Source: an uncultured delta proteobacterium
GTDB taxonomy: Bacteria; Myxococcota_A; Polyangia; Polyangiales; Houyiibacteriaceae
Direction of reading: 5' to 3'
NCBI GenBank assembly: GCA_963699755.1
Contig: CAVOVB010000010.1
Location: forward strand, 204,363 to 268,362
DNA length: 64,000 bases
Shown: piece by piece, positions 1 to 64,000 of the stretch
How positions within the stretch are numbered: position 1 is the first letter of the stretch
Layout of the letters: each line of letters begins with the position of its first letter
Program-made: the position numbers and the translations under genes
Notes under the pieces: generated by a model
Database searches by the model: none
What the model was told of the DNA's origin: nothing
Seen by the model: only the letters and a program-made list of their open reading frames with translations

Positions 1-708
1 CTCGATCTCGTGCGTAGCTTCCCGCGGATGCTTCGACGCTTGGGGCTTCCCCTCTTTTACAGCGAAGGCTTTCGTCCGCTCCCGCGCCTCACCTTTGGGC
101 CCGCGCTTCCCGTCGGAACCGCCAGCCTTTGCGAGCACGTCGACATCAGGCTTCGAGCTTCCGAGAACCCCGACCTCGAACGACTCTGTGAGCGATTGAA
201 CCAAGTTGCAATCGATGGAATCGAGTTCTTCGGCCACAGGGTCCTCGGCCCTCACGACGCCGCCCTCAACCGGGTGATCGAGGAAACCGAGTTCGTCGTC
301 GCGTTGTCGAAGCACGAGCTCGCGAGTCTCGGCATCGCAGATGAGGCAGCGCTAAAAGCGATACTGAGCAAGCGACCGTCCGAGCTCCACATCGATCGAG
401 ACATCAAGGGCGTGAAGAAGCGCGTCGACGTCGGCGCCGCTCTCATCGACATCCGTGTCGGCGAAGGCGAGGAAGCGCTAGCCGAGGCTGGCCTCGCGGG
501 CGCTTTGTTGCCGGTGACCATCAGGCTCCGTCTCGGGGGCAAGACCACACCCCGCCCCGGCGAGGTACTTCGGGCGCTGACGGGAATGGACGAGCGCACC
601 CCTCGGGTGGTGCGGACCGGACTATTCGCGTTGCGGAGCGCTGGCCCGGTCGCGCCCTTGCAGTTGGAGTCCCTTCGCATCAAGTCACCTCTACAGGCTG
701 CTGAATGA
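1..708 (+). CDS. Radical SAM-linked protein, DUF2344/TIGR03936 domain (5'-truncated by window edge)
   Basis: Frame open from base 1; R..RR.GLP..YSEGF.P.PRL.FGPALPVG..S..E..D motif typical of DUF2344. Confidence 0.85.
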   Translation, partial: LDLVRSFPRMLRRLGLPLFYSEGFRPLPRLTFGPALPVGTASLCEHVDIRLRASENPDLERLCERLNQVAIDGIEFFGHRVLGPHDAALNRVIEETEFVVALSKHELASLGIADEAALKAILSKRPSELHIDRDIKGVKKRVDVGAALIDIRVGEGEEALAEAGLAGALLPVTIRLRLGGKTTPRPGEVLRALTGMDERTPRVVRTGLFALRSAGPVAPLQLESLRIKSPLQAAE

Positions 709-1319
709 CCGACCGTTTCGACATCTTGCGCAGTTGGGTTCGCCTCGCGGCGGACCGGGCTGTGGACCGCCTCACCAGCACCAAACTCGCCGCAGCGACG
801 AAGCAGGTGCTCGAACGTCTAATCCAGCAGCGATGGCGATTGAGCGACGAGTTGCTGACCGCCGCGGCAGCTCACGCAGAAGGCGTCGATTCCGCGATGG
901 TTTCCTGTCGCTCGGGCAGGATGTTCGTGGACGCATCGATGACCAACGGCAGGGAGGTCCAGTTCAGCTTGGCGCCACACGCCGTTCGGTTTGCACCCCG
1001 AGGCGCCAAAGAAATTTCCTTCGACGTCGAGCCTCCAGATGCGCACGACACTTCGATCGTCGGCGCCCTGGCGGCCTGCATCGCGAGGGCGACTTGGCCG
1101 ATGATCGCGTCGCCGGACTTAGGCGACCTGGGCGGCGCCATCGTCGAGCGTGAAAGCGCCGGCCGCCTGCGAGTCGACCTCCGAAGCGTTCCCGCCGTCC
1201 GCCGTTTCGCGTCCACCCAAGCCGCTGCCATGGTATTCGACCTGCTCGAGCTCGAATCAATCCGGGTAGAGGCGGGCGCCCTCGCCCTGAAGCTCAAGCT
1301 CCCGCAGCTAGCGCCGTAG
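705..1319 (+). CDS. Hypothetical protein
   Basis: 204-aa ORF, ATGA overlap with upstream stop, host-like codon usage. Confidence 0.7.
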   Translation: MTDRFDILRSWVRLAADRAVDRLTSTKLAAATKQVLERLIQQRWRLSDELLTAAAAHAEGVDSAMVSCRSGRMFVDASMTNGREVQFSLAPHAVRFAPRGAKEISFDVEPPDAHDTSIVGALAACIARATWPMIASPDLGDLGGAIVERESAGRLRVDLRSVPAVRRFASTQAAAMVFDLLELESIRVEAGALALKLKLPQLAP

Positions 1320-1350
1320 TTCGACCCTCTGTTGGACGCCTGGCAGGACT

Positions 1351-3024
1351 TTACAGCTCTTCTCTCCATTTCTGCGACAGCGCGACCTCGGCCTTGTAAT
1401 CGTCGACTGAGTGCTGACGCTCCTCTTCGGACCAGCCAATCAGCTCCGCCATCCGAGTCGCGACCTTTTCGACGGAGCCGAGCCCCTGCTCGAAGTCCCG
1501 GAAGAAGATCTGCGTCCGCCGAATCATCACGTCGCTGACGCTTGCGGCAAGCTCTTCCCGAACTCCGAAATCGACCTGCGCCATGATCTCCAAGCGTCCA
1601 GGCACGATCGGCTCGGCCAGAGCAGGATCGGCCTCGCAGAGCTTGGCAAGCTCGAGCGCCCGCATGCCGTAAGTATCGACCAAATGGCGGCCAACTTCTT
1701 TCGAGAGCGCGCAATCACATTGCGCCGCCATTTCGACCACCACCCTCTCGTGGTCATCATCTTCGGGCCAGCCGACCGCTCCCGGAAGCGGAAACTTGAA
1801 GGTTTGGCCGGACCGGAGGTGTTCGGGAAGCGCACCCGAGAGCTTGAGCAAATTGACGGCCACATCCACGCACTCTTTTGCCATCTTCCGATAGGTCGTG
1901 AGCTTGCCGCCGGCAATGGTGATCAAGCCATCTTCGCCGATGACGATCTGATGCTCGCGGCTGACCTGCGACTCGGACATTTCTCCGAGCTCGGGTTCGG
2001 GCGCGATGAGCGGGCGCAGCCCGGCCCAGGTGGAGATCACGTCGTCATGACGAATTTTCTTGGTTGGGAAGTAGTAATTCGAGGCGTCGATGAGGTAGTC
2101 GACGTCTGCGAGCGTTGCGGCCTCTCGGCCGGGTGCGCCGTCGTAGTCGGTGTCGGTCGTGCCTATATAGGTGCGTTCGCCCCAGGGTAGTGCGAAGAGA
2201 ACACGATCGTCTTCTGGATGGAAGAGCACGACGGCATGCTCGACCGGAAGCTTCTCCCGCTCAACGACGATGTGAATACCCTTGGTCGGACGGAGCATCT
2301 TGCTCTTTCGCGGGCCGCTCATCGCCAGCACCTCGTCCGTCCATGGACCGGTTGCATTGATGACCGTGTGTGCCTTCACCTCGCGAAGGCTTCGGTCGCG
2401 CTGGTTCTTCACGACCACTCCGGAAACGCGGCCTTGGTCGTTCTTGGTGAGCGCTTCGACACGAGCCCAGTTCACCACCACGCCGCCGTTTTGGATCGCA
2501 TCGATGATCGTTTCGAGCGTGAGCCGAGCGTCGTCTGTGGAGCAGTCGTAGTAGACGGGAGCGCCTTGCAGTCCCTCCTGCTTGAGGAGCGGCTCCTCTT
2601 CGGCGACCTCACTGGGTTTCAAGGTGCGGTGGCGCTTCGGCGAACGAAACAGCGCCAGGCCATCGTAGAGCCACATGCCGGCGCTGATCATGCGCAAGCT
2701 CTTTCGCGAGCCCTGAAAGACGGGAAACAAGAAGGCGAGCGGATTCACGAGATGCGGCGCGAGGTCCATGACGACACGGCGCTCGCTCACCGACTCGAAG
2801 ACCAAGCTGAACTCGTAGCTCTCGAGGTAGCGGAGCCCTCCGTGGATGAGCTTGCTAGAACGGGAGCTCGTTCCGTACGCGATGTCGTTTTGCTCGAACA
2901 GCGCCACGCGCATTCCGCGCCGCGCCGCATCTCGTACGATCCCGGCGCCTGTAATACCGCCGCCAATGACGACGAGGTCGACTTCTTCGGGGACTTGCTC
3001 CCACATCTCTTCACGCGAAGGCAT
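1351..3024 (-). CDS. glpD: FAD-dependent glycerol-3-phosphate dehydrogenase
   Basis: VIGGGITGAG, GTSSRSSKLIHGGLRYL, DDARL, WAGLRPL, SREH, GGKLTTYRKMA; ATG at 3024 overlaps cysC TGA. Confidence 0.95.
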   Translation of the reverse strand: MPSREEMWEQVPEEVDLVVIGGGITGAGIVRDAARRGMRVALFEQNDIAYGTSSRSSKLIHGGLRYLESYEFSLVFESVSERRVVMDLAPHLVNPLAFLFPVFQGSRKSLRMISAGMWLYDGLALFRSPKRHRTLKPSEVAEEEPLLKQEGLQGAPVYYDCSTDDARLTLETIIDAIQNGGVVVNWARVEALTKNDQGRVSGVVVKNQRDRSLREVKAHTVINATGPWTDEVLAMSGPRKSKMLRPTKGIHIVVEREKLPVEHAVVLFHPEDDRVLFALPWGERTYIGTTDTDYDGAPGREAATLADVDYLIDASNYYFPTKKIRHDDVISTWAGLRPLIAPEPELGEMSESQVSREHQIVIGEDGLITIAGGKLTTYRKMAKECVDVAVNLLKLSGALPEHLRSGQTFKFPLPGAVGWPEDDDHERVVVEMAAQCDCALSKEVGRHLVDTYGMRALELAKLCEADPALAEPIVPGRLEIMAQVDFGVREELAASVSDVMIRRTQIFFRDFEQGLGSVEKVATRMAELIGWSEEERQHSVDDYKAEVALSQKWREEL

Positions 3025-3650
3025 CAGGGTTCTCCTAGGATGTTCTGTTCTTCCAAGTAACGAATCACGAGACCAGCCGCTTCGTCGACGCTGAGGTGCG
3101 CGGTCTGAAGGCGAATCTCCGGATGCTCCGGAGCTTCGTACGGCGCGTCGAGCCCCGTGAAGTTCGAAATCTCGCCCGCCCTGGCCTTTTTGTATAGACC
3201 CTTCGGATCGCGCGCCTCGCAGATCTCGAGGGGGGTGTCGACGAACACTTCGATGAACTCGCCGGGCTTCATCAACCCGCGCACGCGGTCGCGGTCCGTC
3301 CGGTAGGGAGAAATGAAGGCCGACAGGACCAAACCACCGGCGTCTACAAAGAGTCGCGCAACCTCCCCGATGCGCCGAATGTTCTCGACCCTGTCTTCTG
3401 GAGCGAAGCCGAGATCGCTGTTGAGCCCTTGCCTTATATTGTCGCCGTCGAGCACGTAGGCGAAGGCGCCGCGCTCGATCAGCATCCGCTCGACGCGATG
3501 CCCGATGGTGCTCTTGCCAGACCCCGAAAGGCCCGTGAACCACAGGACGGCGCCACGATGCCCGTGTGCGGCCGCGCGGGCCTCCGGGTCGACCTCGCCG
3601 ATGTGCCAGGTCAGGTTTTCGGACTTGGGCGCGCTCATGGCGCGGAACAT
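3024..3650 (-). CDS. cysC: Adenylyl-sulfate kinase
   Basis: [45 protein letters not shown]. Confidence 0.96.
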
Positions 3651-3674
3651 AGCCTCGCTCCCCCGGGGAGCAAG

Positions 3675-4688
3675 CTAGTCGGCAAGCAGCTCCGCCAGGG
3701 CCAGCACCGTCAGCGGAGAGGAGCCCTCGGCCTTGTTGTTCACGATCACGTAGCACTCGATGTCGCGCTCGAGGGCAGCTCGAACCAGCCGGACGACGTC
3801 CTGCCGCATCTCGGACTGGGGCTCGACCAATCGGTCGAAGGGAGCGTATGCCTCTTTGAGCTCTGCGTAGCGCTGCCCAGGGGGTAGCAGCAGCCGAATG
3901 ACGAGCGGCGAGGCTCCGACCAAGCCATCGACACGCATTTGGTCGGCGATCCGGGGCATCCGCGACCAGTAATTGAAAACGTGACTGGCACCGTGCTTCT
4001 GAAGCGTCCTCGCATATTGGGTGGTCAGCAACTTGCGATCGCGAAGCTCGACTGCGAAAGGAAAGTCTTTCGGCGCAGCCTCGAGAAATGCGTCGAGCTT
4101 CTCGCAGAACCAAGTCGGGTCGAGCGGCGATGGGGACGGCGCAATCTCGACGATCCATGGGCCCATGTGCCGACTGAAGGCCCTGCGCGCCGGCTCGTGG
4201 ACCGCGTGCGCAAAGAGCTCCGCATCGAGAAAGCTAGGATTCTCCTTGCCGGCGTCCTCTCCGTAGCGATGGTGTCTCGGGTACCCCGGCATCGTGACGC
4301 GTTGCCATACTTTCACGGCGGCGCGGAAGTCATCGGGAAGCAGCCGAGAGTATGCCGCAAGCTCTTCCTCGGGAACAGGCTGGTAATAGCCTCGATCCAC
4401 GCCGACCGTTCTCATCAGTGGGTGCTGGGCGTACTCGCCCAGAGATTCGCGAAGAAAGGCGCGCTGGTTCGCATACCGCCGGCGATAGACGAGGCCGGCC
4501 CATCCAGGAAAGGTCCAGCTCGATGTGCCGAAGCGAAGCTTCGAAGGAAGGCGGTCGCGAATCGATTCGAGCTCACGCTGCGCGTCCTCAACCAGATCGG
4601 CAGCCTGTTGCCCGGGCTGGTCGAAGAGCCCGAGCTGCGACTCCTCGTCGCCAAAAAGAGGGCTCTTAGGGCGCCGCCGCCGAGTCAT
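3675..4688 (-). CDS. DUF72 domain protein
   Basis: GTSSW..PGW.G..Y, L..YA..P...TV.VD..YY, AVELR, NNKAEG motifs. Confidence 0.88.
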   Translation of the reverse strand: MTRRRRPKSPLFGDEESQLGLFDQPGQQAADLVEDAQRELESIRDRLPSKLRFGTSSWTFPGWAGLVYRRRYANQRAFLRESLGEYAQHPLMRTVGVDRGYYQPVPEEELAAYSRLLPDDFRAAVKVWQRVTMPGYPRHHRYGEDAGKENPSFLDAELFAHAVHEPARRAFSRHMGPWIVEIAPSPSPLDPTWFCEKLDAFLEAAPKDFPFAVELRDRKLLTTQYARTLQKHGASHVFNYWSRMPRIADQMRVDGLVGASPLVIRLLLPPGQRYAELKEAYAPFDRLVEPQSEMRQDVVRLVRAALERDIECYVIVNNKAEGSSPLTVLALAELLAD

Positions 4689-5797
4689 TCCTGACCGTTA
4701 CGCCGAACTGCGATGTTGTGCTGACGAAGCGTCTTGCTGAAGTGGTGCTGCCCTCCGCCCCGTGCGACGAAGTAGAAGTATTCATGCTTTTCCGGTTTGA
4801 TGACCGCAGCGATTGACGCCGCTCCCGGATTGCTGATCGGACCTGGTGGCAGCCCCGAATGCCGATAGGTGTTGTACGGGTTTTCGGCATCGTCCAGCAT
4901 CGCCCGGGTGATTTGGCCGTCGTAGCCCGCGCACGATGGCGCGGCTTCGGGGACTGACATACAACCGTATTGGACCGTTGGATCGGCTTGAAGTCGTCGA
5001 CGCGGCAAGAAGCGGCGGGAGTTCAGTCGGTTCCAAAACACGCCGGCGATCCTGGCCCGCTCTGCCGGCACCGCGGCTTCTTTTTCGACGATGGAAGCCA
5101 AGGTGATGATGTCGTGCGTCGTCCAGTCCTTCAGCTGGGCGAGCTCTGCGGCATACTTCTCCTCGAGCTCTTCGTACCTGCGAGTCCAGTTCGCCAACAT
5201 CCGTTCGACGACTCGTCTGGGCTTGGTCTGATCGTCGAACTCGTAGGTATCGGGAAAGAGATACCCCTCGGCGTCGTTGGCTTCGACACCATAGCTCGCA
5301 AGCAGGGCCGCATCTTCGCTCGCATCGAGAAAATCGTCCGCCGAGCAAACCCCGTACTCTTCGAGGCGGTCCGCGATCTCGAATCGTGAAAAACCTTCCG
5401 GGATCAGCAGCCGCACCTGAATGCGGCCCAGGCGCGTCGTCGCGTGACGCGCAACCTCTTCGGGTGTCATCGGCACGCGGAACCGCACCTTGCCTTGACG
5501 AAGGTGCCGGTCGAGGCCGCGCATGCGCATGTAGAGAGACCAGACTCTCGGGTCATCGATGACCCCTTCGCTCCTGAGCTCCCCGGCGAGCTTGCGGAGG
5601 GTCGTCCCTTCCGAAACCTCGATCACGACTTCCTCGACCCCCGCGGAAGGGCCCCCGCTATCGGGGTAGATGACGAACAGCCAGCCGAGCGCGCCGAGAA
5701 GGCCGAGGATGGCGATCAGCGTGACGAGGCTAAGGGCTCGTCCGATGGTCGCTCCAACGTCGCTCTCCACCTTGATGGGCTGTCCGGGTCCTTCCAC
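4685..5797 (-). CDS. mltG: Endolytic transglycosylase MltG
   Basis: N-terminal TM, IPEG, EGYLFPDTY, ASIVEKE, LQADPTVQY, NPYNTY...GLPPGPISNPG, YFYFVA. Confidence 0.95.
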   Translation of the reverse strand: MEGPGQPIKVESDVGATIGRALSLVTLIAILGLLGALGWLFVIYPDSGGPSAGVEEVVIEVSEGTTLRKLAGELRSEGVIDDPRVWSLYMRMRGLDRHLRQGKVRFRVPMTPEEVARHATTRLGRIQVRLLIPEGFSRFEIADRLEEYGVCSADDFLDASEDAALLASYGVEANDAEGYLFPDTYEFDDQTKPRRVVERMLANWTRRYEELEEKYAAELAQLKDWTTHDIITLASIVEKEAAVPAERARIAGVFWNRLNSRRFLPRRRLQADPTVQYGCMSVPEAAPSCAGYDGQITRAMLDDAENPYNTYRHSGLPPGPISNPGAASIAAVIKPEKHEYFYFVARGGGQHHFSKTLRQHNIAVRRNGQE

Positions 5798-5806
5798 GCT
5801 CCGACC

Positions 5807-6220
5807 TCAATTGGCGTCTAGATACCCTTGTAGCAAAATTGTCGCCGCTGATTGATCGACAACTTCACGGCCTTTGGCCCCTCGGCGACCCATTGCACGG
5901 AGTGAGCGCTCCGCCGCCACGGTGGTCAGGCGCTCGTCCCAGAACCTGACCTCGACGCCGAGTACTCGTCCGAGGATTTCGCCGAAGGCCCGCGCGCGCC
6001 GGGCTGCCTCCCCTTCGCTGCCATCGAGTCGTAGAGGTAGCCCTACCACGGCCAAGCCAACATCGTCATCACGGAGCGCGTGCAGCACCCTTCTTGCTGC
6101 CTCTTCGGGGCTGCCCCGCGCCTGAACAGTCTCTCGGGGAAAGGCGATCGAGCGGAGCTCGTCCGAGATCGCGATGCCTATCCGGGCCTCGCCCGGGTCG
6201 ATTCCGACGATTCGACTCAT
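5807..6220 (-). CDS. ruvX: YqgF/RuvX family pre-16S rRNA nuclease / resolvase
   Basis: IVGIDPGEARIGIAISD, VVGLPL, DERLTT, VDQSAATILLQGYLD. Confidence 0.93.
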   Translation of the reverse strand: MSRIVGIDPGEARIGIAISDELRSIAFPRETVQARGSPEEAARRVLHALRDDDVGLAVVGLPLRLDGSEGEAARRARAFGEILGRVLGVEVRFWDERLTTVAAERSLRAMGRRGAKGREVVDQSAATILLQGYLDAN

Positions 6221-6221
6221 T

Positions 6222-7658
6222 TCAGCCTCCGACCACGGGCTGCGGCCCACCATCGGGAGGCGGAGCCGGTCGACTCGACGCGATTCGCTGACTGAGCAGC
6301 GGCAACACGTAGGGGAAGCCGACTTGGAATTGATCGACGTCGGGCGCGATTTGCCCTGCTAGCCAGAACATCATCACGGCCGCTCGCTCTACGTAGAACC
6401 AACCGTCCGGATAGTGGAACGAGCGCATCAAGGTCCGAAGCTCGCGGCGTTCGACCTCGGGGTCGGCCAGTGCTTCGAGCTCTCTCGAATTGGCATTCAT
6501 GAGCGCGCCTGGGGTGCGCTCTTTTAGCTTAAGGAGCTTCTGGAAATACGTTTTCACCGTCTGCTCGAGCAGCGCCCGGTCGCCGCCCTCTGCTACGAAG
6601 CCCATCGCCTCGATGCCCTCCATCGCCAAAGAGTCGTTCTGCTCGAAGAATCCGCGAAGGACGTCCACCATCCCATAGACGGTCTTGTCATCGACTTCGC
6701 TGATGGCGCCAAAGTCGAGCACCACGAGCTTGGCGTCGTCGGAGCCTGCTACCGGTTGGACGAGGAAGTTGCCCGGATGTGGATCCGCATGGAAAAAGCG
6801 GTCGACGAAGAGCTGCTTGTAGAAACTCTTCACGAGCCGCTCGGCAAGCTTGTGCAGATCGACCCCGCGTTCCCGAATCGCGTCTACGTGTGTGATCTTG
6901 ATGCCCTCCATGAAGGTCATCGTGAGCACGTCTCGAGTCGTGGCCTCCGCGATCACTTCGGGGAACAGAATGTGATCATCGTCAGCGAAGTTCGCGGACA
7001 TGCGGCGCATACAATCAGCCTCGTGCAAATAGTCCGTCTCGCGACGCAAGAGGTCGACGAGCGACGAGTGAACCGCCTCTATGTTTTGCACGGGGACGAA
7101 CCACTTGTAGACGCGGACCATCAGCTTGACCACGCGCATGTCGATACGGACGATGTCGCGAATCCCAGGGTACAAGACCTTGACCGCGACCTTGCGGCCG
7201 TCGTCCATGTAGGCGACGTGCACCTGCCCCAAGGAGGCCGCTGCAACCGGCTCACGCTCCATGTTTCGAAAAAACGCCTCAGGTGGGCCGCCGAGGCTCT
7301 CGATGAAAGCCTGCTCGATCTCGTCGAACGAGTGCGGCGGAACGGCGTCCTGGAGAGTCTCGAGACGCTTGATGTAGACCGACGGCAGGAAGCCGCCCAT
7401 GATCGACAAGACCTGCCCCAACTTGATGTAGACCCCCCGCAGCTTGAGCATCCCCGCGAGCATTCGCTTCGAGTTGTTTTCGTCGACCCGGAACTGACGT
7501 CGTGCCAGCCAGGCGGGGACGACGGGCTCCTCGCGCCCTGTCTCGCGATCGTGACGCCAGCGTCGGAAAACCTTCAGGAGGCCCAATTGCACCAAGTAGC
7601 TGGCGAGAATGACGCCAAAGGTGAGTTGGGCACGGACAAGGCGGATGAATAGTTTCAT
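6222..7658 (-). CDS. AarF/ABC1/UbiB kinase family protein
   Basis: YIKLGQVLS, AAASLGQVH, VAVKVLYPG, FHADPHPGN, LDFGA; ATG at 7658 preferred over ORF-track start. Confidence 0.92.
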   Translation of the reverse strand: MKLFIRLVRAQLTFGVILASYLVQLGLLKVFRRWRHDRETGREEPVVPAWLARRQFRVDENNSKRMLAGMLKLRGVYIKLGQVLSIMGGFLPSVYIKRLETLQDAVPPHSFDEIEQAFIESLGGPPEAFFRNMEREPVAAASLGQVHVAYMDDGRKVAVKVLYPGIRDIVRIDMRVVKLMVRVYKWFVPVQNIEAVHSSLVDLLRRETDYLHEADCMRRMSANFADDDHILFPEVIAEATTRDVLTMTFMEGIKITHVDAIRERGVDLHKLAERLVKSFYKQLFVDRFFHADPHPGNFLVQPVAGSDDAKLVVLDFGAISEVDDKTVYGMVDVLRGFFEQNDSLAMEGIEAMGFVAEGGDRALLEQTVKTYFQKLLKLKERTPGALMNANSRELEALADPEVERRELRTLMRSFHYPDGWFYVERAAVMMFWLAGQIAPDVDQFQVGFPYVLPLLSQRIASSRPAPPPDGGPQPVVGG

Positions 7659-7748
7659 GCTAGGTGGCGTCGAGGCAAGCGTAGCAGCGATTGGGTAGCG
7701 GCCCACCGCTTTGGCTGCGGCGCCCGATCGGTATAAGGTTGTAAGGTA

Positions 7749-9149
7749 GTGTCGGGTAGTCCAAGCCGGAAGCTCCGGGAAAAACTGCATAGCGCCCTGC
7801 GTAGGGAGCGGCTCACGGAAGCGCTGCGCCTGTACGAGGCACTCGAAGAGGTGGAGCCCCACGAAGCTCGCTGGCCGCATCGTAAAGGCGACCTCCTGAA
7901 GCGTCTAGGACGACCCCACGATGCAGTCGAGGCCTATGAGCACGCAATCGACCTCTATGCGCAACAAGGTTTCGTGGCCCGCGCGGCGGCGATGGCCAAG
8001 GTGGTGATGGGCATCGTTCCGGAGCGCGACGAAGTCCTCTCGCGCGTGAATCCGGACACCGCGCGCAGGCTCCACCGCTCGACGAGGTCGACGGTCGTCA
8101 CGGCCAATCTAGAGCCAGAGGCTGACAGCCAAGAGATCACGCAGACCAAGACCAAACGCATTTCGGCCGACGCGCTTCCGCTGATCGCGGACGAGTCTGC
8201 GCTGGATGAGGCGCTCCGATTCACGAGGCCCCCCGACCCTCGCCGTCCGACACTCGCGCTCGACATCTCGGACGCGGAGCTGCAGGACCGGCTCGCACTG
8301 GACGAGGACGGCCTCCACGAGCGACCGACGCCGGAGCACCTCGCCCAACTTCCGTCGGTGCCCTTGTTCGCGGAGGTCCCGCAGTCGATCTTGGCCAAGA
8401 TGGTCAAAGAGTCGCGCCTCGTGAATCTCGAGCCGGGCGAGAATCTCATCGAGCGCGGCACGACCGCCGATGCGCTCTACGTGCTCGTCGACGGTAGCGT
8501 GCAGCTGATTCGAGCCGCCGATGAAGACGCGATGATCTTTTCGGAAGGCGACGTCGTCGGCATCTCCTGTCTGCTCGAACGCGTTCGCTACGAAGGGGAC
8601 GTGACGGCGCGAACGAAGGTCAGCGCGCTCCGAATCAGCAAGCTCTTGCTCGATCGGCTCGTCGCGGAGCACCCCCCTCTGGACGAAGTCTTACTGGAGG
8701 TTCTGGGCCGACGTCTGGTGTCGACGTTGGTTCGCACTGACCCAATGTTTGCGGGGCTCGACAACGGCACGCGCTCGGAGGTCACGGCGATGTTCGAGGT
8801 ACGCCGCGCCGCTCGGGGGACCGCGATTTTGAAGGCGGGCAGGAGGGCCGATGGCCTCTACGTCCCCATGGTCGGCGAGTTGATCGCGATCGGGATGGAA
8901 GGCGAAGAGCTCGGCAGGCTGAAGCTAGGCCGGGCGCTCGGTCAGCACTCGATTCTGACCCAAGCTCCGTCGCCCTTCACGGTGATGGCCGCCTCCGATG
9001 TCTTGGTCCTTCGGATGTCCGCCCGGCGCTTCCATGAGGTGGCCTCCAAGCGCCCTTCGGTGATGGCACACCTCGAGGAGCTCGCTAGTAGGCCCGACAC
9101 CCCCACCTTCTCGCTCATGCCGGCCCCCTTTGGAAAGCGCAGCGGCTGA
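7749..9149 (+). CDS. TPR-like N-terminus plus two cyclic-nucleotide-binding-like domains
   Basis: PLFAEVP...GE.LIERG..AD.LYVLVDG.V and second repeat PMFAGL...[12 protein letters not shown]-like N-terminus. Confidence 0.82.
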
Positions 9150-9203
9150 GCGCGGGCGGAGGCGAGGTGCGCGGCTCGACGAACCGCCTATACTGCCGCT
9201 CCC

Positions 9204-10544
9204 ATGAGTTACAGCGCATCCTTTCGTTGCGTCGCCGGTTGCAGCGGGTCTTATCCTCTCACTCAGGTGATCTACTCCTGCCCGAGCTGCGGAGAGCTCC
9301 TCGAAGTCCAGCACGACATGGAAGCTTTGAAGACCCGAAGCGGCTCCTCTTGGAGCAAGCTTTTCGATCAACGTTGGATGACGCGGGACTGGCCGTACGG
9401 TAGCGGAGTCTGGGGCAAGAAGGAGTGGGTGCAGCCCATGCTGCGTGACGAGAACGTCGTGTCCATGGCAGAAGGCGGAACCAACCTCTTCTGGGCGGAG
9501 CGCTACGGCAAAACCCTCGGCCTCGACGATGTGTGGATCAAGAACTGCGGCAACAGTCACACGGGCTCCTTCAAGGATCTCGGCATGACCGTCCTGGTGA
9601 GCACGGTGAAACAGGCGATTGAAGACGGGCAACCGATTCGTGCTATCGCATGTGCATCGACTGGTGACACCTCGGCCGCGGTTGCGGCGTATTGCGCCTC
9701 CGCAGGGATCCCCTCGGTGGTCTTGCTGCCGAAGGGCAAAGTAACCACAGCGCAGCTCGTTCAGCCCTTGGCCAACGGCGCACTCGTCTGCGCGCTCGAT
9801 ACCGACTTCGACGGCTGCATGGAGATCGTCCAGAAGCTCACGACCGAACAGGGCATCTACCTCGCGAACTCGATGAACTCTCTTCGACTAGAAGGGCAAA
9901 AGACGGTCGCCATCGAGATTGTCCAGCAGTTCGACTGGAAAGCACCCGACTGGGTGATCATTCCAGGTGGCAATCTCGGTAACGTCGCCGCGCTGGGCGC
10001 GGGCTTCAACATGATGCTCGAGCTTGGTCTGATTTCGACGCGGCCACGGATCTGCCTGGCGCAGGCCGAACAAGCCAATCCCCTCTATCGGGCGTACAAG
10101 CAAGGCTGGGACAGCTTCGAACCAATCACCGCCGGCCCGACCGAGGCCAGCGCCATCCGAATTGGCAATCCCGTGAGTGTCCGCCGAGCGATTCGGGCGC
10201 TCGAGGCGTTCGATGGCGTGGTCGAACAGGCGAGTGAGTCAGAGCTCGCTGAAGCGTCGGCGGCGGCAGACCGGGCTGGCAGCTATACCTGCCCCCACAC
10301 CGGCGTTGCGCTTGCAGCCCTCGAGAAGCTTCGCGCCCAGGGCATGATCGAACCCGGGCAGCGCGTCGTGGTCATCTCCACCGCCAACGGCCTGAAGTTC
10401 ACCCAGTTCAAGATTCGCTATCACGAGAACGAAATCCCTGGGGTCGAGAGCAAGCACCCCAATACGCCAGTGAGTCTCCCAAGCGAGTTCGAAGCGGTGA
10501 AGGCTTCGGTGTTTCGAGAGCTCGACAAGCGAGCCAAGGCCTAG
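9204..10544 (+). CDS. thrC: Threonine synthase (plant/delta type)
   Basis: [10 protein letters not shown] (PLP Lys), [38 protein letters not shown]. Confidence 0.95.
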
Positions 10545-10562
10545 CGCCCTCCCGGCGGCAGC

Positions 10563-10823
10563 TCAGGTTCCGAGTCTGCTCGCCAGCAGCTCTCGATCTT
10601 CTCGGCGTAGGTTGACGAAGCGCATCCGGACTTCGAAATGCGTTTCGTCGACGCGTTTCGCGCCGAGCACCCTGCCCTCGAAGATCCGGTCGCCCGCATC
10701 ACTGCTTGCCCTGAAGCGAATCGGCGAACCCGGCGCGAATGCTCGCGGGCTCAGGAGCTTCATGAGGTCTCGATCGAAGTCGATCGCCTCGGCGTCCTCG
10801 CCGCTCTCCAAGCGAAGCTTCAC
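10563..10823 (-). CDS. Small PilZ-like protein
   Basis: 86 aa, S.RAFAPG.P...GRV...KR.....F.VR.RF.NL pattern; follows smpB. Confidence 0.6.
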   Translation of the reverse strand: MKLRLESGEDAEAIDFDRDLMKLLSPRAFAPGSPIRFRASSDAGDRIFEGRVLGAKRVDETHFEVRMRFVNLRREDRELLASRLGT

Positions 10824-10826
10824 GGC

Positions 10827-11315
10827 TCAACCCTTTCGCCGCTGCATCGCTGCCCGCGCTTCCTTCAGGTCTTCCTGGCGACGGATCGATTCGCGTTCGT
10901 CGCCCTTCTTCTTGCCCAGGCCCAGGCCGAGCTGAACCTTCGCGACACCGTTCTTGAAGTACACCTGAAGGGGAATCAGCGCGTACCCGCGCATCGTCAG
11001 CCGGCCGCGGAGCTTTTCGATTTCACGCTTGTGCACCAGCAGCTTTCGACGGCGCTGCGTCTCGTGACCCGCATGGCCTCCCATTTCGTAGGGCGCGATG
11101 TGCATGCCGTAGAGGAAGAGCTCGTCGGCATCGATTCGGCAGTAGGCGCCCTCGAGGTTGGCGCGGCGGGCCCGCAGGCTCTTCACCTCGGTACCGTAGA
11201 GTACCATTCCGGCCTCGAGCCGCTCCTCGATGTCGTATCGCTTGGCGGCCATTGGGTTCCGGCACACCAGGAGCTCCATCCCTGGGACACCTTTGTCAAC
11301 GCGCTTCTTCGCCAT
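10827..11315 (-). CDS. smpB: SsrA-binding protein SmpB
   Basis: EAGMVLYGTEVKSLR, HIAPY, RKLLVHKREI, GKKKGDERE. Confidence 0.96.
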   Translation of the reverse strand: MAKKRVDKGVPGMELLVCRNPMAAKRYDIEERLEAGMVLYGTEVKSLRARRANLEGAYCRIDADELFLYGMHIAPYEMGGHAGHETQRRRKLLVHKREIEKLRGRLTMRGYALIPLQVYFKNGVAKVQLGLGLGKKKGDERESIRRQEDLKEARAAMQRRKG

Positions 11316-12072
11316 CGCCTGCCGGCTCTAGCACGGCGTCTCCGCCTTTGCGAAGCCGTTCGAGCCATTCGAGCTCCGCTTTGAAGCGCGCGGCAGCGGG
11401 CGAATCGCCGCGCGTCTCGGCGTCTCCAAGAGCCCGCTTCCGCTTCTCGATCTCGCGGTCCCAATCGGCGACGACGGAAGGTGAGTCATCGGGCGTCCAG
11501 CCACGAACCGTCGCTCTGACCGGAAACCGAACACGCGCGTCGCGGGTCGGCGCGCCGGGAACCGTCACCTCGAGAAGAAGGCGCGGCCATGACGGATCGA
11601 TCTCGATCACGCAGGGGAGCTCGCCCCAATCGGGGCTCGGTCGGAAGACCTCCGACACGAAGCCCTCGGGACTGACTTGAGCCCAAACCAGACAGGTCCT
11701 CCCGCGCTCTCGAATCGCCACCACGATGTCGCGCTGCCCGTCCCGGTCGAAGTCCGGGCGAGGATCGGGCGCGAGCTCCACCCAGAGCCATTCGAGCCAG
11801 CGAACATCGGGAACCTGTATTGAGAGGGCAGGCCCCCGCGAGGTGACGACACGGACTGTCGAGTCGGGGCCACGCTTCGCACCAAAGGCCACGTAGTATC
11901 GTTCGTCGATCCGCCGGCCAAGCGTGAATCCGTGATTGCGAAGGTCTTCGATGATCGCATTCGCTTCCTGGCGAGGGTCCACGCCGATCCGCAGGTAGTC
12001 CAATGGGTCTTGGACCTGCTCGGACTTGGCGCATCCGATCACGACTGCGCATGCAAAGACGATAGACCGCAC
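11296..12072 (-). CDS. Hypothetical lipoprotein
   Basis: Lipobox-like VIGC; DFDRDGQRD Ca-binding-like motif. Confidence 0.65.
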   Translation of the reverse strand: MRSIVFACAVVIGCAKSEQVQDPLDYLRIGVDPRQEANAIIEDLRNHGFTLGRRIDERYYVAFGAKRGPDSTVRVVTSRGPALSIQVPDVRWLEWLWVELAPDPRPDFDRDGQRDIVVAIRERGRTCLVWAQVSPEGFVSEVFRPSPDWGELPCVIEIDPSWPRLLLEVTVPGAPTRDARVRFPVRATVRGWTPDDSPSVVADWDREIEKRKRALGDAETRGDSPAAARFKAELEWLERLRKGGDAVLEPAGDGEEAR

Positions 12073-12081
12073 GCTGTGACT

Positions 12082-12705
12082 TTACGTCGCCTGAGCAAGA
12101 ACGCGAGTCGCCAAGACCAAGGTTTTCACCTCCAAGACACCTCCAGCTCGCAGGGCTTTCGAGGCCGCCCGCAAGGTTGCCCCGGTGGTTCTGACGTCGT
12201 CGATTAGAAGAACCCGCGGGAGGCCTCGCAGTCGCCGAGGCGCAAATGCTCCAGCGATGTTTCTTTGTCGTTCACGATGTGGCAGATCGACCTGACTCGG
12301 CGTGTTGCGAACCCGACGAAGGCCACGAAGCAGCAGAGGAACATCGAGCGCCTTCGCCACAGGTTTCGCAAGAAGCGCAGCTTGATCGTAGCCGCGTGAG
12401 CGTCTCCGGCGCCAATGCAGGGGAACCGGCACGACTGCATCGACATGGCCAGCTAGTCGTTGCGCATGAGCAGCCATTAGCGCTCCGAGTGCCGCAGCGA
12501 GCTCACTGCGACCATCGTACTTGAAGCGCTGAATCGCATCCGCGATGGGACCGCCATACTCGAAGATCGCGCTCGGTTCGGAGGCGCGCTGGGCGAGCAC
12601 TGAACATGAAGCGCAAAAGACGGCGGCGACATCCGATACTTCATCGCATCCTGGGCACCGATTCGGCGCCAGCAAGGTTAGCAAGCCGTGGAGGAGATGG
12701 GGCAT
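12082..12705 (-). CDS. comF: ComF family (zinc ribbon + phosphoribosyltransferase)
   Basis: CPGC..CASC, VPVPLHWRR...RGYDQA, LLIDDVRTTGAT. Confidence 0.9.
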   Translation of the reverse strand: MPHLLHGLLTLLAPNRCPGCDEVSDVAAVFCASCSVLAQRASEPSAIFEYGGPIADAIQRFKYDGRSELAAALGALMAAHAQRLAGHVDAVVPVPLHWRRRRSRGYDQAALLAKPVAKALDVPLLLRGLRRVRNTPSQVDLPHRERQRNIAGAFAPRRLRGLPRVLLIDDVRTTGATLRAASKALRAGGVLEVKTLVLATRVLAQAT

Positions 12706-12793
12706 GGCGATGTATCGGACTGTCGCCTAGCCCGTTGCCCTCCCGGACCCTTGCGATGGAACCGACGCCGGCGCTGGCACTATCTCCGCCCCG

Positions 12794-13234
12794 CTAGTGG
12801 TCGTAAGGCTCCCCACGGAGAATCGAAAAACCCCGGTAGATTTGCTCGGCCAGAAACAGGCGGGCGAGCCGATGCGGCAGTGTCATCGCTGAGAGCGACA
12901 GACTGAGATCCGCATGCTTCGAGAGCTGCTGCGGAAGCCCGTACGCGCCACCGATTAGAAAGACCACTGATTGCACCGAGTCGTTTTCGGCATGCCCCAA
13001 CCAGGTCGCGAGGTCTCGGCTGCTCAAGGAGCGCCCCTCGACTTCGAGCGCAATGACCCTCGAGCGATCCGGAATGTGCCGGGCGAATCGTTCCGCGAGC
13101 TCTTCGACGTCCCCGTCCTTGAGCTCAATCTCTTCGAGCTTTGCGTAGCGCCCGATGCGCGCATAGTAGTCGCCGAGCAATGACCGCAGAGCGCGGTCCT
13201 TTGCTTTTCCAACAGCGATGATGCGTACGCGCAC
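12794..13234 (-). CDS. rlmH: 23S rRNA pseudouridine-1915 N3-methyltransferase
   Basis: IIAVGK, FLIGGAYGL, LSLSAMTLPH.LARL.L.EQIYR...I..G.PY. Confidence 0.95.
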   Translation of the reverse strand: MRVRIIAVGKAKDRALRSLLGDYYARIGRYAKLEEIELKDGDVEELAERFARHIPDRSRVIALEVEGRSLSSRDLATWLGHAENDSVQSVVFLIGGAYGLPQQLSKHADLSLSLSAMTLPHRLARLFLAEQIYRGFSILRGEPYDH

Positions 13235-13243
13235 GACCTGGGT

Positions 13244-13687
13244 CTAGGGGAACCTAAAGCCTTCGTCGGGCTCTTGGCCTTCGAACTGCACGCGTTCGGC
13301 ATCTAGCCAGAGCCCTTCGAGGTCGTAGTAGCCGCGGGTGTCCTGATGGAAGATGTGCACGACGACATCACCGAAATCAAGCAGCACCCACTTGCCCTGC
13401 GGGAGCCCTTCGACACCTGAGCAGCGCGAACCATACTTGTGCTTGAGGTCCTCCTCGATGCCACGTGCGATCGCTGCGACCTGGCGATCGCTTCGCCCGC
13501 TCATCACCACGACATAGTCCGTGTAGTCGACCTTGCCCCGGACATCGATGATTTCGATCCTCGCTGCCTTTTTCTCGAGCGCCGCCTCGGCGACCTTCAA
13601 AGCCAGCTCGCGGCCGACTAGTTGGTCTTTGTTCGTAGCGGAGCTCGTGTTCGCGTCCAGTTGTGCGCCTTCTGCTTGTTTGGCCAA
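13244..13687 (-). CDS. rsfS: Ribosome silencing factor
   Basis: KKA..I..IDV, SGRSDRQV, WVLLDFGDVVVHIF....R.YYDLE.LW; TTG start with AGGAGG. Confidence 0.94.
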   Translation of the reverse strand: MAKQAEGAQLDANTSSATNKDQLVGRELALKVAEAALEKKAARIEIIDVRGKVDYTDYVVVMSGRSDRQVAAIARGIEEDLKHKYGSRCSGVEGLPQGKWVLLDFGDVVVHIFHQDTRGYYDLEGLWLDAERVQFEGQEPDEGFRFP

Positions 13688-13700
13688 CTAGTCTCCTCCT

Positions 13701-14966
13701 TCACTGCCGAACTTGGCCGTCGCCTTGGCCGACCCATTTGAGAGCACAGAGCTCAGCCAGGCCCATTGGACCATACGCATGGAGCTTTGTTGTCGAAATT
13801 CCGATTTCGGCGCCCAGGCCGAGCGCAAATCCGTCGTTGAAGCGAGTCGACGCATTGACGAGAACGAGGCTCGCATCGACTTCTCGCAACCAGCGATCGG
13901 CGTTGGCCTTGTCCTTGGTGACGATCGCCTCGGTGTGATTCGAGCCGTGCTCGGCCACGTGCGCGAGCGCACCATCGATTCCATCGACGACCCCTACATT
14001 GAGAATCAAGTCGAGGTACTCTGTGTCCCAATCCGTGTCGCTCGCCCGCTTCGCTCCGGCCAAGTACGCGATTGCGCGATCGTCTGCCCGGATCTCGACG
14101 CCTTCAGCAGCCATCGCCGCACCGAGCTTCGGCAGGAAAGTTGGCGCGAGGTCGGCGTCGACCAGGAGCGTTTCCATCGCGTTGCAGACGCCCGGACGCT
14201 GCACTTTGGCGTTCAGGGCGATCTGGATGGCCATTTCTGGGTCAGCGCTTCGGTCGATAAAGACGTGACATACACCTTTGTAGTGCTGAATGACAGGAAC
14301 TCTAGCGTGCTCGGCGACGAACCGAATCAATCCTTCTCCACCCCTTGGTATAACCATGTCCAGGATACCATCAAGACCGATCATCACCAAAGTCGCTTGT
14401 CGATCCGTCGTAGGAAGGAGCGTGACGGCCGCAGGGGGCAGCCCCTCCGCCCCGAGCGCCTTCGTGAACACCTCTGCGATCGCCGAATTGCTGTGAAACG
14501 CTTCCTTGCCGCCACGAAGCAGGACCGCGTTCCCACTCTTGAGGCAGAGGGAGGCCGCGTCTGCCGTCACGTTCGGCCTAGATTCGTAGATGATCCCGAT
14601 GAGCCCGAGCGGTGCGCGCATCTTGCCGACGCGAAGGCCGTTGTCGAGCACACGTTCTTCGACGACGGTGCCGACTGGATCGGGGAGCGCGGCGACTTGG
14701 TCGAGGCCGTCAGCGACGCCATCGAGACGCTTCCGATCGAGCAGCAGGCGATCGAGCATCGCTTTCGAGAGGCCCATGGTTTCGGCTGCACGCATGTCTT
14801 TGACATTCGCTTCGATCACGCGATTGCCAGCCGCGCCGCGCAGCTCTTCGGCCGCTCGGCGCAGGACGGCATTCTTCTGCTCGGTACTTGCGTTCGCAAT
14901 CAGCCGAGAAGCGTCTTTGGCTCGTTGGGCCAGGCCCCTGACGAGCGCGGTCAGGTCATCGCTCAT
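13701..14966 (-). CDS. proA: Glutamate-5-semialdehyde dehydrogenase
   Basis: IYESRPNVT, KSGNAVLLRGGKEA, GVCNAMETLL, NASTRFNDG, GAEIGIST.KLHAYGPMGL. Confidence 0.97.
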   Translation of the reverse strand: MSDDLTALVRGLAQRAKDASRLIANASTEQKNAVLRRAAEELRGAAGNRVIEANVKDMRAAETMGLSKAMLDRLLLDRKRLDGVADGLDQVAALPDPVGTVVEERVLDNGLRVGKMRAPLGLIGIIYESRPNVTADAASLCLKSGNAVLLRGGKEAFHSNSAIAEVFTKALGAEGLPPAAVTLLPTTDRQATLVMIGLDGILDMVIPRGGEGLIRFVAEHARVPVIQHYKGVCHVFIDRSADPEMAIQIALNAKVQRPGVCNAMETLLVDADLAPTFLPKLGAAMAAEGVEIRADDRAIAYLAGAKRASDTDWDTEYLDLILNVGVVDGIDGALAHVAEHGSNHTEAIVTKDKANADRWLREVDASLVLVNASTRFNDGFALGLGAEIGISTTKLHAYGPMGLAELCALKWVGQGDGQVRQ

Positions 14967-15012
14967 AGCCGGTGACGGTAGCACCTTTTCCCGCAAGCGG
15001 GAGCCGGGCTGC

Positions 15013-16122
15013 TCAGGCCCCATTCTTGGTCAGAACGATGTCGTCCCGATGCACGACTTCGTCGCCTGCGTGACTTCCGATTCGCTCTGCGATCTGCTGA
15101 CTGTGTCCGCCTGCCAGAACACGAACCTCGTCGGCACCGTACCGCGCGAGACCACGCGCAAGCTCGATTCCCGACTCGTTGACGATCGACACTGCGTCCC
15201 CGACCTTGAACGACCCCGCCACCGAAACGACGCCTGCCGGCAAGAGACTCGAATGATGCTTCTCGAGCGCGCGGCATGCGCCGGCGTCGACCACGATGCG
15301 CCCACGCGACTTGAGCGTGTACGCGATCCAGTGCTTTCGGCTCGGCAGAGGCGAACCGTGCGGTAGCAGCAGCGTTCCCACATCTTCGCCTTGCATCAGC
15401 GCCTCCAGGAAGCCTGGCGATCCCGCCGGACCTATGACGACCGGCAAACCATGCAGTGTGGCACGTCGCGCGGCCTCGACTTTCGATTGCATCCCGCCGA
15501 GCCCCACGTCGCCCTCGGACGGCTTGATGAACCCTTCGACGTCCGAAACTTCGCGCACGAGCGAGACCCGCGTGCCTTGATCATCGAGAATGCCAACGAC
15601 GTCGCTCAACAAGACCAGCAGGTCGGCGCCTACCAAGGTGCAGACCATCGCGGCGAGCTGATCGTTGTCGCCGAAGCGGAGCTCATCGATCGACACGGTA
15701 TCGTTCTCGTTGATGATCGGAACCACACCGAGCTTGAGAAGCTCATCGATCGCCTGGCGTGCGTGAAGATAGCGATCTCGGTCCGTGACTACGTCGTGAG
15801 TCAGCAGGACCTGCGCCACGTGAATTCCAAGTCGCTCGAACGCATCTTCGTAGGCGCGCATCAGCAAGGACTGCCCCGTCGCGGCTGCTGCCTGAAGCAG
15901 CGAAATCTTCTTGGGGCGCTCGGTCAGCCCGAGCCGCTCCTTGCCGACTGCGACTGCACCCGAGGAGACGACAACGACCTTTCGACCTGCCGTCAACTGG
16001 GTCGCGACCTGGGTGGCCACCTGTGCGAACCGGCCCCCTTCGGCGCAGAGCGCACGGCTGCCGATCTTGACCACCATTCGCTTGCAATCGCGAAGGGCGG
16101 TTCTGGTTTGGTCGTGAGTCAT
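15013..16122 (-). CDS. proB: Glutamate 5-kinase with PUA domain
   Basis: VVKIGS, VSSGAV, PIINENDTV, FGDNDQL, GGMQSK, C-terminal PUA. Confidence 0.96.
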   Translation of the reverse strand: MTHDQTRTALRDCKRMVVKIGSRALCAEGGRFAQVATQVATQLTAGRKVVVVSSGAVAVGKERLGLTERPKKISLLQAAAATGQSLLMRAYEDAFERLGIHVAQVLLTHDVVTDRDRYLHARQAIDELLKLGVVPIINENDTVSIDELRFGDNDQLAAMVCTLVGADLLVLLSDVVGILDDQGTRVSLVREVSDVEGFIKPSEGDVGLGGMQSKVEAARRATLHGLPVVIGPAGSPGFLEALMQGEDVGTLLLPHGSPLPSRKHWIAYTLKSRGRIVVDAGACRALEKHHSSLLPAGVVSVAGSFKVGDAVSIVNESGIELARGLARYGADEVRVLAGGHSQQIAERIGSHAGDEVVHRDDIVLTKNGA

Positions 16123-16208
16123 TTCCAGCCCCTTCAATCGCACCCTGAACGCCCCGCTGCAACTGGGGTCCAAAAAGGGGACAGGCGCCTTGTGGCTGGT
16201 AGCATGGG

Positions 16209-17114
16209 ATGATGCTTGCAGCCGAGGTAGCGCGCTGGTTCGTCTGGCTGGTGGCTTTCGCGTGGGGTGCCGCCTGGGGGAGCTTCTTCAACGTCGCGAT
16301 CTACCGCTGGCCGCGGGGCATGTCGGTGGTACGTCCGCCGAGTCATTGCCCCGGTTGTGGGGAGCCGATTCGGGTGTGGAACAACGTACCGATTCTCGGC
16401 TGGCTCTTCTTGCGCGGAAAGGCCTCCTGTTGCGGCACTGCGATCTCGCCACGCTATCCGCTCGTCGAGCTTCTGACCGCAGTCCTTTGCGTTGCGATTT
16501 CGGAGATCTGGATCGTCCGAGCTCCTCCGGGAACGCTTCTCCTTCACGCCACCATCGAAACGATTCTCTACTTCGTGTTTGCGGGCGGACTCCTGATCGC
16601 CACTTTCGTCGATCTCGAATGGCTCGAGATCCCCGACGAGGTGAGCCTGCCCTGCGCGGCGCTCGGCCTGATGAGCGCTCCGCTTCGCACCGAGCCTGGA
16701 CTCTGGTCCTCCGCGGTCGGCGCAGGTGCCGCCTACCTCGTGGTGCAGTTGGTCTTCGTCTGGGGTTACGAGCACATCGCCGGGCGCCGGGGCATGGGCG
16801 AAGGGGATTCGAAGCTCCTGCTCATGATCGGCGCGTTTCTGGGGTGGAAAGGCGCGCTCTTCAGCGTTGTCGCGGGGTCCCTGCAAGGGCTGCTGTTCGC
16901 GGCCTTCGCCCTGGTCACCGGGCGAAAACTGATGCCGGAGATCGACGAACGCGTCATCGATGGGGAAGTGATCGAGGCGCCCGAGGAGCCCGACGCCAGT
17001 CGCTTCGGACAACTCAAGCTTCCATTTGGGCCGTTTCTTGCCCTAGGCGCTCTCGAGTACCTTCTCGCCGGAGACGCGATTCTGTCTTGGTACTTCGGCC
17101 TCCTGCAACGCTAG
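16209..17114 (+). CDS. pilD: Prepilin peptidase (A24)
   Basis: GSFFNV.IYR.PRG.S...PPSHCPGC, RYPLVE, GMGEGDSKL, PFGPFLA. Confidence 0.93.
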   Translation: MMLAAEVARWFVWLVAFAWGAAWGSFFNVAIYRWPRGMSVVRPPSHCPGCGEPIRVWNNVPILGWLFLRGKASCCGTAISPRYPLVELLTAVLCVAISEIWIVRAPPGTLLLHATIETILYFVFAGGLLIATFVDLEWLEIPDEVSLPCAALGLMSAPLRTEPGLWSSAVGAGAAYLVVQLVFVWGYEHIAGRRGMGEGDSKLLLMIGAFLGWKGALFSVVAGSLQGLLFAAFALVTGRKLMPEIDERVIDGEVIEAPEEPDASRFGQLKLPFGPFLALGALEYLLAGDAILSWYFGLLQR

Positions 17115-17118
17115 ACGT

Positions 17119-17421
17119 CTAGCGTCGGTACCCGCCGCGGCCACCACCACCGCCGCCGCCGCCGCCGCCGCCCTCACGCTCGCGCGCAAGGTCGACGCGA
17201 ATGGTACGGCCGCCAAGCGAGGCGCCGTCCATCTGATCGCGGGCTGCCGCAGCGGCCTCTTCCGTACTGAAGGTCACGAACCCGAAGCCACGCGAACGTC
17301 CGGTCTCGCGATCGCTTACAACCTTGGCGTCTGTAACCTCACCGAACGGGGCGAATGCATCCTGAAGGTCTTCAGTGGTCGTGGCCCAGGCCAGGCCCCC
17401 GCAAAACAGTCTCTTACTCAT
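17119..17421 (-). CDS. RRM RNA-binding protein with Gly-rich tail
   Basis: RNP2-like LFCGGL, RNP1 RGFGFVTF, poly-Gly C-terminus. Confidence 0.93.
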   Translation of the reverse strand: MSKRLFCGGLAWATTTEDLQDAFAPFGEVTDAKVVSDRETGRSRGFGFVTFSTEEAAAAARDQMDGASLGGRTIRVDLAREREGGGGGGGGGGGRGGYRR

Positions 17422-17472
17422 GGTCAACTCTTTCACTGTGCAGCTGAAACGGCGCCGTGCCGAGGCAGTGCT

Positions 17473-17838
17473 TCAATTCGATTCCGGCTTGCCGGATGCG
17501 CTCGATTGTACAGCTTGGAACCGATCCCACAAGGCCGGGGTCGACTGCTCACCCAAACTGGCCTTGTAGTCTTCGTCTTTCGCCCGGCCCTGGAGCTTGG
17601 CGATCTCGCCGATGAGCTTCTCACGGGAACCGACGTTCTTGCTGACCGCTTCGAAGACCTTCTCGAGATGGAGGAGCTTCTTGTTGGACACGTGATCCAA
17701 GCCCTTTTCTTCGCTCAAGCGCTCGAGCCAGAGGTCTTTGCCAGCGACCTTCTTGACGGCAGCGACCAGTTTCTCTTTCGCCTTCTTCGGGTCCTCTCCG
17801 AAGCGCGCTTTCACAATCGATAGGGGGGACTTGCTCAT
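17473..17838 (-). CDS. Conserved Lys-rich hypothetical protein
   Basis: MSKSPLSIVKARFGE...KEKLV; highly biased codons; AAGG/GGTG upstream. Confidence 0.7.
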   Translation of the reverse strand: MSKSPLSIVKARFGEDPKKAKEKLVAAVKKVAGKDLWLERLSEEKGLDHVSNKKLLHLEKVFEAVSKNVGSREKLIGEIAKLQGRAKDEDYKASLGEQSTPALWDRFQAVQSSASGKPESN

Positions 17839-17978
17839 CAGGTGCACCTTCGCACCAAGACACCAGGTTTTCTGGGCTTTGGAGGGCCCGGAGTAGCACG
17901 GAGGCCCTCCTGCGCAAGCCGCCAAGCCCGTCCTCGCGGATTGAAATCAGCCGTGTAGAGCCTCGATAGAGGCCTCGC

Positions 17979-18022
17979 TTGACGATTATTCACAGCACTG
18001 TTACTAACAACACTGTGAATAA
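17979..18022 (+). promoter_or_regulatory. Sigma70-like promoter overlapped by inverted repeat (probable TetR operator)
   Basis: TTGACG(17979)-17bp-TACTAA(18002); perfect IR TTATTCACAG(17986-17995)/CTGTGAATAA(18013-18022). Confidence 0.65.
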
Positions 18023-18689
18023 CCAGCGACTCAGTCGAATCCAGGCGGTTTCCGGACTCCTCTTCTCCCTCTTCGCCCTGGTTCACCTCAGCAATACCGC
18101 CCTCGCGGTGCTGGGACCCGATCTATACGACGGCTTCCAGCGCTCGGTTCGGCGCTTCTACCAGTGGCCGCTCCTCGAGGTCGCCCTCGTCACGACCCTC
18201 GTCGTTCACACCGGCGCCGGCGTGCTGCGCATCCGCGGACGGCGCGGTGGCAGGGCAAAGCCTCCGCTTCGACTCCGGCTCCACCGGTATGCAGCCTATT
18301 GCCTCGCCCTCTTCGTGTTCGGCCACATGGCGGCGACCCGGCTGCCTGCGCTGCTCGTCGATGCGCCGCCGTTCTTTGGGGGCGTGTCGTTCTCCCTCCA
18401 CTACCTGCCCTGGTTCTTCTTTCCGTACTACGCGCTGCTCGGAATCGCTGGCCTTTACCATTTACTCTACGGCGTTCCGGTGGCGCTGGGCGTACTCGGC
18501 ATCCGCGCGCCGCAAGCGATGCGTCGAGGCCCGGGCTTTTGGATTCCGGTCAGCGCAGGGGCGGCCATGATCGTCGTGGCTCTTCTGGGTTTTGGTGGCG
18601 CGCTCTACGAGATCGACGACCCGTTCGACAACGACTTTGCGCGCGCCTACGAGACGGCCGCGGCGTACTTCTGCGGCGAGGCGAAGTAG
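18015..18689 (+). CDS. Integral membrane protein with several TM histidines (cytochrome b-like / DUF1691-like)
   Basis: Hydrophobic helices with LVHL, VVHT, FGHM, LYHL; GTG start chosen. Confidence 0.65.
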   Translation: MNNQRLSRIQAVSGLLFSLFALVHLSNTALAVLGPDLYDGFQRSVRRFYQWPLLEVALVTTLVVHTGAGVLRIRGRRGGRAKPPLRLRLHRYAAYCLALFVFGHMAATRLPALLVDAPPFFGGVSFSLHYLPWFFFPYYALLGIAGLYHLLYGVPVALGVLGIRAPQAMRRGPGFWIPVSAGAAMIVVALLGFGGALYEIDDPFDNDFARAYETAAAYFCGEAK

Positions 18690-18691
18690 CG

Positions 18692-19291
18692 ATGGGACGA
18701 CCCAAAGACGCGGACCCGGAGCGAACCCGGCTCACCATCCTAAACGCTGCCGAAGACGAGTTCGCAGAGCACGGTTTCCATGGGACCCGAATGGTGGCGA
18801 TCGCCGAGCGCGCCGGGGTCACACACGGGCTGCTTCACTACTACTTCGACTCCAAGGATCGGCTGTACGAAGAAGTGGTCGGGCGTCTCTTTCGCCGCCA
18901 TCTCCGCCTGTTCGAACGGCTGGCTTCCGATGGAGCCGTGGTTTCGGCGCGCGACCTCGTCCTGCAAAGCTTCGATCTGTTCTGGGAATACCCCAATCAG
19001 GTGCGGATCATGCTCTGGGAGATGGCCTCGGGCGATGACCGCGTGGAACGCTCGATGAAAGACTTCTACGACGGGATGGCGCGAGCCCTCGCGACCCTGC
19101 CGGCAAAAGCCCCATCGACCGAGCCCGGGCGAGACCCGCGCGATGTATACGTGTCGATACTCGGGGCGCTGGTCGTCTACTTCTTTCGCGACCCCGCCAT
19201 CAAGAGGCTGTTCGGGGAGGAGCGTTTCACCGAAGCGGACCGGAAACGCAGGCGAGCACACATGGGCGCGCTCCTCGACTTGTTGCTTTGA
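18692..19291 (+). CDS. TetR/AcrR family regulator
   Basis: MGRPK...IL.AA..EF...GF.GT....IAERAGV..GLLHYYFDSKD.LY HTH. Confidence 0.93.
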   Translation: MGRPKDADPERTRLTILNAAEDEFAEHGFHGTRMVAIAERAGVTHGLLHYYFDSKDRLYEEVVGRLFRRHLRLFERLASDGAVVSARDLVLQSFDLFWEYPNQVRIMLWEMASGDDRVERSMKDFYDGMARALATLPAKAPSTEPGRDPRDVYVSILGALVVYFFRDPAIKRLFGEERFTEADRKRRRAHMGALLDLLL

Positions 19292-19342
19292 GCGACTGTC
19301 CGGTGGATTCGGTCTGCCTGGCGCAGTAGAGTCAGCCCGTTC

Positions 19343-22300
19343 ATGGGCGCCGAATTCGTTCACCTGCACGTTCACAGCGAGTTCTCGATGTTGGACGGGG
19401 CCATTCGGATTCCGCAGCTCGTCGAGAGCGTCGGGAAAATGGACATGCCCGCGGTCGCCCTGACCGACAACGGCAACATGTTCGGGGCCGTCCAACTGGT
19501 GCGCGCGTGCACGAAGACCAAGGTCAAGCCGATACTCGGCTGCGAAGTGAGCTTCACGTCCGGCGACCGGCGCGACCCCAGCAATCACGAGCTCCATCAC
19601 TTACTGCTGCTCGCCAGCTCGCAGGAGGGCTACCAGAACCTGGTACGCTTGGTAAGCACCGGCTGGGTCGATGGGATGGCGATCCATGATGAGCCGCGCA
19701 TCGATTTCGAGGCTCTTCAGAAGCACAGCAAAGGCGTCGTAGGGATGAGCGCCTGCATGGGCGGTTATGTCGCGCAGGAAATCCTCAACAAGGGGCCGGA
19801 AGTCGGCCGTGAGGCGATCGCGAAGCTCCGTGATTCGTTCGACCCGGGCTACTTCTTCATCGAGATACAGGACCACGGCTTCCCCGAGAACCGACCGCTC
19901 AACCAAGTTCTCGGCCGGCTTGCCAAGGAGCTCGACCTACCGCTGGTGGGCACCAACGACTGCCACTACCTCGAGCGTCAATCCGCGCACGCGCAGCTAG
20001 TGCTTCAATGTATCGGCGCGGGGCGCAGCGTGCGCGAGATGGAGGCAGTACACCATCACTCCTCCGAGCTCTACCTCAAAACGCCCGAGCAGATGGTCAA
20101 CCTCTTCGCGCATGTCCCCGATGCGGCGACGAACACGCTCCTAATAGCCGAAATGTGCGCGGGCCAGGCCACGCCACTCGCAGACCCGCGGCTACCGCGA
20201 TTTTCGGTACCCGGTGGGGCGAGTGAAGAGGACTACTTGCGCGCGCTCTCGGTCGCGGGCCTCGCGCGGCGCATGGTGGAAATGCGCGAGCGTGGCGAAT
20301 CCTTCGAACAGGGACCCTATCACAGCCGCCTCGAGCTCGAGCTCGACGTCATCTTGAAAATGGGCTTCGCCGGGTACTTCTTGATCGTTCAGGACTTCAT
20401 CAACTGGGCGAAGGATAACGGCGTCCCGGTCGGACCTGGGCGCGGTTCCGGAGCTGGCTCTTTGGTCGCCTGGGTGCTGCGAATCACCGACCTCAACCCG
20501 ATCAAGCACGGACTTCTTTTCGAGCGGTTCTTGAACCCGGAGCGGGTGTCGATGCCGGACTTCGACATCGACTTCTGCATGGACCAGCGCGACCGCGTCA
20601 TTCAGTACGTGCGCGACAAGTATGGCCAGGCGAGCGTCGGACAGATCGCGACTTTCCATCAGCTCAAGAGCCGAAGCGTCGTACGAGACGTGGGGCGCGT
20701 CATGGGTATGACGCCTGGCGAGGCAGGGTTGATCGCCACGATGATTCCAGAGCCGGTCGGCGGAAAGAGCGTCGCAATCGGTGACGCGCTCGCGCAGGAA
20801 GCCCGACTCAAGACCGCCTACGAGCAAGACAAGCAGGCGCACGAGCTGCTCGATACGGCGCAAGCGCTCGAGAACCTCACTCGGCACGCGGGCATGCACG
20901 CAGCCGGGGTCGTGATCAGCGAGGGTCCGATCTGGGACCACGTGCCGGTGTTCTGTCCCGAAAAGGACGTCTACGTCACGCAGTACCACAAGGATGACGT
21001 GGAGGCGGCGGGCCTCGTGAAGTTCGACTTCCTCGGGCTTCGAACGCTCACCGTCATCGACATCGCAACCAAGCTGATCGACAGGCGCCCCGACCGCCAG
21101 GGCGAGCCGTTCCGAATCGATCAAATCTCGATGGACGACGATGCGACCTATGCGCTTCTGCAGTCGGGCGAGACGACCAACGTGTTCCAACTCGAGTCGA
21201 GCGGCATGCAGAACCTCTTCAAGCAACTTCGGCCCGATCGGTTCGACGACATCGTCGCCGCAGTGGCTCTTTATCGCCCAGGCCCGATGGGTGCGCAGAT
21301 GGACAAGGATTTCGTCCATCGCAAACACGGGCGGCAGCAGGTTCAGTACCCGCACCCCTCGCTCGAAGGCATCCTCCGGGAGACGCGCGGCGTCATCGTC
21401 TACCAGGAGCAGGTCATGCAAATCGCCCAGGAGATGGCAGGGTACTCGCTCGGTGGCGCAGATCTCTTGCGGCGCGCCATGGGTAAGAAGAAGGCCTCTG
21501 AGATGGACACGCAAAAGGCGATCTTCATCGAGGGCGCGATGAGCCGCGGGCACACTCAGGAAAAGGCCGAGGAGGTTTTCGACTTGATGGCGTACTTCGC
21601 CGGGTACGGTTTCAACAAGAGCCATTCGGCGGCCTATGCGCTGATCACCTATCAAACCGCCTATCTCAAGTCGCACTACCCGGTCGAGTTCACCTGCGCG
21701 ACGCTGACGGCCGACAAAGAAAAGATCGACAAGGTGGTTCGCACGGTCGCCGAAGCGCGCTCGATGGGGATTACGGTCTTGCCGCCCGACGTCAACGAAT
21801 CTGAGATCGAGTTCACCGTGGTGTACAACCCGGATGACGCGCAAGACGTCGCGCGGCTTCGTCACAAGCCGGTTTGCTACAATGGCGAGGTACACGACCC
21901 GATGGGGCCGAAGATTCGCTTCGGGCTCGGCGCGATCAAAGGCGTGGGCACCGGGGCGGTCGCGGCAATTCTCGAAGCGCGGCACGGGGCGCCGGAAGCC
22001 GACGGTGGCCCGGCGCACGAACGCCCCTTTGTCGACCTCTTTGATTTCTGCGCAAGGGTCGACCTGAGGCGGGTGAACAAGAGTGTGATCGAAGCGCTCG
22101 TCCAGTGCGGCGCGTTCGATACGGTGCACCAGGCCATCGACGTGCATCGCTCGCAGTCGTTCGTGGCGATCGAATCGGCGATCGAGCGTGGCAAGCGCAT
22201 CCAGGCGGAGCGTTCGAGCGGCCAAGAGAGCCTCTTTGGCTTGATGGGCGGCGAGGAAGAAGCGCAGACCTACGAGCACCCGGGGGGGAGCTTTCCCGTA

Positions 22301-22975
22301 CTCGATGCCTGGGATTCGCGCGATCAACTCTCTCGAGAGAAGAGCACGCTCGGTTTCTACGTGTCGGGGCATCCTCTCGACCGATATCGGGGCGAGCTGC
22401 TGCGCTTCTGCGACGCGACGACCGAAAGTGCGGCCCAGCTCGTCAACCACCGCGAAATCACCGTCGGCGGCACGGTCGAGGGCTACCGTGAGCGCCGGAC
22501 CAAGATGGGGCACACGATGGCGTTCTTCCACATCGAGGACGCCCTCGGTCGCATCGAAGTCATCGTTCGCCCGAAGTGCCTCGAAAAGCCGGGCATCCGG
22601 GAGGCGCTTCAGTCGGGCGAGCCCATCCTGCTGAGCGGTCGCGTGAAGCACGAACAGGATCGCAACGACGAAAGCGCCGCACCCGAAGCCAAAATTCTTC
22701 TTGAAGAGGCAACGCTACTGAGTGAAGCGCTCCAAGAGCGAACCACATCGATCACGGTGCGCCTCACCGTCGAAACCATCGACCGGAGCAAGCTCGACTC
22801 CCTCCGCTCGATGCTCGAGCAGTACCCAGGGCCCTGCCCGGTCACCCTCGAGCTCAACTCCCCCGGCGACTGGCGCGTCAACCTCGCGGAGACGGGCCTC
22901 TTCGTAGACCCGAGCGATGCCCTCCTCAGCGGTCTCGAACGCCTCTTCGGTGCCAAAGTATGCGAGCTTCACTAG
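19343..22975 (+). CDS. dnaE: DNA polymerase III alpha subunit
   Basis: PHP HLHVHSEFS, GPGRGSGAGS, LLFERFLNPERVSMPDFDIDF, KFDFLGL, GYGFNKSHS, OB fold. Confidence 0.98.
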   Translation: MGAEFVHLHVHSEFSMLDGAIRIPQLVESVGKMDMPAVALTDNGNMFGAVQLVRACTKTKVKPILGCEVSFTSGDRRDPSNHELHHLLLLASSQEGYQNLVRLVSTGWVDGMAIHDEPRIDFEALQKHSKGVVGMSACMGGYVAQEILNKGPEVGREAIAKLRDSFDPGYFFIEIQDHGFPENRPLNQVLGRLAKELDLPLVGTNDCHYLERQSAHAQLVLQCIGAGRSVREMEAVHHHSSELYLKTPEQMVNLFAHVPDAATNTLLIAEMCAGQATPLADPRLPRFSVPGGASEEDYLRALSVAGLARRMVEMRERGESFEQGPYHSRLELELDVILKMGFAGYFLIVQDFINWAKDNGVPVGPGRGSGAGSLVAWVLRITDLNPIKHGLLFERFLNPERVSMPDFDIDFCMDQRDRVIQYVRDKYGQASVGQIATFHQLKSRSVVRDVGRVMGMTPGEAGLIATMIPEPVGGKSVAIGDALAQEARLKTAYEQDKQAHELLDTAQALENLTRHAGMHAAGVVISEGPIWDHVPVFCPEKDVYVTQYHKDDVEAAGLVKFDFLGLRTLTVIDIATKLIDRRPDRQGEPFRIDQISMDDDATYALLQSGETTNVFQLESSGMQNLFKQLRPDRFDDIVAAVALYRPGPMGAQMDKDFVHRKHGRQQVQYPHPSLEGILRETRGVIVYQEQVMQIAQEMAGYSLGGADLLRRAMGKKKASEMDTQKAIFIEGAMSRGHTQEKAEEVFDLMAYFAGYGFNKSHSAAYALITYQTAYLKSHYPVEFTCATLTADKEKIDKVVRTVAEARSMGITVLPPDVNESEIEFTVVYNPDDAQDVARLRHKPVCYNGEVHDPMGPKIRFGLGAIKGVGTGAVAAILEARHGAPEADGGPAHERPFVDLFDFCARVDLRRVNKSVIEALVQCGAFDTVHQAIDVHRSQSFVAIESAIERGKRIQAERSSGQESLFGLMGGEEEAQTYEHPGGSFPVLDAWDSRDQLSREKSTLGFYVSGHPLDRYRGELLRFCDATTESAAQLVNHREITVGGTVEGYRERRTKMGHTMAFFHIEDALGRIEVIVRPKCLEKPGIREALQSGEPILLSGRVKHEQDRNDESAAPEAKILLEEATLLSEALQERTTSITVRLTVETIDRSKLDSLRSMLEQYPGPCPVTLELNSPGDWRVNLAETGLFVDPSDALLSGLERLFGAKVCELH

Positions 22976-23053
22976 GCGAGAGATGGCCTGGGGGTGCTGA
23001 TCTGGGACAAGACAAACTGATGAACCGCAGATTCGCCCCGAACAGCAACGCGC

Positions 23054-23725
23054 ATGTCTCCTGAGCCAAAGACCGAGGAGGAGTTGCTGGCCCGCGCCTG
23101 GGACATCGCTGGGCTCACGCTTGGAAAGCTCGGGGCACGGGTCGGCATCGACGTGCCAGACGAATCGGCGCGAGCGAAGGGAATCGCCGGGCAGATTCTG
23201 GAGAAGGCGCTCGGCGCAACGGCCGGGTCGCGGGCGGAACCAGATTTCGTGACGCTAGGGATCGAGCTCAAGACGATTCCGCTCGACGCCACGGGCAAGC
23301 CGACGGAGTCGACCTTCGTCTGCTCGATCTCTCTCTCTGCCATGGCGGATACCGACTGGGAGCGAAGCACGGTCTTGAAGAAGTTGTCCAAAGTGCTTTT
23401 CATCCCCATCGAGGCCGCATCGAAGGTGCCACTGTGCGATCGGAGGGTCGGACGCGCCTACCGCTGGTCGCCCAACGCGGAGGAGCGGCAGCTCATGCGC
23501 GCGGACTGGGAGCGCCTCGCCGACATGATCGCCGCCGGTGACGTCGAACAGATCACCGGGCACCTAGGTGAGGTCCTGCAAGTGCGTCCGAAGGCCCCTC
23601 ACGGGCGAAGCCGGCGAAGGGCTCCGGACGAAGAAGGCGCAGTACAATGGACGATGCCGCGCGGCTTCTACTTGCGACCGGCGTTCACCCGAGCAGTTCT
23701 CGCCCGGCTCCAGGCCGAGGCGTGA
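23054..23725 (+). CDS. mutH: DNA mismatch repair endonuclease MutH
   Basis: KG..GQ..E..LGA.AGS..EPDF..LGIELKTIP, ESTFVC, LQVRPKA, PRGFYL. Confidence 0.9.
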   Translation: MSPEPKTEEELLARAWDIAGLTLGKLGARVGIDVPDESARAKGIAGQILEKALGATAGSRAEPDFVTLGIELKTIPLDATGKPTESTFVCSISLSAMADTDWERSTVLKKLSKVLFIPIEAASKVPLCDRRVGRAYRWSPNAEERQLMRADWERLADMIAAGDVEQITGHLGEVLQVRPKAPHGRSRRRAPDEEGAVQWTMPRGFYLRPAFTRAVLARLQAEA

Positions 23726-23995
23726 CATGGCCGCGAGCCCTGCACCGAGTAGGGTGGCAAGCCATCTCGAGGTCTCTCCCCCGGAGCGAGCCCGACGTGG
23801 AGGGCCTCGCCGAGCGTACGATCGGCGCTCTTCGAGATCCGTTTGAGCCAGCCGTTTCGGTGCATGCGAAGAATCGCTCGCATCAAGAATGCCTTTGGTT
23901 GCAGGTCAGCCTTGCTTCAGTGTAGACGGACGCCGGCAATCATCCAGACTCATCGGCGCGCACATATCGACATTGCATCACCGTCACCCCGCCGA

Positions 23996-25084
23996 TCAGT
24001 CCACAAAGGGAGCTGGGGTCGGCGGATCGCTGCTGCGGTTGCGAGCGACCTCGGGTGAGAGCTCGTAGACGCGGGCGATGTCGTCCCAGAGCGTTGCACC
24101 GGGCTCGATGGCGTTCTTTCCCATGTACGGCGAAGCCGCGACGAGGGCGCGCCATACCAGGGGCCGAAATGGCGACAAGGCGAGCTTGCGAACACGAGAC
24201 CGAGTCCGAAGCTCTTCCATGTATGCCCCTCGCGAGATGCGCTGGAAGCCGAGCATCTGCTCGCTGGATTTCTCGTCCATCCAGCATTCGTAGAACCAGC
24301 CGTCCCTGATCGAAAGATCGGGGCTCGGTCGAAACGCCTTCTCCGGAGGCATGGTGAGGCCCACGGCGTCGAACACCTCGCCACGCAACTGACGCGCGGT
24401 CACTTTCCAAGACTGGTCCCCACCGATCAGAAACAGATGGCCGTCGGGCTGCTGCGCTGCCGCCGAGGCGATCGCGCGCGCAGCATCGCGCACGTCGACC
24501 CCGTGCTCGGGCTGATCGAGCGACACCATGAAGATGAAGGGACGATAGCTGGGATGCTCGGGCATCAGATTGCGGAGGTCCATTACGGCGCCGAGCCGCA
24601 GCGAGCATTGGCGGAGGCCCGAATGGCGAAGCCAGCTCTCGACGGTGAGCTTCTGCAATCCGTAGTTGTCATCAGGCCGACAGGGGTCGGTCAACCGCCG
24701 AAACGGATCTCCCGGTGCACATGGGCCAAACGCTGCATAGCTCGACACGAATACGAAGAACGCACCAGGCACGTGTCGCGTTGCCGCGTCGATCAGATGC
24801 TGGGCACCTCCCAGGTTCACCGATTCGGCCAGCTCGGGCTCTGCATAGGCAATAGGTGCCACGATCGCGGCGCAGTGGATGATGACGTCGGGTTTCACGA
24901 GCGCGACGAGTCGTGTCACCGCGCTCGGATTGGTCAGGTCACAGGCCTCGAACCGAACACCGGTCGGAATGCCCTCGGAATGGAGGTCGGTCGCCACCAC
25001 CTCCATGCCCCGCCGTGCCAGCGCCCCGATCACGTAGCTGCCCACCTTGCCCGCAGCCCCCGTCAGTAGTGCAGTCCTGCTCAT
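23996..25084 (-). CDS. Extended SDR / NAD-dependent epimerase-dehydratase
   Basis: LLTGAAGKVG, HCAA, VSS, YGLQK (YxxxK); alternative GTG start 25123 overlaps ftsH stop. Confidence 0.88.
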   Translation of the reverse strand: MSRTALLTGAAGKVGSYVIGALARRGMEVVATDLHSEGIPTGVRFEACDLTNPSAVTRLVALVKPDVIIHCAAIVAPIAYAEPELAESVNLGGAQHLIDAATRHVPGAFFVFVSSYAAFGPCAPGDPFRRLTDPCRPDDNYGLQKLTVESWLRHSGLRQCSLRLGAVMDLRNLMPEHPSYRPFIFMVSLDQPEHGVDVRDAARAIASAAAQQPDGHLFLIGGDQSWKVTARQLRGEVFDAVGLTMPPEKAFRPSPDLSIRDGWFYECWMDEKSSEQMLGFQRISRGAYMEELRTRSRVRKLALSPFRPLVWRALVAASPYMGKNAIEPGATLWDDIARVYELSPEVARNRSSDPPTPAPFVD

Positions 25085-25119
25085 CGTGACCTCTTTCGCA
25101 GCCTCCTCGAAATCAAGCG

Positions 25120-26988
25120 TCACTCCGACGCAGGTTCTGAGCGCTTCTGTTCGATTTCGTCGTATAGGGCCTGTAGCTCGGCCTCTCCCAGGGTTTCCTT
25201 CTCCAACAGCAGTCGCGCCCCCTTCTCCAAGGTGTCGCGCTCCTTGCTGAGGACGGCGAGTGCCATGTCGAAGGCGCTCTGGACCATGGCCCGGACCGCG
25301 GTGTCGATCTCCCGAGCGGTGTCGTCGCTATACTCCCGCGTTCGAAAAGGAGAGACCCCTCCCCCCAAGAAAGCCGACGATTCGCTCTCATAGGAAACAT
25401 GACCGAGCTCGGGCACCATCGCATAGCGAGTCACCATGCTGCGAGCAATGTCGGTCACCTTCGCTAGGTCGTCCGCTGCACCCGTGGACACATGATCGAA
25501 AACCAACTGCTCCGCAGCGCGTCCGCCCAGGAGGACGGCCATCTTTTCCTGCAGCTCTTCGCTCGTCATCAAGAAGCGATCTTCGGTAGGTCGCTGCATC
25601 GTGTATCCCAACGCGCCAACTCCTCGTGGAATGATCGACACCTTGTGCACCGGATCGCAGTGCTCCGACACGAGGGCTACCAGCGCGTGACCCATTTCGT
25701 GGTATGCGACGACTTCGCGCTCACGTGGATTGAGGATACGATTTTTCTTCTCGAGGCCAGCGACGATGCGCTCGATGGCAGCTGTGAAGTCCTCCAAGCT
25801 CACGCTGTCGGCGCCTCTTCGCGTGGCCACGATGGCGGCTTCGTTGACCAGATTGGCCAGGTCCGCACCGGTGAATCCAGGGGTGAGGGCCGCCACCTCT
25901 TCGAGATCAAGCTCGGCCCCGAGGGCTACGTCTTTCGCGTGCACCTTGAGAATCGCGGTTCTGCCGCGGCGGTCTGGCCGATCCACGAGCACCTGCCGAT
26001 CGAACCGGCCCGCACGCAGCAGAGCGGGATCCAAAATCTCGGGGCGGTTCGTGGCGGACAGGAGCACGATGCCCGTCGACGAATCGAACCCATCGAGCTC
26101 GACCAGCAACTGATTGAGCGTCTGCTCCTTTTCGTCCATGCCCCCCGTGAAAGGCTGGGCATTTCTCGCTCGGCCGAGGGCATCGAGCTCATCGATGAAG
26201 ATGATGCAGGGCGCTTGCTGGCGAGCCTGGTCGAATAGATCTCGAACGCGTGCCGCGCCTACCCCCACAAACATCTCGACGAACTCTGACCCGCTGATCG
26301 AAAAGAAGGGAACTCCTGCCTCCCCGGCGACGGCGCGAGCCAAGAGCGTTTTGCCAGTGCCCGGGGCGCCCACGAGCAAGATCCCTCTGGGCATACGAGC
26401 GCCGAGCCGGCCATAGGATTCCGGGTCCTTGAGAAAGGCGACGACTTCCTCGAGCTCTTGCTTGGCTTCGTCGACGCCGGCAACGTCAGAGAAGGTCACC
26501 CGCGTATCGGTCTCCATATAGACTTTCGCCCTGCTCTTGCCGACCGACATGAGCCCGGCGCCAGGGCCGCCGAGCCCTGCCATCCGGCGATTCAAGAAAA
26601 ACCAAAAGCCCAAGAAGAGAAGCAAAGGCAACGACCAGGAGACGATTCCTCGCACCAGCGCGCTCTGCTCCTGCTTCGAATACTCGACCCCATGCGCTTG
26701 GAGGGTTTGGGCCAGATCGGGATCGACCCGATTGGTCACAAAGCGCGTCTTTCCATCGATGGCTTCGGTCAGCTCGCCTCGCAGGGCATCGTCCGTGACG
26801 ACGACCTCTTTGACCTTTCCTGCTACAAGCAGCGTCTCGAATTCACTGTAAGGGATCGACGCGACAGCTTCGTAGGTAGTCCAGACCTGCAGCAGAAACG
26901 ACCCTCCCACGATGGCCACGAGAAGATAAAGAATGGCGAGACGAAGCCTAGGTCTCCTCCATTTGGGCTCCCGGTCTTGGTTTGGCAT
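25120..26988 (-). CDS. ftsH: ATP-dependent zinc metalloprotease FtsH (accessory-type copy)
   Basis: Two TMs, [40 protein letters not shown]. Confidence 0.96.
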
Positions 26989-27006
26989 TGGGCTCGGAGG
27001 GACCTT

Positions 27007-27022
27007 AGCACTCGAAGTGCCT
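27007..27022 (-). promoter_or_regulatory. Possible sigma54 promoter for ftsH
   Basis: AGGCACT-TCGA-GTGCT on minus strand; very close to ATG; no upstream boxes found. Confidence 0.4.
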
Positions 27023-27063
27023 CGTGGGGGGGTCTCATGTATGTTGGCGGAGCGATCAAGACC

Positions 27064-28266
27064 GTGACTACCAGCGAAACGATTCCGACACCGGGCGCCG
27101 TCGAAGAAGCAAGCAATCTCATGATGCGCTTTGCACAACGCACGGGGCTCGTCTCCGACCTCCCCCCGCGTCGGTACCTATGGACGGACGCCTTTGCGGT
27201 TTGCAACCTACTCGCCTTGACCGAGGCGACCGGCGAAGAGCGGTACACGGCGCTCGCGCTTCGCTTGATCGACCAAGTGCATCACGTGCTTGGAACCCAT
27301 CGCGCCGATGATCCACGAACCGGATGGATCAGCGGACTCGGTGAGCAGGAAGGTGCGTCGCACCCAACTCGGGGCGGGTTGCGAATCGGCAAGGCTCTCC
27401 CCGAACGAGCGATCGGAGAAGCTTTCGATGAGCGACTGGAGTGGGAACGGGACGGGCAGTACTTCCATTACCTGACAAAATGGATGCACGCCCTGGACCA
27501 GGCATCCCGCAGGACAGGGCGATCGCAGCTCAACGCCTGGGCGCGGGAGCTCGCCAAGGTGTCGCACGATGCTTTCACCTATGCCGATCGAAGCGGTCGA
27601 CGCATGGTTTGGAAGATGAGCATCGATCTTTCGCGCCCGCTCGTCCCTTCGATGGGCCATCACGACCCGTTGGATGGCTTCATCACGGGCACGGAGTTGC
27701 AAATGACGCGGTCAATGCAACCGGGCACCCCAAGCGGCCCGGGGTTGGAGGACGAGGTGGCGGACTTCGCCGCCATGATCGCAGGCCAAGACTGGGCGAC
27801 CGCCGACCCACTGGGCCTGGGCGGACTGCTGGCGGATGCTTCACGCGTTGCGCAGCTCATGCAGCTCGGGGCACTTGAGGGAACGGATCTGCTGCACGAC
27901 TTGCTCGCTGCGGCGCTGCGAGGTCTTCCGGAGTATCTGCGGCAAAACGATCTGAGGTATCCCGCCTCTCGCCGCCTGGCTTTTCGGGAGCTCGGGCTCG
28001 CGATCGGGCTTTTCGCAGTCGAGCGGATCGAGAGGGATGTCGAAACGACCCAGGGGAGCTCGTCTCGAGGCGCAGAAGTACGCGAGCAGATCGAGGCCCT
28101 CGCGCCCTACCTCACCCTCGGTCGGGAGATCCAGTCCTTTTGGCTCCATCCTCTGCATCGAGAAGCACGCACTTGGTCAGAGCACCGAGACATCAACGAA
28201 GTGATGCTCGCCACCAGCCTCCTTCCGGCGGGTTTTCTGTCGATGCGCCCATCCGGCTCACCATGA
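27064..28266 (+). CDS. Conserved hypothetical protein (RRYLWTDAF family; probable alpha/alpha toroid)
   Basis: RRYLWTDAFAV, GGLRIGK, DGQYFHYLTKWM.AL, WKMSIDLSRPLV.SMG.HDP.DG, RLAFRELGL.IG, DINEVMLATSL; start uncertain (27064 GTG or 27121 ATG). Confidence 0.75.
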   Translation: MTTSETIPTPGAVEEASNLMMRFAQRTGLVSDLPPRRYLWTDAFAVCNLLALTEATGEERYTALALRLIDQVHHVLGTHRADDPRTGWISGLGEQEGASHPTRGGLRIGKALPERAIGEAFDERLEWERDGQYFHYLTKWMHALDQASRRTGRSQLNAWARELAKVSHDAFTYADRSGRRMVWKMSIDLSRPLVPSMGHHDPLDGFITGTELQMTRSMQPGTPSGPGLEDEVADFAAMIAGQDWATADPLGLGGLLADASRVAQLMQLGALEGTDLLHDLLAAALRGLPEYLRQNDLRYPASRRLAFRELGLAIGLFAVERIERDVETTQGSSSRGAEVREQIEALAPYLTLGREIQSFWLHPLHREARTWSEHRDINEVMLATSLLPAGFLSMRPSGSP

Positions 28267-29474
28267 CCGTCACCATCGATGACATCCTGAGCGCTCACGA
28301 GCTCATCCGGCCGAGCATCGTGCGGACTCCGTTCGAGCTCTCCGAAACGCTGTCGGCACTGATCGGCGTGCAACTCTACCTGAAGTTCGAAAACCAACAG
28401 TTCACGGCATCATTCAAGGAACGAGGAGCGCTCCATCGCTTGCTGGGCCTGAGCCCAGCGCAACGCGCACAGGGCGTGATTGCCATGTCCGCGGGCAATC
28501 ATGCGCAGGCGCTCGCCTATCATGGAAGGCGGCTTGGGATCCCGACGACCATCGTCATGCCGCTGACCACGCCCAATCCCAAGGTGGAGCAGACGCGCGC
28601 GCATGGGGCTGAAGTGATTTTGCACGGGAGCCAGTTCGACGAAACGCGGGCGTTCACGCGAGAGCTGGCACGCCAACGGGGCCTGGCCTTGGTTCATCCC
28701 TATGACGACCCGGCGGTGATTGCGGGTCAGGGGACGCTTGCACTGGAGATGCTGGGGACAGGGACACGAATCGACACCCTCCTTGTGCCCATCGGAGGAG
28801 GCGGTCTGATCTCCGGGGTGGCCGTCGTGGCAAAGGCACTGCACCCCAGCATCCAGATCGTGGGCGTGCAAAGCGAGCGCTACCCGGCCGCGCACCATGC
28901 TTTTCATGGTCTCGACCCGAGTGAGGTCCCCAACCACGACACGGTTGCGGACGGCATCGCGGTCAAGTCACCCGGCGTCCTCACGATGGATCTCATTCGA
29001 CGCCACGTCGACGACATCGTCCTCGTGTCTGAAGACGACATCGAGCAGGCGATCTTCGTCCTTGCCGAGATCGAGAAGACCGTCGTCGAAGGTGCCGGCG
29101 CGGCAGGCGTCGCGGCAGCGATGAAGCACAAGAAGCGGTACCAGGGCCAGAACCTCGCAACCATCCTGTGCGGCGGCAACATCGACATGATGACGCTGTC
29201 CTCGGTCCTACAGCGTGGTATGGTGCGCAGCCACCGGCTGGTGAGGCTCGAGGTCGAGGTGCCGGACATCCCCGGCGCCCTTGGCCAAGTCACCCAGCTG
29301 ATCGGCGAGCTGCAGAGCAACATCATCGAGATCGGCCATCAGCGGGCCTTCGATGCCTCCTCCGCTCGTGCGGCGATCGTGAGCATGGTCCTTCAGCTTC
29401 GCGGCGAAGAAGAGGCGGAGCAGGTGTTGGAGGCCTTATCGGCCAAGGGCTTCGATGCTCGTTTGGTCCACTGA
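28263..29474 (+). CDS. ilvA: Threonine ammonia-lyase with ACT domain
   Basis: LKFENQQFTASFKERGA, SAGNHAQ, PIGGGGLISG, CGGNID, C-terminal ACT. Confidence 0.93.
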   Translation: MTVTIDDILSAHELIRPSIVRTPFELSETLSALIGVQLYLKFENQQFTASFKERGALHRLLGLSPAQRAQGVIAMSAGNHAQALAYHGRRLGIPTTIVMPLTTPNPKVEQTRAHGAEVILHGSQFDETRAFTRELARQRGLALVHPYDDPAVIAGQGTLALEMLGTGTRIDTLLVPIGGGGLISGVAVVAKALHPSIQIVGVQSERYPAAHHAFHGLDPSEVPNHDTVADGIAVKSPGVLTMDLIRRHVDDIVLVSEDDIEQAIFVLAEIEKTVVEGAGAAGVAAAMKHKKRYQGQNLATILCGGNIDMMTLSSVLQRGMVRSHRLVRLEVEVPDIPGALGQVTQLIGELQSNIIEIGHQRAFDASSARAAIVSMVLQLRGEEEAEQVLEALSAKGFDARLVH

Positions 29475-29509
29475 CTTCTGGTCCCCGGAGGCGCGGTCGC
29501 CGTTTGGAT

Positions 29510-30751
29510 TCAAAACGAGCTTGCATGCACCGGCACGTTGCCGCTGAACCATGTGGCGCCCAAACGGGGATCCAGCAGGCGATCATGAAACGGCCCGACT
29601 TCCACTCGGCGGAGCATCAGCGACCGGAGTACACCCGCCCCTCGGACGTCTCCAACTAGGCGAAAGCCCACGATACGGCCGTCACTCAAGAAGACCTTGC
29701 GCAGCGCGCCATCGTTGCGCGACCGCAACTCTTCCTGCCCGGTCTGCGATCCCACGGCCATGACCTCCACGCCGAGGTGCTTGAGGCTGTTCATCGATTC
29801 GGCGCCCTCATAGGGAACCTCGAAGCCGAGTAGACCGTTGGCCACGACCCGCGCTTGAGCGACGGCGTTGGGAAAAATGGCATGGACAAAACGCTCTCCG
29901 GTCATCCGGTCCTTGGTTTCCGCCACGTCGCCTGCAGCGTAGATGTCTGCGACGTTCGTCCGCTGGAGATCGTCGACGAGAACTCCCCAATTCGTCTCGA
30001 CGCCTGATCCCTTCAGCCAGTCGATGGCAGGCCTGACACCCGTTGCAGCAACATAGGCATCGGCATCGAGCTCCTCGCCGGAGTCGAGCTTCACCCCCGT
30101 CACCTCGCGGTCACCGGTGAAGGCTTCGGCGCGGGTGTTCAGCCGTACCTCGACACCGCGCGCACGGACGTTCTCGAGCACGATCTCTGCGGTTTCGGGC
30201 TCGAGCATCCGCCACATAAGGCGACTCTCCCTCTCGACCATGGTGACCGCGACGCCCAGATCTTGGAGAAGGAGCGCCAGCTCCACCCCGATGAAGCCAG
30301 CGCCCACGATGACTGCCCTGCGGATGCGGCCGGCACGGACGCCCTCGACCAGCTGTTCAGCCGCGGAGAGCGATTTGAAGTTGTACACCCCAGGCAGGTC
30401 GTGTCCGACGACGGGTGCGTGCAATCCCCCACCCGTCGCGATGACCAGTCGGCCATAGTGCAGCACCGATCCGTCCGCCACGCTCAGCTCGTGCGCTTGG
30501 GGTATAAGCGATGTCACAGGGGTGTTGGCGCGGTAGTCCACGTTCAGCCGCTCACAGATATCACGCCCCTTCCAGAACAAGGTGTCCTCGCGCCCGGTGA
30601 GGAAGTGATCCGCCATGGCTGGCGGTGCGTAGGGGGGAAACGGCTCGGACGACAGCATGGTGATCGCGACGTCGCGGTCGTGCTCACGCAGCAACTCGGC
30701 CACGGTGATGCCGGCAGGGCCGGCGCCGACGATTACGATGCCTGACGCCAT
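29510..30751 (-). CDS. FAD/NAD(P)-dependent oxidoreductase (CODH-associated FNOR type)
   Basis: GAGPAG, IATG, GAGFIGVE, ATGVRP, TNVADIYAAGD; last gene of coo operon. Confidence 0.9.
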   Translation of the reverse strand: MASGIVIVGAGPAGITVAELLREHDRDVAITMLSSEPFPPYAPPAMADHFLTGREDTLFWKGRDICERLNVDYRANTPVTSLIPQAHELSVADGSVLHYGRLVIATGGGLHAPVVGHDLPGVYNFKSLSAAEQLVEGVRAGRIRRAVIVGAGFIGVELALLLQDLGVAVTMVERESRLMWRMLEPETAEIVLENVRARGVEVRLNTRAEAFTGDREVTGVKLDSGEELDADAYVAATGVRPAIDWLKGSGVETNWGVLVDDLQRTNVADIYAAGDVAETKDRMTGERFVHAIFPNAVAQARVVANGLLGFEVPYEGAESMNSLKHLGVEVMAVGSQTGQEELRSRNDGALRKVFLSDGRIVGFRLVGDVRGAGVLRSLMLRRVEVGPFHDRLLDPRLGATWFSGNVPVHASSF

Positions 30752-31635
30752 TGCTCCAGCTCCACACGCAGCAGCGCATCGCGCAGCTCGCCGACCGCGC
30801 GCAGGAACGCCGAATCCGGACTGCTGAGCAATGGCCCCACATCAGGCTCGCTCCGGAGGAGCTCCTCTTCGTAGGGGAGCATGTGTCGAGTGGCGAACGG
30901 GAAGCTTCCTTGGTCCTCCAGGACTTGGGCGAGACGCGCCGCATCGGCATCGCCGCGCACGCGGTTGACCACCAAATGAATCGCGGGAATCCCGAGCTCT
31001 CGTGCCAGGCGCGCGGCGTGCAAGGCGACCTGGACCCCGTTGAAGGTGGGATCGGTGACCACGACCGCATGCCGGAAGCCCCGAGCCAGCGCGCGGCCGA
31101 AGTGCTCGATGCCCGCTTGGGTGTCGAGGAGGATCGCTTCGCGACGGCGCAAGCTGACCGCATTGGCCACCGCCGCCAACAGCGAGTTCTCCGGACAGAC
31201 GCAACCGGCGGCGGGTTTCACGGTATTGCCCATCACCAGCAGACGCACGTCGTCCGGCCCGACGACGCCGAAGCGTTCGACCACGTCATCGACGTTCGGA
31301 TTGAGCCGAAAGAAAAGCCCCCAGCCCGAGCCAGGGCGCGTGCCGGTTTTCTCCTCGACGTAATCCGGATTCTCGCTGAGTGGAACCAGGCCGCGAGCGC
31401 GGTCAACGGGCAAGCCTAGGGCATAGGGAAGATTCATCTGCGGATCTGCATCGAGCGCCAACACTCGATAGGCGTCCCTCGCCAGAAGCCGCGCCAGCAA
31501 GGCCGTCAGGCTCGTTTTGCCTACCCCGCCTTTGCCGGTGATGACGACCCGAAACTCTTCGGGTCGGGCACGTCGCACGAGCCCCCTGTGGTCGTGGTGC
31601 CCGTGCTCATGCCCTTCGTGAAGGTCGTCACACAT
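30733..31635 (-). CDS. cooC: CODH nickel-insertion ATPase CooC with His-rich N-terminus
   Basis: ITGKGGVGKTS, DADPQMNL, GCVCPEN (CxC), DTQAGIEHFGR; ATG overlaps cooS end. Confidence 0.92.
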   Translation of the reverse strand: MCDDLHEGHEHGHHDHRGLVRRARPEEFRVVITGKGGVGKTSLTALLARLLARDAYRVLALDADPQMNLPYALGLPVDRARGLVPLSENPDYVEEKTGTRPGSGWGLFFRLNPNVDDVVERFGVVGPDDVRLLVMGNTVKPAAGCVCPENSLLAAVANAVSLRRREAILLDTQAGIEHFGRALARGFRHAVVVTDPTFNGVQVALHAARLARELGIPAIHLVVNRVRGDADAARLAQVLEDQGSFPFATRHMLPYEEELLRSEPDVGPLLSSPDSAFLRAVGELRDALLRVELEQWRQAS

Positions 31636-33520
31636 CGCGAGCCTCCAAGCCCAACGCCGCACGCTTCGCCTCGATGTGCTTGCGGATCAACACCGCCGTC
31701 TTCTCGGGATCCGCCTCGACAGCGAACTTGGCACCGACGACGTCGTCCAAATCCCCGGCCAGCAGCTTGACCACGTTTCGGCTACCAAACACGGGCGGCT
31801 GCACGCCGAGCACTGTGTAGATGCCGCTCGCCACCACGTACGCACCGATCGATACGGCCTTCTCCGAATACCATTCCGGCGCGGCGCCGGCCAAAGGCAG
31901 CTGCGAGATATCGACGCCGAGATAGTTGGCGAGCGCGGCCGCGAGCACCAGGATGCGGGTGTTGTCGACGCAGGATCCCATGTGGAGGACCGGCGGAATT
32001 CCGAGGGCCTGACACACTTCGCGTAGCCCCGGGCCAGCCATTTCGGCGGCTTGTGGCATCATCTGACCTGCCTTGCCGTTCGCAATGGCCGAGCAGCCAG
32101 TCACCAACACCAGGATGTCGTTCTCGATCAGCCGGCGCGTGAGCATGACGTGACCGTAGTCCTGCTGGATCTTCGGGTTGTTGCACCCCACGACGCCCAC
32201 CGCGCCACGGATCTTGCCCGCCTTGATCGCGTCCACCAACGGCGCAGGGGTACCGCCGAGCGCACCGAGGATTGCCTCCACCGAAAAGCCGGCCATCATC
32301 TCGACCGTCCCTTCCGGAATGCGAACCCGCTCCGGGTTGCGGTTGCTGTACGCTTCCACGCCTCGGCGCACGATCTGCTTGCCGATCTCGAGGCCGCGGC
32401 GGGGATCAAAGGAAATATGGGTCGCCCCGGTGAACTTGGCTTTGTCGGCGGTGGAGATCACCTCGGTGTGGAAGCACTTCGCCACGTCGGTGACCGCGGG
32501 CATGATGCACTGATAGTCGACGACCATCGCGTCGAGCGCACCCGTGAGCAGCACCAACTCCTGCATGAGGTGGTTGCCCGCCATGGGAATGCCCCTGCGC
32601 ATCTGCAACTCGTTGCCGGTGCAGCAGAGCCCCACCAGATTGATCCCGTCCGCGCCCTTGTCCTTTGCCATTTGGACGAGCTCAGGATCGGCAGCCGCCT
32701 GGACGATGACGTCGGAGAGCATGGGATTGTGCCCGTGCAAGGCGATGTTCACGCTCTCCGGCTTCAACGCGCCAAGGTTGACCCGTGACAGAACCGGTTT
32801 CGGCGTGCCGAACATGACATCGGAAAGCTCGGTGGCGACCATGGAACCGCCCCAGCCGTCGGAAAGGCTCGTGCGCAGGCAGTGGAGCAAGGTGTTCACA
32901 TAGTCGTTGTCCACGCCCATGTGGGTGCGATGAAGCATTTCCACGTTCTCGCGGTCGATACCGCGCGGCGTGATGCCGAGCGCCGCCCAGCGCTCGGTTC
33001 TTTGGCTCGGCACCCGGACCGCGAAGCCGAGGCTGCTCTTACGGGTGCCGAAATCCTCCATCATGGCAGCGGCCAGATCCTGAGCGACCTCGAAGGTCTC
33101 CCGGCCCTCGGTCTCCAAGCCCCATTCTTTCGCCAGAGCGCGCAGCTTGTCCGGATCGCGGATCTCGTAGCCGCTGGTCTTGCCTTCAGCGAGCTCAGCA
33201 AAAACCTCGAGAATGTCCCGGCCGTGATCGGAGTGGGCTGAAGCTCCGGCGGCGATGGTACGACCGAGGTTCCGTGCCACGATGATGTCTGCATCCGCGC
33301 CGCAAACGCCTTTTTGCGGTCCCTCGCCAAAGGGATCGACCCGGCACGGACCCATTGCGCAGTTCCGACAGCTCACGCCCATGGCGCAATAGCCGCACTG
33401 AGGTTGCTGGGCGGCAAGCCGATCCCAAACTGTCTCGATGTCCAGCTCGCGGGCCCGCGCGATCATCGCGCGTGCATCCTTGCCGATGCTTAGGCTGTTG
33501 ATATCTGCTTGGTTAGCCAT
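31628..33520 (-). CDS. cooS: Anaerobic Ni,Fe carbon-monoxide dehydrogenase catalytic subunit
   Basis: CRNCAMGPC..GVCG, AHSDH, HGHNP, GLCCTGNE, DYQC, GCNN, TGCS, GSCVDN, SEKAVSIG. Confidence 0.97.
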   Translation of the reverse strand: MANQADINSLSIGKDARAMIARARELDIETVWDRLAAQQPQCGYCAMGVSCRNCAMGPCRVDPFGEGPQKGVCGADADIIVARNLGRTIAAGASAHSDHGRDILEVFAELAEGKTSGYEIRDPDKLRALAKEWGLETEGRETFEVAQDLAAAMMEDFGTRKSSLGFAVRVPSQRTERWAALGITPRGIDRENVEMLHRTHMGVDNDYVNTLLHCLRTSLSDGWGGSMVATELSDVMFGTPKPVLSRVNLGALKPESVNIALHGHNPMLSDVIVQAAADPELVQMAKDKGADGINLVGLCCTGNELQMRRGIPMAGNHLMQELVLLTGALDAMVVDYQCIMPAVTDVAKCFHTEVISTADKAKFTGATHISFDPRRGLEIGKQIVRRGVEAYSNRNPERVRIPEGTVEMMAGFSVEAILGALGGTPAPLVDAIKAGKIRGAVGVVGCNNPKIQQDYGHVMLTRRLIENDILVLVTGCSAIANGKAGQMMPQAAEMAGPGLREVCQALGIPPVLHMGSCVDNTRILVLAAALANYLGVDISQLPLAGAAPEWYSEKAVSIGAYVVASGIYTVLGVQPPVFGSRNVVKLLAGDLDDVVGAKFAVEADPEKTAVLIRKHIEAKRAALGLEARDV

Positions 33521-33523
33521 TTG

Positions 33524-34141
33524 CTAATCCTCCCTCACGGCGGTCGCTGAGCGGCCCCAAGCGCGCCAGGCTTCCACGTTGTCGGGCGCGCGGGGCGCCA
33601 AGGGCTCGATGGCGGCGACGGCCGACAGCACTGCGTGCGCTTCGCGAACACGTCCCGCCTTCACCAGTTCGTTTAATTCTCCGAAGACCAGGGCATCGAC
33701 CTTGCAGACCTCAGAGCAGGCTGGTTCCTCGCCGCGCCGAACGCGCGCCACACAGCCATCGCATTTCACCGCCACCGTGCGAGTTGGCATCCCCTTACCC
33801 TGCGCATGGAAACCGACCGCGTCGAATGGGCATACCATCGCGCACATCGCGCAGGTGATGCACTTCTTCTGGTCGATCAGAACGAGATCCCATTCCGCGT
33901 CGCGGGTGATGGCACCCGATGGGCACACCTGTTGGCAAGGCGCGGGATCGCAGTGCCGGCACTTGCCCGGGAAAGACGTGAACTGAGCTGCCCCGGGCGC
34001 GACGTGAATCCTCGAGCGGGGCGCAGGTTCCTCGAACATCGCGGCTACAGCGTCTTGGCTCTGCGAATGTTCCACCGCACAGGCAAATTCACACTGCCGA
34101 CAGCCGATACACCGCTCAGGATTGACGAAGACGGTTTTCAT
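33524..34141 (-). CDS. cooF: CooF-type multi-[4Fe-4S] electron transfer protein
   Basis: CIGCRQCEFAC, CRHCDPAPCQQVCP, CITCAMCAMVCP, KCDGC...PACSEVC. Confidence 0.92.
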   Translation of the reverse strand: MKTVFVNPERCIGCRQCEFACAVEHSQSQDAVAAMFEEPAPRSRIHVAPGAAQFTSFPGKCRHCDPAPCQQVCPSGAITRDAEWDLVLIDQKKCITCAMCAMVCPFDAVGFHAQGKGMPTRTVAVKCDGCVARVRRGEEPACSEVCKVDALVFGELNELVKAGRVREAHAVLSAVAAIEPLAPRAPDNVEAWRAWGRSATAVRED

Positions 34142-34193
34142 CTTCCCCTCGGGTTTGCGCCACATTTAGGCGCGTCATTTCAGCCTGAATCCA

Positions 34194-34293
34194 TGCAAGA
34201 AACAGGCCCCGCGAACCGGACGATTCTCCTCGTGTTTCCCTCTCCCGAAACGCATCCTGTGCGCTCCGCCGACCATGGACGCAGACATTTCGC
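34194..34293 (-). promoter_or_regulatory. Sigma54 promoter of coo operon with two upstream palindromic boxes
   Basis: GGGCCTG-TTTC-TTGCA (34209-34194); ACGCA-TCCTG-TGCGC 34250-34264; ACGCA-GACAT-TTCGC 34279-34293. Confidence 0.72.
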
Positions 34294-34368
34294 AAGACAG
34301 CCAGAAGGGCCTCATCTGGCCGACACCTCGGTGGATCGGCAACTCCAGCTAGGTGCTATGGTGCAACC

Positions 34369-35370
34369 ATGACGACGAGCACGCGCGCTGTAGCCGTTGC
34401 GCTATTCGTCGACTTCGTCATCGGAGCGGCCAAGCTGCTTGCCTTCCTGCTCACGGGCTCGACCGCGATCATGGCGGAGGTGCTCCATTCCGGCGCGGAC
34501 CTGACTAATCAGACGCTCTTGCTGGTTGGGATCGCTCGGTCGCGACGAGGCCCCGACAGGGACTACCCTTACGGCTTTGGCCGATCTCGCTACATCTGGG
34601 CGCTGCTGTCTGCCGCGGGCGTGCTGTTCGTCGGAAGCGGTGTGTCGGTCATACGCGGGGCGCAGCAAGTCTGGGCGCCGGCGCCGCTCGAGCACCTGGG
34701 CTGGGGCTTCGTCATCTTGTGGGTGTCACTCGCGGCGGAGAGCATTTCTCTCGCGGTTGGCTTCTCGGCCGTTCGGCGATCGGCCCGCGAAGCGGGCCAA
34801 TCCGTTCGGCAATATCTCCGAAGAGGCCCCGATCCGATGGGCGTTGCGGTTGTGATCGAGGACGGATCCGCCGTCGTCGGCGTACTGCTCGCCTTGACGG
34901 GGCTCGGCCTGGCCCAGCGCACTGGAAACCCTGCCTGGGACGGAGCGGCCTCCATCGCCATCGGGCTGCTGCTCGGCGCGTCTGCGGTCTTTCTCATCAA
35001 TCGGAATCGCCGCCATCTACTTGGGGCCGCGCCTCCTTCCGAATCGGTCGCACGGATGATGGCAGTCCTCGAAAAGAGCCCGTTGGTCGCGCAAATCCAA
35101 GACGTGAAAGTTTCGCAACTTGGCGCGGATGCAGTCCGCTTCAAAGCCGAAGTCACCTTCGATGGTCGGGAGCTCGCGCGGCGTCTATTGGGCGAAAGGG
35201 ATTTGGATGCGGCCTGGGCCACCCTGAGTGGGCCAAAGGCACTCGAGCGCCTTCTGGTCGAGTTTGGGGGCGAGGTCACTGATGCGATCGGCGATGAAAT
35301 CGACCGGCTCGAAGCTGAGCTGACCGAGGCTGCGCCGGAGGCCCGACATGTCGACATCGAGCCAGACTGA
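34369..35370 (+). CDS. Cation diffusion facilitator transporter
   Basis: TGSTAIMAEVLHSGADLTNQ, YPYGFGR.RY, EDGSA, WDGAASIAIG, VDIEPD. Confidence 0.92.
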   Translation: MTTSTRAVAVALFVDFVIGAAKLLAFLLTGSTAIMAEVLHSGADLTNQTLLLVGIARSRRGPDRDYPYGFGRSRYIWALLSAAGVLFVGSGVSVIRGAQQVWAPAPLEHLGWGFVILWVSLAAESISLAVGFSAVRRSAREAGQSVRQYLRRGPDPMGVAVVIEDGSAVVGVLLALTGLGLAQRTGNPAWDGAASIAIGLLLGASAVFLINRNRRHLLGAAPPSESVARMMAVLEKSPLVAQIQDVKVSQLGADAVRFKAEVTFDGRELARRLLGERDLDAAWATLSGPKALERLLVEFGGEVTDAIGDEIDRLEAELTEAAPEARHVDIEPD

Positions 35371-35465
35371 CACGAGAGCCAGGACCCAAGACCTCCTGTG
35401 AGGCGAGCCCATGAGCGAAGGAGCAGCAACGGGACGGGGAAACCCTCTCGAGGTGACAGCTGTCC

Positions 35466-35813
35466 TCATAGAGTTGGGTTGTGTCTCGGTCGATGCCCCT
35501 CCCGCTTGATCCGCTCGAGGCCATCGCCCCTCGTCGGGTCGATGGCCCGGATGAGCTTCGCCATGGCCGCAGCACGCGCCATGAAGCCCTTGGTCGCATA
35601 GAGGTCGACGGCGCGCTCGTAGGCCAGCACCGCATCGGCTTTGCGCCCCATCCGCTGTAAGAGATCACCTCTCCGATGGGGCCAACGCGGCTCATCTGGC
35701 CTCTGTTTTTCGATCAACTCGTAGAGATCGAGCGCCTCGGAGAGGCGGCTCGATTCGAGCGCCTGGGTTAGCTTTGCATGCAGATCCGTCGTCTTGCTCG
35801 CTCGTCCGAACAT
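35466..35813 (-). CDS. Small stand-alone TPR-like protein, paralog of N-terminus of 7749..9149
   Basis: [34 protein letters not shown] shared; GGGAGG RBS. Confidence 0.8.
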   Translation of the reverse strand: MFGRASKTTDLHAKLTQALESSRLSEALDLYELIEKQRPDEPRWPHRRGDLLQRMGRKADAVLAYERAVDLYATKGFMARAAAMAKLIRAIDPTRGDGLERIKREGHRPRHNPTL

Positions 35814-35858
35814 TTGCCTCCCCTTTTCACTCATGCGGCGCGAGTCAGCGTGTACCCA

Positions 35859-36087
35859 AGCAACTCCCGTGCCAGGGCGGTTCAAGCGCTTTGCTTGGTC
35901 TTTTCGGCGGCGATGTGCGCAAGCATTGCACTGGAGCAGAGACGACGCGCAGGACCTGCGATCGCCGCTGGTCCTGGGCAATCGCGCAGATTGTGCGCTC
36001 GCATAACCGGCGTGCGTTCGATCTAGAGCTCAGTCCCAGCATACGATGGCTTTCGAAGGTGCTCTGTGCTTTGGTCTGGGTGTTGCA
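35859..36087. promoter_or_regulatory. Divergent sigma54 promoters sharing three GCGCA-N5-TGCRN boxes
   Basis: TGGCACG-GGAG-TTGCT (minus, 35874-35859); TGGTCTG-GGTG-TTGCA (plus, 36072-36087); boxes at 35917-35931, 35947-35961, 35984-35998. Confidence 0.78.
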
Positions 36088-36120
36088 TGGAAGTCGGTGA
36101 TTCATCAGACCGACCGAGTG

Positions 36121-37836
36121 ATGTCTTCATACTTCAAAGCACTCGCCATCGATTTCGACGGGACCCTCACCGAAGCAGGCCCTCCGGGTGAACGCGTGCT
36201 CGCCTCCTTGCTCGAAGCCCGCGAAGCCGGGATGGCGCTCTTGTTGGTTACCGGCCGGGTCGTTTCGGACTTGCTACACGTTTTTCCCGATGCGGAGCAA
36301 TGGTTCGATGCGATCGTGGCAGAGAACGGCGCCGTGATTCGCCGCGATGGAGCATCTCATGCGCTGACCACGCCAGTCCCCCTGGAGCTCGATCTGCCGT
36401 TGGTGGAGGATGGCGTGTATTTTCAACGAGGCCAGGTGCTTCTCGGCTGCAACGCCGAAGATGAGATCCGCGTCCTTGGGCAGCTGCGGCGTCTCGAAGC
36501 GGACTGCCAGTTGATTCGGAACCGAGGGGCCCTAATGGTCTTGCCCGCGGGGGTTTCGAAAGCCTCGGGTCTTCTCAAAGCATTGGAAGGGCTTGGCATT
36601 TCATATCACAACACAATTGGAATCGGGGATGCAGAGAACGACCTGGCTCTGCTTCGCCAATGCGAGCTTGCCGTCGCGGTCGGCAATGCCGTCGATTCCT
36701 TGAAGCGAGCAGCCGACATCATTCTCCCAGCGGACGCTGGGGAAGCCGTTGCGGATTTCCTTCGGGATCGGGTCCTCACGGATGAGCCGTTGCCAGCGTC
36801 GTATCGCTGGCAGGTGACGCTCGGGCGGTCGGACGACGGCGGCACAGTCAGGATGCCGGCGTCCCGGGTCAACGTGTTGTTCGTAGGGGGCAGCGGTGTC
36901 GGGAAGTCCTATGCCGCAGGCCTTTTGGCGGAGCGCTTGTTAGAGCTCGACTACTCCGTGTGCATCCTCGACCCCGAAGGGGACCATGCGCCCCTTGCAC
37001 GCCTGCATCAGGTTTTCGCGCTCGGAAGCAGCGGACCGCTGCCGCCAGCCAAGAGCATTCCCGAATTGCTGAGGCAGCAGCCTGGAAGCCTGGTGGTCGA
37101 TCTCTCCTTGCTCGGCGAAGAGCGTCGAGCAGGGTATGCGGCCGAGTTGCTTCAGGCTCTCCACGAAGAGCGCGGCAGATCCGGTTTGCCCCATTGGATC
37201 GTCGTGGACGAAGCACAAGTTCCTTTCGGCGACCAGGGCGCCGCGTGTCAGATGTTTCACGATCAAAAGGGCCTCTGCCTGGTGACCTACGACCCTGCCC
37301 AACTCTGCCTATCGTCGCGATTGGACTTCGATTTCTTGATCGCTATTCCAGGGGAGAGCGGAATCCATCCGGCGGCCCTCGATGGCCTGCGCGCGCGATG
37401 GGACATCGACCTGCTCGATCGACTGCCAGCGCCAGAGGAGGGACAGGCCTTGCTCCTGCGACTGGGCGACTCCCCCCGAGTCGAGCAGTTCAGGCTGGGC
37501 CGGCGCTTCGTGCAGCACGTGCGCCACTGGCACAAGTATGCGGACGCGCACCTTCCGCCCAGCAGCATGTTCCAATTTCGCAACTACTTCGGGCTCACCG
37601 GCGCTCGGGCCGACAACCTCGCAACGTTTCGCCGTGAGCTGCTCCTCTGCGACTCTGCAGTGCTAGAGCATCATGCTGCCCACAATGATTTCTCCAATTG
37701 GCTGGATCACGCGATCCATGACGGGAAGCTGGCATCGACCGCACGCGAGCTCGAGGCATGGAGCCGCGAATACGGCACGTTTGAGGCCCTGCGCCACGCG
37801 CTGGTGGAAGCTATCGAGAATCGATACTTGGCCTAG
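36121..37836 (+). CDS. Cof-type HAD hydrolase fused to HerA/DUF87-like P-loop ATPase and C-terminal DUF5752-like domain
   Basis: DFDGTL, TGR, ENG, GDAENDL; GGSGVGKS, ILDPEGD, VVDEAQ; HNDFSNWL. Confidence 0.85.
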   Translation: MSSYFKALAIDFDGTLTEAGPPGERVLASLLEAREAGMALLLVTGRVVSDLLHVFPDAEQWFDAIVAENGAVIRRDGASHALTTPVPLELDLPLVEDGVYFQRGQVLLGCNAEDEIRVLGQLRRLEADCQLIRNRGALMVLPAGVSKASGLLKALEGLGISYHNTIGIGDAENDLALLRQCELAVAVGNAVDSLKRAADIILPADAGEAVADFLRDRVLTDEPLPASYRWQVTLGRSDDGGTVRMPASRVNVLFVGGSGVGKSYAAGLLAERLLELDYSVCILDPEGDHAPLARLHQVFALGSSGPLPPAKSIPELLRQQPGSLVVDLSLLGEERRAGYAAELLQALHEERGRSGLPHWIVVDEAQVPFGDQGAACQMFHDQKGLCLVTYDPAQLCLSSRLDFDFLIAIPGESGIHPAALDGLRARWDIDLLDRLPAPEEGQALLLRLGDSPRVEQFRLGRRFVQHVRHWHKYADAHLPPSSMFQFRNYFGLTGARADNLATFRRELLLCDSAVLEHHAAHNDFSNWLDHAIHDGKLASTARELEAWSREYGTFEALRHALVEAIENRYLA

Positions 37837-37878
37837 CGCGAGTCCAGGCTTGGCCGGGAATCGACACCCCCCGGGTCG

Positions 37879-38322
37879 TTAGCCTTCGTTCCGAAGTGCC
37901 ATTCTACGCTCTTCGAGGAATGCAAAGAGTGCATCGCGTTGCTCTTTGTGCGCAGGCTCGTCCGCCCATCGATAGAGCGTGGCGTTCTCCCTGCTCGCGT
38001 GCGATCGCAGCTGTGCGACGAGGTCATCGATCCGCTCCTTGCGCAAGGTGTGGAGCTCCGTCTCGATGTTTAGCTCATCGAGCGCCCGACGAAAGCGTTC
38101 ATGGTCCTGCCTGAGCTCGCGGATTTCGCGGGGATGGTGCTCCTCGAAACGCTCGAAGAGATAACGCTCTTCGCCATCGATATGGGCTCTCAAGCCTCGA
38201 TCGACTTCACGGAAGACTTGCAGAATCGTCGGAAAGTCGGCCCCTTCAACCGCATTCATCAAATCTGAAAGACGATGATCGATCGCTTCATGATCGCTCC
38301 CCAAGGACTCCCGTACGTTCAT
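37879..38322 (-). CDS. Hemerythrin/HHE domain protein
   Basis: DHEAID, HIDGEERYLF, DHE, HASRENATLY; GAGGAG RBS. Confidence 0.85.
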   Translation of the reverse strand: MNVRESLGSDHEAIDHRLSDLMNAVEGADFPTILQVFREVDRGLRAHIDGEERYLFERFEEHHPREIRELRQDHERFRRALDELNIETELHTLRKERIDDLVAQLRSHASRENATLYRWADEPAHKEQRDALFAFLEERRMALRNEG

Positions 38323-38449
38323 CCGTCGCTCCTCGTCCCCCGGACCTATCATATGCGCGACAACCTGCAACGAGCTGGGCAAACGACGAATGGGGATCGC
38401 TGTGCTAGTCGGACGGCGCAATCTCTTGGGTCTCTCTGAGCTCTTTCTC

Positions 38450-38469
38450 GAGCTCGGTAACCCGAGCTT
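38450..38469 (-). terminator. Possible terminator hairpin downstream of PIMT fusion
   Basis: GAGCTCGG-TAAC-CCGAGCTT. Confidence 0.35.
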
Positions 38470-38574
38470 CAAGCACCTCGAGCCGCTTCTTCAGCGCCAC
38501 CACCTCGCTGTGCAGCGCTGGCCCTTCGTCTTGTTTCTGTTCTGACATGATGCCTCCCTCGTGAACCGAGCGCC

Positions 38575-40557
38575 TCAGCCGTAGACATGCGGAATTGCGG
38601 CGCGTGCCGCCTCTGGCTTGAGTGCGTCAACGGCCTGAGTCTCATCGAACCAAACATAGGCGTCGAACTGCCAGGACAGCGCGGCCTGGAAGTAGTGGCT
38701 TTGAAGCTCGGTCTCCGGTCGATAAATGACGCCGATGGCCCGCTCCAAGCGCGGTGAACCCAGCTCCTCGCGAACCGCGTCGCGCGTCGGATAGCGGAGC
38801 GAGAGCAAGAACGCGGGCACCTCGCTGTCATGGCAAAGGCGCTCGTAGCTACTGGGATGTGAGGGCCGGACCCTCTTGATTTCCATAGGGCCGTCCCAAT
38901 CCGTGGCGGCCGCGACCGTCCCCGTATGGGTTCCAAAGCCGATCGAGAATGCGGCGTCCCCAAATTTCTGGCGGCACAGCTGCCCGATGTTGTGCTCGCC
39001 GCGCGCGGCCCCCATCTCGGTCGCCCGGGCGTCGCCGACGTGTGAATTGTGGGCCCAAACCACCACTTTCGAATCCGGGCCTCGAAACTCCAAGAGGCGC
39101 TCCAAGGTGTCGAACATGTGCTGGTCGCGAAGGTTCCAGGATGCTGGCCCCCCGTAGTACATGACGCGGTAGTACTGTTCCGCGGCGGACACCAAGTGGG
39201 CGTTGGAGGTGGCATCGAAGAACCGATCGCCTCCGGCCTTGGCATAGTCCAGCCGCCGCTCCAAGAGGTCGCGAAGGACGGCAACGACGGGGCGCTCGCA
39301 TTCAGCGTATCCTCGACTGATCGCGGCGCGTCCGTACAAAGCCGGGTCGCGCTCCCAGGGAGAAAGGCAAGCATACCGCTCTCCTGCGATTTTCGCGGCC
39401 TTTGGATCGACGTCATTCAGGTAGTGAAGGACCGCATCGAGTGACTTGTACAAGCTGTAGAGATCGAGGCCACGAAACCCTACCCGTCGCTCGGGGTCGT
39501 CGATCAGCTCATTGTGCGACTTCAGCCAGGCAACCAGCTCGAGAACCTCTCGGTTGCGCCACATCCAAGTCGGGAAACGTGTGAATGGTGGATCTTCGCG
39601 AACGGGGAAGTCCAGCCCGCGAACATGGTGATCGATGCGGGCTGCGTCGGGCCAGTCCCCCTCGATGGCAACGATATTGAAGCCGCGCCGCATGACGAGC
39701 TCCGTCGTGAGGCGAGTCCTCATTCGATAGAATTCAGACGTACCGTGGCTGGCCTCGCCGAGCAGCACGACGCGCGCATCGCCGATCTGCTCGAGCAATG
39801 GACCGAGCTCGACTTCGCCGATGTCGGCGATCGGTTGGCAGGCTTCACGAATCAAATGCGCGACCGGCGTCTCGGGACGCGGTGCGCGCTTCTGGCTTGG
39901 GGCCTCGGCACCCTCCGCGAAGCCTCCGGCGCCGATGAGTGGCACGAACCGGACGCCTCCCAAATCTTCGATGTCCGTCTGCCCAATGCTGTCTTTGGTG
40001 ACGCGCAGCAGGCGTTGGTCTCGGAGATCGGGTCCGACTGGAATCACGATTCGGCCGCCGGGCGCGAGTTGCTCGAGGAGGAACCGCGGGACTTCAGGCC
40101 CCCCCGCGGAGACCAGGATGGCATCAAAGGGCCCATGTTCGGGCCATCCCAGCGTCCCGTCTCCGCATAGAACGTACACGTTGCGATAGTCGAGCTCTCG
40201 CAGCCGACGCTCCGCTTGGTCAGCCAGCAGCCGATGACGCTCGATCGTGTAGACCTCGTCGGCGATTTCCGCGAGGACCGCGGCCGCGTAGCCGGAACCG
40301 GTACCAATCTCCAAGACCCGATCACGGGGCCCGAGCTTCAGCGCCTCGACCATCGCCGCCACGATGAAAGGCTGCGATATCGTCTGCCCTTCTTCGATCG
40401 GCAGGGGAGTGTCATCGTAGGCAAACTCCGCTAGCCGTTCCGGAAGGAACGCCTCGCGCGGCACCGCCCGCATCGCGCCGAGCACCTTGGCGTCGTGAAC
40501 GCCCCGCGCCTCCACGTGACGCTCCACCATGCGACGACGCTGTTCGCTGGTATCCAT
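38575..40557 (-). CDS. pcm: Protein-L-isoaspartate O-methyltransferase fused to erythromycin-esterase domain
   Basis: VPREAF, QTISQP, VLEIGTGSGY, FVPLIG; LLGEASHGTSEFY, EGDWPD, WAHNSHVGDARAT, ERAIGVIY. Confidence 0.92.
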   Translation of the reverse strand: MDTSEQRRRMVERHVEARGVHDAKVLGAMRAVPREAFLPERLAEFAYDDTPLPIEEGQTISQPFIVAAMVEALKLGPRDRVLEIGTGSGYAAAVLAEIADEVYTIERHRLLADQAERRLRELDYRNVYVLCGDGTLGWPEHGPFDAILVSAGGPEVPRFLLEQLAPGGRIVIPVGPDLRDQRLLRVTKDSIGQTDIEDLGGVRFVPLIGAGGFAEGAEAPSQKRAPRPETPVAHLIREACQPIADIGEVELGPLLEQIGDARVVLLGEASHGTSEFYRMRTRLTTELVMRRGFNIVAIEGDWPDAARIDHHVRGLDFPVREDPPFTRFPTWMWRNREVLELVAWLKSHNELIDDPERRVGFRGLDLYSLYKSLDAVLHYLNDVDPKAAKIAGERYACLSPWERDPALYGRAAISRGYAECERPVVAVLRDLLERRLDYAKAGGDRFFDATSNAHLVSAAEQYYRVMYYGGPASWNLRDQHMFDTLERLLEFRGPDSKVVVWAHNSHVGDARATEMGAARGEHNIGQLCRQKFGDAAFSIGFGTHTGTVAAATDWDGPMEIKRVRPSHPSSYERLCHDSEVPAFLLSLRYPTRDAVREELGSPRLERAIGVIYRPETELQSHYFQAALSWQFDAYVWFDETQAVDALKPEAARAAIPHVYG

Positions 40558-40657
40558 GTCGATCAGCCGAGCTCCCGCACGCTGGCGCGAGCCAAAGGCT
40601 CGGTCTTGGCTTCACCGCGGATTCGAAGCTCTATCTGTGTCATCGGCTCCACCTGCC

Positions 40658-41107
40658 CTAGGATTTGATCTCGACCGTCCTTGCCTTGGATTCCTTGGGC
40701 GTCGTGCGTGGGATTCGCACCTTGAGTAGGCCGTCCTTGTATTCGGCCGCGACCTTGTCTTCGTTGGCGTCATCAGGCAGCGTGAAGCTCCGCATGAAGC
40801 TCCCATACGAGCTTTCGACACGATGATGCTTCTTGCCCTTTTCTTCCTTTTCCTCGCGCCGTTCCCCGCGGAGCGTCAGAACGCGGTCTTCGATGTTCAC
40901 ATCGAAGTCGTCTTTTTTCACTCCCGGCAACTCCGCCTCGATCCGGTACTCCTCGGAAGTCTCCGATACATTGCACGTCGGCGCCCAGTCGGCGATCGAC
41001 AATGCCTCGCGCTCTCCGAACGGCCAAGTCGCCAACATCTCGCGAACCGCTTCTTGCAAGTTTCCAAATCCGGCTAGCGGGTCACGCCCTCTTTTGATGA
41101 GTGTCAT
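40658..41107 (-). CDS. Hsp20/alpha-crystallin small heat shock protein
   Basis: AELPGV, LTLRGER, YGSFMRSFTLP, A.YKDGLL. Confidence 0.95.
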   Translation of the reverse strand: MTLIKRGRDPLAGFGNLQEAVREMLATWPFGEREALSIADWAPTCNVSETSEEYRIEAELPGVKKDDFDVNIEDRVLTLRGERREEKEEKGKKHHRVESSYGSFMRSFTLPDDANEDKVAAEYKDGLLKVRIPRTTPKESKARTVEIKS

Positions 41108-41152
41108 TTTCCCCTACCTCCTGCCCCGGGACAGCCGAAGCAAGAATGTATA

Positions 41153-41291
41153 AGCAACAATCGGGCCACATGCCGGCCTGCGGGTTCACCAAGCTGCGTC
41201 ACTCGACAAACAGGCCTAAACTGCCGATCCTCGGGTCCCAGCGCACGAGCGACGCTCCCGGTGCTCGTGCGCTGTCGCGCATATTCTGCGT
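41153..41291 (-). promoter_or_regulatory. Sigma54 promoter of hsp20 with upstream boxes
   Basis: TGGCCCG-ATTG-TTGCT (41168-41153); GCGCA-TATTC-TGCGT 41277-41291; partial GCGCA-CGAGC-GACGC 41241-41255. Confidence 0.7.
41239..41274 (-). terminator. Hairpin downstream of polX
   Basis: CAGCGCACGAGC...GCTCGTGCGCTG 12-bp inverted repeat; no clear U-tract. Confidence 0.45.
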
Positions 41292-41298
41292 CGAGCAT

Positions 41299-43020
41299 TC
41301 AAGGTCGCGCCAATAGCTTCTTCAGTGCGCGCCAAGGCCTGGTGTTGAGCACGTCCTCGGGCTCGAGCCATCCCCGGCGACCCTGATCCACGCCAAAGCG
41401 CATGTATTCCAAGTTGCTCTTGCTGTGGGCGTCCGTCGAAATGGCGAGCTTGAGGCCCATGTCCTTGGCCATGCGGCAACGGACGTCATCGAGATCGAGG
41501 CGATCGGGCTGCGCATTGAGCTCGAGGTAGCAGCCTCGTTCGAGGGCTGCCTCCATGACGCGTTCCATATCGAGCTCGTAGCCGGGTCGTTGGTTGATGA
41601 GACGCCCGGTCGGATGGGCCAAGATATTGAAGTACGGGTTGTCCATGGCACGCATGATCCGTTCTGATTGGGCGTCGCGGCTCAATCCGAAGCCGCTGTG
41701 GACGGCGCAGACGGTGAGGTCCAATTGCTTTAGGACGCTATCGCTCAAGTCGAGTGTTCCATCTGCCAGAATGTCCACTTCGACGCCCTTGAGGACGCGG
41801 ATCCCCACGAGCCGCGAGTTCAGACGATCGATTGCATCGAGCTGCCGCCGAAGACGCTTCTCGTCCATTCCATTGGCGATGGTGACGCGCTTCGAATGGT
41901 CGGTGATCGCCAGGTAGCCATAGCCCAGCTTCTTGGCCGCTTCGGCCATCTCTCGTATCGAATCGTGGCCGTCCGTGGCATCGCTGTGCGCGTGTAGATC
42001 CCCACGGATGTCGCCGACGCAAACGAGGCGCGGCAGCCGGTTCTCCTTGGCGGCTTCGATCTCTCCCCGGTTCTCTCTCAGCTCGGGTTCGATGTAGCGA
42101 AGGCCCACGGCCTTGAAAAGCTCGTTTTCGGCCTTGCCCGCAACCCTGCGTTCGCCTCTGAAAACGCCGTATTCGTTGATCTTCAACTTCTTCTTCACCG
42201 CAATCGCGCGGACCGCGATGTTGTGCGCCTTGGAGCCCGTGAAGTAGTACAAGGCCGCCCCGTAAGAAGCTTGCGCCACGACCCGCAGGTCGACTTGAAG
42301 CCCTGATCGCAATACGACGGTAGCCCGCGTCGTACCGCGTGAGACGACTGCATCCACTTCGTCGTACTCGACAAAGCCCTTGATGATCGCTGAGCCCTTC
42401 TCGCAGGTAACCAGAATGTCCAGGTCTCCGACGGTTTCCTTCCGGCGACGATAGCTCCCGGCGACGATGACGTCTTTCACGCCTGGAATGGCTTTGAGGT
42501 GGTCGACGTACAGGCTTGCGATCTCCTCGACGTCGGCGAGCTGGTGTCTTCGTTCTTCTGGCGCATGCATGGAGAGCGCCTCGAGAATTCGTCGCTCCGT
42601 CTTCGCTCCGAATCCCGTGAGCTCGCGAATCCGGTGCTTTGTAGCGGCGCGTTCCAAGTCGGCGAGGTCGCGGATTCCCAACTCCTCATGCAAGACCTTG
42701 ACCCGCTTCGGACCCAATCCGGGCAGCCGGGTCAGATCGATGAGCCCCACTGGCACCTCTTTCTCCACCTCTTCGAGCGCGGGGAAATGCCCCGTGTCGA
42801 TGAACTCGGAGATCTTCCCGGCCAGATCCTTTCCAATTCCGGGTAGCCTCGAGAGGTCCTCTTCCTCTGCGAGCATGTCGCCGACGCTTCGCGGCAGGCT
42901 GTCCAGCGTTTGGGCCGCGTTTCGATAGGCACGCACCCGGAACGGATTGGCCCCTTGGATTTCGAGCAGGGCGGCCATCCGATCGAACAGGTCGGCGATT
43001 TCGGCATTACGAACAGGCAT
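41299..43020 (-). CDS. polX: DNA polymerase X / PHP 3'-5' exonuclease
   Basis: NPFRVRAY, GSYRRRKETVGDLDIL, VDLRVV, TGSKAHN, GDLHAHS, TDHS, HPTGR, STDAH. Confidence 0.95.
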   Translation of the reverse strand: MPVRNAEIADLFDRMAALLEIQGANPFRVRAYRNAAQTLDSLPRSVGDMLAEEEDLSRLPGIGKDLAGKISEFIDTGHFPALEEVEKEVPVGLIDLTRLPGLGPKRVKVLHEELGIRDLADLERAATKHRIRELTGFGAKTERRILEALSMHAPEERRHQLADVEEIASLYVDHLKAIPGVKDVIVAGSYRRRKETVGDLDILVTCEKGSAIIKGFVEYDEVDAVVSRGTTRATVVLRSGLQVDLRVVAQASYGAALYYFTGSKAHNIAVRAIAVKKKLKINEYGVFRGERRVAGKAENELFKAVGLRYIEPELRENRGEIEAAKENRLPRLVCVGDIRGDLHAHSDATDGHDSIREMAEAAKKLGYGYLAITDHSKRVTIANGMDEKRLRRQLDAIDRLNSRLVGIRVLKGVEVDILADGTLDLSDSVLKQLDLTVCAVHSGFGLSRDAQSERIMRAMDNPYFNILAHPTGRLINQRPGYELDMERVMEAALERGCYLELNAQPDRLDLDDVRCRMAKDMGLKLAISTDAHSKSNLEYMRFGVDQGRRGWLEPEDVLNTRPWRALKKLLARP

Positions 43021-43183
43021 GAACCCGAAGGCAACGCTTCATGCGTCACCGAGTACTTCTCCCTCTTCGCCGCTCGTAGGGCAAGCCCGGCGAAGGACCA
43101 ACGCTTGAAACGACCCCAGGCGCAGAATCTGGGCGAGTTGCCGAAGGAGCTGGGGGTCAGACCTTCGGTGAAGACCTGGTTCG

Positions 43184-45910
43184 CTAGACCGATGCGCCGT
43201 CCGGCCGACTTGGGCGTCTACCGAGCGAGACGACCTTCTTGCGCAGATAGTCCGCCACGAAGATCAGCGGCGCTCCGAGCCAGACCATGGCGTACATCTC
43301 CGGGGAGACCGGGCCGGTGCCGAGCACGCGACGCAGCGGCGGAAAGTAGAGGGTGGCCCACGAGAAACCGATTTCGATGGCAAATCCGATAAGAATCAAT
43401 CGATTGTCGAGGAGACCGCGATCGAGTCCTGAACGGGTGGCAGATCGGCGACCGATGAAATTGCCGATCTGCATCAGCATGATCGTGGCAAGTGCGACGC
43501 CCGTCGCCGACTGATAGAGCGGATCACTCGCCGTGAGCCGCTCTCCGTAGTGCCAACCTCCCGCGTGCAGGACCCAGAAGAACAGAGCCAGGGAGTATGT
43601 GGCCTCGATGAGACCTAAGAAGAAGTAGCTGTGGGCGACGAGCCGAAAGTTGAGCAGGGGTTCGTCGCGGCCGCGTGGTGACTGCATCATCGTTTCGTCG
43701 TCGGTGGGCTCTTGGCCGAGAGCTATCGATGGAATGATGTCCGTCCCAAGGTCGATCGCCAGGATCTGAATGATCGTCAGCGCCAGTGGCACTGGAAAGA
43801 GGATGTAGATCAAGTACGGTAAGATCTCTGGCCCATTGCTGACCAGAACGTAGTTCGTGAATTTCTGGATGTTGTTGAAGATCGTGCGCCCTTCGGCGAC
43901 GCCCGCGACGATAGATGCAAAATTGTCGTCGAGGAGGATGATCTGAGCGGCCTCTCGGGCGACATCCGTTCCGCTGACGCCCATCGCGACACCCACGTCC
44001 GCTGCCTTCAGTGCGGGCGCGTCATTGACGCCATCACCTGTCATCGCGACCACGAGCCCAAGCCGCTTCAGTGCGGTGACGATCTTCATCTTCTGTTCGG
44101 GGGTGGTCCGCGCAAATACGCACACGCCTCCTTCGAGAAGCTCGCAGAGCTCGGCTTGTCGTAAGCGCTCGAGGTCCTCCCCCGATAGGACGAACGGCTC
44201 TGAGCCGCCGGCCGACGGGTCGGACGCTGGTAGGATGCGCGCCTTGCGTGCAATGGCGGAGGCGGTCTGAGGGTGATCTCCGGTGATGAGCAGAACGCGA
44301 ATCCCAGCTTGGCCGCACTTGCTGACCGCATCTGGGACTTCGGGCCGCAACGGATCCTCGAGACAGAGGAATCCCTCTAGCCTCAACCCATGCTCTAGTT
44401 CCTCTTGCTCGATCTCTTCCCGCTCGAGCTCCGGCGCACCCGCGGGGACGACGCGCGTCGCGATGGCAATGATGCGTTGACCCTCGCCCGCCAAGCGATC
44501 AACCAACGCGTCGATCTCCGCTAGCGACCCCGTAGTGGCTTCGTGCCCGGGCCCGTTGGTCTCCGAGATCTCGCCAATCCGCGGACGGAGCGCCTCCCAT
44601 GCGCCTTTGACAGCGAAGACCGCGTCGCGCCGACCTCGCCGAAGCCCCGCGGCCCGCCGCTTGCGCAAATCAAAGGCGAAATGTCGCGTCGTCTGTTGAA
44701 GGACCTCGTCCACGTCGCCGACTTCGACTGCGTACAGCTCCGCCAGCGCGACGTCGAGCGGATCGCCTACCCATTTGCCCGCTTGTTGGTGAGGCTCGCT
44801 GGCGATCAGGCCCGAGCGCAGAATCTCTCCGCGCAGTGGCCGCGATTGGGTGATCTCGCTGCCCCTCGCGTCGACGATCCGAGTAATCGAGAGCTGGTTG
44901 AGCGTGAGGGTGCCAGTCTTGTCGGTACAGATCGCATGGACCGCGCCGAGCCCTTCGACGGCATTCAAGCTCTTGACCAAGACGTTTTGGCGGGCCATCC
45001 GCAGGCTTCCCATCGCCAACGACAGCGTGAAGGTGGGCAGCAATCCCTCGGGAACGTTGGCCACGATGATGCCGAGCATGAACACCAAGTTCACCCAGAG
45101 CGGGCGTCCCGCGAACACGCCGTACGCGAAGAAGACGCCACCCATGGTGACGGCGATCGCCGTCAGCACTCGCACCATGTGCGTGGTCTGTCGCTCGAGC
45201 GGCGAGGCCGGCCGGCGAATGTCGCGAGAGAGGGCCGCCACTTGTCCAAACTGCGTTCGCTCGCCGGTGGCGAAGACGACCGCAAGCCCGGAACCCTTGA
45301 GCACGGAGCAGCCGGCGAACGCGATATTGCTGCTATCGATCAAGCGCCCGGGCACCGCGGCCTCCGTGAGCGGTACAGCCCCGGATTCTCCTGTGAGCGG
45401 TGCATTGTTGACCAGCAACTCGGTGCACTGTACGAGCCGCGCGTCGGCGGGAATGCGATCCCCCTCCTCGATGAGAAGCACGTCGCCGGGAACCACGTTC
45501 TCCGCCAGCATCTCGATCTCGTGGCCCTCACGGCGCACCGCCACGTGCGGCGGCAAGAACTTCGCCAGGGCCTGCATGGCACGATCGACTCGGTACTCTT
45601 GGAAGAACGCAAAGGACGCGTTCAGCAGCGATACGGAGAGCAGCGCCCAGCCGAGAATGTCCATCCGTTCGCCTGGCTGCATGGCGTCGGCCACAAAACA
45701 GAGCGCCGCCGCCACATCGAGCAGCAAGCTGAAGAAGTTGGTGAGCTGTCGAAACAGACTGCGAGCCAAGCGAAAGCGTGCAGGGGGACTCAAGGCGTTC
45801 TTGCCCAACTCACGCAAGCGCTCGGCGACCTCCGTCGAGGTCAGGCCGTCAGGACGGCTGTGCAGTAGCTCGAACACGCGTTCGGGCGGGGCGTTTTGGA
45901 TCTGGCTCAC
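43184..45910 (-). CDS. Cation-transporting P-type ATPase (type II)
   Basis: LTGES, ANVPEGL, DKTGTLT, KGAWE, TGDHP, TGDGVNDAPALK. Confidence 0.95.
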   Translation of the reverse strand: MSQIQNAPPERVFELLHSRPDGLTSTEVAERLRELGKNALSPPARFRLARSLFRQLTNFFSLLLDVAAALCFVADAMQPGERMDILGWALLSVSLLNASFAFFQEYRVDRAMQALAKFLPPHVAVRREGHEIEMLAENVVPGDVLLIEEGDRIPADARLVQCTELLVNNAPLTGESGAVPLTEAAVPGRLIDSSNIAFAGCSVLKGSGLAVVFATGERTQFGQVAALSRDIRRPASPLERQTTHMVRVLTAIAVTMGGVFFAYGVFAGRPLWVNLVFMLGIIVANVPEGLLPTFTLSLAMGSLRMARQNVLVKSLNAVEGLGAVHAICTDKTGTLTLNQLSITRIVDARGSEITQSRPLRGEILRSGLIASEPHQQAGKWVGDPLDVALAELYAVEVGDVDEVLQQTTRHFAFDLRKRRAAGLRRGRRDAVFAVKGAWEALRPRIGEISETNGPGHEATTGSLAEIDALVDRLAGEGQRIIAIATRVVPAGAPELEREEIEQEELEHGLRLEGFLCLEDPLRPEVPDAVSKCGQAGIRVLLITGDHPQTASAIARKARILPASDPSAGGSEPFVLSGEDLERLRQAELCELLEGGVCVFARTTPEQKMKIVTALKRLGLVVAMTGDGVNDAPALKAADVGVAMGVSGTDVAREAAQIILLDDNFASIVAGVAEGRTIFNNIQKFTNYVLVSNGPEILPYLIYILFPVPLALTIIQILAIDLGTDIIPSIALGQEPTDDETMMQSPRGRDEPLLNFRLVAHSYFFLGLIEATYSLALFFWVLHAGGWHYGERLTASDPLYQSATGVALATIMLMQIGNFIGRRSATRSGLDRGLLDNRLILIGFAIEIGFSWATLYFPPLRRVLGTGPVSPEMYAMVWLGAPLIFVADYLRKKVVSLGRRPSRPDGASV

Positions 45911-46746
45911 GACGGGGTTCCGTAGATGGCGACGTCACAGGGCGCGTTTCGCAGGACCTGCTCGATCGGGCTTCCGTACACCGAACGCTGGCGAAGCGAC
46001 GCCGTAGAAGCGCCCATGTAGATGAGCTGGGACTTGGTCTTGCCGGCATGGATGACAATCTCTTTGGGAATGTCATCGGAGAGGAGGACGGTGGCGTCGA
46101 GCCTGGTGGATGGCAAACCAAGCTCGGAGCCCAAGGTTTGCTCTATCTCGGCGACGTAGTGCTGTCGCATCTGAAGCAAGCGCGCTGCCTCCGCGTGACT
46201 GATGCGCTCAAACCGCTGCCGGCTCAGCTGATGAACCAGCAGGACTTCGACCGCGCTCGCGTCGGGCGCGAGCAGACGAAGATAGGGCAATCCAACTCGG
46301 ATACCTTCGGGGCGACCGCTCACCGGAACCAAGAACTTGTGAGGACCTCCCAAGAGCCCCGGCTGCACAACCCGGACCGAGAGAACCTGGCAGCGACCCT
46401 CGCGCAACAACTTTTCCGATACCGTGTCGGCGAGAAAGCCGCGTCCCTTTTGGCGCACGCGGGTTCCGCAGACCAGATAGTGGGCAGGGTCCTGTGGAAC
46501 GAGCGCCAGAAGTGTGGCCGCCACGGTCTTGCGCTCGGGCTTGACGGTGAGCTCGAGCGGCAGAGCAAGCTCCTCGGAATCGGCTTCGATGCGGGCGAAG
46601 CGCTGCTCCACGGCCGCTTTCGAAAGCTGACCGTCTTCCACGTACAAGACGTGGAGCCCGGGCTCGGGGAGCCGGCTCGCCATCTTCATGGCATAGCGTG
46701 CGACCCAGTCACCGTGAATCGACCCGTCGTAGGCGAAATGCAGCAT
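45907..46746 (-). CDS. Tandem universal stress protein
   Basis: FAYDGS, LADTVSEKLL, MGAS....YGSPIEQVLRNAPCDV; GGAG 6 nt before ATG 46746. Confidence 0.85.
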   Translation of the reverse strand: MLHFAYDGSIHGDWVARYAMKMASRLPEPGLHVLYVEDGQLSKAAVEQRFARIEADSEELALPLELTVKPERKTVAATLLALVPQDPAHYLVCGTRVRQKGRGFLADTVSEKLLREGRCQVLSVRVVQPGLLGGPHKFLVPVSGRPEGIRVGLPYLRLLAPDASAVEVLLVHQLSRQRFERISHAEAARLLQMRQHYVAEIEQTLGSELGLPSTRLDATVLLSDDIPKEIVIHAGKTKSQLIYMGASTASLRQRSVYGSPIEQVLRNAPCDVAIYGTPS

Positions 46747-46986
46747 GCCTGTCTCCACCGCGTTGATGATCCCGTGAGCGTGAGAAGTCACCTACCACGG
46801 AGAGTCTTCTAGGAGAAATCGCCAACGTCGTACGCTATCTAGACATCTCTCGCGAGACGCTCCGCGATCGGCTTTCAAGCGCTCCCTACCCAACGCGCAT
46901 CGAACGTTTCGTATCAATGGCCTTTCCGTTCGAGTCTATCGACCATAACCTCCGCGTTAGACCCGTACACCCCCGGAGACAATCCA

Positions 46987-47700
46987 ATGGTGCAACACTG
47001 ACACGAGAGCGAGAGGTGCCAAGTCTGCCACCGAAGCAAAGCGACGAATCGAACGCTCCCCGCGATCATGGCGCGAGGAGGCGTCAAGGACTTGATTCGC
47101 AGAGACCATTCCGATTGGAACGATAGCGGATTTATCTGTTTCACTTGCCTCGACCAATATCGCGCCGAGTATGTGCGGCAGCTCATGGAGAGGGACCTCG
47201 GCGAGCTGGACGAGCTGGAACAGGCGGTCGTCAAGAGCCTGGGAGACAATGCCTTGCTCTCTGAGAACCTCAACGAGGAATACGAGCGTTCCATCACCAG
47301 AGGGGATCGACTCGCGGACAAGGTGGCCGAGTTCGGTGGGAGCTGGAGGTTCATCATCTGGTTCGGCATCTTGCTAGGCACTTGGATTGCGCTCAATTCA
47401 CTGATGTTTCTCTGGCAACCCTTCGATCCCTATCCATTCATCCTGCTGAACCTCTTGCTCTCCTCGCTCGCGGCGATTCAGGCGCCGATCATCATGATGA
47501 GCCAAAACCGGCAAGAAGATCGCGACCGGATACGGGCGGAGAACGACTACCAGGTGAACCTGAAAGCGGAGATGGAAATCCGCATGATCAAGGAAAGGCT
47601 CGACCACCTCCTCCACGCGGAAATGCGCCGATTCATGGAGATTCAGCAGATCCAAATGGACATGCTCCAGGAGCTCCACGGGGACCTGCGCCGCCGCTGA
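46987..47700 (+). CDS. DUF1003 membrane protein with N-terminal CxxC..CxxC region; in-frame TGA at codon 5 (Sec, readthrough or nonsense)
   Basis: GGAG RBS 46975; ATG GTG CAA CAC TGA CAC...CQVC...in frame with ATG 47068; GDRLADKVAEFGGSW, FDPYPFILLNL, QAPIIMMSQNRQ. Confidence 0.8.
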
Positions 47701-47763
47701 GCGGCAGGATCGGGTGAGCAAGATCAGAAGCCGCCGTGCCGCCCGAATCACAAGACGATTGCA

Positions 47764-48699
47764 GTGCGGGGGCGGAAGCTTACTCTAGGCCTCACGGTGA
47801 TTCACTTCTGGCTGCGGCTACCTGGTTTCCACGACGTCAACTCGCTCGACAATCGCGATCCGAAGGTGCTGCAGCGTTTCGCTGACCTCGCTGGGCCGAT
47901 GCTCTGGAAGTGGTTTCGACCTCGGGTCCGCGGTCTCGAGAACGTCCCCGACGGCGGCGCACTCTACGTCTGCAACCACAGTGGTGGCTTCATGACCCCG
48001 GACACGTGGATCTTGGCAGTCGCCCTGACACGGGAGCGCGGAACCGACGACGTCCCGTATGCGCTTGCGCATCAGGTCGTCATGGAGGCCCCGCTCACGA
48101 ACCAGTTGCTGCCAGCCATGGGTGCGCTCGCCGCCAACCCCGAGAATGCGCACCGGGTCTTTGCCGCTGGACGCAAGGTACTGGTCTATCCGGGCGGCGA
48201 CCTCGATGCGTTTCGCCCATCACGTGACCGCGGTCGCGTCGTTTTCGGTCCCCGACGTGGCTACGTGCGGCTGGCACTGCGTGAGGGCGTACCGATCATC
48301 CCGGTCGTCTCGGCGGGCTCTCATGACGTATGGTGGGTCCTGAGCGACGGGCGCTGGTTGTCGCGCCTGCTACGCACTCACCGGTTCCTGCGCACCGATG
48401 TTCTCCCGATCACGGTGTCGGTGCCTTGGGGGCTCACCGTCGGTGCGCCGCCCTTCCTTCCTCTGCCCGTCTCTGTCTTCATCGACGTCCTCGAGCCTAT
48501 CTACTTCGAGCGCTCGGGGCCGGAGGCGGCAGACGACGTGGGGTATGTGGAGGCGTGCCATCAGCGCGTGCTCGAGACGATGCAGGCCGCGCTCGACCAA
48601 CTCATCGAGGAGCGCCGCCTCTCCCAGCGAGAGCGCGTCCCTGCCCGGCTCCGGCGTGTGGCTCGCATCATCTCGCCAGCTCCTCGCGGTTCGCGATGA
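47764..48699 (+). CDS. Lysophospholipid/glycerol acyltransferase family protein
   Basis: NHSGG...D, YALAH, LVYPGG, PIIPVV; start uncertain. Confidence 0.85.
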   Translation: MRGRKLTLGLTVIHFWLRLPGFHDVNSLDNRDPKVLQRFADLAGPMLWKWFRPRVRGLENVPDGGALYVCNHSGGFMTPDTWILAVALTRERGTDDVPYALAHQVVMEAPLTNQLLPAMGALAANPENAHRVFAAGRKVLVYPGGDLDAFRPSRDRGRVVFGPRRGYVRLALREGVPIIPVVSAGSHDVWWVLSDGRWLSRLLRTHRFLRTDVLPITVSVPWGLTVGAPPFLPLPVSVFIDVLEPIYFERSGPEAADDVGYVEACHQRVLETMQAALDQLIEERRLSQRERVPARLRRVARIISPAPRGSR

Positions 48700-48852
48700 T
48701 TTCTTCGATCGTGAATGGGTTTGCGGCGCAACGACGCGGGTTTGCCAGGACGCAAGAGTGAGCTTGCTGAGGCTCGCCTTAGGGCCCAGGATATGGGACG
48801 AATCGAACAAGGCCCTCGCTCCATCGCCGAATGTGCGGCGGCCTCGGTTATC

Positions 48853-49662
48853 ATGAACTCCGCATACACGACGACACTGTGCAACGGCGAGGGGTACCTA
48901 CCTGGCGTCGAAGCACTGGGGAAATCTCTCGAGGCCCACGGAACCAAGGTCCCGCGCATCGTGTTGGTGACGGCCGATGTGGGTGCCGATGCCCGGAACC
49001 GTTTGATCGAACAGGGCTGGCAGATCCGCGAAGTCGAGCCGCTCCTGAACCCCAACCCGGGCACCAGGCAGCTCTTCGAACGTTTTCGAAACGTGTTCAC
49101 CAAGCTTCGGGCCTGGGAGCTCGTCGATCTCGACAAGGTCGTCCTGCTCGATGCCGACATGATCACGCTCCAGAACATAGACGAGCTGTTTGAGCGCCCC
49201 TCCATTGCCGCTGCACCCGACTTCTTTCTCCCCGACCGATTCAACAGCGGCTTGATGGTCATCGAGCCGTCGGCCGAAACGTTCGAGCGGATGGTGGAGG
49301 CGCTTTGGGACACCCCTAGTTACGATGGGGGCGACCAGGGGTTCTTGAATGTCTTCCATTCGGATTGGTACGCGATGGACGTCTCGCATCGCCTGCCGGC
49401 CGGCTACAACCTTCAGAACTTCATTTTTCAGTTTCTCCATGGGCACCCAAGCTTGAAGGAGACGCTTCTGCGCGAAGCCAGGGTCATCCACTATTCGGTC
49501 CAAAAGCCCTGGCTCACCAAACCTGCGCTCACGGGCGGGTCGGAGGCGTGGTGGAATGCCTACTTCGGCGCTCACCCAGAGAAGGCAAGCGAGTGGAGGC
49601 GCCGCTGGCATGCGATGGAGGACTGGACCTTCGACCACGCGGTGGCCGCGATCATCAAGTAA
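48853..49662 (+). CDS. Glycosyltransferase family 8 (glycogenin/galactinol-synthase-like)
   Basis: YLPGV..L..SL, FTKLRAWEL, LDAD....NIDELF, FNSG.MV..PS, YDGGDQGFLN, HY...KPW. Confidence 0.9.
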   Translation: MNSAYTTTLCNGEGYLPGVEALGKSLEAHGTKVPRIVLVTADVGADARNRLIEQGWQIREVEPLLNPNPGTRQLFERFRNVFTKLRAWELVDLDKVVLLDADMITLQNIDELFERPSIAAAPDFFLPDRFNSGLMVIEPSAETFERMVEALWDTPSYDGGDQGFLNVFHSDWYAMDVSHRLPAGYNLQNFIFQFLHGHPSLKETLLREARVIHYSVQKPWLTKPALTGGSEAWWNAYFGAHPEKASEWRRRWHAMEDWTFDHAVAAIIK

Positions 49663-51377
49663 TGAGCAGCAGCAAAGTTCTTGAACCTGAGCTCCCGTGG
49701 TGGAAGCGGACCACCGTCTATCAGATCTATCCGCGTTCGTTCTCCGACCAGACGGGCGATGGAATCGGCGACCTTCCCGGAATCATCGAGCGGCTCGACT
49801 ACGTGAAGTGGCTCGGCCTCGAAACGATCTGGCTGTCGCCCTTCTTTTCGAGCCCTCAGGAGGATTTCGGCTACGACATCAGCGACCACTTCGACATCGC
49901 GCCCGAGTACGGCTCCCTCGATGATTGCCGTCGTTTGATCGACGAGATTCATGCGCGCGGGATGAAGGTGGTGTTCGACATGGTCTTGAACCACACCTCG
50001 GACCAGCATCCCTGGTTTCTCGAATCGAGAAGCTCACGCGACAACCCTTATCGAAACTTCTACATCTGGCGCAATGGGCGCAAACCCTACGGCGCAGCGC
50101 CTCCGAACAATTGGCGTTCGATGCTCGGGGGCTCCGGCTGGCACTACGAGGCCGAGACCGATCAATGGTACTGGGCCAGCTTCCTCCCGTTTCAGCCGGA
50201 CCTGAACTACCGAAATCCGAAGGTGAAACGCGCGATGCTCGACATGGTCAGGCATTGGCTTCGCGAAGGCGTGGACGGCCTGCGCCTCGACATCTTCAAC
50301 GCGATTTACAAGGACTCGGCGTTCTCGGACAACCCTCGGTCACTGCGCGCGATCCCGTCCGAAGACAATCCCGGCGGTTTCTTTCAGCGGGCGCTGCACA
50401 CCCAAAACCACCCCGACACCCTCGCGTTTGCACGAGAGCTGCGCGCGGTCGTCGACGAGTTCCACCAGCCCTCTCGCTTCATCGTCGGAGAGGTGTTCGG
50501 CTCCGCCGACCTGCTGCGGGAATACTGCGGTCCATCGGGAGAGGGTCTCAACCTCGTCTTCTTGTTCAAGAGCCTTCGTACTCCCTTTAGAGCCCGGGCG
50601 TTTCGGAACCTCGTCGCGGAGTTCGAATCGGCTTTCCCCGAGCCCTTCCATCCCACATACGTCTTTGGCAACCATGATCGGCCGCGCCAGATGGAGCGCC
50701 TCGGCAATGAGCTGGCACGGGCGCGCTTGCTCGCGGCATTTCAGATGACCGTTCGCGGCGTGCCCTTCATCTACTACGGCGACGAGCTAGGCCTTTCGCA
50801 TCACCCAATGCCCCGCGGCGAAGCCCGCGACCCGCTTTCGGAGCGCTTTCGGTTCATTCCCAAAGTCCTGCTGCCGGCGTTGCGGAAACGTGGGATCCTC
50901 ACGAATCGGGATCAATGCCGGAGCCCGATGCCTTGGCACGGCGGGCCGCATGCGGGATTCGCGCCGCCCGACGCCGCCGAGCCCTGGCTGCCACTGCATC
51001 CGCAAAGCGCAATCATGAACGTCGCCGCGCAACGAGAGGACCCGGCCTCGGTCTTGGCATCGTATCGGCGGATGCTCCGGCTGCGTAGCAGCAGCCTCGC
51101 ACTTTCGGCCGGCGAGCTCGCGATCGTCGACCCACCTGCCGACCCGAACAAGGTGCTTGCGTATCGGCGTGTCTATGAAGACGCCGACAGCCGGGAAGAC
51201 GCGGACATCTTCCTCAACTTCTCGAAGGCGGAGGTGCCGATCGATCTGCGGCATCTCCCTCGGGGTGCCGACGCCCTCCTCTACTCGAACCTGCACGATA
51301 CCCCGGTACGAGCCAAGGGACGGCACGTCTTGCGTCCGTGGGAAGGCGCCGTCATCTTGCGGGATCGGCCCGCATGA
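49662..51377 (+). CDS. GH13 alpha-glucosidase / oligo-1,6-glucosidase
   Basis: YQIYPRSF, DMVLNHTSDQHPWF, QPDLN, GLRLD, VGE, NHD, YYGDELG; TAATG overlap with GT8. Confidence 0.93.
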   Translation: MSSSKVLEPELPWWKRTTVYQIYPRSFSDQTGDGIGDLPGIIERLDYVKWLGLETIWLSPFFSSPQEDFGYDISDHFDIAPEYGSLDDCRRLIDEIHARGMKVVFDMVLNHTSDQHPWFLESRSSRDNPYRNFYIWRNGRKPYGAAPPNNWRSMLGGSGWHYEAETDQWYWASFLPFQPDLNYRNPKVKRAMLDMVRHWLREGVDGLRLDIFNAIYKDSAFSDNPRSLRAIPSEDNPGGFFQRALHTQNHPDTLAFARELRAVVDEFHQPSRFIVGEVFGSADLLREYCGPSGEGLNLVFLFKSLRTPFRARAFRNLVAEFESAFPEPFHPTYVFGNHDRPRQMERLGNELARARLLAAFQMTVRGVPFIYYGDELGLSHHPMPRGEARDPLSERFRFIPKVLLPALRKRGILTNRDQCRSPMPWHGGPHAGFAPPDAAEPWLPLHPQSAIMNVAAQREDPASVLASYRRMLRLRSSSLALSAGELAIVDPPADPNKVLAYRRVYEDADSREDADIFLNFSKAEVPIDLRHLPRGADALLYSNLHDTPVRAKGRHVLRPWEGAVILRDRPA

Positions 51378-52201
51378 GCGCGCTTCGACCGCGGTACGTG
51401 GTCTGGGGGCTGCTGTTGGTCGCAGCGCTGGCTGCCTGGTGCAGCCCTCCACTTGCTACAGCGGAAGCGCCCGATTCTGCGGTCCAGCCGTTCATCGGGA
51501 CCTATACCTACGCCGGCGGCGATGCCCAGATCAAAGCGCTGGATCAGGCCATCGACGAGGTGGTCGATCAAATGAACTTCCTCATCCGAGGCATCGCGCG
51601 TCGGCGCTTGCGCACGCCCAACCTCCCCTCGAAGGAGGTCAGCGTGTTCGTCGAGAACGGGCAGATCCGCATCGAACGACCCGGCCAGCCCGAGGTGTCG
51701 GCGCCCGAAGACGGCCGACCCATCACCTGGCGCCATCCCCGCGATGGCGACGTATTCCAAGTCAGTCACGGCATCGACGACCAGGGCGTGCTCTACCAGC
51801 GCTTCGAGGGAGAACGCAGCGTCTCGCTCAACCGGTTCGTGCTCAGCGAGGATCAAGAGCGCCTGACGATTCACACGGTCATCACAGCCGACCGGCTGCC
51901 GGCGCCGCTGCGATTCAAGATGACTTACGAACGGAGAACTGGTCCGGAGTCCCAACGGTCGCTAAAGGGGGGCCTATCCATGTCTCTAGCAAAAATCGTC
52001 GAAATCAGCTCCGAATCCACAGCAAGCTTCGAGGATGCCATCAATGAGGGAATCCAGACCGCGTCGAAAACGGTCCAGAACATCAAAGGCGCTTGGGTCA
52101 AAGAGCAACAAGTTGTGGTGGAGGACGGCAAGGTCGTGAGCTACCGGGTGGACCTGAAAATCACGTTTGTCTTGGATGCACACGCCGGGATCCAATTGTG
52201 A
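51374..52201 (+). CDS. Secreted hypothetical protein reading in frame into dodecin (no intervening stop)
   Basis: Signal peptide; ATGA overlap with GH13; frame continues through dodecin ATG at 51980. Confidence 0.6.
   Translation: MSALRPRYVVWGLLLVAALAAWCSPPLATAEAPDSAVQPFIGTYTYAGGDAQIKALDQAIDEVVDQMNFLIRGIARRRLRTPNLPSKEVSVFVENGQIRIERPGQPEVSAPEDGRPITWRHPRDGDVFQVSHGIDDQGVLYQRFEGERSVSLNRFVLSEDQERLTIHTVITADRLPAPLRFKMTYERRTGPESQRSLKGGLSMSLAKIVEISSESTASFEDAINEGIQTASKTVQNIKGAWVKEQQVVVEDGKVVSYRVDLKITFVLDAHAGIQL
51980..52201 (+). CDS. Dodecin family protein
   Basis: MSLAKIVEISSES..SFEDAI..GI..ASKTV.NIKGAWVKEQ....G.V..YRV.LKITFVL; own AAGGGGGG RBS. Confidence 0.9.
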   Translation: MSLAKIVEISSESTASFEDAINEGIQTASKTVQNIKGAWVKEQQVVVEDGKVVSYRVDLKITFVLDAHAGIQL

Positions 52202-52269
52202 CGGTTTCGGCTGTCGCATCGTGGGTCACGGAGTGCTGCCCGTGAAGCGATTCTATCGGCATTGCTGCG

Positions 52270-53310
52270 TTACAGGTCAACGCGGGTGCGGTTGCTAGTG
52301 ATTTCGACGAGCCAGGCTCCGTTCTCACGGGGAGTGAGACGGACCCGAGCTCCGAGAAACTGACGAATGACTTCGACTTGAGTCGTCAGGTGCGAGGAGG
52401 GCGACAGGGTTTCGAATGCGCCGCTTCCGGCGACGGCCATGAGAAGGACCAGCTGGTCTGCCAAGTGGCGCCCCACTGGAACCTCCGCCATCAGGTACTC
52501 ACTCACCTCGTCGCCCAGACGCTTGGCGACAGTCTCCGCGGAAACACCCCTCTGTCCAAAGCCCGAGAAGACTTCCGTCACGTGCTCGGCGACGAGCTCT
52601 GCGATGACCACGTTGCCCGGACCATCGACGTCGGTCAGCTCCTCGATACAGAAGCATGAGCGATCCCACCGGAGCTTGTGGGCAAGCGTATCGACTTCTC
52701 TCTCGGCGATATGTCGTGGGAGGTGCGCGACGCGTGCTGTTACCCGGCGCTCGCGGATCGGCCCCCTTTCCAGCAACTCAAACGGGCTCAACGACGCTAC
52801 GGGGTCTATCGAAACCACGAATCGCCCGCGGCCGGCAGGATAAAAGCCGGGTCTCTCCAGCACGGCGCGCACAGCCGGTCCCATTCGCTCGACCAGTGGC
52901 AGGTAGGCGCCAGCCAAGAACTCGAAGGTCGGCGCCTGCGGGTTGTGGGTACCCCCCTCCACGACCAGCTTGGACGGCTGCTCGACGAGCATGAGCGCCG
53001 GCAAGATCGTCTGTAGGACCAGCGTCGTGCTGCCCGCTGTCCCAATTGAAAACGTGTATTCCCCGCCGTTGGGCGCTCTCGGCACGAAGCTCAATTCCGG
53101 GGAGCCAATCTCGTCACCCTCGAGCTCGGCCTGCGCGATGGTCGCGGCCGCGCGCACAGCGGTGAGGTGTTGTCGCCGAAGACCAGGGCGTCTGCGTCTC
53201 TTGCGGATGTCGATGATTCGGAACGGGGTGCCCGTAACGAGCGAAAGCGCCAAGGAAGAACGAAGGATCTGCCCTCCGCCTTCTCCAAATGATCCATCGA
53301 CGGTCAGCAC
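52270..53310 (-). CDS. rtcA: RNA 3'-terminal phosphate cyclase
   Basis: DGSFGEGGGQILRSSLALS, PGL.RQHL, TAGS..LVLQ, GGTHN, GFYPAG.G, HLADQL, SSHL. Confidence 0.95.
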   Translation of the reverse strand: MLTVDGSFGEGGGQILRSSLALSLVTGTPFRIIDIRKRRRRPGLRRQHLTAVRAAATIAQAELEGDEIGSPELSFVPRAPNGGEYTFSIGTAGSTTLVLQTILPALMLVEQPSKLVVEGGTHNPQAPTFEFLAGAYLPLVERMGPAVRAVLERPGFYPAGRGRFVVSIDPVASLSPFELLERGPIRERRVTARVAHLPRHIAEREVDTLAHKLRWDRSCFCIEELTDVDGPGNVVIAELVAEHVTEVFSGFGQRGVSAETVAKRLGDEVSEYLMAEVPVGRHLADQLVLLMAVAGSGAFETLSPSSHLTTQVEVIRQFLGARVRLTPRENGAWLVEITSNRTRVDL

Positions 53311-53387
53311 GCGGTGCGATGGTGCCGTCCCCGGCCTGTGCCGTCTACCCCAGAATCACGACGCGGGTCGAGCAGTTGGGTAAGCGG

Positions 53388-53918
53388 CTACGGGTCCACG
53401 AAGGACCGAGCTAGAGGCTTTGCTCGGCAAAGTTGGTCGGCCCAGGTCAGCACGCTCGGCATGCGATGCGCACCGTGCATGCGGCAGACGCTTTCCGCCG
53501 CGACATGGACGTCAATCCCCACTGCGGTGATGAACAGCGGCTTGTGGCTTTGACCCCGAAGCACACGCCTTTGGCCGTGAAAATCACCAAAGGGGTTTTT
53601 GGCGATGCCGATCACCGGAACTTGTTCTTTGAGCGCGCAATGCAGATGCGCTCCTAAGCCCGGGGTCCCTTCGTCATCCAGCCATACGTGGCCGTCTACG
53701 AGGATCGCGTCGAGCGGTGTTTGCACTTTCTCGAGGACCTGGAGGATGCAGGGTAGCTCGCGTTCGTAGAACCGACCAGAAGTGTACGGAGCCACCCGCG
53801 GTATGACGGCGACGCGCTCCTCGTGTCTTTCGCTTGAACCCCAATCTTCGTACACGACACACGAGGCAACGGCCGGACCCTCATCCCCCTGGTAGTCGAC
53901 ATCGATACAGGCAAGCAT
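53388..53918 (-). CDS. nfi: Endonuclease V (short form)
   Basis: CIDVDY, PY.SG.FYERELP, LVDG, PGLG.HL, PVIGIAK, R.P..L..AD. Confidence 0.88.
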   Translation of the reverse strand: MLACIDVDYQGDEGPAVASCVVYEDWGSSERHEERVAVIPRVAPYTSGRFYERELPCILQVLEKVQTPLDAILVDGHVWLDDEGTPGLGAHLHCALKEQVPVIGIAKNPFGDFHGQRRVLRGQSHKPLFITAVGIDVHVAAESVCRMHGAHRMPSVLTWADQLCRAKPLARSFVDP

Positions 53919-53985
53919 GCTCAGCAGCCTAGACGGTTCTCGTCGAATTCCCTATGCTTGATCGGCTGCGCGGAGAGGTTGACCG

Positions 53986-54438
53986 ATGTCGAACAAAGCT
54001 CCCGAAGACGAGCTGCGAAGGATCGCTGGCGAATACCGGCAGATTCAGGGTGAGCACGAGCGCGAAGGGGAGTCCGGGAGTTGGCGACGCCGGCAGAAGG
54101 CCCAGCTCTCCGACCTGGATGTGCGATTCGAGCACATCTTGGACCACTGGTTCCGGGATGAAACCACTCGAGCGCAGTGGCGCGAACACCTCTTCCGCGC
54201 CGCGGCGGAGCCGGCCCCAATTCACGATGTGCCGCGTTTGTATCGCGGGCGATCGGAAAGTGGCTCGGTCGTGGATGTCTTCGAGACGCAGAGCGGCGAA
54301 TGGGAATACATCGTCGACGGCGCGGTGGCGGAGCGCCGCAAGGCAGGGAAGTCGACTCTGCACGATTTGCGAAAGCTACGTCAAGAACGTACGGGCATCG
54401 GCCACCATCGTCAGATCGTTCGCGCCGTCGACCTGTGA
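53986..54438 (+). CDS. Hypothetical protein, probably 3'-truncated near 54357
   Basis: GGAGAGG RBS; host-like coding to ~54357, then tail overlaps an opposite-strand remnant. Confidence 0.55.
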   Translation: MSNKAPEDELRRIAGEYRQIQGEHEREGESGSWRRRQKAQLSDLDVRFEHILDHWFRDETTRAQWREHLFRAAAEPAPIHDVPRLYRGRSESGSVVDVFETQSGEWEYIVDGAVAERRKAGKSTLHDLRKLRQERTGIGHHRQIVRAVDL

Positions 54439-54495
54439 GATCAGCTTGCCGTTCAGGCCGGCCACGCTTCCGCCGACAGTGAGTTTGTTGTTTCG
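54376..54495 (-). pseudogene. Remnant of Ig-like 'TVGGTVSGL..LVLQNNG.D.LT' repeat protein
   Basis: Translation LTVGGSVAGLNGKLISQVDGANDLTMVAD then stop; no start or signal. Confidence 0.4.
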
Positions 54496-54542
54496 GCCGC
54501 ATCTCCATCGTGGCCGGATGCGCCATCTTTTCCTACCTTGGC

Positions 54543-55169
54543 TCAAGTGAAGTCGCACAGGTACACCAGATCGCCGGGATTCGAGGAGCCCTGGAGATCC
54601 AACCCATCTTCGCAATCGAAAGGCTCGAACTCATCGAACCCTTGTTCCAGGAAAATACATCCCCCACACGCGTAGTCGTTTGGTGGGAAAGCGAGATCCC
54701 AATCTATGAGCGACCCACTGGTCGGATAGATGATGGCATCGGTGACTCCAAGTCCAATCCAACTCTGGCTCAAGGGGTCCAAGCCTTGCTCGAGCGGGCC
54801 ATCGGGCAGATCGCCTACCTGCGGGGGGACGACCAGAACGACCCCAATACCGAGAATCCCGTTGGACAAAGCCTCCGCGGGCGGAGCGGACTCGAACTCA
54901 ACGATGTATTGCTCGCCCGATGTCGTCCCCTCACCAAACTTGTATCCCGAGGGCTCAACGCTCCAAACGACGAGCACGCGTGAACCATCCGGCGGAGCCT
55001 CGCGTTTGATGGATCCACACACCGCGAAAGCAGCGGAGGGCGAACCGCAGGTCTGCGCCGAACCGCCAGTACCGCCCGTGCCCCCGCTCCCTCCCGGCTC
55101 TTCGCTACAATGAGCGAGCGACAAAATCAGCATCAAAGCGAAGCCGGCGCTCAGTGTCCAGAGCTTCAT
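54543..55169 (-). CDS. Hypothetical lipoprotein
   Basis: LAHC lipobox, GGSGGTGGTGG linker, Cys pairs. Confidence 0.75.
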   Translation of the reverse strand: MKLWTLSAGFALMLILSLAHCSEEPGGSGGTGGTGGSAQTCGSPSAAFAVCGSIKREAPPDGSRVLVVWSVEPSGYKFGEGTTSGEQYIVEFESAPPAEALSNGILGIGVVLVVPPQVGDLPDGPLEQGLDPLSQSWIGLGVTDAIIYPTSGSLIDWDLAFPPNDYACGGCIFLEQGFDEFEPFDCEDGLDLQGSSNPGDLVYLCDFT

Positions 55170-55252
55170 GATGTTTCCCTTCGCGGTTTCATGACGAGCA
55201 CATCAACTCAAGGAAGAGCCCAGAAATCAAGCACGCTCCATGTGCTCGGACC

Positions 55253-56377
55253 CTAGGGAGTGGCGCGGATGATCATCGCCGTGGTCGGGTCCGAAACCCA
55301 TTGTTTGACGAGAACATAGAGGTCCTCTTCAACCGCTGCAATTCCCAAGTAGTCGTGAAAGTAAGGATCGACACCCGGAATCTCATACGTGGCGACGGAC
55401 TGAAACGTCGTAGGATCGATTTTCACGATCGGGGATGCACTTTGAGCGACGACGGCCCAAAGGTATTCGCCATCCCAAGTCAGCCCATTCAGCTCGATGT
55501 CGAATCTATTGGCGCTGAGAAGAACCTTGGCGCTGGTATCCACCTTGAGGAGATCATGCCTTCTACTGGAGTCGCTCAGACCCGCAATCCACAAGTACTC
55601 ACCATCCCAGGCCATCGCATCTATGAATAGCTTGTGCGACAGATCGACGTCGGTATCAATCGTATAATCTTCGACGTCGTTGGTGTCGCGGCGCGAGGCA
55701 ATGGTGCTGGTCGTCGTCGCGGGAAACCAGAAATGGGAGTTCTCGTAGGCATGGACCTCGGCATAGCCGCTCTGTCGTGTAGGGAATGGCGAAACGAGAG
55801 CACCTGTCGAGGGGTCGAATGAGCGAAACAACTCGGTGAAGAAGCCGGCCCCACCGAACCACAACAACGCGCCGTCGTATGCAAGTCCAGTGCCGAACAG
55901 TGGGTTCGCGTCGAGGCCTGAGTACACGGTGACCTCGCTGAAGCTGCCACATCGCGATGTTTCTGGCACGGATTCAACTTTCAAAAAATCTTGGGATCGT
56001 CCAGCGGCGTCGTCCAACGACAACGATGCGTCATCGACTGCATACCGGAAGTTCTGGGGCAAAAGTCCAGAAACCGTAGCGAACGCTTCCAGGTCAATGG
56101 AAAGCGTCTCGTCGCTGAGGCGTGCGCAAATCAGATCCAGGCAAAAAAGACTCTTGGTTTTTGAATGCTCGAGAAACGCCGTCCCCGTGCTGTCCTCGTT
56201 GAGCTCCAAGTACCGAAAATCGAAACCGGAGGCAAACGCGAAGAGATCACCGTCGGTCGGCTCCCAAACGCCGGAAAGTGGAGGACCATCATCTGTCTGA
56301 GCAGGCCCACTATCGGCCCCGCAGCCAAAGTCAACGAACGTCGCAGCAAGTGCGATGATCAGTGTCAGGTTCTTCAT
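55253..56377 (-). CDS. Lipoprotein with beta-propeller (GLAYDG/AMAWDG/GLTWDG..LW repeats)
   Basis: DFGC lipobox; repeated blades. Confidence 0.75.
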   Translation of the reverse strand: MKNLTLIIALAATFVDFGCGADSGPAQTDDGPPLSGVWEPTDGDLFAFASGFDFRYLELNEDSTGTAFLEHSKTKSLFCLDLICARLSDETLSIDLEAFATVSGLLPQNFRYAVDDASLSLDDAAGRSQDFLKVESVPETSRCGSFSEVTVYSGLDANPLFGTGLAYDGALLWFGGAGFFTELFRSFDPSTGALVSPFPTRQSGYAEVHAYENSHFWFPATTTSTIASRRDTNDVEDYTIDTDVDLSHKLFIDAMAWDGEYLWIAGLSDSSRRHDLLKVDTSAKVLLSANRFDIELNGLTWDGEYLWAVVAQSASPIVKIDPTTFQSVATYEIPGVDPYFHDYLGIAAVEEDLYVLVKQWVSDPTTAMIIRATP

Positions 56378-56395
56378 AACCGTCTCCCCACTTCG

Positions 56396-58717
56396 TTAGA
56401 GCCCAGCGGCGGACTCGAAGGCGTCTAGCTTCTGAGCGATGTCTTCAGGCGTCGAAGCGTTCGCTACGTCGTGTAGGAACTCGAACAGATCGGCCTGGGA
56501 CATCGTATCCACGGCCGCCTCGAACAGCGCATGGGTCTCGGGCGATTCGGCGCGGGCACGAATCACGCCTGCGGACTCGAGGTCGCGGATGGCGGCCTGC
56601 TGTGCGGCCGTCGCGTCGGGATTGAACCTCGCTTCGGCTTCAGCGTATTGTGCCACGAGATCCGGGCCGAACACGGCGTCCTTGTCCTTCGTCCCGAAGA
56701 TCGCGAAGTACGTGTCTCGACCAAGCAGCTCCGCCAGCGCGATCTGGGCCTCCGGGCTGCGCACCAGGTGCGCCAACGCTCGGTCCCCCTCAGCTCGCGG
56801 AGTGCTGTCGCTAGCGATCACGCGCGCCAACTCTTGGAGGCCACGATGGAATTTCGGAAGACGTCCTTCGATGAGTGGTGGCCGCGGTGCGTTGAACATC
56901 TCCTCGATCGGCGGGGGCACATACCCCTCGGTCAGTAACTTGCCAGCGATCAGCAGCGACACTCGCTCGTTCATGCGACACATCGTCAAGTGCATTTCGC
57001 AGTCAGCGAGGGTCGCGTCGGTGTACTCGCTCTGCCACTGCTCGAAGCCCATCTCTCCGATCGCTCCCACGGCCTCCCAGTGATGCTGGCCGGTCGTGAT
57101 TGGGATCCCGTTGTTCACCAAACTGCACTCCCCACGACCCTTTGCGGCCAGCCACTCTTCGTAGAGCACGTCGTTGACACACCTGTCGTAGTTATAAGCG
57201 CAGTTCCCTTGGTTCTCGGGCGGCAGGTAGGCCGCTGGATCGGCGAAGCTCTCGACGAACTCGCGGTTGCACTGGACGACATCGAAGTACTTCCTGCTCG
57301 AGGTTCCTCCATGGGTAGCCCAGTAGTCCAAACGACCGCACAGTTCATCGAGGCAGCCGGCCGGATCGCTCCACTCGTAGCAGGCCAACCGGGCGTCGTT
57401 CAGCCAGGCCTCCTCGATGACCTCCGCACAGAACTCCTGGCCGCACTCCAGGAACGCGGCGTAGGAGTCGAAGGCTCCCGGCTGCGTCGCAAGGTCCCAG
57501 CTCTCCTTCAGCGCCGGCAGCGTCTGGGCCGCGGCCTTGGCATCCGCGCAGTAGCTCTCGAGGTAGGTATCGTCGACGCCCGGGACGCAGGCCTCCAGGG
57601 ACCGGTCGAACTCCTCCGCCATCTGTCCGTATGAGGCTTGCGGTAGCGGTACCCCGGCATCGAGATCCGCGATGGCATCGAGACAACTTTGACGATTTCG
57701 CGCGTTGACGCCAGCATTTGCGGCACGGATCTCCTCATCACACGCTTTCAAGCCAGGAGGCGCCACGAAGTCGTCTGGATTGCACACTTCCTCACACAGC
57801 CATCGCGCGCCGGCGAAGAAATCTACCGCGAAAAACACGCCGTCGTAGTTCCAAAACGAGTTCGGTGGCCAGATGTAACTCTCCACGGGGTGGTAGATCG
57901 TCGGGGTCGGGACGATGAAGTTCGAGCTGAGCTTCCGCTGCATCGATTCAGCAGCGCGCAGACGCTCAAACTTGGAGAGGTACGGGATGTAGCCGCAGGT
58001 GCCAGACGGGAACCTCCGAACCAGGAGCTCGTTGGTGTCTGGATCCTTGCGATAGGTCCCTACGGCGTTCGCGAGGTAGCCGATCTGCCAGGTCTGCGCG
58101 TTGTCATCGCCATAGGCCGTGTCACACGACATGTTGGCGGGACACAACCAATCCCACACATGCCCCTGCCACTCGTGCACCGTTTCGTGCACCAGTGTGC
58201 TCGACCGCTCGACCACGCCGAGCCAGCCGAAGAACTTGTAGTGGAGTTGAGTCGGAGCCTTGTAGCGGTTGGTGGCGTTGGCGCCGAACTCACACGTGGC
58301 GACGTAGCCCTCCTCGTGTTTGGGATAGACAAAGTCACCCAACCACCAGTGGATGAAGTTGGGTCGCGTGGTGTTCGCGGCGTGATACGAGATCTGGTCC
58401 ATCAGAAACGCGGCGTTCATCAGCCGAATCACATAGCTATTTGGACTGCACTGGAGCGCGCCATCGTGGAGCGCGAGGTTGTCCCAATAGGCGCCGTTGA
58501 CCCCCAAGTGCAGTGAGTTCCAGAAGTGCGTGTAGTTCGCGGCGACGTTGGGGTCGCCGGCGCACCACAGCTGCGCCATGTCGTTGTCCATGCTGACGGC
58601 GGCGTCCAACCATGTCCAGCCGGCGTAATCGGGGACGCACTGGTCGGCCTCGGCTGTCTGCGCGACGAACATCACCACCGCGACGCCAGCAAGTATGAGC
58701 TTCATTTTGGTGAACAT
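56396..58717 (-). CDS. Secreted Cys-rich putative zincin metalloprotease
   Basis: Signal peptide (AEA|D), RSSTLVHETVHE (HExxH), many Cys; GGGAGG RBS. Confidence 0.7.
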   Translation of the reverse strand: MFTKMKLILAGVAVVMFVAQTAEADQCVPDYAGWTWLDAAVSMDNDMAQLWCAGDPNVAANYTHFWNSLHLGVNGAYWDNLALHDGALQCSPNSYVIRLMNAAFLMDQISYHAANTTRPNFIHWWLGDFVYPKHEEGYVATCEFGANATNRYKAPTQLHYKFFGWLGVVERSSTLVHETVHEWQGHVWDWLCPANMSCDTAYGDDNAQTWQIGYLANAVGTYRKDPDTNELLVRRFPSGTCGYIPYLSKFERLRAAESMQRKLSSNFIVPTPTIYHPVESYIWPPNSFWNYDGVFFAVDFFAGARWLCEEVCNPDDFVAPPGLKACDEEIRAANAGVNARNRQSCLDAIADLDAGVPLPQASYGQMAEEFDRSLEACVPGVDDTYLESYCADAKAAAQTLPALKESWDLATQPGAFDSYAAFLECGQEFCAEVIEEAWLNDARLACYEWSDPAGCLDELCGRLDYWATHGGTSSRKYFDVVQCNREFVESFADPAAYLPPENQGNCAYNYDRCVNDVLYEEWLAAKGRGECSLVNNGIPITTGQHHWEAVGAIGEMGFEQWQSEYTDATLADCEMHLTMCRMNERVSLLIAGKLLTEGYVPPPIEEMFNAPRPPLIEGRLPKFHRGLQELARVIASDSTPRAEGDRALAHLVRSPEAQIALAELLGRDTYFAIFGTKDKDAVFGPDLVAQYAEAEARFNPDATAAQQAAIRDLESAGVIRARAESPETHALFEAAVDTMSQADLFEFLHDVANASTPEDIAQKLDAFESAAGL

Positions 58718-58736
58718 GACCAGGCCCTCCCTGCGC

Positions 58737-59450
58737 TCAGTCGACCCGATTGAGCAAGTAGTGCGCCGATGGCGGTAGTCGCGTTTTCATCACGCGCTTC
58801 GCGCGCCAGCGTTCTAGGCTGGCCGCGTAGTACGCAGCGATCGCCGGCGGGCGAATCAGGCGATCACCGGTCTCCACGATCGTCAGCAAGCGGTCTTTTG
58901 CGAGCGCTTCGCCGCTCATCGCCATCCGCGCCAGCTCCGAGACGGCATGGTGCCGAACCATCAGGAGGAAGTCCCGGTCGCGCGATGGCTCGTGGCTTTC
59001 CTCCAGTGCCGTCGCCTCCGGCAACGTCATCGTCGCGACACCGGTCAGGTAGTCGAAACCACGTTCGGTCGACGCCTCGGCGAGCAGGTGGAAAAGGATC
59101 CGCCGCGCCCGCTCGTTCGTGGCCGCCACCGCATCGAGCTCAAGGAGAAGCCGGTCGGTGACCTCGGCGCCGTCAGCGCGGATGGCCTGACGCGCCGCCG
59201 CCGCACGATCATCGAGCGCTGCCCATTGCTCCGCGCTCGTCGGACGGGCCATGAAGGTCTGATAAAGCTCATCGATCGCCTCGTCCGTGGCGTCGGCGCG
59301 CCCCTGGAACGAGAACGTAGATCCTGCCCCTTCGGGCACCGGGAGCACCGGAGACTCTGCGGCAGGCGAATCCTTGCATCCAAGCGCCGGGAGCAGCGAA
59401 GACCAAATCGCTCCGACCGCCAACGCTACCCGTGAAAGGGAACACTGCAT
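58737..59450 (-). CDS. Helical (HEAT-like) lipoprotein
   Basis: ALGC lipobox; GGAGGG RBS; 19 bp upstream of 773-aa gene. Confidence 0.7.
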   Translation of the reverse strand: MQCSLSRVALAVGAIWSSLLPALGCKDSPAAESPVLPVPEGAGSTFSFQGRADATDEAIDELYQTFMARPTSAEQWAALDDRAAAARQAIRADGAEVTDRLLLELDAVAATNERARRILFHLLAEASTERGFDYLTGVATMTLPEATALEESHEPSRDRDFLLMVRHHAVSELARMAMSGEALAKDRLLTIVETGDRLIRPPAIAAYYAASLERWRAKRVMKTRLPPSAHYLLNRVD

Positions 59451-59485
59451 GAAACCCTCCTACCAAGATCAGTGCCATCCAAGGC

Positions 59486-59586
59486 TGCAAGCATTGTACC
59501 AACTCCCTGGTCGCGGTTCTGCTAGCTTCTGGGCCGCGCCCGGCGCACCATCTGCAGATTCGCGACCTTCGACGCAGGATTTGCGG
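59486..59586 (-). promoter_or_regulatory. Sigma54 promoter with two upstream boxes
   Basis: TGGTACA-ATGC-TTGCA (59501-59486); GCGCA-CCATC-TGCAG 59543-59557; ACGCA-GGATT-TGCGG 59572-59586. Confidence 0.72.
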
Positions 59587-59645
59587 TTCGGCGAGGGGAC
59601 GTCCAACGACCCGTCGATCGATCCTCCATGCTCGTCGCCGCTGCG

Positions 59646-60548
59646 CTAGGGTGAACGCTGCCAGACTCCATTGAAAATCAGACGTGTCGGAAACGCCAAG
59701 CAATCGGGCCAGGGTTCGCAGTCGATGGGAGTTGTCGACAGCTCGTCGCCGGCGATTGAGAACCTCAGCTCTTCATACCTTTCACGCAGAACCCTAATCG
59801 CGGTTGAAGTCTCCCACCAGCTACGGAGCTTCCCGTCGTCCTCCTCGAGCAGCCCGAATTGCGTCACGGTGTTCGGCGCGACCAGGTCCGAGCAATCCGA
59901 ATTCTGGTGAAAAGCGAAGCTGAGGTTGGCTTCCGCGACGTGACGAGGGGAAATTGAAAGCCGAACTTCGTAGTGGATCGTCACGAAGACTGGGGGATCG
60001 CCCGGTATGACCATAGAGTCGCAGTCCCGCGACCGCTCCCAGTTTCCGACGGTCGTCACCGGCCATGCGGGTGCTCGCATCGCCAAGATCTCCTCAGGCG
60101 GCGGTGCCGTTCTCATGTTGCGCGAATCGGAAGGGTTCCATGTCAGAGAGAGGTTGTCACCATCGAGGTCCGCCGTGTACACACTGACATCGCCGGCTTC
60201 TTCGGTCAGCACCCATTGTTGGCCGTCGAGCGCAACCTCGTCTTCTCGAGAGATCAGTGCGCCTTGCGGCACTTCGTTTTCTAGCAGCACCTGGCGGATC
60301 GACACCACGCCGCTGCTCTCCGTAGTGGGCGTGAAGAGCACGTCACCCCGCACGGCGAGAGGCGACCCGTCACGCTGAACCGTTTGTGTCGTCATACCTA
60401 CCTGCGCCGTCACCGATGTGATCAGCCAAAGCCCCTCGAACTCGGAAGCGATGGGAGGGTGCGCGTCGGAGCCGCAGCCGGAGACCAGAAATCCGCAGAG
60501 GAAAGCGAGTGGCCAAATCGCAATGCATCGAAGAATAGAGCTATTCAT
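59646..60548 (-). CDS. Hypothetical lipoprotein (two lipocalin-like beta domains)
   Basis: VSGC lipobox, FEGLW and VGNW motifs; GGAGGG RBS. Confidence 0.7.
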   Translation of the reverse strand: MNSSILRCIAIWPLAFLCGFLVSGCGSDAHPPIASEFEGLWLITSVTAQVGMTTQTVQRDGSPLAVRGDVLFTPTTESSGVVSIRQVLLENEVPQGALISREDEVALDGQQWVLTEEAGDVSVYTADLDGDNLSLTWNPSDSRNMRTAPPPEEILAMRAPAWPVTTVGNWERSRDCDSMVIPGDPPVFVTIHYEVRLSISPRHVAEANLSFAFHQNSDCSDLVAPNTVTQFGLLEEDDGKLRSWWETSTAIRVLRERYEELRFSIAGDELSTTPIDCEPWPDCLAFPTRLIFNGVWQRSP

Positions 60549-60609
60549 GCACCCTCCATCTCACGTCGCCGTTTCTTTCGCTTCGCAGGGCGCCATCAGG
60601 ATCCAGCCA

Positions 60610-60781
60610 AGCATCTCCTGTGCCAACGCCGATCCGAACCAACTTCCCAACCTTTGCCACGATGTTGAACGCACCGGCTGCGTCTCGGCAGCAGAATTCG
60701 AAAATCTTGCGCCACGAAACTGTCGTGCCTGCCGCGATCTTGCCCCCTTTCGACACTCGTCCCAGTGGTCCGGATCTTGCT
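60610..60781. promoter_or_regulatory. Divergent sigma54 promoters sharing two boxes
   Basis: TGGCACA-GGAG-ATGCT (minus, 60625-60610); TGGTCCG-GATC-TTGCT (plus, 60766-60781); ACGCA-CCGGC-TGCGT 60669-60683; TCGAA-AATCT-TGCGC 60698-60712. Confidence 0.75.
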
Positions 60782-60831
60782 CGTAGTCGCTGGCGCGGAC
60801 GCGAGGTGTCCGCGTCGCTGGATGGAGGCCG

Positions 60832-61587
60832 TTGGTGGCAAGGTTCTTTCGGGGTTGTGCGCTGGTTTTTGTTCTGCCGGTGATCCTAAGCCTGGTTGTC
60901 GCCGGCTGCGGTACCCAAGGTGAGAGCGGCGAGGCGGGTGGCGCTGGCGGCAGTGATTTGGCTCCTTTGGAAGGCGTATGGTTCGGGCTTGCCCTTGGCT
61001 CCTTGGCCGGCAACGTGGCGTTGATCGTCGACGACGTTGGGAACCTCGACCAAGTGCTCGTAGACGGGGTGCCAACTGGAACGACCGGGACCTTTGCAAA
61101 GCTCGAAGATGAGATCTTCGCGCTCGTTCCCGCTGTCCGCACGCCATCGATCCTTCTGACCGATGGAACTTTCGACCACGGGTTCTTTCTACGGGACAGC
61201 CTGGTGTCAGCGCTCGAGAAGGACCCGCCACCGGGATCGTCAAGCTTCTCGGAAAACGACGTCGTAGGCCGGTGGTCGGGATACGGCTACGCATACGACG
61301 CTGCCACCAGTCAGTACGAAAAGGACAGTCCGGTGGAGGTCTTGATCTCCCTAACGTTCCCCTCCTCGACCAGGACCTTCGAAGTCACCCTCTCCGGAGG
61401 CGCCACGATCGAAGGAACGATCTTAGATTTCGAGGAGGATTCGGGATTCTGGTTCGGCGCCACAAACTCGGGTGTCGATGTCGCGATCGCCATGAGTGTC
61501 GACAAAGAGTTCGTTGGCGTGTTGACCGCATTCCCATCGGCACCTGATTCACAGCGCTTCATCTACTTTGCCCTCAACAAGTTGTGA
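60832..61587 (+). CDS. Hypothetical lipoprotein
   Basis: VAGC lipobox, GGAGG linker, LEGVW and VVGRW repeats; GGAGG RBS. Confidence 0.72.
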   Translation: MVARFFRGCALVFVLPVILSLVVAGCGTQGESGEAGGAGGSDLAPLEGVWFGLALGSLAGNVALIVDDVGNLDQVLVDGVPTGTTGTFAKLEDEIFALVPAVRTPSILLTDGTFDHGFFLRDSLVSALEKDPPPGSSSFSENDVVGRWSGYGYAYDAATSQYEKDSPVEVLISLTFPSSTRTFEVTLSGGATIEGTILDFEEDSGFWFGATNSGVDVAIAMSVDKEFVGVLTAFPSAPDSQRFIYFALNKL

Positions 61588-61613
61588 TGAGGGGTCAAGA
61601 GGAGGAACTTCCA

Positions 61614-63152
61614 ATGAAACACAAATCTATCAAGGCCGTTGTCGTTCTCGCTGGCACGCTTTCACTATCGGGCCTCGGCTGCGATTCTGATGGTCCTGGC
61701 ATGCAAGTTCAGGACATTGGCGACGGAGTCCTCGTGACCCTCGATCGTGGCAACCTCATTTCTGAGCGCCCGGTCGGTGACTCGGGGCGTCTCGACGGTC
61801 TGGTGAACTACCTCCGCTCCCATCCAGAGTTGTTCGGCCCGCAGGAGGTCGAGCCCGCGGCGCTGACCTTCGTCGAAGGCATCGATCAGGAACGTATCAG
61901 CAATGAAGCCGGGGAGACCTACACGTTGGTCGCGCTCCGCCAGACGCACATGGAGGCCCCGGTCATCGATGAGGTGCAGATGGCGGCATTCCTGGAGACC
62001 ACAGACGGGGATCAGCTTCGTCGCGTGCGAGGCAAGGTGCGCGATCCTTCAAGCTTGCCCACGCCTCCAGACGCCGCCTCTCGAGATGGCGTGGAGCCCA
62101 TCGCGGCTCAGCTCATCGAAGAATTTGCTTTGTCAGCCGACCGGACGGTGATCAGTGAGGCCCCGGTGATCTCTGCAAAGCAAGACATCGCCGGCTATCT
62201 TGTCTCACAGTTCAGGCCTTCGGCGAGGGGCGGATTTGACGTCTTCGAGGCCGTCGTGGATCCGCGCGATGGACGGGTCGCCGTGTTCACCGACCAGCCG
62301 GCCTGTGAGCTGACACCGTTGCCCCCCGGAGCCCTCGTCGGGGATGGGCTTTCCGTGTCATTTGAGCCTCCGTTCTTGGAAGGCATCAGGTCCATTCCGA
62401 TTCACGCGGTGCAGCTGTCGGACGCCAATGGTTCCAATCTTGCCCCGATCACGCGCCAGCAGGTGCGCCAGTGGGTGAATGCTGCCAACTCCGTTTGGTT
62501 CTCCGAGGCGAGCATCTTCTTCGACTTCGATGAGTCGGTCGGCTCAGCCGACTTCGAGAGGTGGAATGCAACGCTTCTCAACACTCTTCCCCCGGACGAG
62601 GCTGGCCATTTCACCTACCGAACAGCCGCAAACGTTTGGGCGCTGCTCTTTCACCACAAGAAAGTGGTGGTGTTCTTTCGCGCGAACGGCGGTCTCGGCT
62701 TCAGTTGGGGACCGACGAGCAACTTCTTCGTCTCGATGCCGAGTTATACGGATACGGGGGTCTTCAAACCTGACGACGGTGGCTGGGTTCCCAACGACAC
62801 GCTGCTATCACACGAGCTCGGCCATTACTTCGGATTGGCGCATCCGTTTGGCGACGTGGCCTGTATCGATGCAAGACTGGCCAATAGCAATGGCGATGCT
62901 GGCGGCCAGAACCCAGACACCGCAGCAGACGACGTAGGGGACACAAACCCGGATGTCACCGATGCCTGTGTTCCGACAGATTCCCTCACATGTGCAGGTG
63001 GCACACTCGGGTACAACGACGAACTGTGGGATCCACCCTGGACCAACGTCATGAGCTATCACGACTGCCTACCCGAGGACTTCACAGACGATCAGGTCGC
63101 CGTGATCAACCTGACACTGCAGCACCCAGTGCGGGCAAATCTGATTCGATGA
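61614..63152 (+). CDS. Lipoprotein metzincin (M43/pappalysin-like) with propeptide-like N-terminus
   Basis: GLGC lipobox; HELGHYFGLAH; V.DT; Met-turn NVMSY; GAGGAGG RBS. Confidence 0.82.
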   Translation: MKHKSIKAVVVLAGTLSLSGLGCDSDGPGMQVQDIGDGVLVTLDRGNLISERPVGDSGRLDGLVNYLRSHPELFGPQEVEPAALTFVEGIDQERISNEAGETYTLVALRQTHMEAPVIDEVQMAAFLETTDGDQLRRVRGKVRDPSSLPTPPDAASRDGVEPIAAQLIEEFALSADRTVISEAPVISAKQDIAGYLVSQFRPSARGGFDVFEAVVDPRDGRVAVFTDQPACELTPLPPGALVGDGLSVSFEPPFLEGIRSIPIHAVQLSDANGSNLAPITRQQVRQWVNAANSVWFSEASIFFDFDESVGSADFERWNATLLNTLPPDEAGHFTYRTAANVWALLFHHKKVVVFFRANGGLGFSWGPTSNFFVSMPSYTDTGVFKPDDGGWVPNDTLLSHELGHYFGLAHPFGDVACIDARLANSNGDAGGQNPDTAADDVGDTNPDVTDACVPTDSLTCAGGTLGYNDELWDPPWTNVMSYHDCLPEDFTDDQVAVINLTLQHPVRANLIR

Positions 63153-63576
63153 AGAGAAAGCATTTCGGTCGCGCGCGCTGGGCAATCGTCATTCTTACTG
63201 CTACGGGATCCATCCCTGGAGCCCAGCTAGGGAAAGGCATGCGGACAGCGATTTGAAGCCGCCCTACCGCGACTTGGCCGAGACTCCTGATATGAGAAAA
63301 GTGGAGGTCGTCGCGCCGGCTGCCGGGTTCGACTCCCGCACGTCCAGCCGTCGGCAACGCACGTGAGGGTCCGAGTTCCGTCCGATTGGTCCCCTCGCGA
63401 TCATCACAACTCACATCTCGCAACGGACCACGTTGAGAGAAACGACGACCGTTTGTCGCGAACCTTGGCGCCCTATGGAAACCTGTTTCGGACCATCGGA
63501 CCCCGCGTACGCTGTGCCAGCGGCGCGAGGCGGAAGGGATGGCTCGAACTGCGCGCATCGGGACTGCCGAAAGTCC

Positions 63577-63745
63577 CTGGATCTCTGGGGTTTTCGCCAC
63601 GCTTCGTCCGGCGATGTTGCCTGAAAGAGTGGACATTTGAGCGGTTTGGCGTATATGGCGGGCCGCACCGACGAGCACGACTCGAGTCGGTGCATCACCC
63701 GCAGATCGACGACGCACACGAGGTAATGAACGAGCGATTTCCTCC
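63577..63745 (+). pseudogene. Decayed tyrosine-recombinase/integrase C-terminal fragment
   Basis: LDLWGFRHAS...*KSGHLSGLAYMAGR then frameshifted STT / VHHPQ; resembles HxLRH..LGH..TT..Y boxes; abuts tRNA. Confidence 0.5.
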
Positions 63746-63749
63746 ATTC

Positions 63750-63769
63750 GGCACACGAACTGGCACACG
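63750..63769 (+). repeat. Direct repeat GGCACACG x2 (integrase arm-site-like)
   Basis: GGCACACG at 63750 and 63762. Confidence 0.55.
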
Positions 63770-63824
63770 GGCCACGGAGAGCGATGGGGAATCAATGAAA
63801 ATACGAATGGGATTTCGGGTACTT

Positions 63825-63897
63825 GGGCTGTTAGCTCAGTTGGTAGAGCAGCGGACTTTTAATCCGACGGTCCAGGGTTCGATCCCCTGACGGCCCA
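63825..63897 (+). tRNA. tRNA-Lys (TTT)
   Basis: GGGCTGT/ACGGCCC acceptor, GCTC/GAGC D-stem, loop CTTTTAA, CAGGG-TTCGATC-CCCTG; CCA not encoded. Confidence 0.95.
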
Positions 63898-63927
63898 CCC
63901 TAGAGGCGCAAGCCTCACTTGCTTATT

Positions 63928-64000
63928 GTCCCCATCGTCTAGTGGCCCAGGACCCCGGCCTTTCACGCCGGTAACCGGAGTTCAAACCTCCGTGGGGACG
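63928..64000 (+). tRNA. tRNA-Glu (TTC)
   Basis: GTCCCCA/TGGGGAC acceptor, CCGGC-CTTTCAC-GCCGG, CGGAG-TTCAAAC-CTCCG. Confidence 0.95.

Follow-up and report, generated by a model that had tools for sequence, protein, structure and literature searches.

A predicted sigma-54 regulon with tandem NmpR-type boxes that probably ties CO dehydrogenase, stress and secreted lipoprotein genes to a globin-coupled kinase in an uncultured myxobacterium

At the glnAp2 promoter of enteric bacteria, NtrC dimers bound to tandem dyad sites at about -108 and -140 assemble an AAA+ ring and activate the sigma-54 holoenzyme. DosR/DevR of Mycobacterium tuberculosis is a NarL/LuxR-type regulator of sigma-70-type promoters, while CooA and RcoM bind CO and activate sigma-70 promoters adjoining the coo operon. 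The NmpRSTU system of Myxococcus xanthus was reportedly the subject of an earlier study by Bretl et al. in 2018 (PMC6211767). Using EMSA and reporters, McAllister et al. (2025; PMC11841059) show that NmpR binds GCGCA-N5-TGCGC boxes of sigma-54 promoters and prefers a gap of 14-15 nt between boxes, which equals 29-30 bp centre to centre; the same paper describes NmpR as induced by hypoxia and as activating the nmpU operon besides its own, a USP, a P-type ATPase together with cbb3, and hemN-hemerythrin, and reports AfGcHK and NmpU to be active with O2 bound. The NmpR motif named in a preliminary description of the present DNA is correct according to this work.

Here we analyse a 64-kb stretch of DNA (the window) from the 5.35 Mb genome of an uncultured myxobacterium. 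We put at about 80% the probability that its seven sigma-54 promoters fall within a regulon of ~43 promoters, whose boxes are likely sites of an NmpR-type activator encoded beside a globin kinase. The preliminary description had claimed -24/-12 promoters at cooF, TPR, HAD, hsp20, 59486, 60610 and 60766, and all seven elements were located in the window sequence exactly where it had put them (Table 1). The bare TGGC-N7-TTGC pattern is not significantly enriched in the window (4 versus 2.59 expected; 22 of 100 shuffles reach 4); RCGCA-N5-TGCGY palindromes are (5 versus 0.86 expected; a count of 5 is reached in 0 of 100 shuffles). Of these five palindromes, four lie in the intergenic regions claimed to carry boxes, and the remaining one (56759) is within coding DNA.

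Table 1. Promoters, boxes, genes and accessory features of the window. Box distances run from the box centre to the T of TGG; mismatches are counted against RCGCA-N5-TGCGY. Gene calls here and throughout are from our own crude caller.
Feature	Position	Strand	Details
cooF-cooS-cooC-FAD/NAD(P) oxidoreductase operon (Ni-CODH)	29510..34165	-	Pfam
Sigma-54 -24/-12 element, cooF operon	34194..34209	-	GGGCCTGTTTCTTGCA; score 17 of 20
cooF proximal box	34250..34264	.	perfect; centre 48 bp from TGG
cooF distal box	34279..34293	.	1 mismatch; centre 77 bp from TGG
115-aa TPR protein gene	35466..35813	-	belongs to multi-copy family
Sigma-54 promoter, small TPR gene	35859..35874	-	TGGCACGGGAGTTGCT; full consensus
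TPR box	35917..35931	.	1 mismatch; centre 50 bp from TPR promoter
TPR box	35947..35961	.	1 mismatch; centre 80 bp from TPR promoter
Box common to divergent promoters	35984..35998	.	perfect; 117 bp from TPR, 81 bp from HAD
Probable weak sigma-54 promoter, HAD-ATPase gene	36072..36087	+	TGGTCTGGGTGTTGCA; score 16.5 of 20
HAD-IIB phosphatase-ATPase fusion	36121..37836	+	true start ATG 36121, not 36046
hsp20, then PCMT/erythromycin-esterase-like fusion, then hemerythrin	37879..41107	-	Pfam
Sigma-54 promoter, hsp20	41153..41168	-	TGGCCCGATTGTTGCT; conserved in 4 congeners
hsp20 partial box, doubtful	41241..41255	.	2 mismatches; 80 bp from hsp20 promoter
hsp20 box	41277..41291	.	perfect; centre 116 bp from hsp20 promoter
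Segment without strong nucleotide match	52300..63300	.	30 congeners compared
Four-gene operon, secreted proteins and lipoproteins	54543..59450	-	237, 773, 374, 208 aa
Sigma-54 promoter, four-gene lipoprotein operon	59486..59501	-	TGGTACAATGCTTGCA
Two boxes, 59501 promoter	59543..59586	.	59543-59557 (2 mismatches, 49 bp), 59572-59586 (1 mismatch, 78 bp)
300-aa lipoprotein gene	59646..60548	-	lipobox-like LVSGC
Sigma-54 promoter, 300-aa lipoprotein gene	60610..60625	-	TGGCACAGGAGATGCT
Two boxes common to divergent promoters	60669..60712	.	60669-60683 perfect, 60698-60712 2 mismatches
Sigma-54 promoter, lipoprotein and M43-like zincin unit	60766..60781	+	TGGTCCGGATCTTGCT
250-aa lipoprotein and 512-aa lipoprotein	60835..63152	+	512-aa: weak Peptidase_M43/metzincin match
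tRNA-Lys and tRNA-Glu	63824-64000	.	border of 52300..63300 segment, with contig end

The box centres measured at the cooF, TPR, 59501 and 60625 promoters place the proximal box edges 41-44 bp from the promoter with a second box 29-30 bp further, which is the geometry proposed for these four. A HAD box at the second position and two hsp20 boxes, partial and full, had also been proposed, and are found at 81 bp and at 80 bp (2 mismatches) and 116 bp (0 mismatches), respectively. Being palindromic, a single pair of boxes can act on two promoters that diverge from it (TPR/HAD; 60625/60766); those at 60669 and 60698 lie 51 and 80 bp from the minus-strand promoter (60625) and 90 and 61 bp from the plus-strand promoter (60766). 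The perfect hsp20 box has a counterpart at 104-117 bp in the congeners G071, G072, G039 and G064, and no match is listed at the position equivalent to the partial box in these four. The HAD promoter, examined in three congeners, is kept and nearer consensus in G072 and has lost its GG in G071 and G064. The weak boxes of the window are those at 59543, 60698 and 41241, each with 2 mismatches.

Among the genes downstream of these promoters, CooS scores 720.9 bits on TIGR01702 (cut-off 478). The hemerythrin gene (37879-38322) is separated by a 253-bp gap from the preceding genes of the hsp20 operon, with which it may be co-transcribed, and this segment is missing from the corresponding site in G071. 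No Pfam family was found for the 237-, 773-, 374- and 208-aa products of the four-gene operon; a paralogue with 42% identity to the 374-aa protein comes first behind another promoter of the regulon (C1:440311). The orthologous cooF promoter in G062 reads AGGCCCGGTTCTTGCA, and both of its boxes, at 50 and 79 bp, are perfect. The rtcA region of the 52300..63300 segment has a 68% match in two of 30 congeners, the segment shows no GC deviation, and no integrase family was detected among four of its ORFs scanned. From such comparisons, the Ni-CODH operon, the TPR gene and the tRNA-flanking lipoprotein segment are assigned to accessory DNA bearing the promoter design of the regulon; this is consistent with the proposal that the CODH was recruited and the lipoprotein genes island-borne.

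Genome-wide scans revealed 138 perfect RCGCA-N5-TGCGY sites, compared with 42-62 for other spacers between N0 and N12. Sixty-five of the 138 are intergenic, though by our crude gene calls only 8.2% of the genome is, and 32 of these 65 lie at most 300 bp upstream of a sigma-54 site scoring at least 18; of 59 strong intergenic sigma-54 promoters, 27 are preceded within 250 bp by a box with no more than 1 mismatch. Box pairs with at most 1 mismatch in total are spaced 28-30 bp in 26 of 29 cases, a sigma-54 site follows 25-130 bp downstream of 44 of 68 double sites, and in 27 of those 44 the centre of the proximal box is 47-51 bp upstream of the T of TGGCAC. Compared with shuffled DNA, boxes are very strongly enriched at these positions: they occur at 47-51 bp in 14 of 93 promoters (shuffle mean 0.165), at 76-80 bp in 13 (shuffle mean 0.125) and at both in 10 (0 of 200 shuffles). 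With the T of TGGCAC set by convention at -26, the usual box positions are about -75 and -104 from the predicted transcription start. Contig C7, which redundantly copies part of C1, is left out of the final counts. Across the genome, which carries one rpoN, ~43 predicted promoters combine a sigma-54 element with boxes, and their logo has G at position 7, a position unused in scoring, in 35 of 43. The architecture had been called fixed, which holds for the majority class, but in a minority of promoters the box offset is shifted in steps of ~10-11 bp. The regulon proposed for the window would embrace all seven promoters there, but it is a genome-wide set and not a local one.

As the preliminary description had stated, no EBP gene was found inside the window; the only PF00158 match on the contig (C10:52690-53181) is about 150 kb away. 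Domain searches did identify a candidate NmpR/NtrC-family orthologue elsewhere in the genome, a REC-AAA+-HTH activator convergent with the operon that encodes a globin-coupled histidine kinase, and both the activator operon (WS/DGAT-EBP) and the USP-globin-kinase operon carry the sigma-54/box promoter design. The globin domain of the kinase has AfGcHK (5ohe) as its best PDB match (E 1.8e-27) and conserves the residues that align with its His99 and Tyr45, and the kinase core looks nearer the NmpS type than the NmpU type. In 80 related Myxococcota loci of the orthologous activator (1.22 Mb), N5 palindromes number 140, versus 7-24 with spacers of 2-9, and 45 of the 80 also contain the globin kinase. 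In one related locus, L093, an nmpU-nmpT-nmpS-like operon adjoins the activator, which has 67% identity to the activator of this genome, versus 55% for the next paralogue in the genome, which supports orthology of the candidate with NmpR. On this sequence evidence the boxes of the window are likely binding sites of the NmpR-type activator beside the globin kinase.

The predicted targets include cbb3 oxidase, hemerythrins, USPs, CBS proteins, hsp20 and a ribosome hibernation factor, together with the O2-sensitive Ni-CODH and with genes for glycogen and for wax esters/TAG; some half of the promoters precede genes for secreted proteins or lipoproteins of unknown function. In the proposed mechanism, the haem-globin kinase would adjust phosphorylation of the activator to O2, phosphorylated activator dimers would occupy both boxes and assemble an AAA+ ring on one helix face, and the ring would remodel the sigma-54 holoenzyme at the adjoining promoter. 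No orthologue of NmpS (a REC-HisKA-CA inverter) or NmpT was found in this genome, so we infer the sign of the oxygen response. The earlier proposal of a low-oxygen regulon is favoured by target content in common with M. xanthus (cbb3 oxidase, hemerythrin, USP and CBS proteins), from which the regulon is argued to be ON at low O2, and weakened in that the NmpS/NmpT relay was not found. At low oxygen, such a regulon would turn on genes for CO dehydrogenase, stress, storage and secreted lipoproteins.

The same regulon and activator could instead answer another signal, if the globin kinase phosphorylated the activator on binding a gas ligand (O2, or CO/NO) and the regulon were ON with ligand, which we regard as unlikely. 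The target set does contain a CO-oxidising enzyme, and AfGcHK is reportedly active with CO bound as well. With no NmpS/NmpT inverter found in this genome, direct wiring from kinase to activator could give an O2-ON regulon, since O2-bound NmpU and AfGcHK are the active forms according to PMC11841059. Yet the targets (cbb3 high-affinity oxidase, hemerythrins, USPs, hibernation factor, Ni-CODH) match the hypoxia-induced M. xanthus regulon as given there (PMC11841059), and the kinase core resembles the NmpS type, hypoxia-active in M. xanthus, more than the NmpU type; both points favour the low-oxygen reading.

That a different sigma-54 activator, or several paralogues, binds the boxes appears distinctly improbable. 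The genome encodes ~24 PF00158 activators, so a paralogue could share the box motif, and the gene of the 55% identical one (C1:648354-649748) carries a perfect box immediately upstream; however, the sites around that gene look like GTGCAG-N3-CTGCAC types, and the globin-kinase-linked activator is the only one with box-bearing sigma-54 promoters on both flanking operons, kept at the same places in related loci. The published NmpR motif is identical to the boxes (PMC11841059). We give very little credence to the architecture being the footprint of duplicated promoter cassettes moved with paralogous genes, under no common regulator. Promoter sub-families with linker, leader and even signal-peptide sequence in common do exist, one being TGGCACGCCTGATGCA with the CCCCACGCCCCAA linker, and the leaders of AGGAAC promoters are up to 92.5% identical. 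Against this, the 40-nt linker averages only 31% identity over 24 promoters of the 48-51 class, in which the boxes are kept; boxes are also conserved in orthologous promoters of other species, and the spacer-5 and 28-30 bp constraints hold genome-wide.

The regulon with an NmpR-type activator and globin kinase resembles NtrC at glnAp2 in its tandem dyads and, by prediction, in their occupation by ring-forming activator dimers and in face-of-helix dependence, while its motif differs, its sites are nearer the promoter (about -75 and -104) and their positions are far more uniform across the regulon. DosR/DevR is a functional analogue, in which, under hypoxia, a haem-sensor kinase likewise governs alpha-crystallin/hsp20 together with numerous USPs and a triacylglycerol synthase of the WS/DGAT type, though regulator and motif are without homology. 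As in CooA- or RcoM-controlled coo operons, a haem-based gas sensor is predicted to stand over cooF-cooS type Ni-CODH genes; no CooA or RcoM gene was found adjoining the coo operon, and, unlike in those systems, its promoter is a sigma-54 promoter with NmpR-type boxes. With M. xanthus NmpRSTU the system shares an NtrC-like REC-AAA+-HTH activator, a GCGCA-N5-TGCGC motif that is identical in the two, the placing of these boxes in tandem, 14-15 nt apart, upstream of sigma-54 promoters, and, by prediction, a protoglobin histidine kinase as sensor and autoregulated activator and kinase operons. It differs in that the NmpS hybrid kinase and NmpT double receiver were not found in this genome and the kinase core joined to the globin domain is NmpS-like. 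Whereas the M. xanthus NmpR regulon comprises 7 promoters and 23 genes, ~43 promoters are predicted here, with added arms for Ni-CODH, hsp20, glycogen and WS/DGAT genes, HPF-archease-RtcB and many secreted lipoproteins.

All seven −24/−12 elements that the preliminary description had placed in the window are present, and the boxes that it had assigned to the cooF, TPR, 59501 and 60625 promoters, palindromes of the form RCGCA-N5-TGCGY, agree in position with the distances measured here from box centre to the T of TGG(CAC). It had also claimed a box at the second position for the HAD promoter, and a partial box with a full one beyond it for hsp20; both arrangements were recovered (see table). 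The HAD promoter lies upstream of its gene and not within it, because the true start of the gene is a downstream ATG (MSSYFKALAIDFDGT) that is kept in three congener genomes, with the DNA 5' of it diverging. In two divergent pairs, TPR/HAD and 60625/60766, the palindromic boxes are common to both partners. The sigma-54 promoters carry GG and GC doublets 10 nt apart in TGGCAC-N5-TTGCW and are oriented upstream of genes, and rpoN is present in the genome in one copy.

Gene content between 29.5 and 63.2 kb of the window was checked with Pfam and NCBIfam. Beyond ~53.4 kb the genes have few or no family matches and their products open with signal peptides, a lipobox-like ...GC motif being found in six of them. 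When seven proteins of this segment were scanned against both databases, six had no family and the remaining one, of 512 aa, gave weak metalloprotease matches only. For the 115-aa TPR protein, paralogues 58-72% identical lie on contig C3, and the multi-copy family of which it is a member gives many 70-80% DNA matches in congeners. Upstream of the USP/P-type ATPase operon neither a sigma-54 site nor a box was found. Beside the PolX/P-type ATPase region of two congeners (locus L139 from G071 and locus L146 from G064) CGGCACGGACTTTGCG forms a sigma-54-like element accompanied by a perfect box; its counterpart is absent from the list of window candidates, so that regulon membership differs among species. 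A further sigma-54-like element in the window (AGGCACTTCGAGTGCT, score 18) lies 19 bp ahead of a called gene start; no NmpR-type box accompanies it, and some other activator presumably acts there. Two boxes 30 bp apart, one with two mismatches and the other with one, span the junction between genes 1 and 2 of the lipoprotein operon; no sigma-54 element lies nearby, and the pair was treated as a chance occurrence.

Positions of the promoters, genes and segments discussed, with box distances from box centre to the T of TGG(CAC); coordinates are those of the window unless a contig (C) or comparison locus (L) is named
Feature	Position	Boxes (bp)	Annotation
cooF promoter		proximal 48, distal 77	
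TPR promoter		proximal 50, distal 80	
HAD promoter	36072-36087	single, 81	
hsp20 promoter		weak 80, perfect 116	
59501 promoter	59486-59501	proximal 49, distal 78	
60625 promoter	60610-60625	proximal 51, distal 80	
60766 promoter	60766-60781		
cooF-cooS-cooC-flavoprotein operon	CooS 31628-33520		window, Pfam/NCBIfam
Cation-efflux gene and 115-aa TPR gene	TPR protein 35466-35813		window, Pfam/NCBIfam
HAD-IIB phosphatase-ATPase fusion	start ATG 36121		window, Pfam/NCBIfam
hsp20, then PCMT/erythromycin-esterase-like fusion and hemerythrin			window, Pfam/NCBIfam
PolX; P-type ATPase with USP; sugar-metabolism genes; rtcA	rtcA 52270-53310		window, Pfam/NCBIfam
Sigma-54-like element	27007-27022 (-)		
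Region upstream of USP/P-type ATPase operon	46758-47068		
Box pair at lipoprotein operon	58722-58766 (58729/58759)		
Multi-copy 130-bp stretch	63316-63450		
tRNA-Lys(ttt) and tRNA-Glu(ttc)	~63824-64000		
Copy of last 430 bp of window	C8:209934-210363		
TPR paralogues	C3:93350, C3:187567, C3:471496		
Elements beside PolX/P-type ATPase region of congeners	L139 6310 (+), L146 1465 (-)	perfect, 58	
Activator, C7 copy	C7:269904-271331 (= L033:5904-7331)		
Activator, C1 copy	C1:1731534-1732961		
WS/DGAT-activator operon	promoter C7:268431	60 and 90	regulon, Pfam
Globin kinase	L033:7328-8509		
USP-kinase operon	promoters C7:273077 and C1:1729786	perfect, 79 in each	regulon, Pfam
REC-first hybrid kinases	C5:132598, C3:759462		
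ccoS-ccoNO-ccoQ-ccoP-ccoG (cbb3 oxidase)	double box within 3' end of CcoI-type ATPase gene	perfect double box, 60 and 90	regulon, Pfam
Hemerythrin-USP-...-acetyl-CoA hydrolase/transferase operon			regulon, Pfam
Glycogen set: debranching enzyme, GT4, GH57, glycogen synthase/phosphorylase fusion			regulon, Pfam
DUF5335-baeRF-CBS operon; CBS-USP operon			regulon, Pfam
Ribosome hibernation factor-archease-RtcB operon	C4:37190-39688	perfect, 59	regulon, Pfam
CoA-binding protein; hsp20; CODH operon			regulon, Pfam
Promoter of paralogue of 374-aa window protein	C1:440311		
Promoter cassette family	C2:844.7-847.4 kb, C2:367.6-368.1 kb, C10:18195, C1:1926336, C3:3213, C4:35850		
Promoters with AGGAAC/GGGAAC at -24	C1:129270, C10:17055, C2:858317		

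The strict core TGGC-N7-TTGC occurs four times in the window against 2.59 expected, which is not significant, and a weighted sigma-54 score was therefore used in its place. The palindrome occurs five times against 0.86 expected, a count of at least five being reached in none of 100 shuffles. Across the genome (5.35 Mb, 11 contigs, the window being C10:204363-268362), RCGCA-Nk-TGCGY is found 138 times at k = 5 compared with 42-62 times at each other k in 0-12, and 65 of the 138 N5 palindromes are intergenic in a genome whose intergenic share, by crude gene calls, is 8.2%. A weighted score of at least 19 is reached at 139 sites, of which 59 are intergenic and aimed at a gene start 5-250 bp off. 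Nearly half of the intergenic perfect boxes (32 of 65) have a site scoring at least 18 within 300 bp downstream, and a box carrying no more than one mismatch is located upstream of 27 of the 59 strong promoters.

The geometry is similarly constrained. When boxes are paired within 12-70 bp, with at most one mismatch in total, the spacing is 28-30 bp in 26 of 29 pairs; two-mismatch pairs number 17 at 29-30 bp compared with 0-4 at most other spacings and 8 at 13 bp. A sigma-54 site scoring at least 17 is located 25-130 bp past the proximal box in 44 of 68 double sites, at a distance of 47-51 bp in 27 of the 44; the remainder fall at 31-41, 59-64, 68-76 and 82-84 bp, plus one at 105 bp, which suggests that the minority distances step by roughly 10-11 bp. 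The preliminary description had proposed comparison with shuffled DNA, and the positional enrichment that it anticipated is present genome-wide: among 93 intergenic promoters scoring at least 18 (contig C7 excluded), set against 200 dinucleotide shuffles, a box lies at 47-51 bp in 14 (shuffle mean 0.165), at 76-80 bp in 13 (shuffle mean 0.125) and at both positions in 10, a combination seen in 0 of 200 shuffles.

We assigned a promoter to the regulon if it had a double site and a sigma-54 score of at least 17, or a perfect single box and a score of at least 18. The predicted regulon comprises 49 promoters, or 43 without C7; in the logo of these 43, a G follows TGGCAC in 35, at a position that the score does not use. 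Contig C7 (435,813 bp) corresponds to C1 at ~1.58-1.93 Mb: 236 of its 412 called proteins have a C1 counterpart of at least 70% identity (median 88%), gene order is conserved over the ~34 kb compared gene by gene, and the end of C7 is 100% identical to C1. C7 appears to be redundant with part of C1, from which it has diverged; a close relative binned together with this genome, or a large duplication, would account for it, and the redundancy fits the 9% contamination figure.

The preliminary description had found no enhancer-binding protein in the window, and none of the ~24 strong PF00158 activators of the genome lies inside it. The search for an NtrC-family protein that it recommended led to a candidate activator elsewhere in the genome, beside a globin-coupled kinase. 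Box-bearing promoters flank this one activator, which is present in two copies, on C7 and C1, that are 93% identical, and which has the Pfam architecture REC-AAA+-HTH_8 (PF00072, PF00158, PF25601, PF02954); no NCBIfam equivalog was found for it, the top model being AtoC at 527 bits against a cut-off of 714. The activator is the second gene of its operon, which has a sigma-54 promoter and is convergent with the USP-kinase operon; both operons are predicted in silico to be autoregulated. The kinase is a Protoglobin-HisKA-HATPase protein (PF11563, PF00512, PF02518) whose globin domain finds its best PDB match in AfGcHK (5ohe, E 1.8e-27), and the residues aligned to His99 and Tyr45 of AfGcHK are conserved. 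The haem-ligand histidine of this type of globin kinase is named in the account of the Myxococcus xanthus system, which also gives AfGcHK as the homologue of M. xanthus NmpU (PMC11841059).

The nearest homologues of the activator, 80-93% identical, belong to Polyangiales and other Myxococcota MAGs. In a set of 80 loci around such homologues (1.22 Mb, all from MAGs, with no named Myxococcus isolate), the N5 palindrome occurs 140 times compared with 7-24 times for spacers of 2-9, boxes recur at the same places ahead of the activator and kinase operons, and 45 loci have a globin kinase inside the fetched flanks. Locus L093, more distant, shows the full M. xanthus-type arrangement: the operon adjoining the activator encodes a globin kinase together with a two-receiver protein and a REC-PAS-HisKA-HATPase hybrid, and a box pair 29 bp apart lies upstream; the best match of the L093 activator in the genome under study is the candidate activator (67%), the next paralogue reaching 55%. 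In the fetched flanks of two Myxococcaceae MAG loci (L117 and L126; activator identity 60-63%), neither a globin gene nor a perfect box is present. For the NmpS-like and NmpT-like proteins of L093 the genome under study has no orthologue; their best match there is the core of the globin kinase, and neither of the two REC-first hybrid kinases of this genome is among the matches to them. In all four loci with both kinase types, this kinase core matches the NmpS-type core at 39-45% and the globin-attached core at 29-35%. From pairwise similarity, and not from a tree, we infer that the globin sensor in this lineage may sit directly on an NmpR-specific kinase core. Judged from sequence, the probability that the genome holds an NmpR-type regulon is about 80%.

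By Pfam annotation, one arm of the predicted regulon is cytoplasmic and respiratory. The second arm is secreted: 18 of 40 first-gene products are signal-peptide-like in a crude hydrophobicity test, 9 of the 18 with a lipobox-like motif. Most of this arm is without a Pfam family and the rest comprises PKD, LamG, RCC1, GDSL-lipase, lipase-like, beta-lactamase, GH88 and beta-helix proteins. The lipoprotein units of the window are members of it, and a paralogue of a 374-aa window protein heads another regulon promoter. Some promoters form a cassette family with a common -24/-12 sequence, TGGCACGCCTGATGCA, a common linker between the boxes, CCCCACGCCCCAA, and a common leader, ...CCGCACTTAGGG; a lipoprotein signal peptide (MRYLxGF...GC) is conserved at the start of many of the products, whose mature parts are unrelated. 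Three further regulon promoters have AGGAAC or GGGAAC at -24 in place of TGGCAC; their leaders are at most 92.5% identical over 40 nt and hold GTTCC, complementary to the promoter GGAAC, and two of the three genes encode paralogous ~600-aa proteins without a Pfam family. RtcB and archease are encoded in an operon with a ribosome hibernation factor-cold-shock domain fusion behind a sigma-54-like element with an NmpR-type box; the window rtcA has no such promoter.

The window CooS is an anaerobic Ni-CODH (TIGR01702, 720.9 bits against a cut-off of 478) with cooF and cooC as neighbours. CooF was found in none of 60 sampled family genomes at E 1e-20. A DNA search of another sample, of 30 congeners, recovered the cluster in one, G062, in a different neighbourhood and behind a sigma-54 promoter whose two boxes, at 50 and 79 bp, are perfect; this copy rules out that the cluster is unique to the genome under study, and its distribution is instead patchy. 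At the syntenic site in four congeners (G071, G072, G040 and G047) the flanking genes abut and the cluster is absent. CooS shares 91-97% identity with metagenome proteins and with two proteins from Myxococcales MAGs, and among the next matches, at 83-88%, the named ones are all from Gammaproteobacteria (Lentisalinibacter, Chromatiales and Lysobacterales MAGs). Because such identity is high between two phyla, lateral transfer of CooS, in either direction, is suggested. The neighbouring genes and promoters vary in conservation: the TPR and hemerythrin genes are absent at this site in G071, the hsp20 promoter with a single perfect box (104-117 bp) is kept in G071, G072, G039 and G064, and the HAD promoter of G072 is nearer consensus and accompanied by a box, whereas in G071 and G064 its GG is lost and the box is absent. 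The segment at ~52.3-63.3 kb has a strong nucleotide match in none of the 30 congeners, its rtcA part matching at 68% in two. It ends at two tRNA genes and the end of contig C10; the last 430 bp of the window are 100% identical to a stretch of C8, and a 130-bp stretch near the boundary is multi-copy in all congeners. No integrase family was found in four ORFs scanned near the ends, and GC content does not deviate from the rest of the window (0.59-0.63). The segment is probably, though not certainly, a genomic island.

With the T of TGGCAC taken as -26, the boxes lie at about -75 and -104 and would each be occupied by an activator dimer; the AAA+ ring would form on one helical face and then open the sigma-54 complex, and a single box pair could serve two divergent promoters. 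The globin kinase would set phosphorylation of the activator according to O2, and the regulon would be on at low O2, as its target content suggests. Of these steps the dependence on low O2 is the least secure, since the inverter NmpS is missing from this genome; hypoxia is nonetheless rather probably the ON condition. Tentatively, and as a possibility short of probable, these elements may be joined as follows: in this Polyangiales lineage the four-protein NmpRSTU relay would have collapsed into a two-protein switch, a haem-globin sensor fused onto an NmpS-type kinase core, which governs nearly half of the strong sigma-54 promoters by means of enhancers rigidly placed at -75/-104. Its output would be a dormancy programme resembling that of DosR (hsp20, USPs, hibernation factor, glycogen and TAG storage, cbb3 oxidase), together with a Ni-CODH gained by horizontal transfer and with modular lipoproteins encoded on cassettes in which promoter, leader and signal peptide move as one.

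For an uncultured sediment or soil myxobacterium, the regulon map outlines a possible entry into low oxygen by way of high-affinity respiration, CO oxidation, storage polymers and ribosome hibernation, and it gives dozens of family-less secreted lipoproteins their first regulatory context. The geometry rule (boxes 28-30 bp apart, the proximal one 47-51 bp from TGGCAC, with rarer offsets of ~10-11 bp) could be used for NmpR regulon prediction in other Myxococcota, and rigid box geometry suits studies of sigma-54 activation at short range. With the same promoter design, the accessory CODH cluster and the tRNA-adjacent segment illustrate how acquired DNA may join an existing sigma-54 regulon.

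In full-text literature searches NmpR appeared in M. xanthus papers only, and for Myxococcota they yielded neither a sigma-54 regulon under a globin kinase nor a link to CODH. According to the M. xanthus study (McAllister et al. 2025, PMC11841059), NmpR (MXAN_4240) binds GCGCA-N5-TGCGC, as shown by EMSA; 5 of 7 NmpR-bound promoters have an inter-site gap of 14-15 nt, equivalent to 29-30 bp centre to centre; a sigma-54 site is required for activation by NmpR; and hypoxia induction of mxan_4236 is NmpR-dependent. The motif quoted in the preliminary description is identical to the published one, with which the spacing found here also agrees, and in silico the predicted double sites have the same tandem GCGCA-N5-TGCGC form and 14-15 nt gap. 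The two regulons are alike in motif, spacing, sensor type, autoregulation and core targets, the common target classes being cbb3 oxidase with a P-type ATPase, hemerythrin, USP and CBS proteins. The genome under study differs in being without the relay of NmpS, a hybrid kinase with an N-terminal receiver ahead of HisKA-CA, and NmpT, a protein of two receivers; this relay is a defining feature of NmpRSTU. NmpR has so far been known from one species and seven promoters, and the same motif and sensor type are associated here with a predicted regulon approximately six times larger, with added arms of Ni-CODH, hsp20, storage polymers, a hibernation factor and many lipoproteins.
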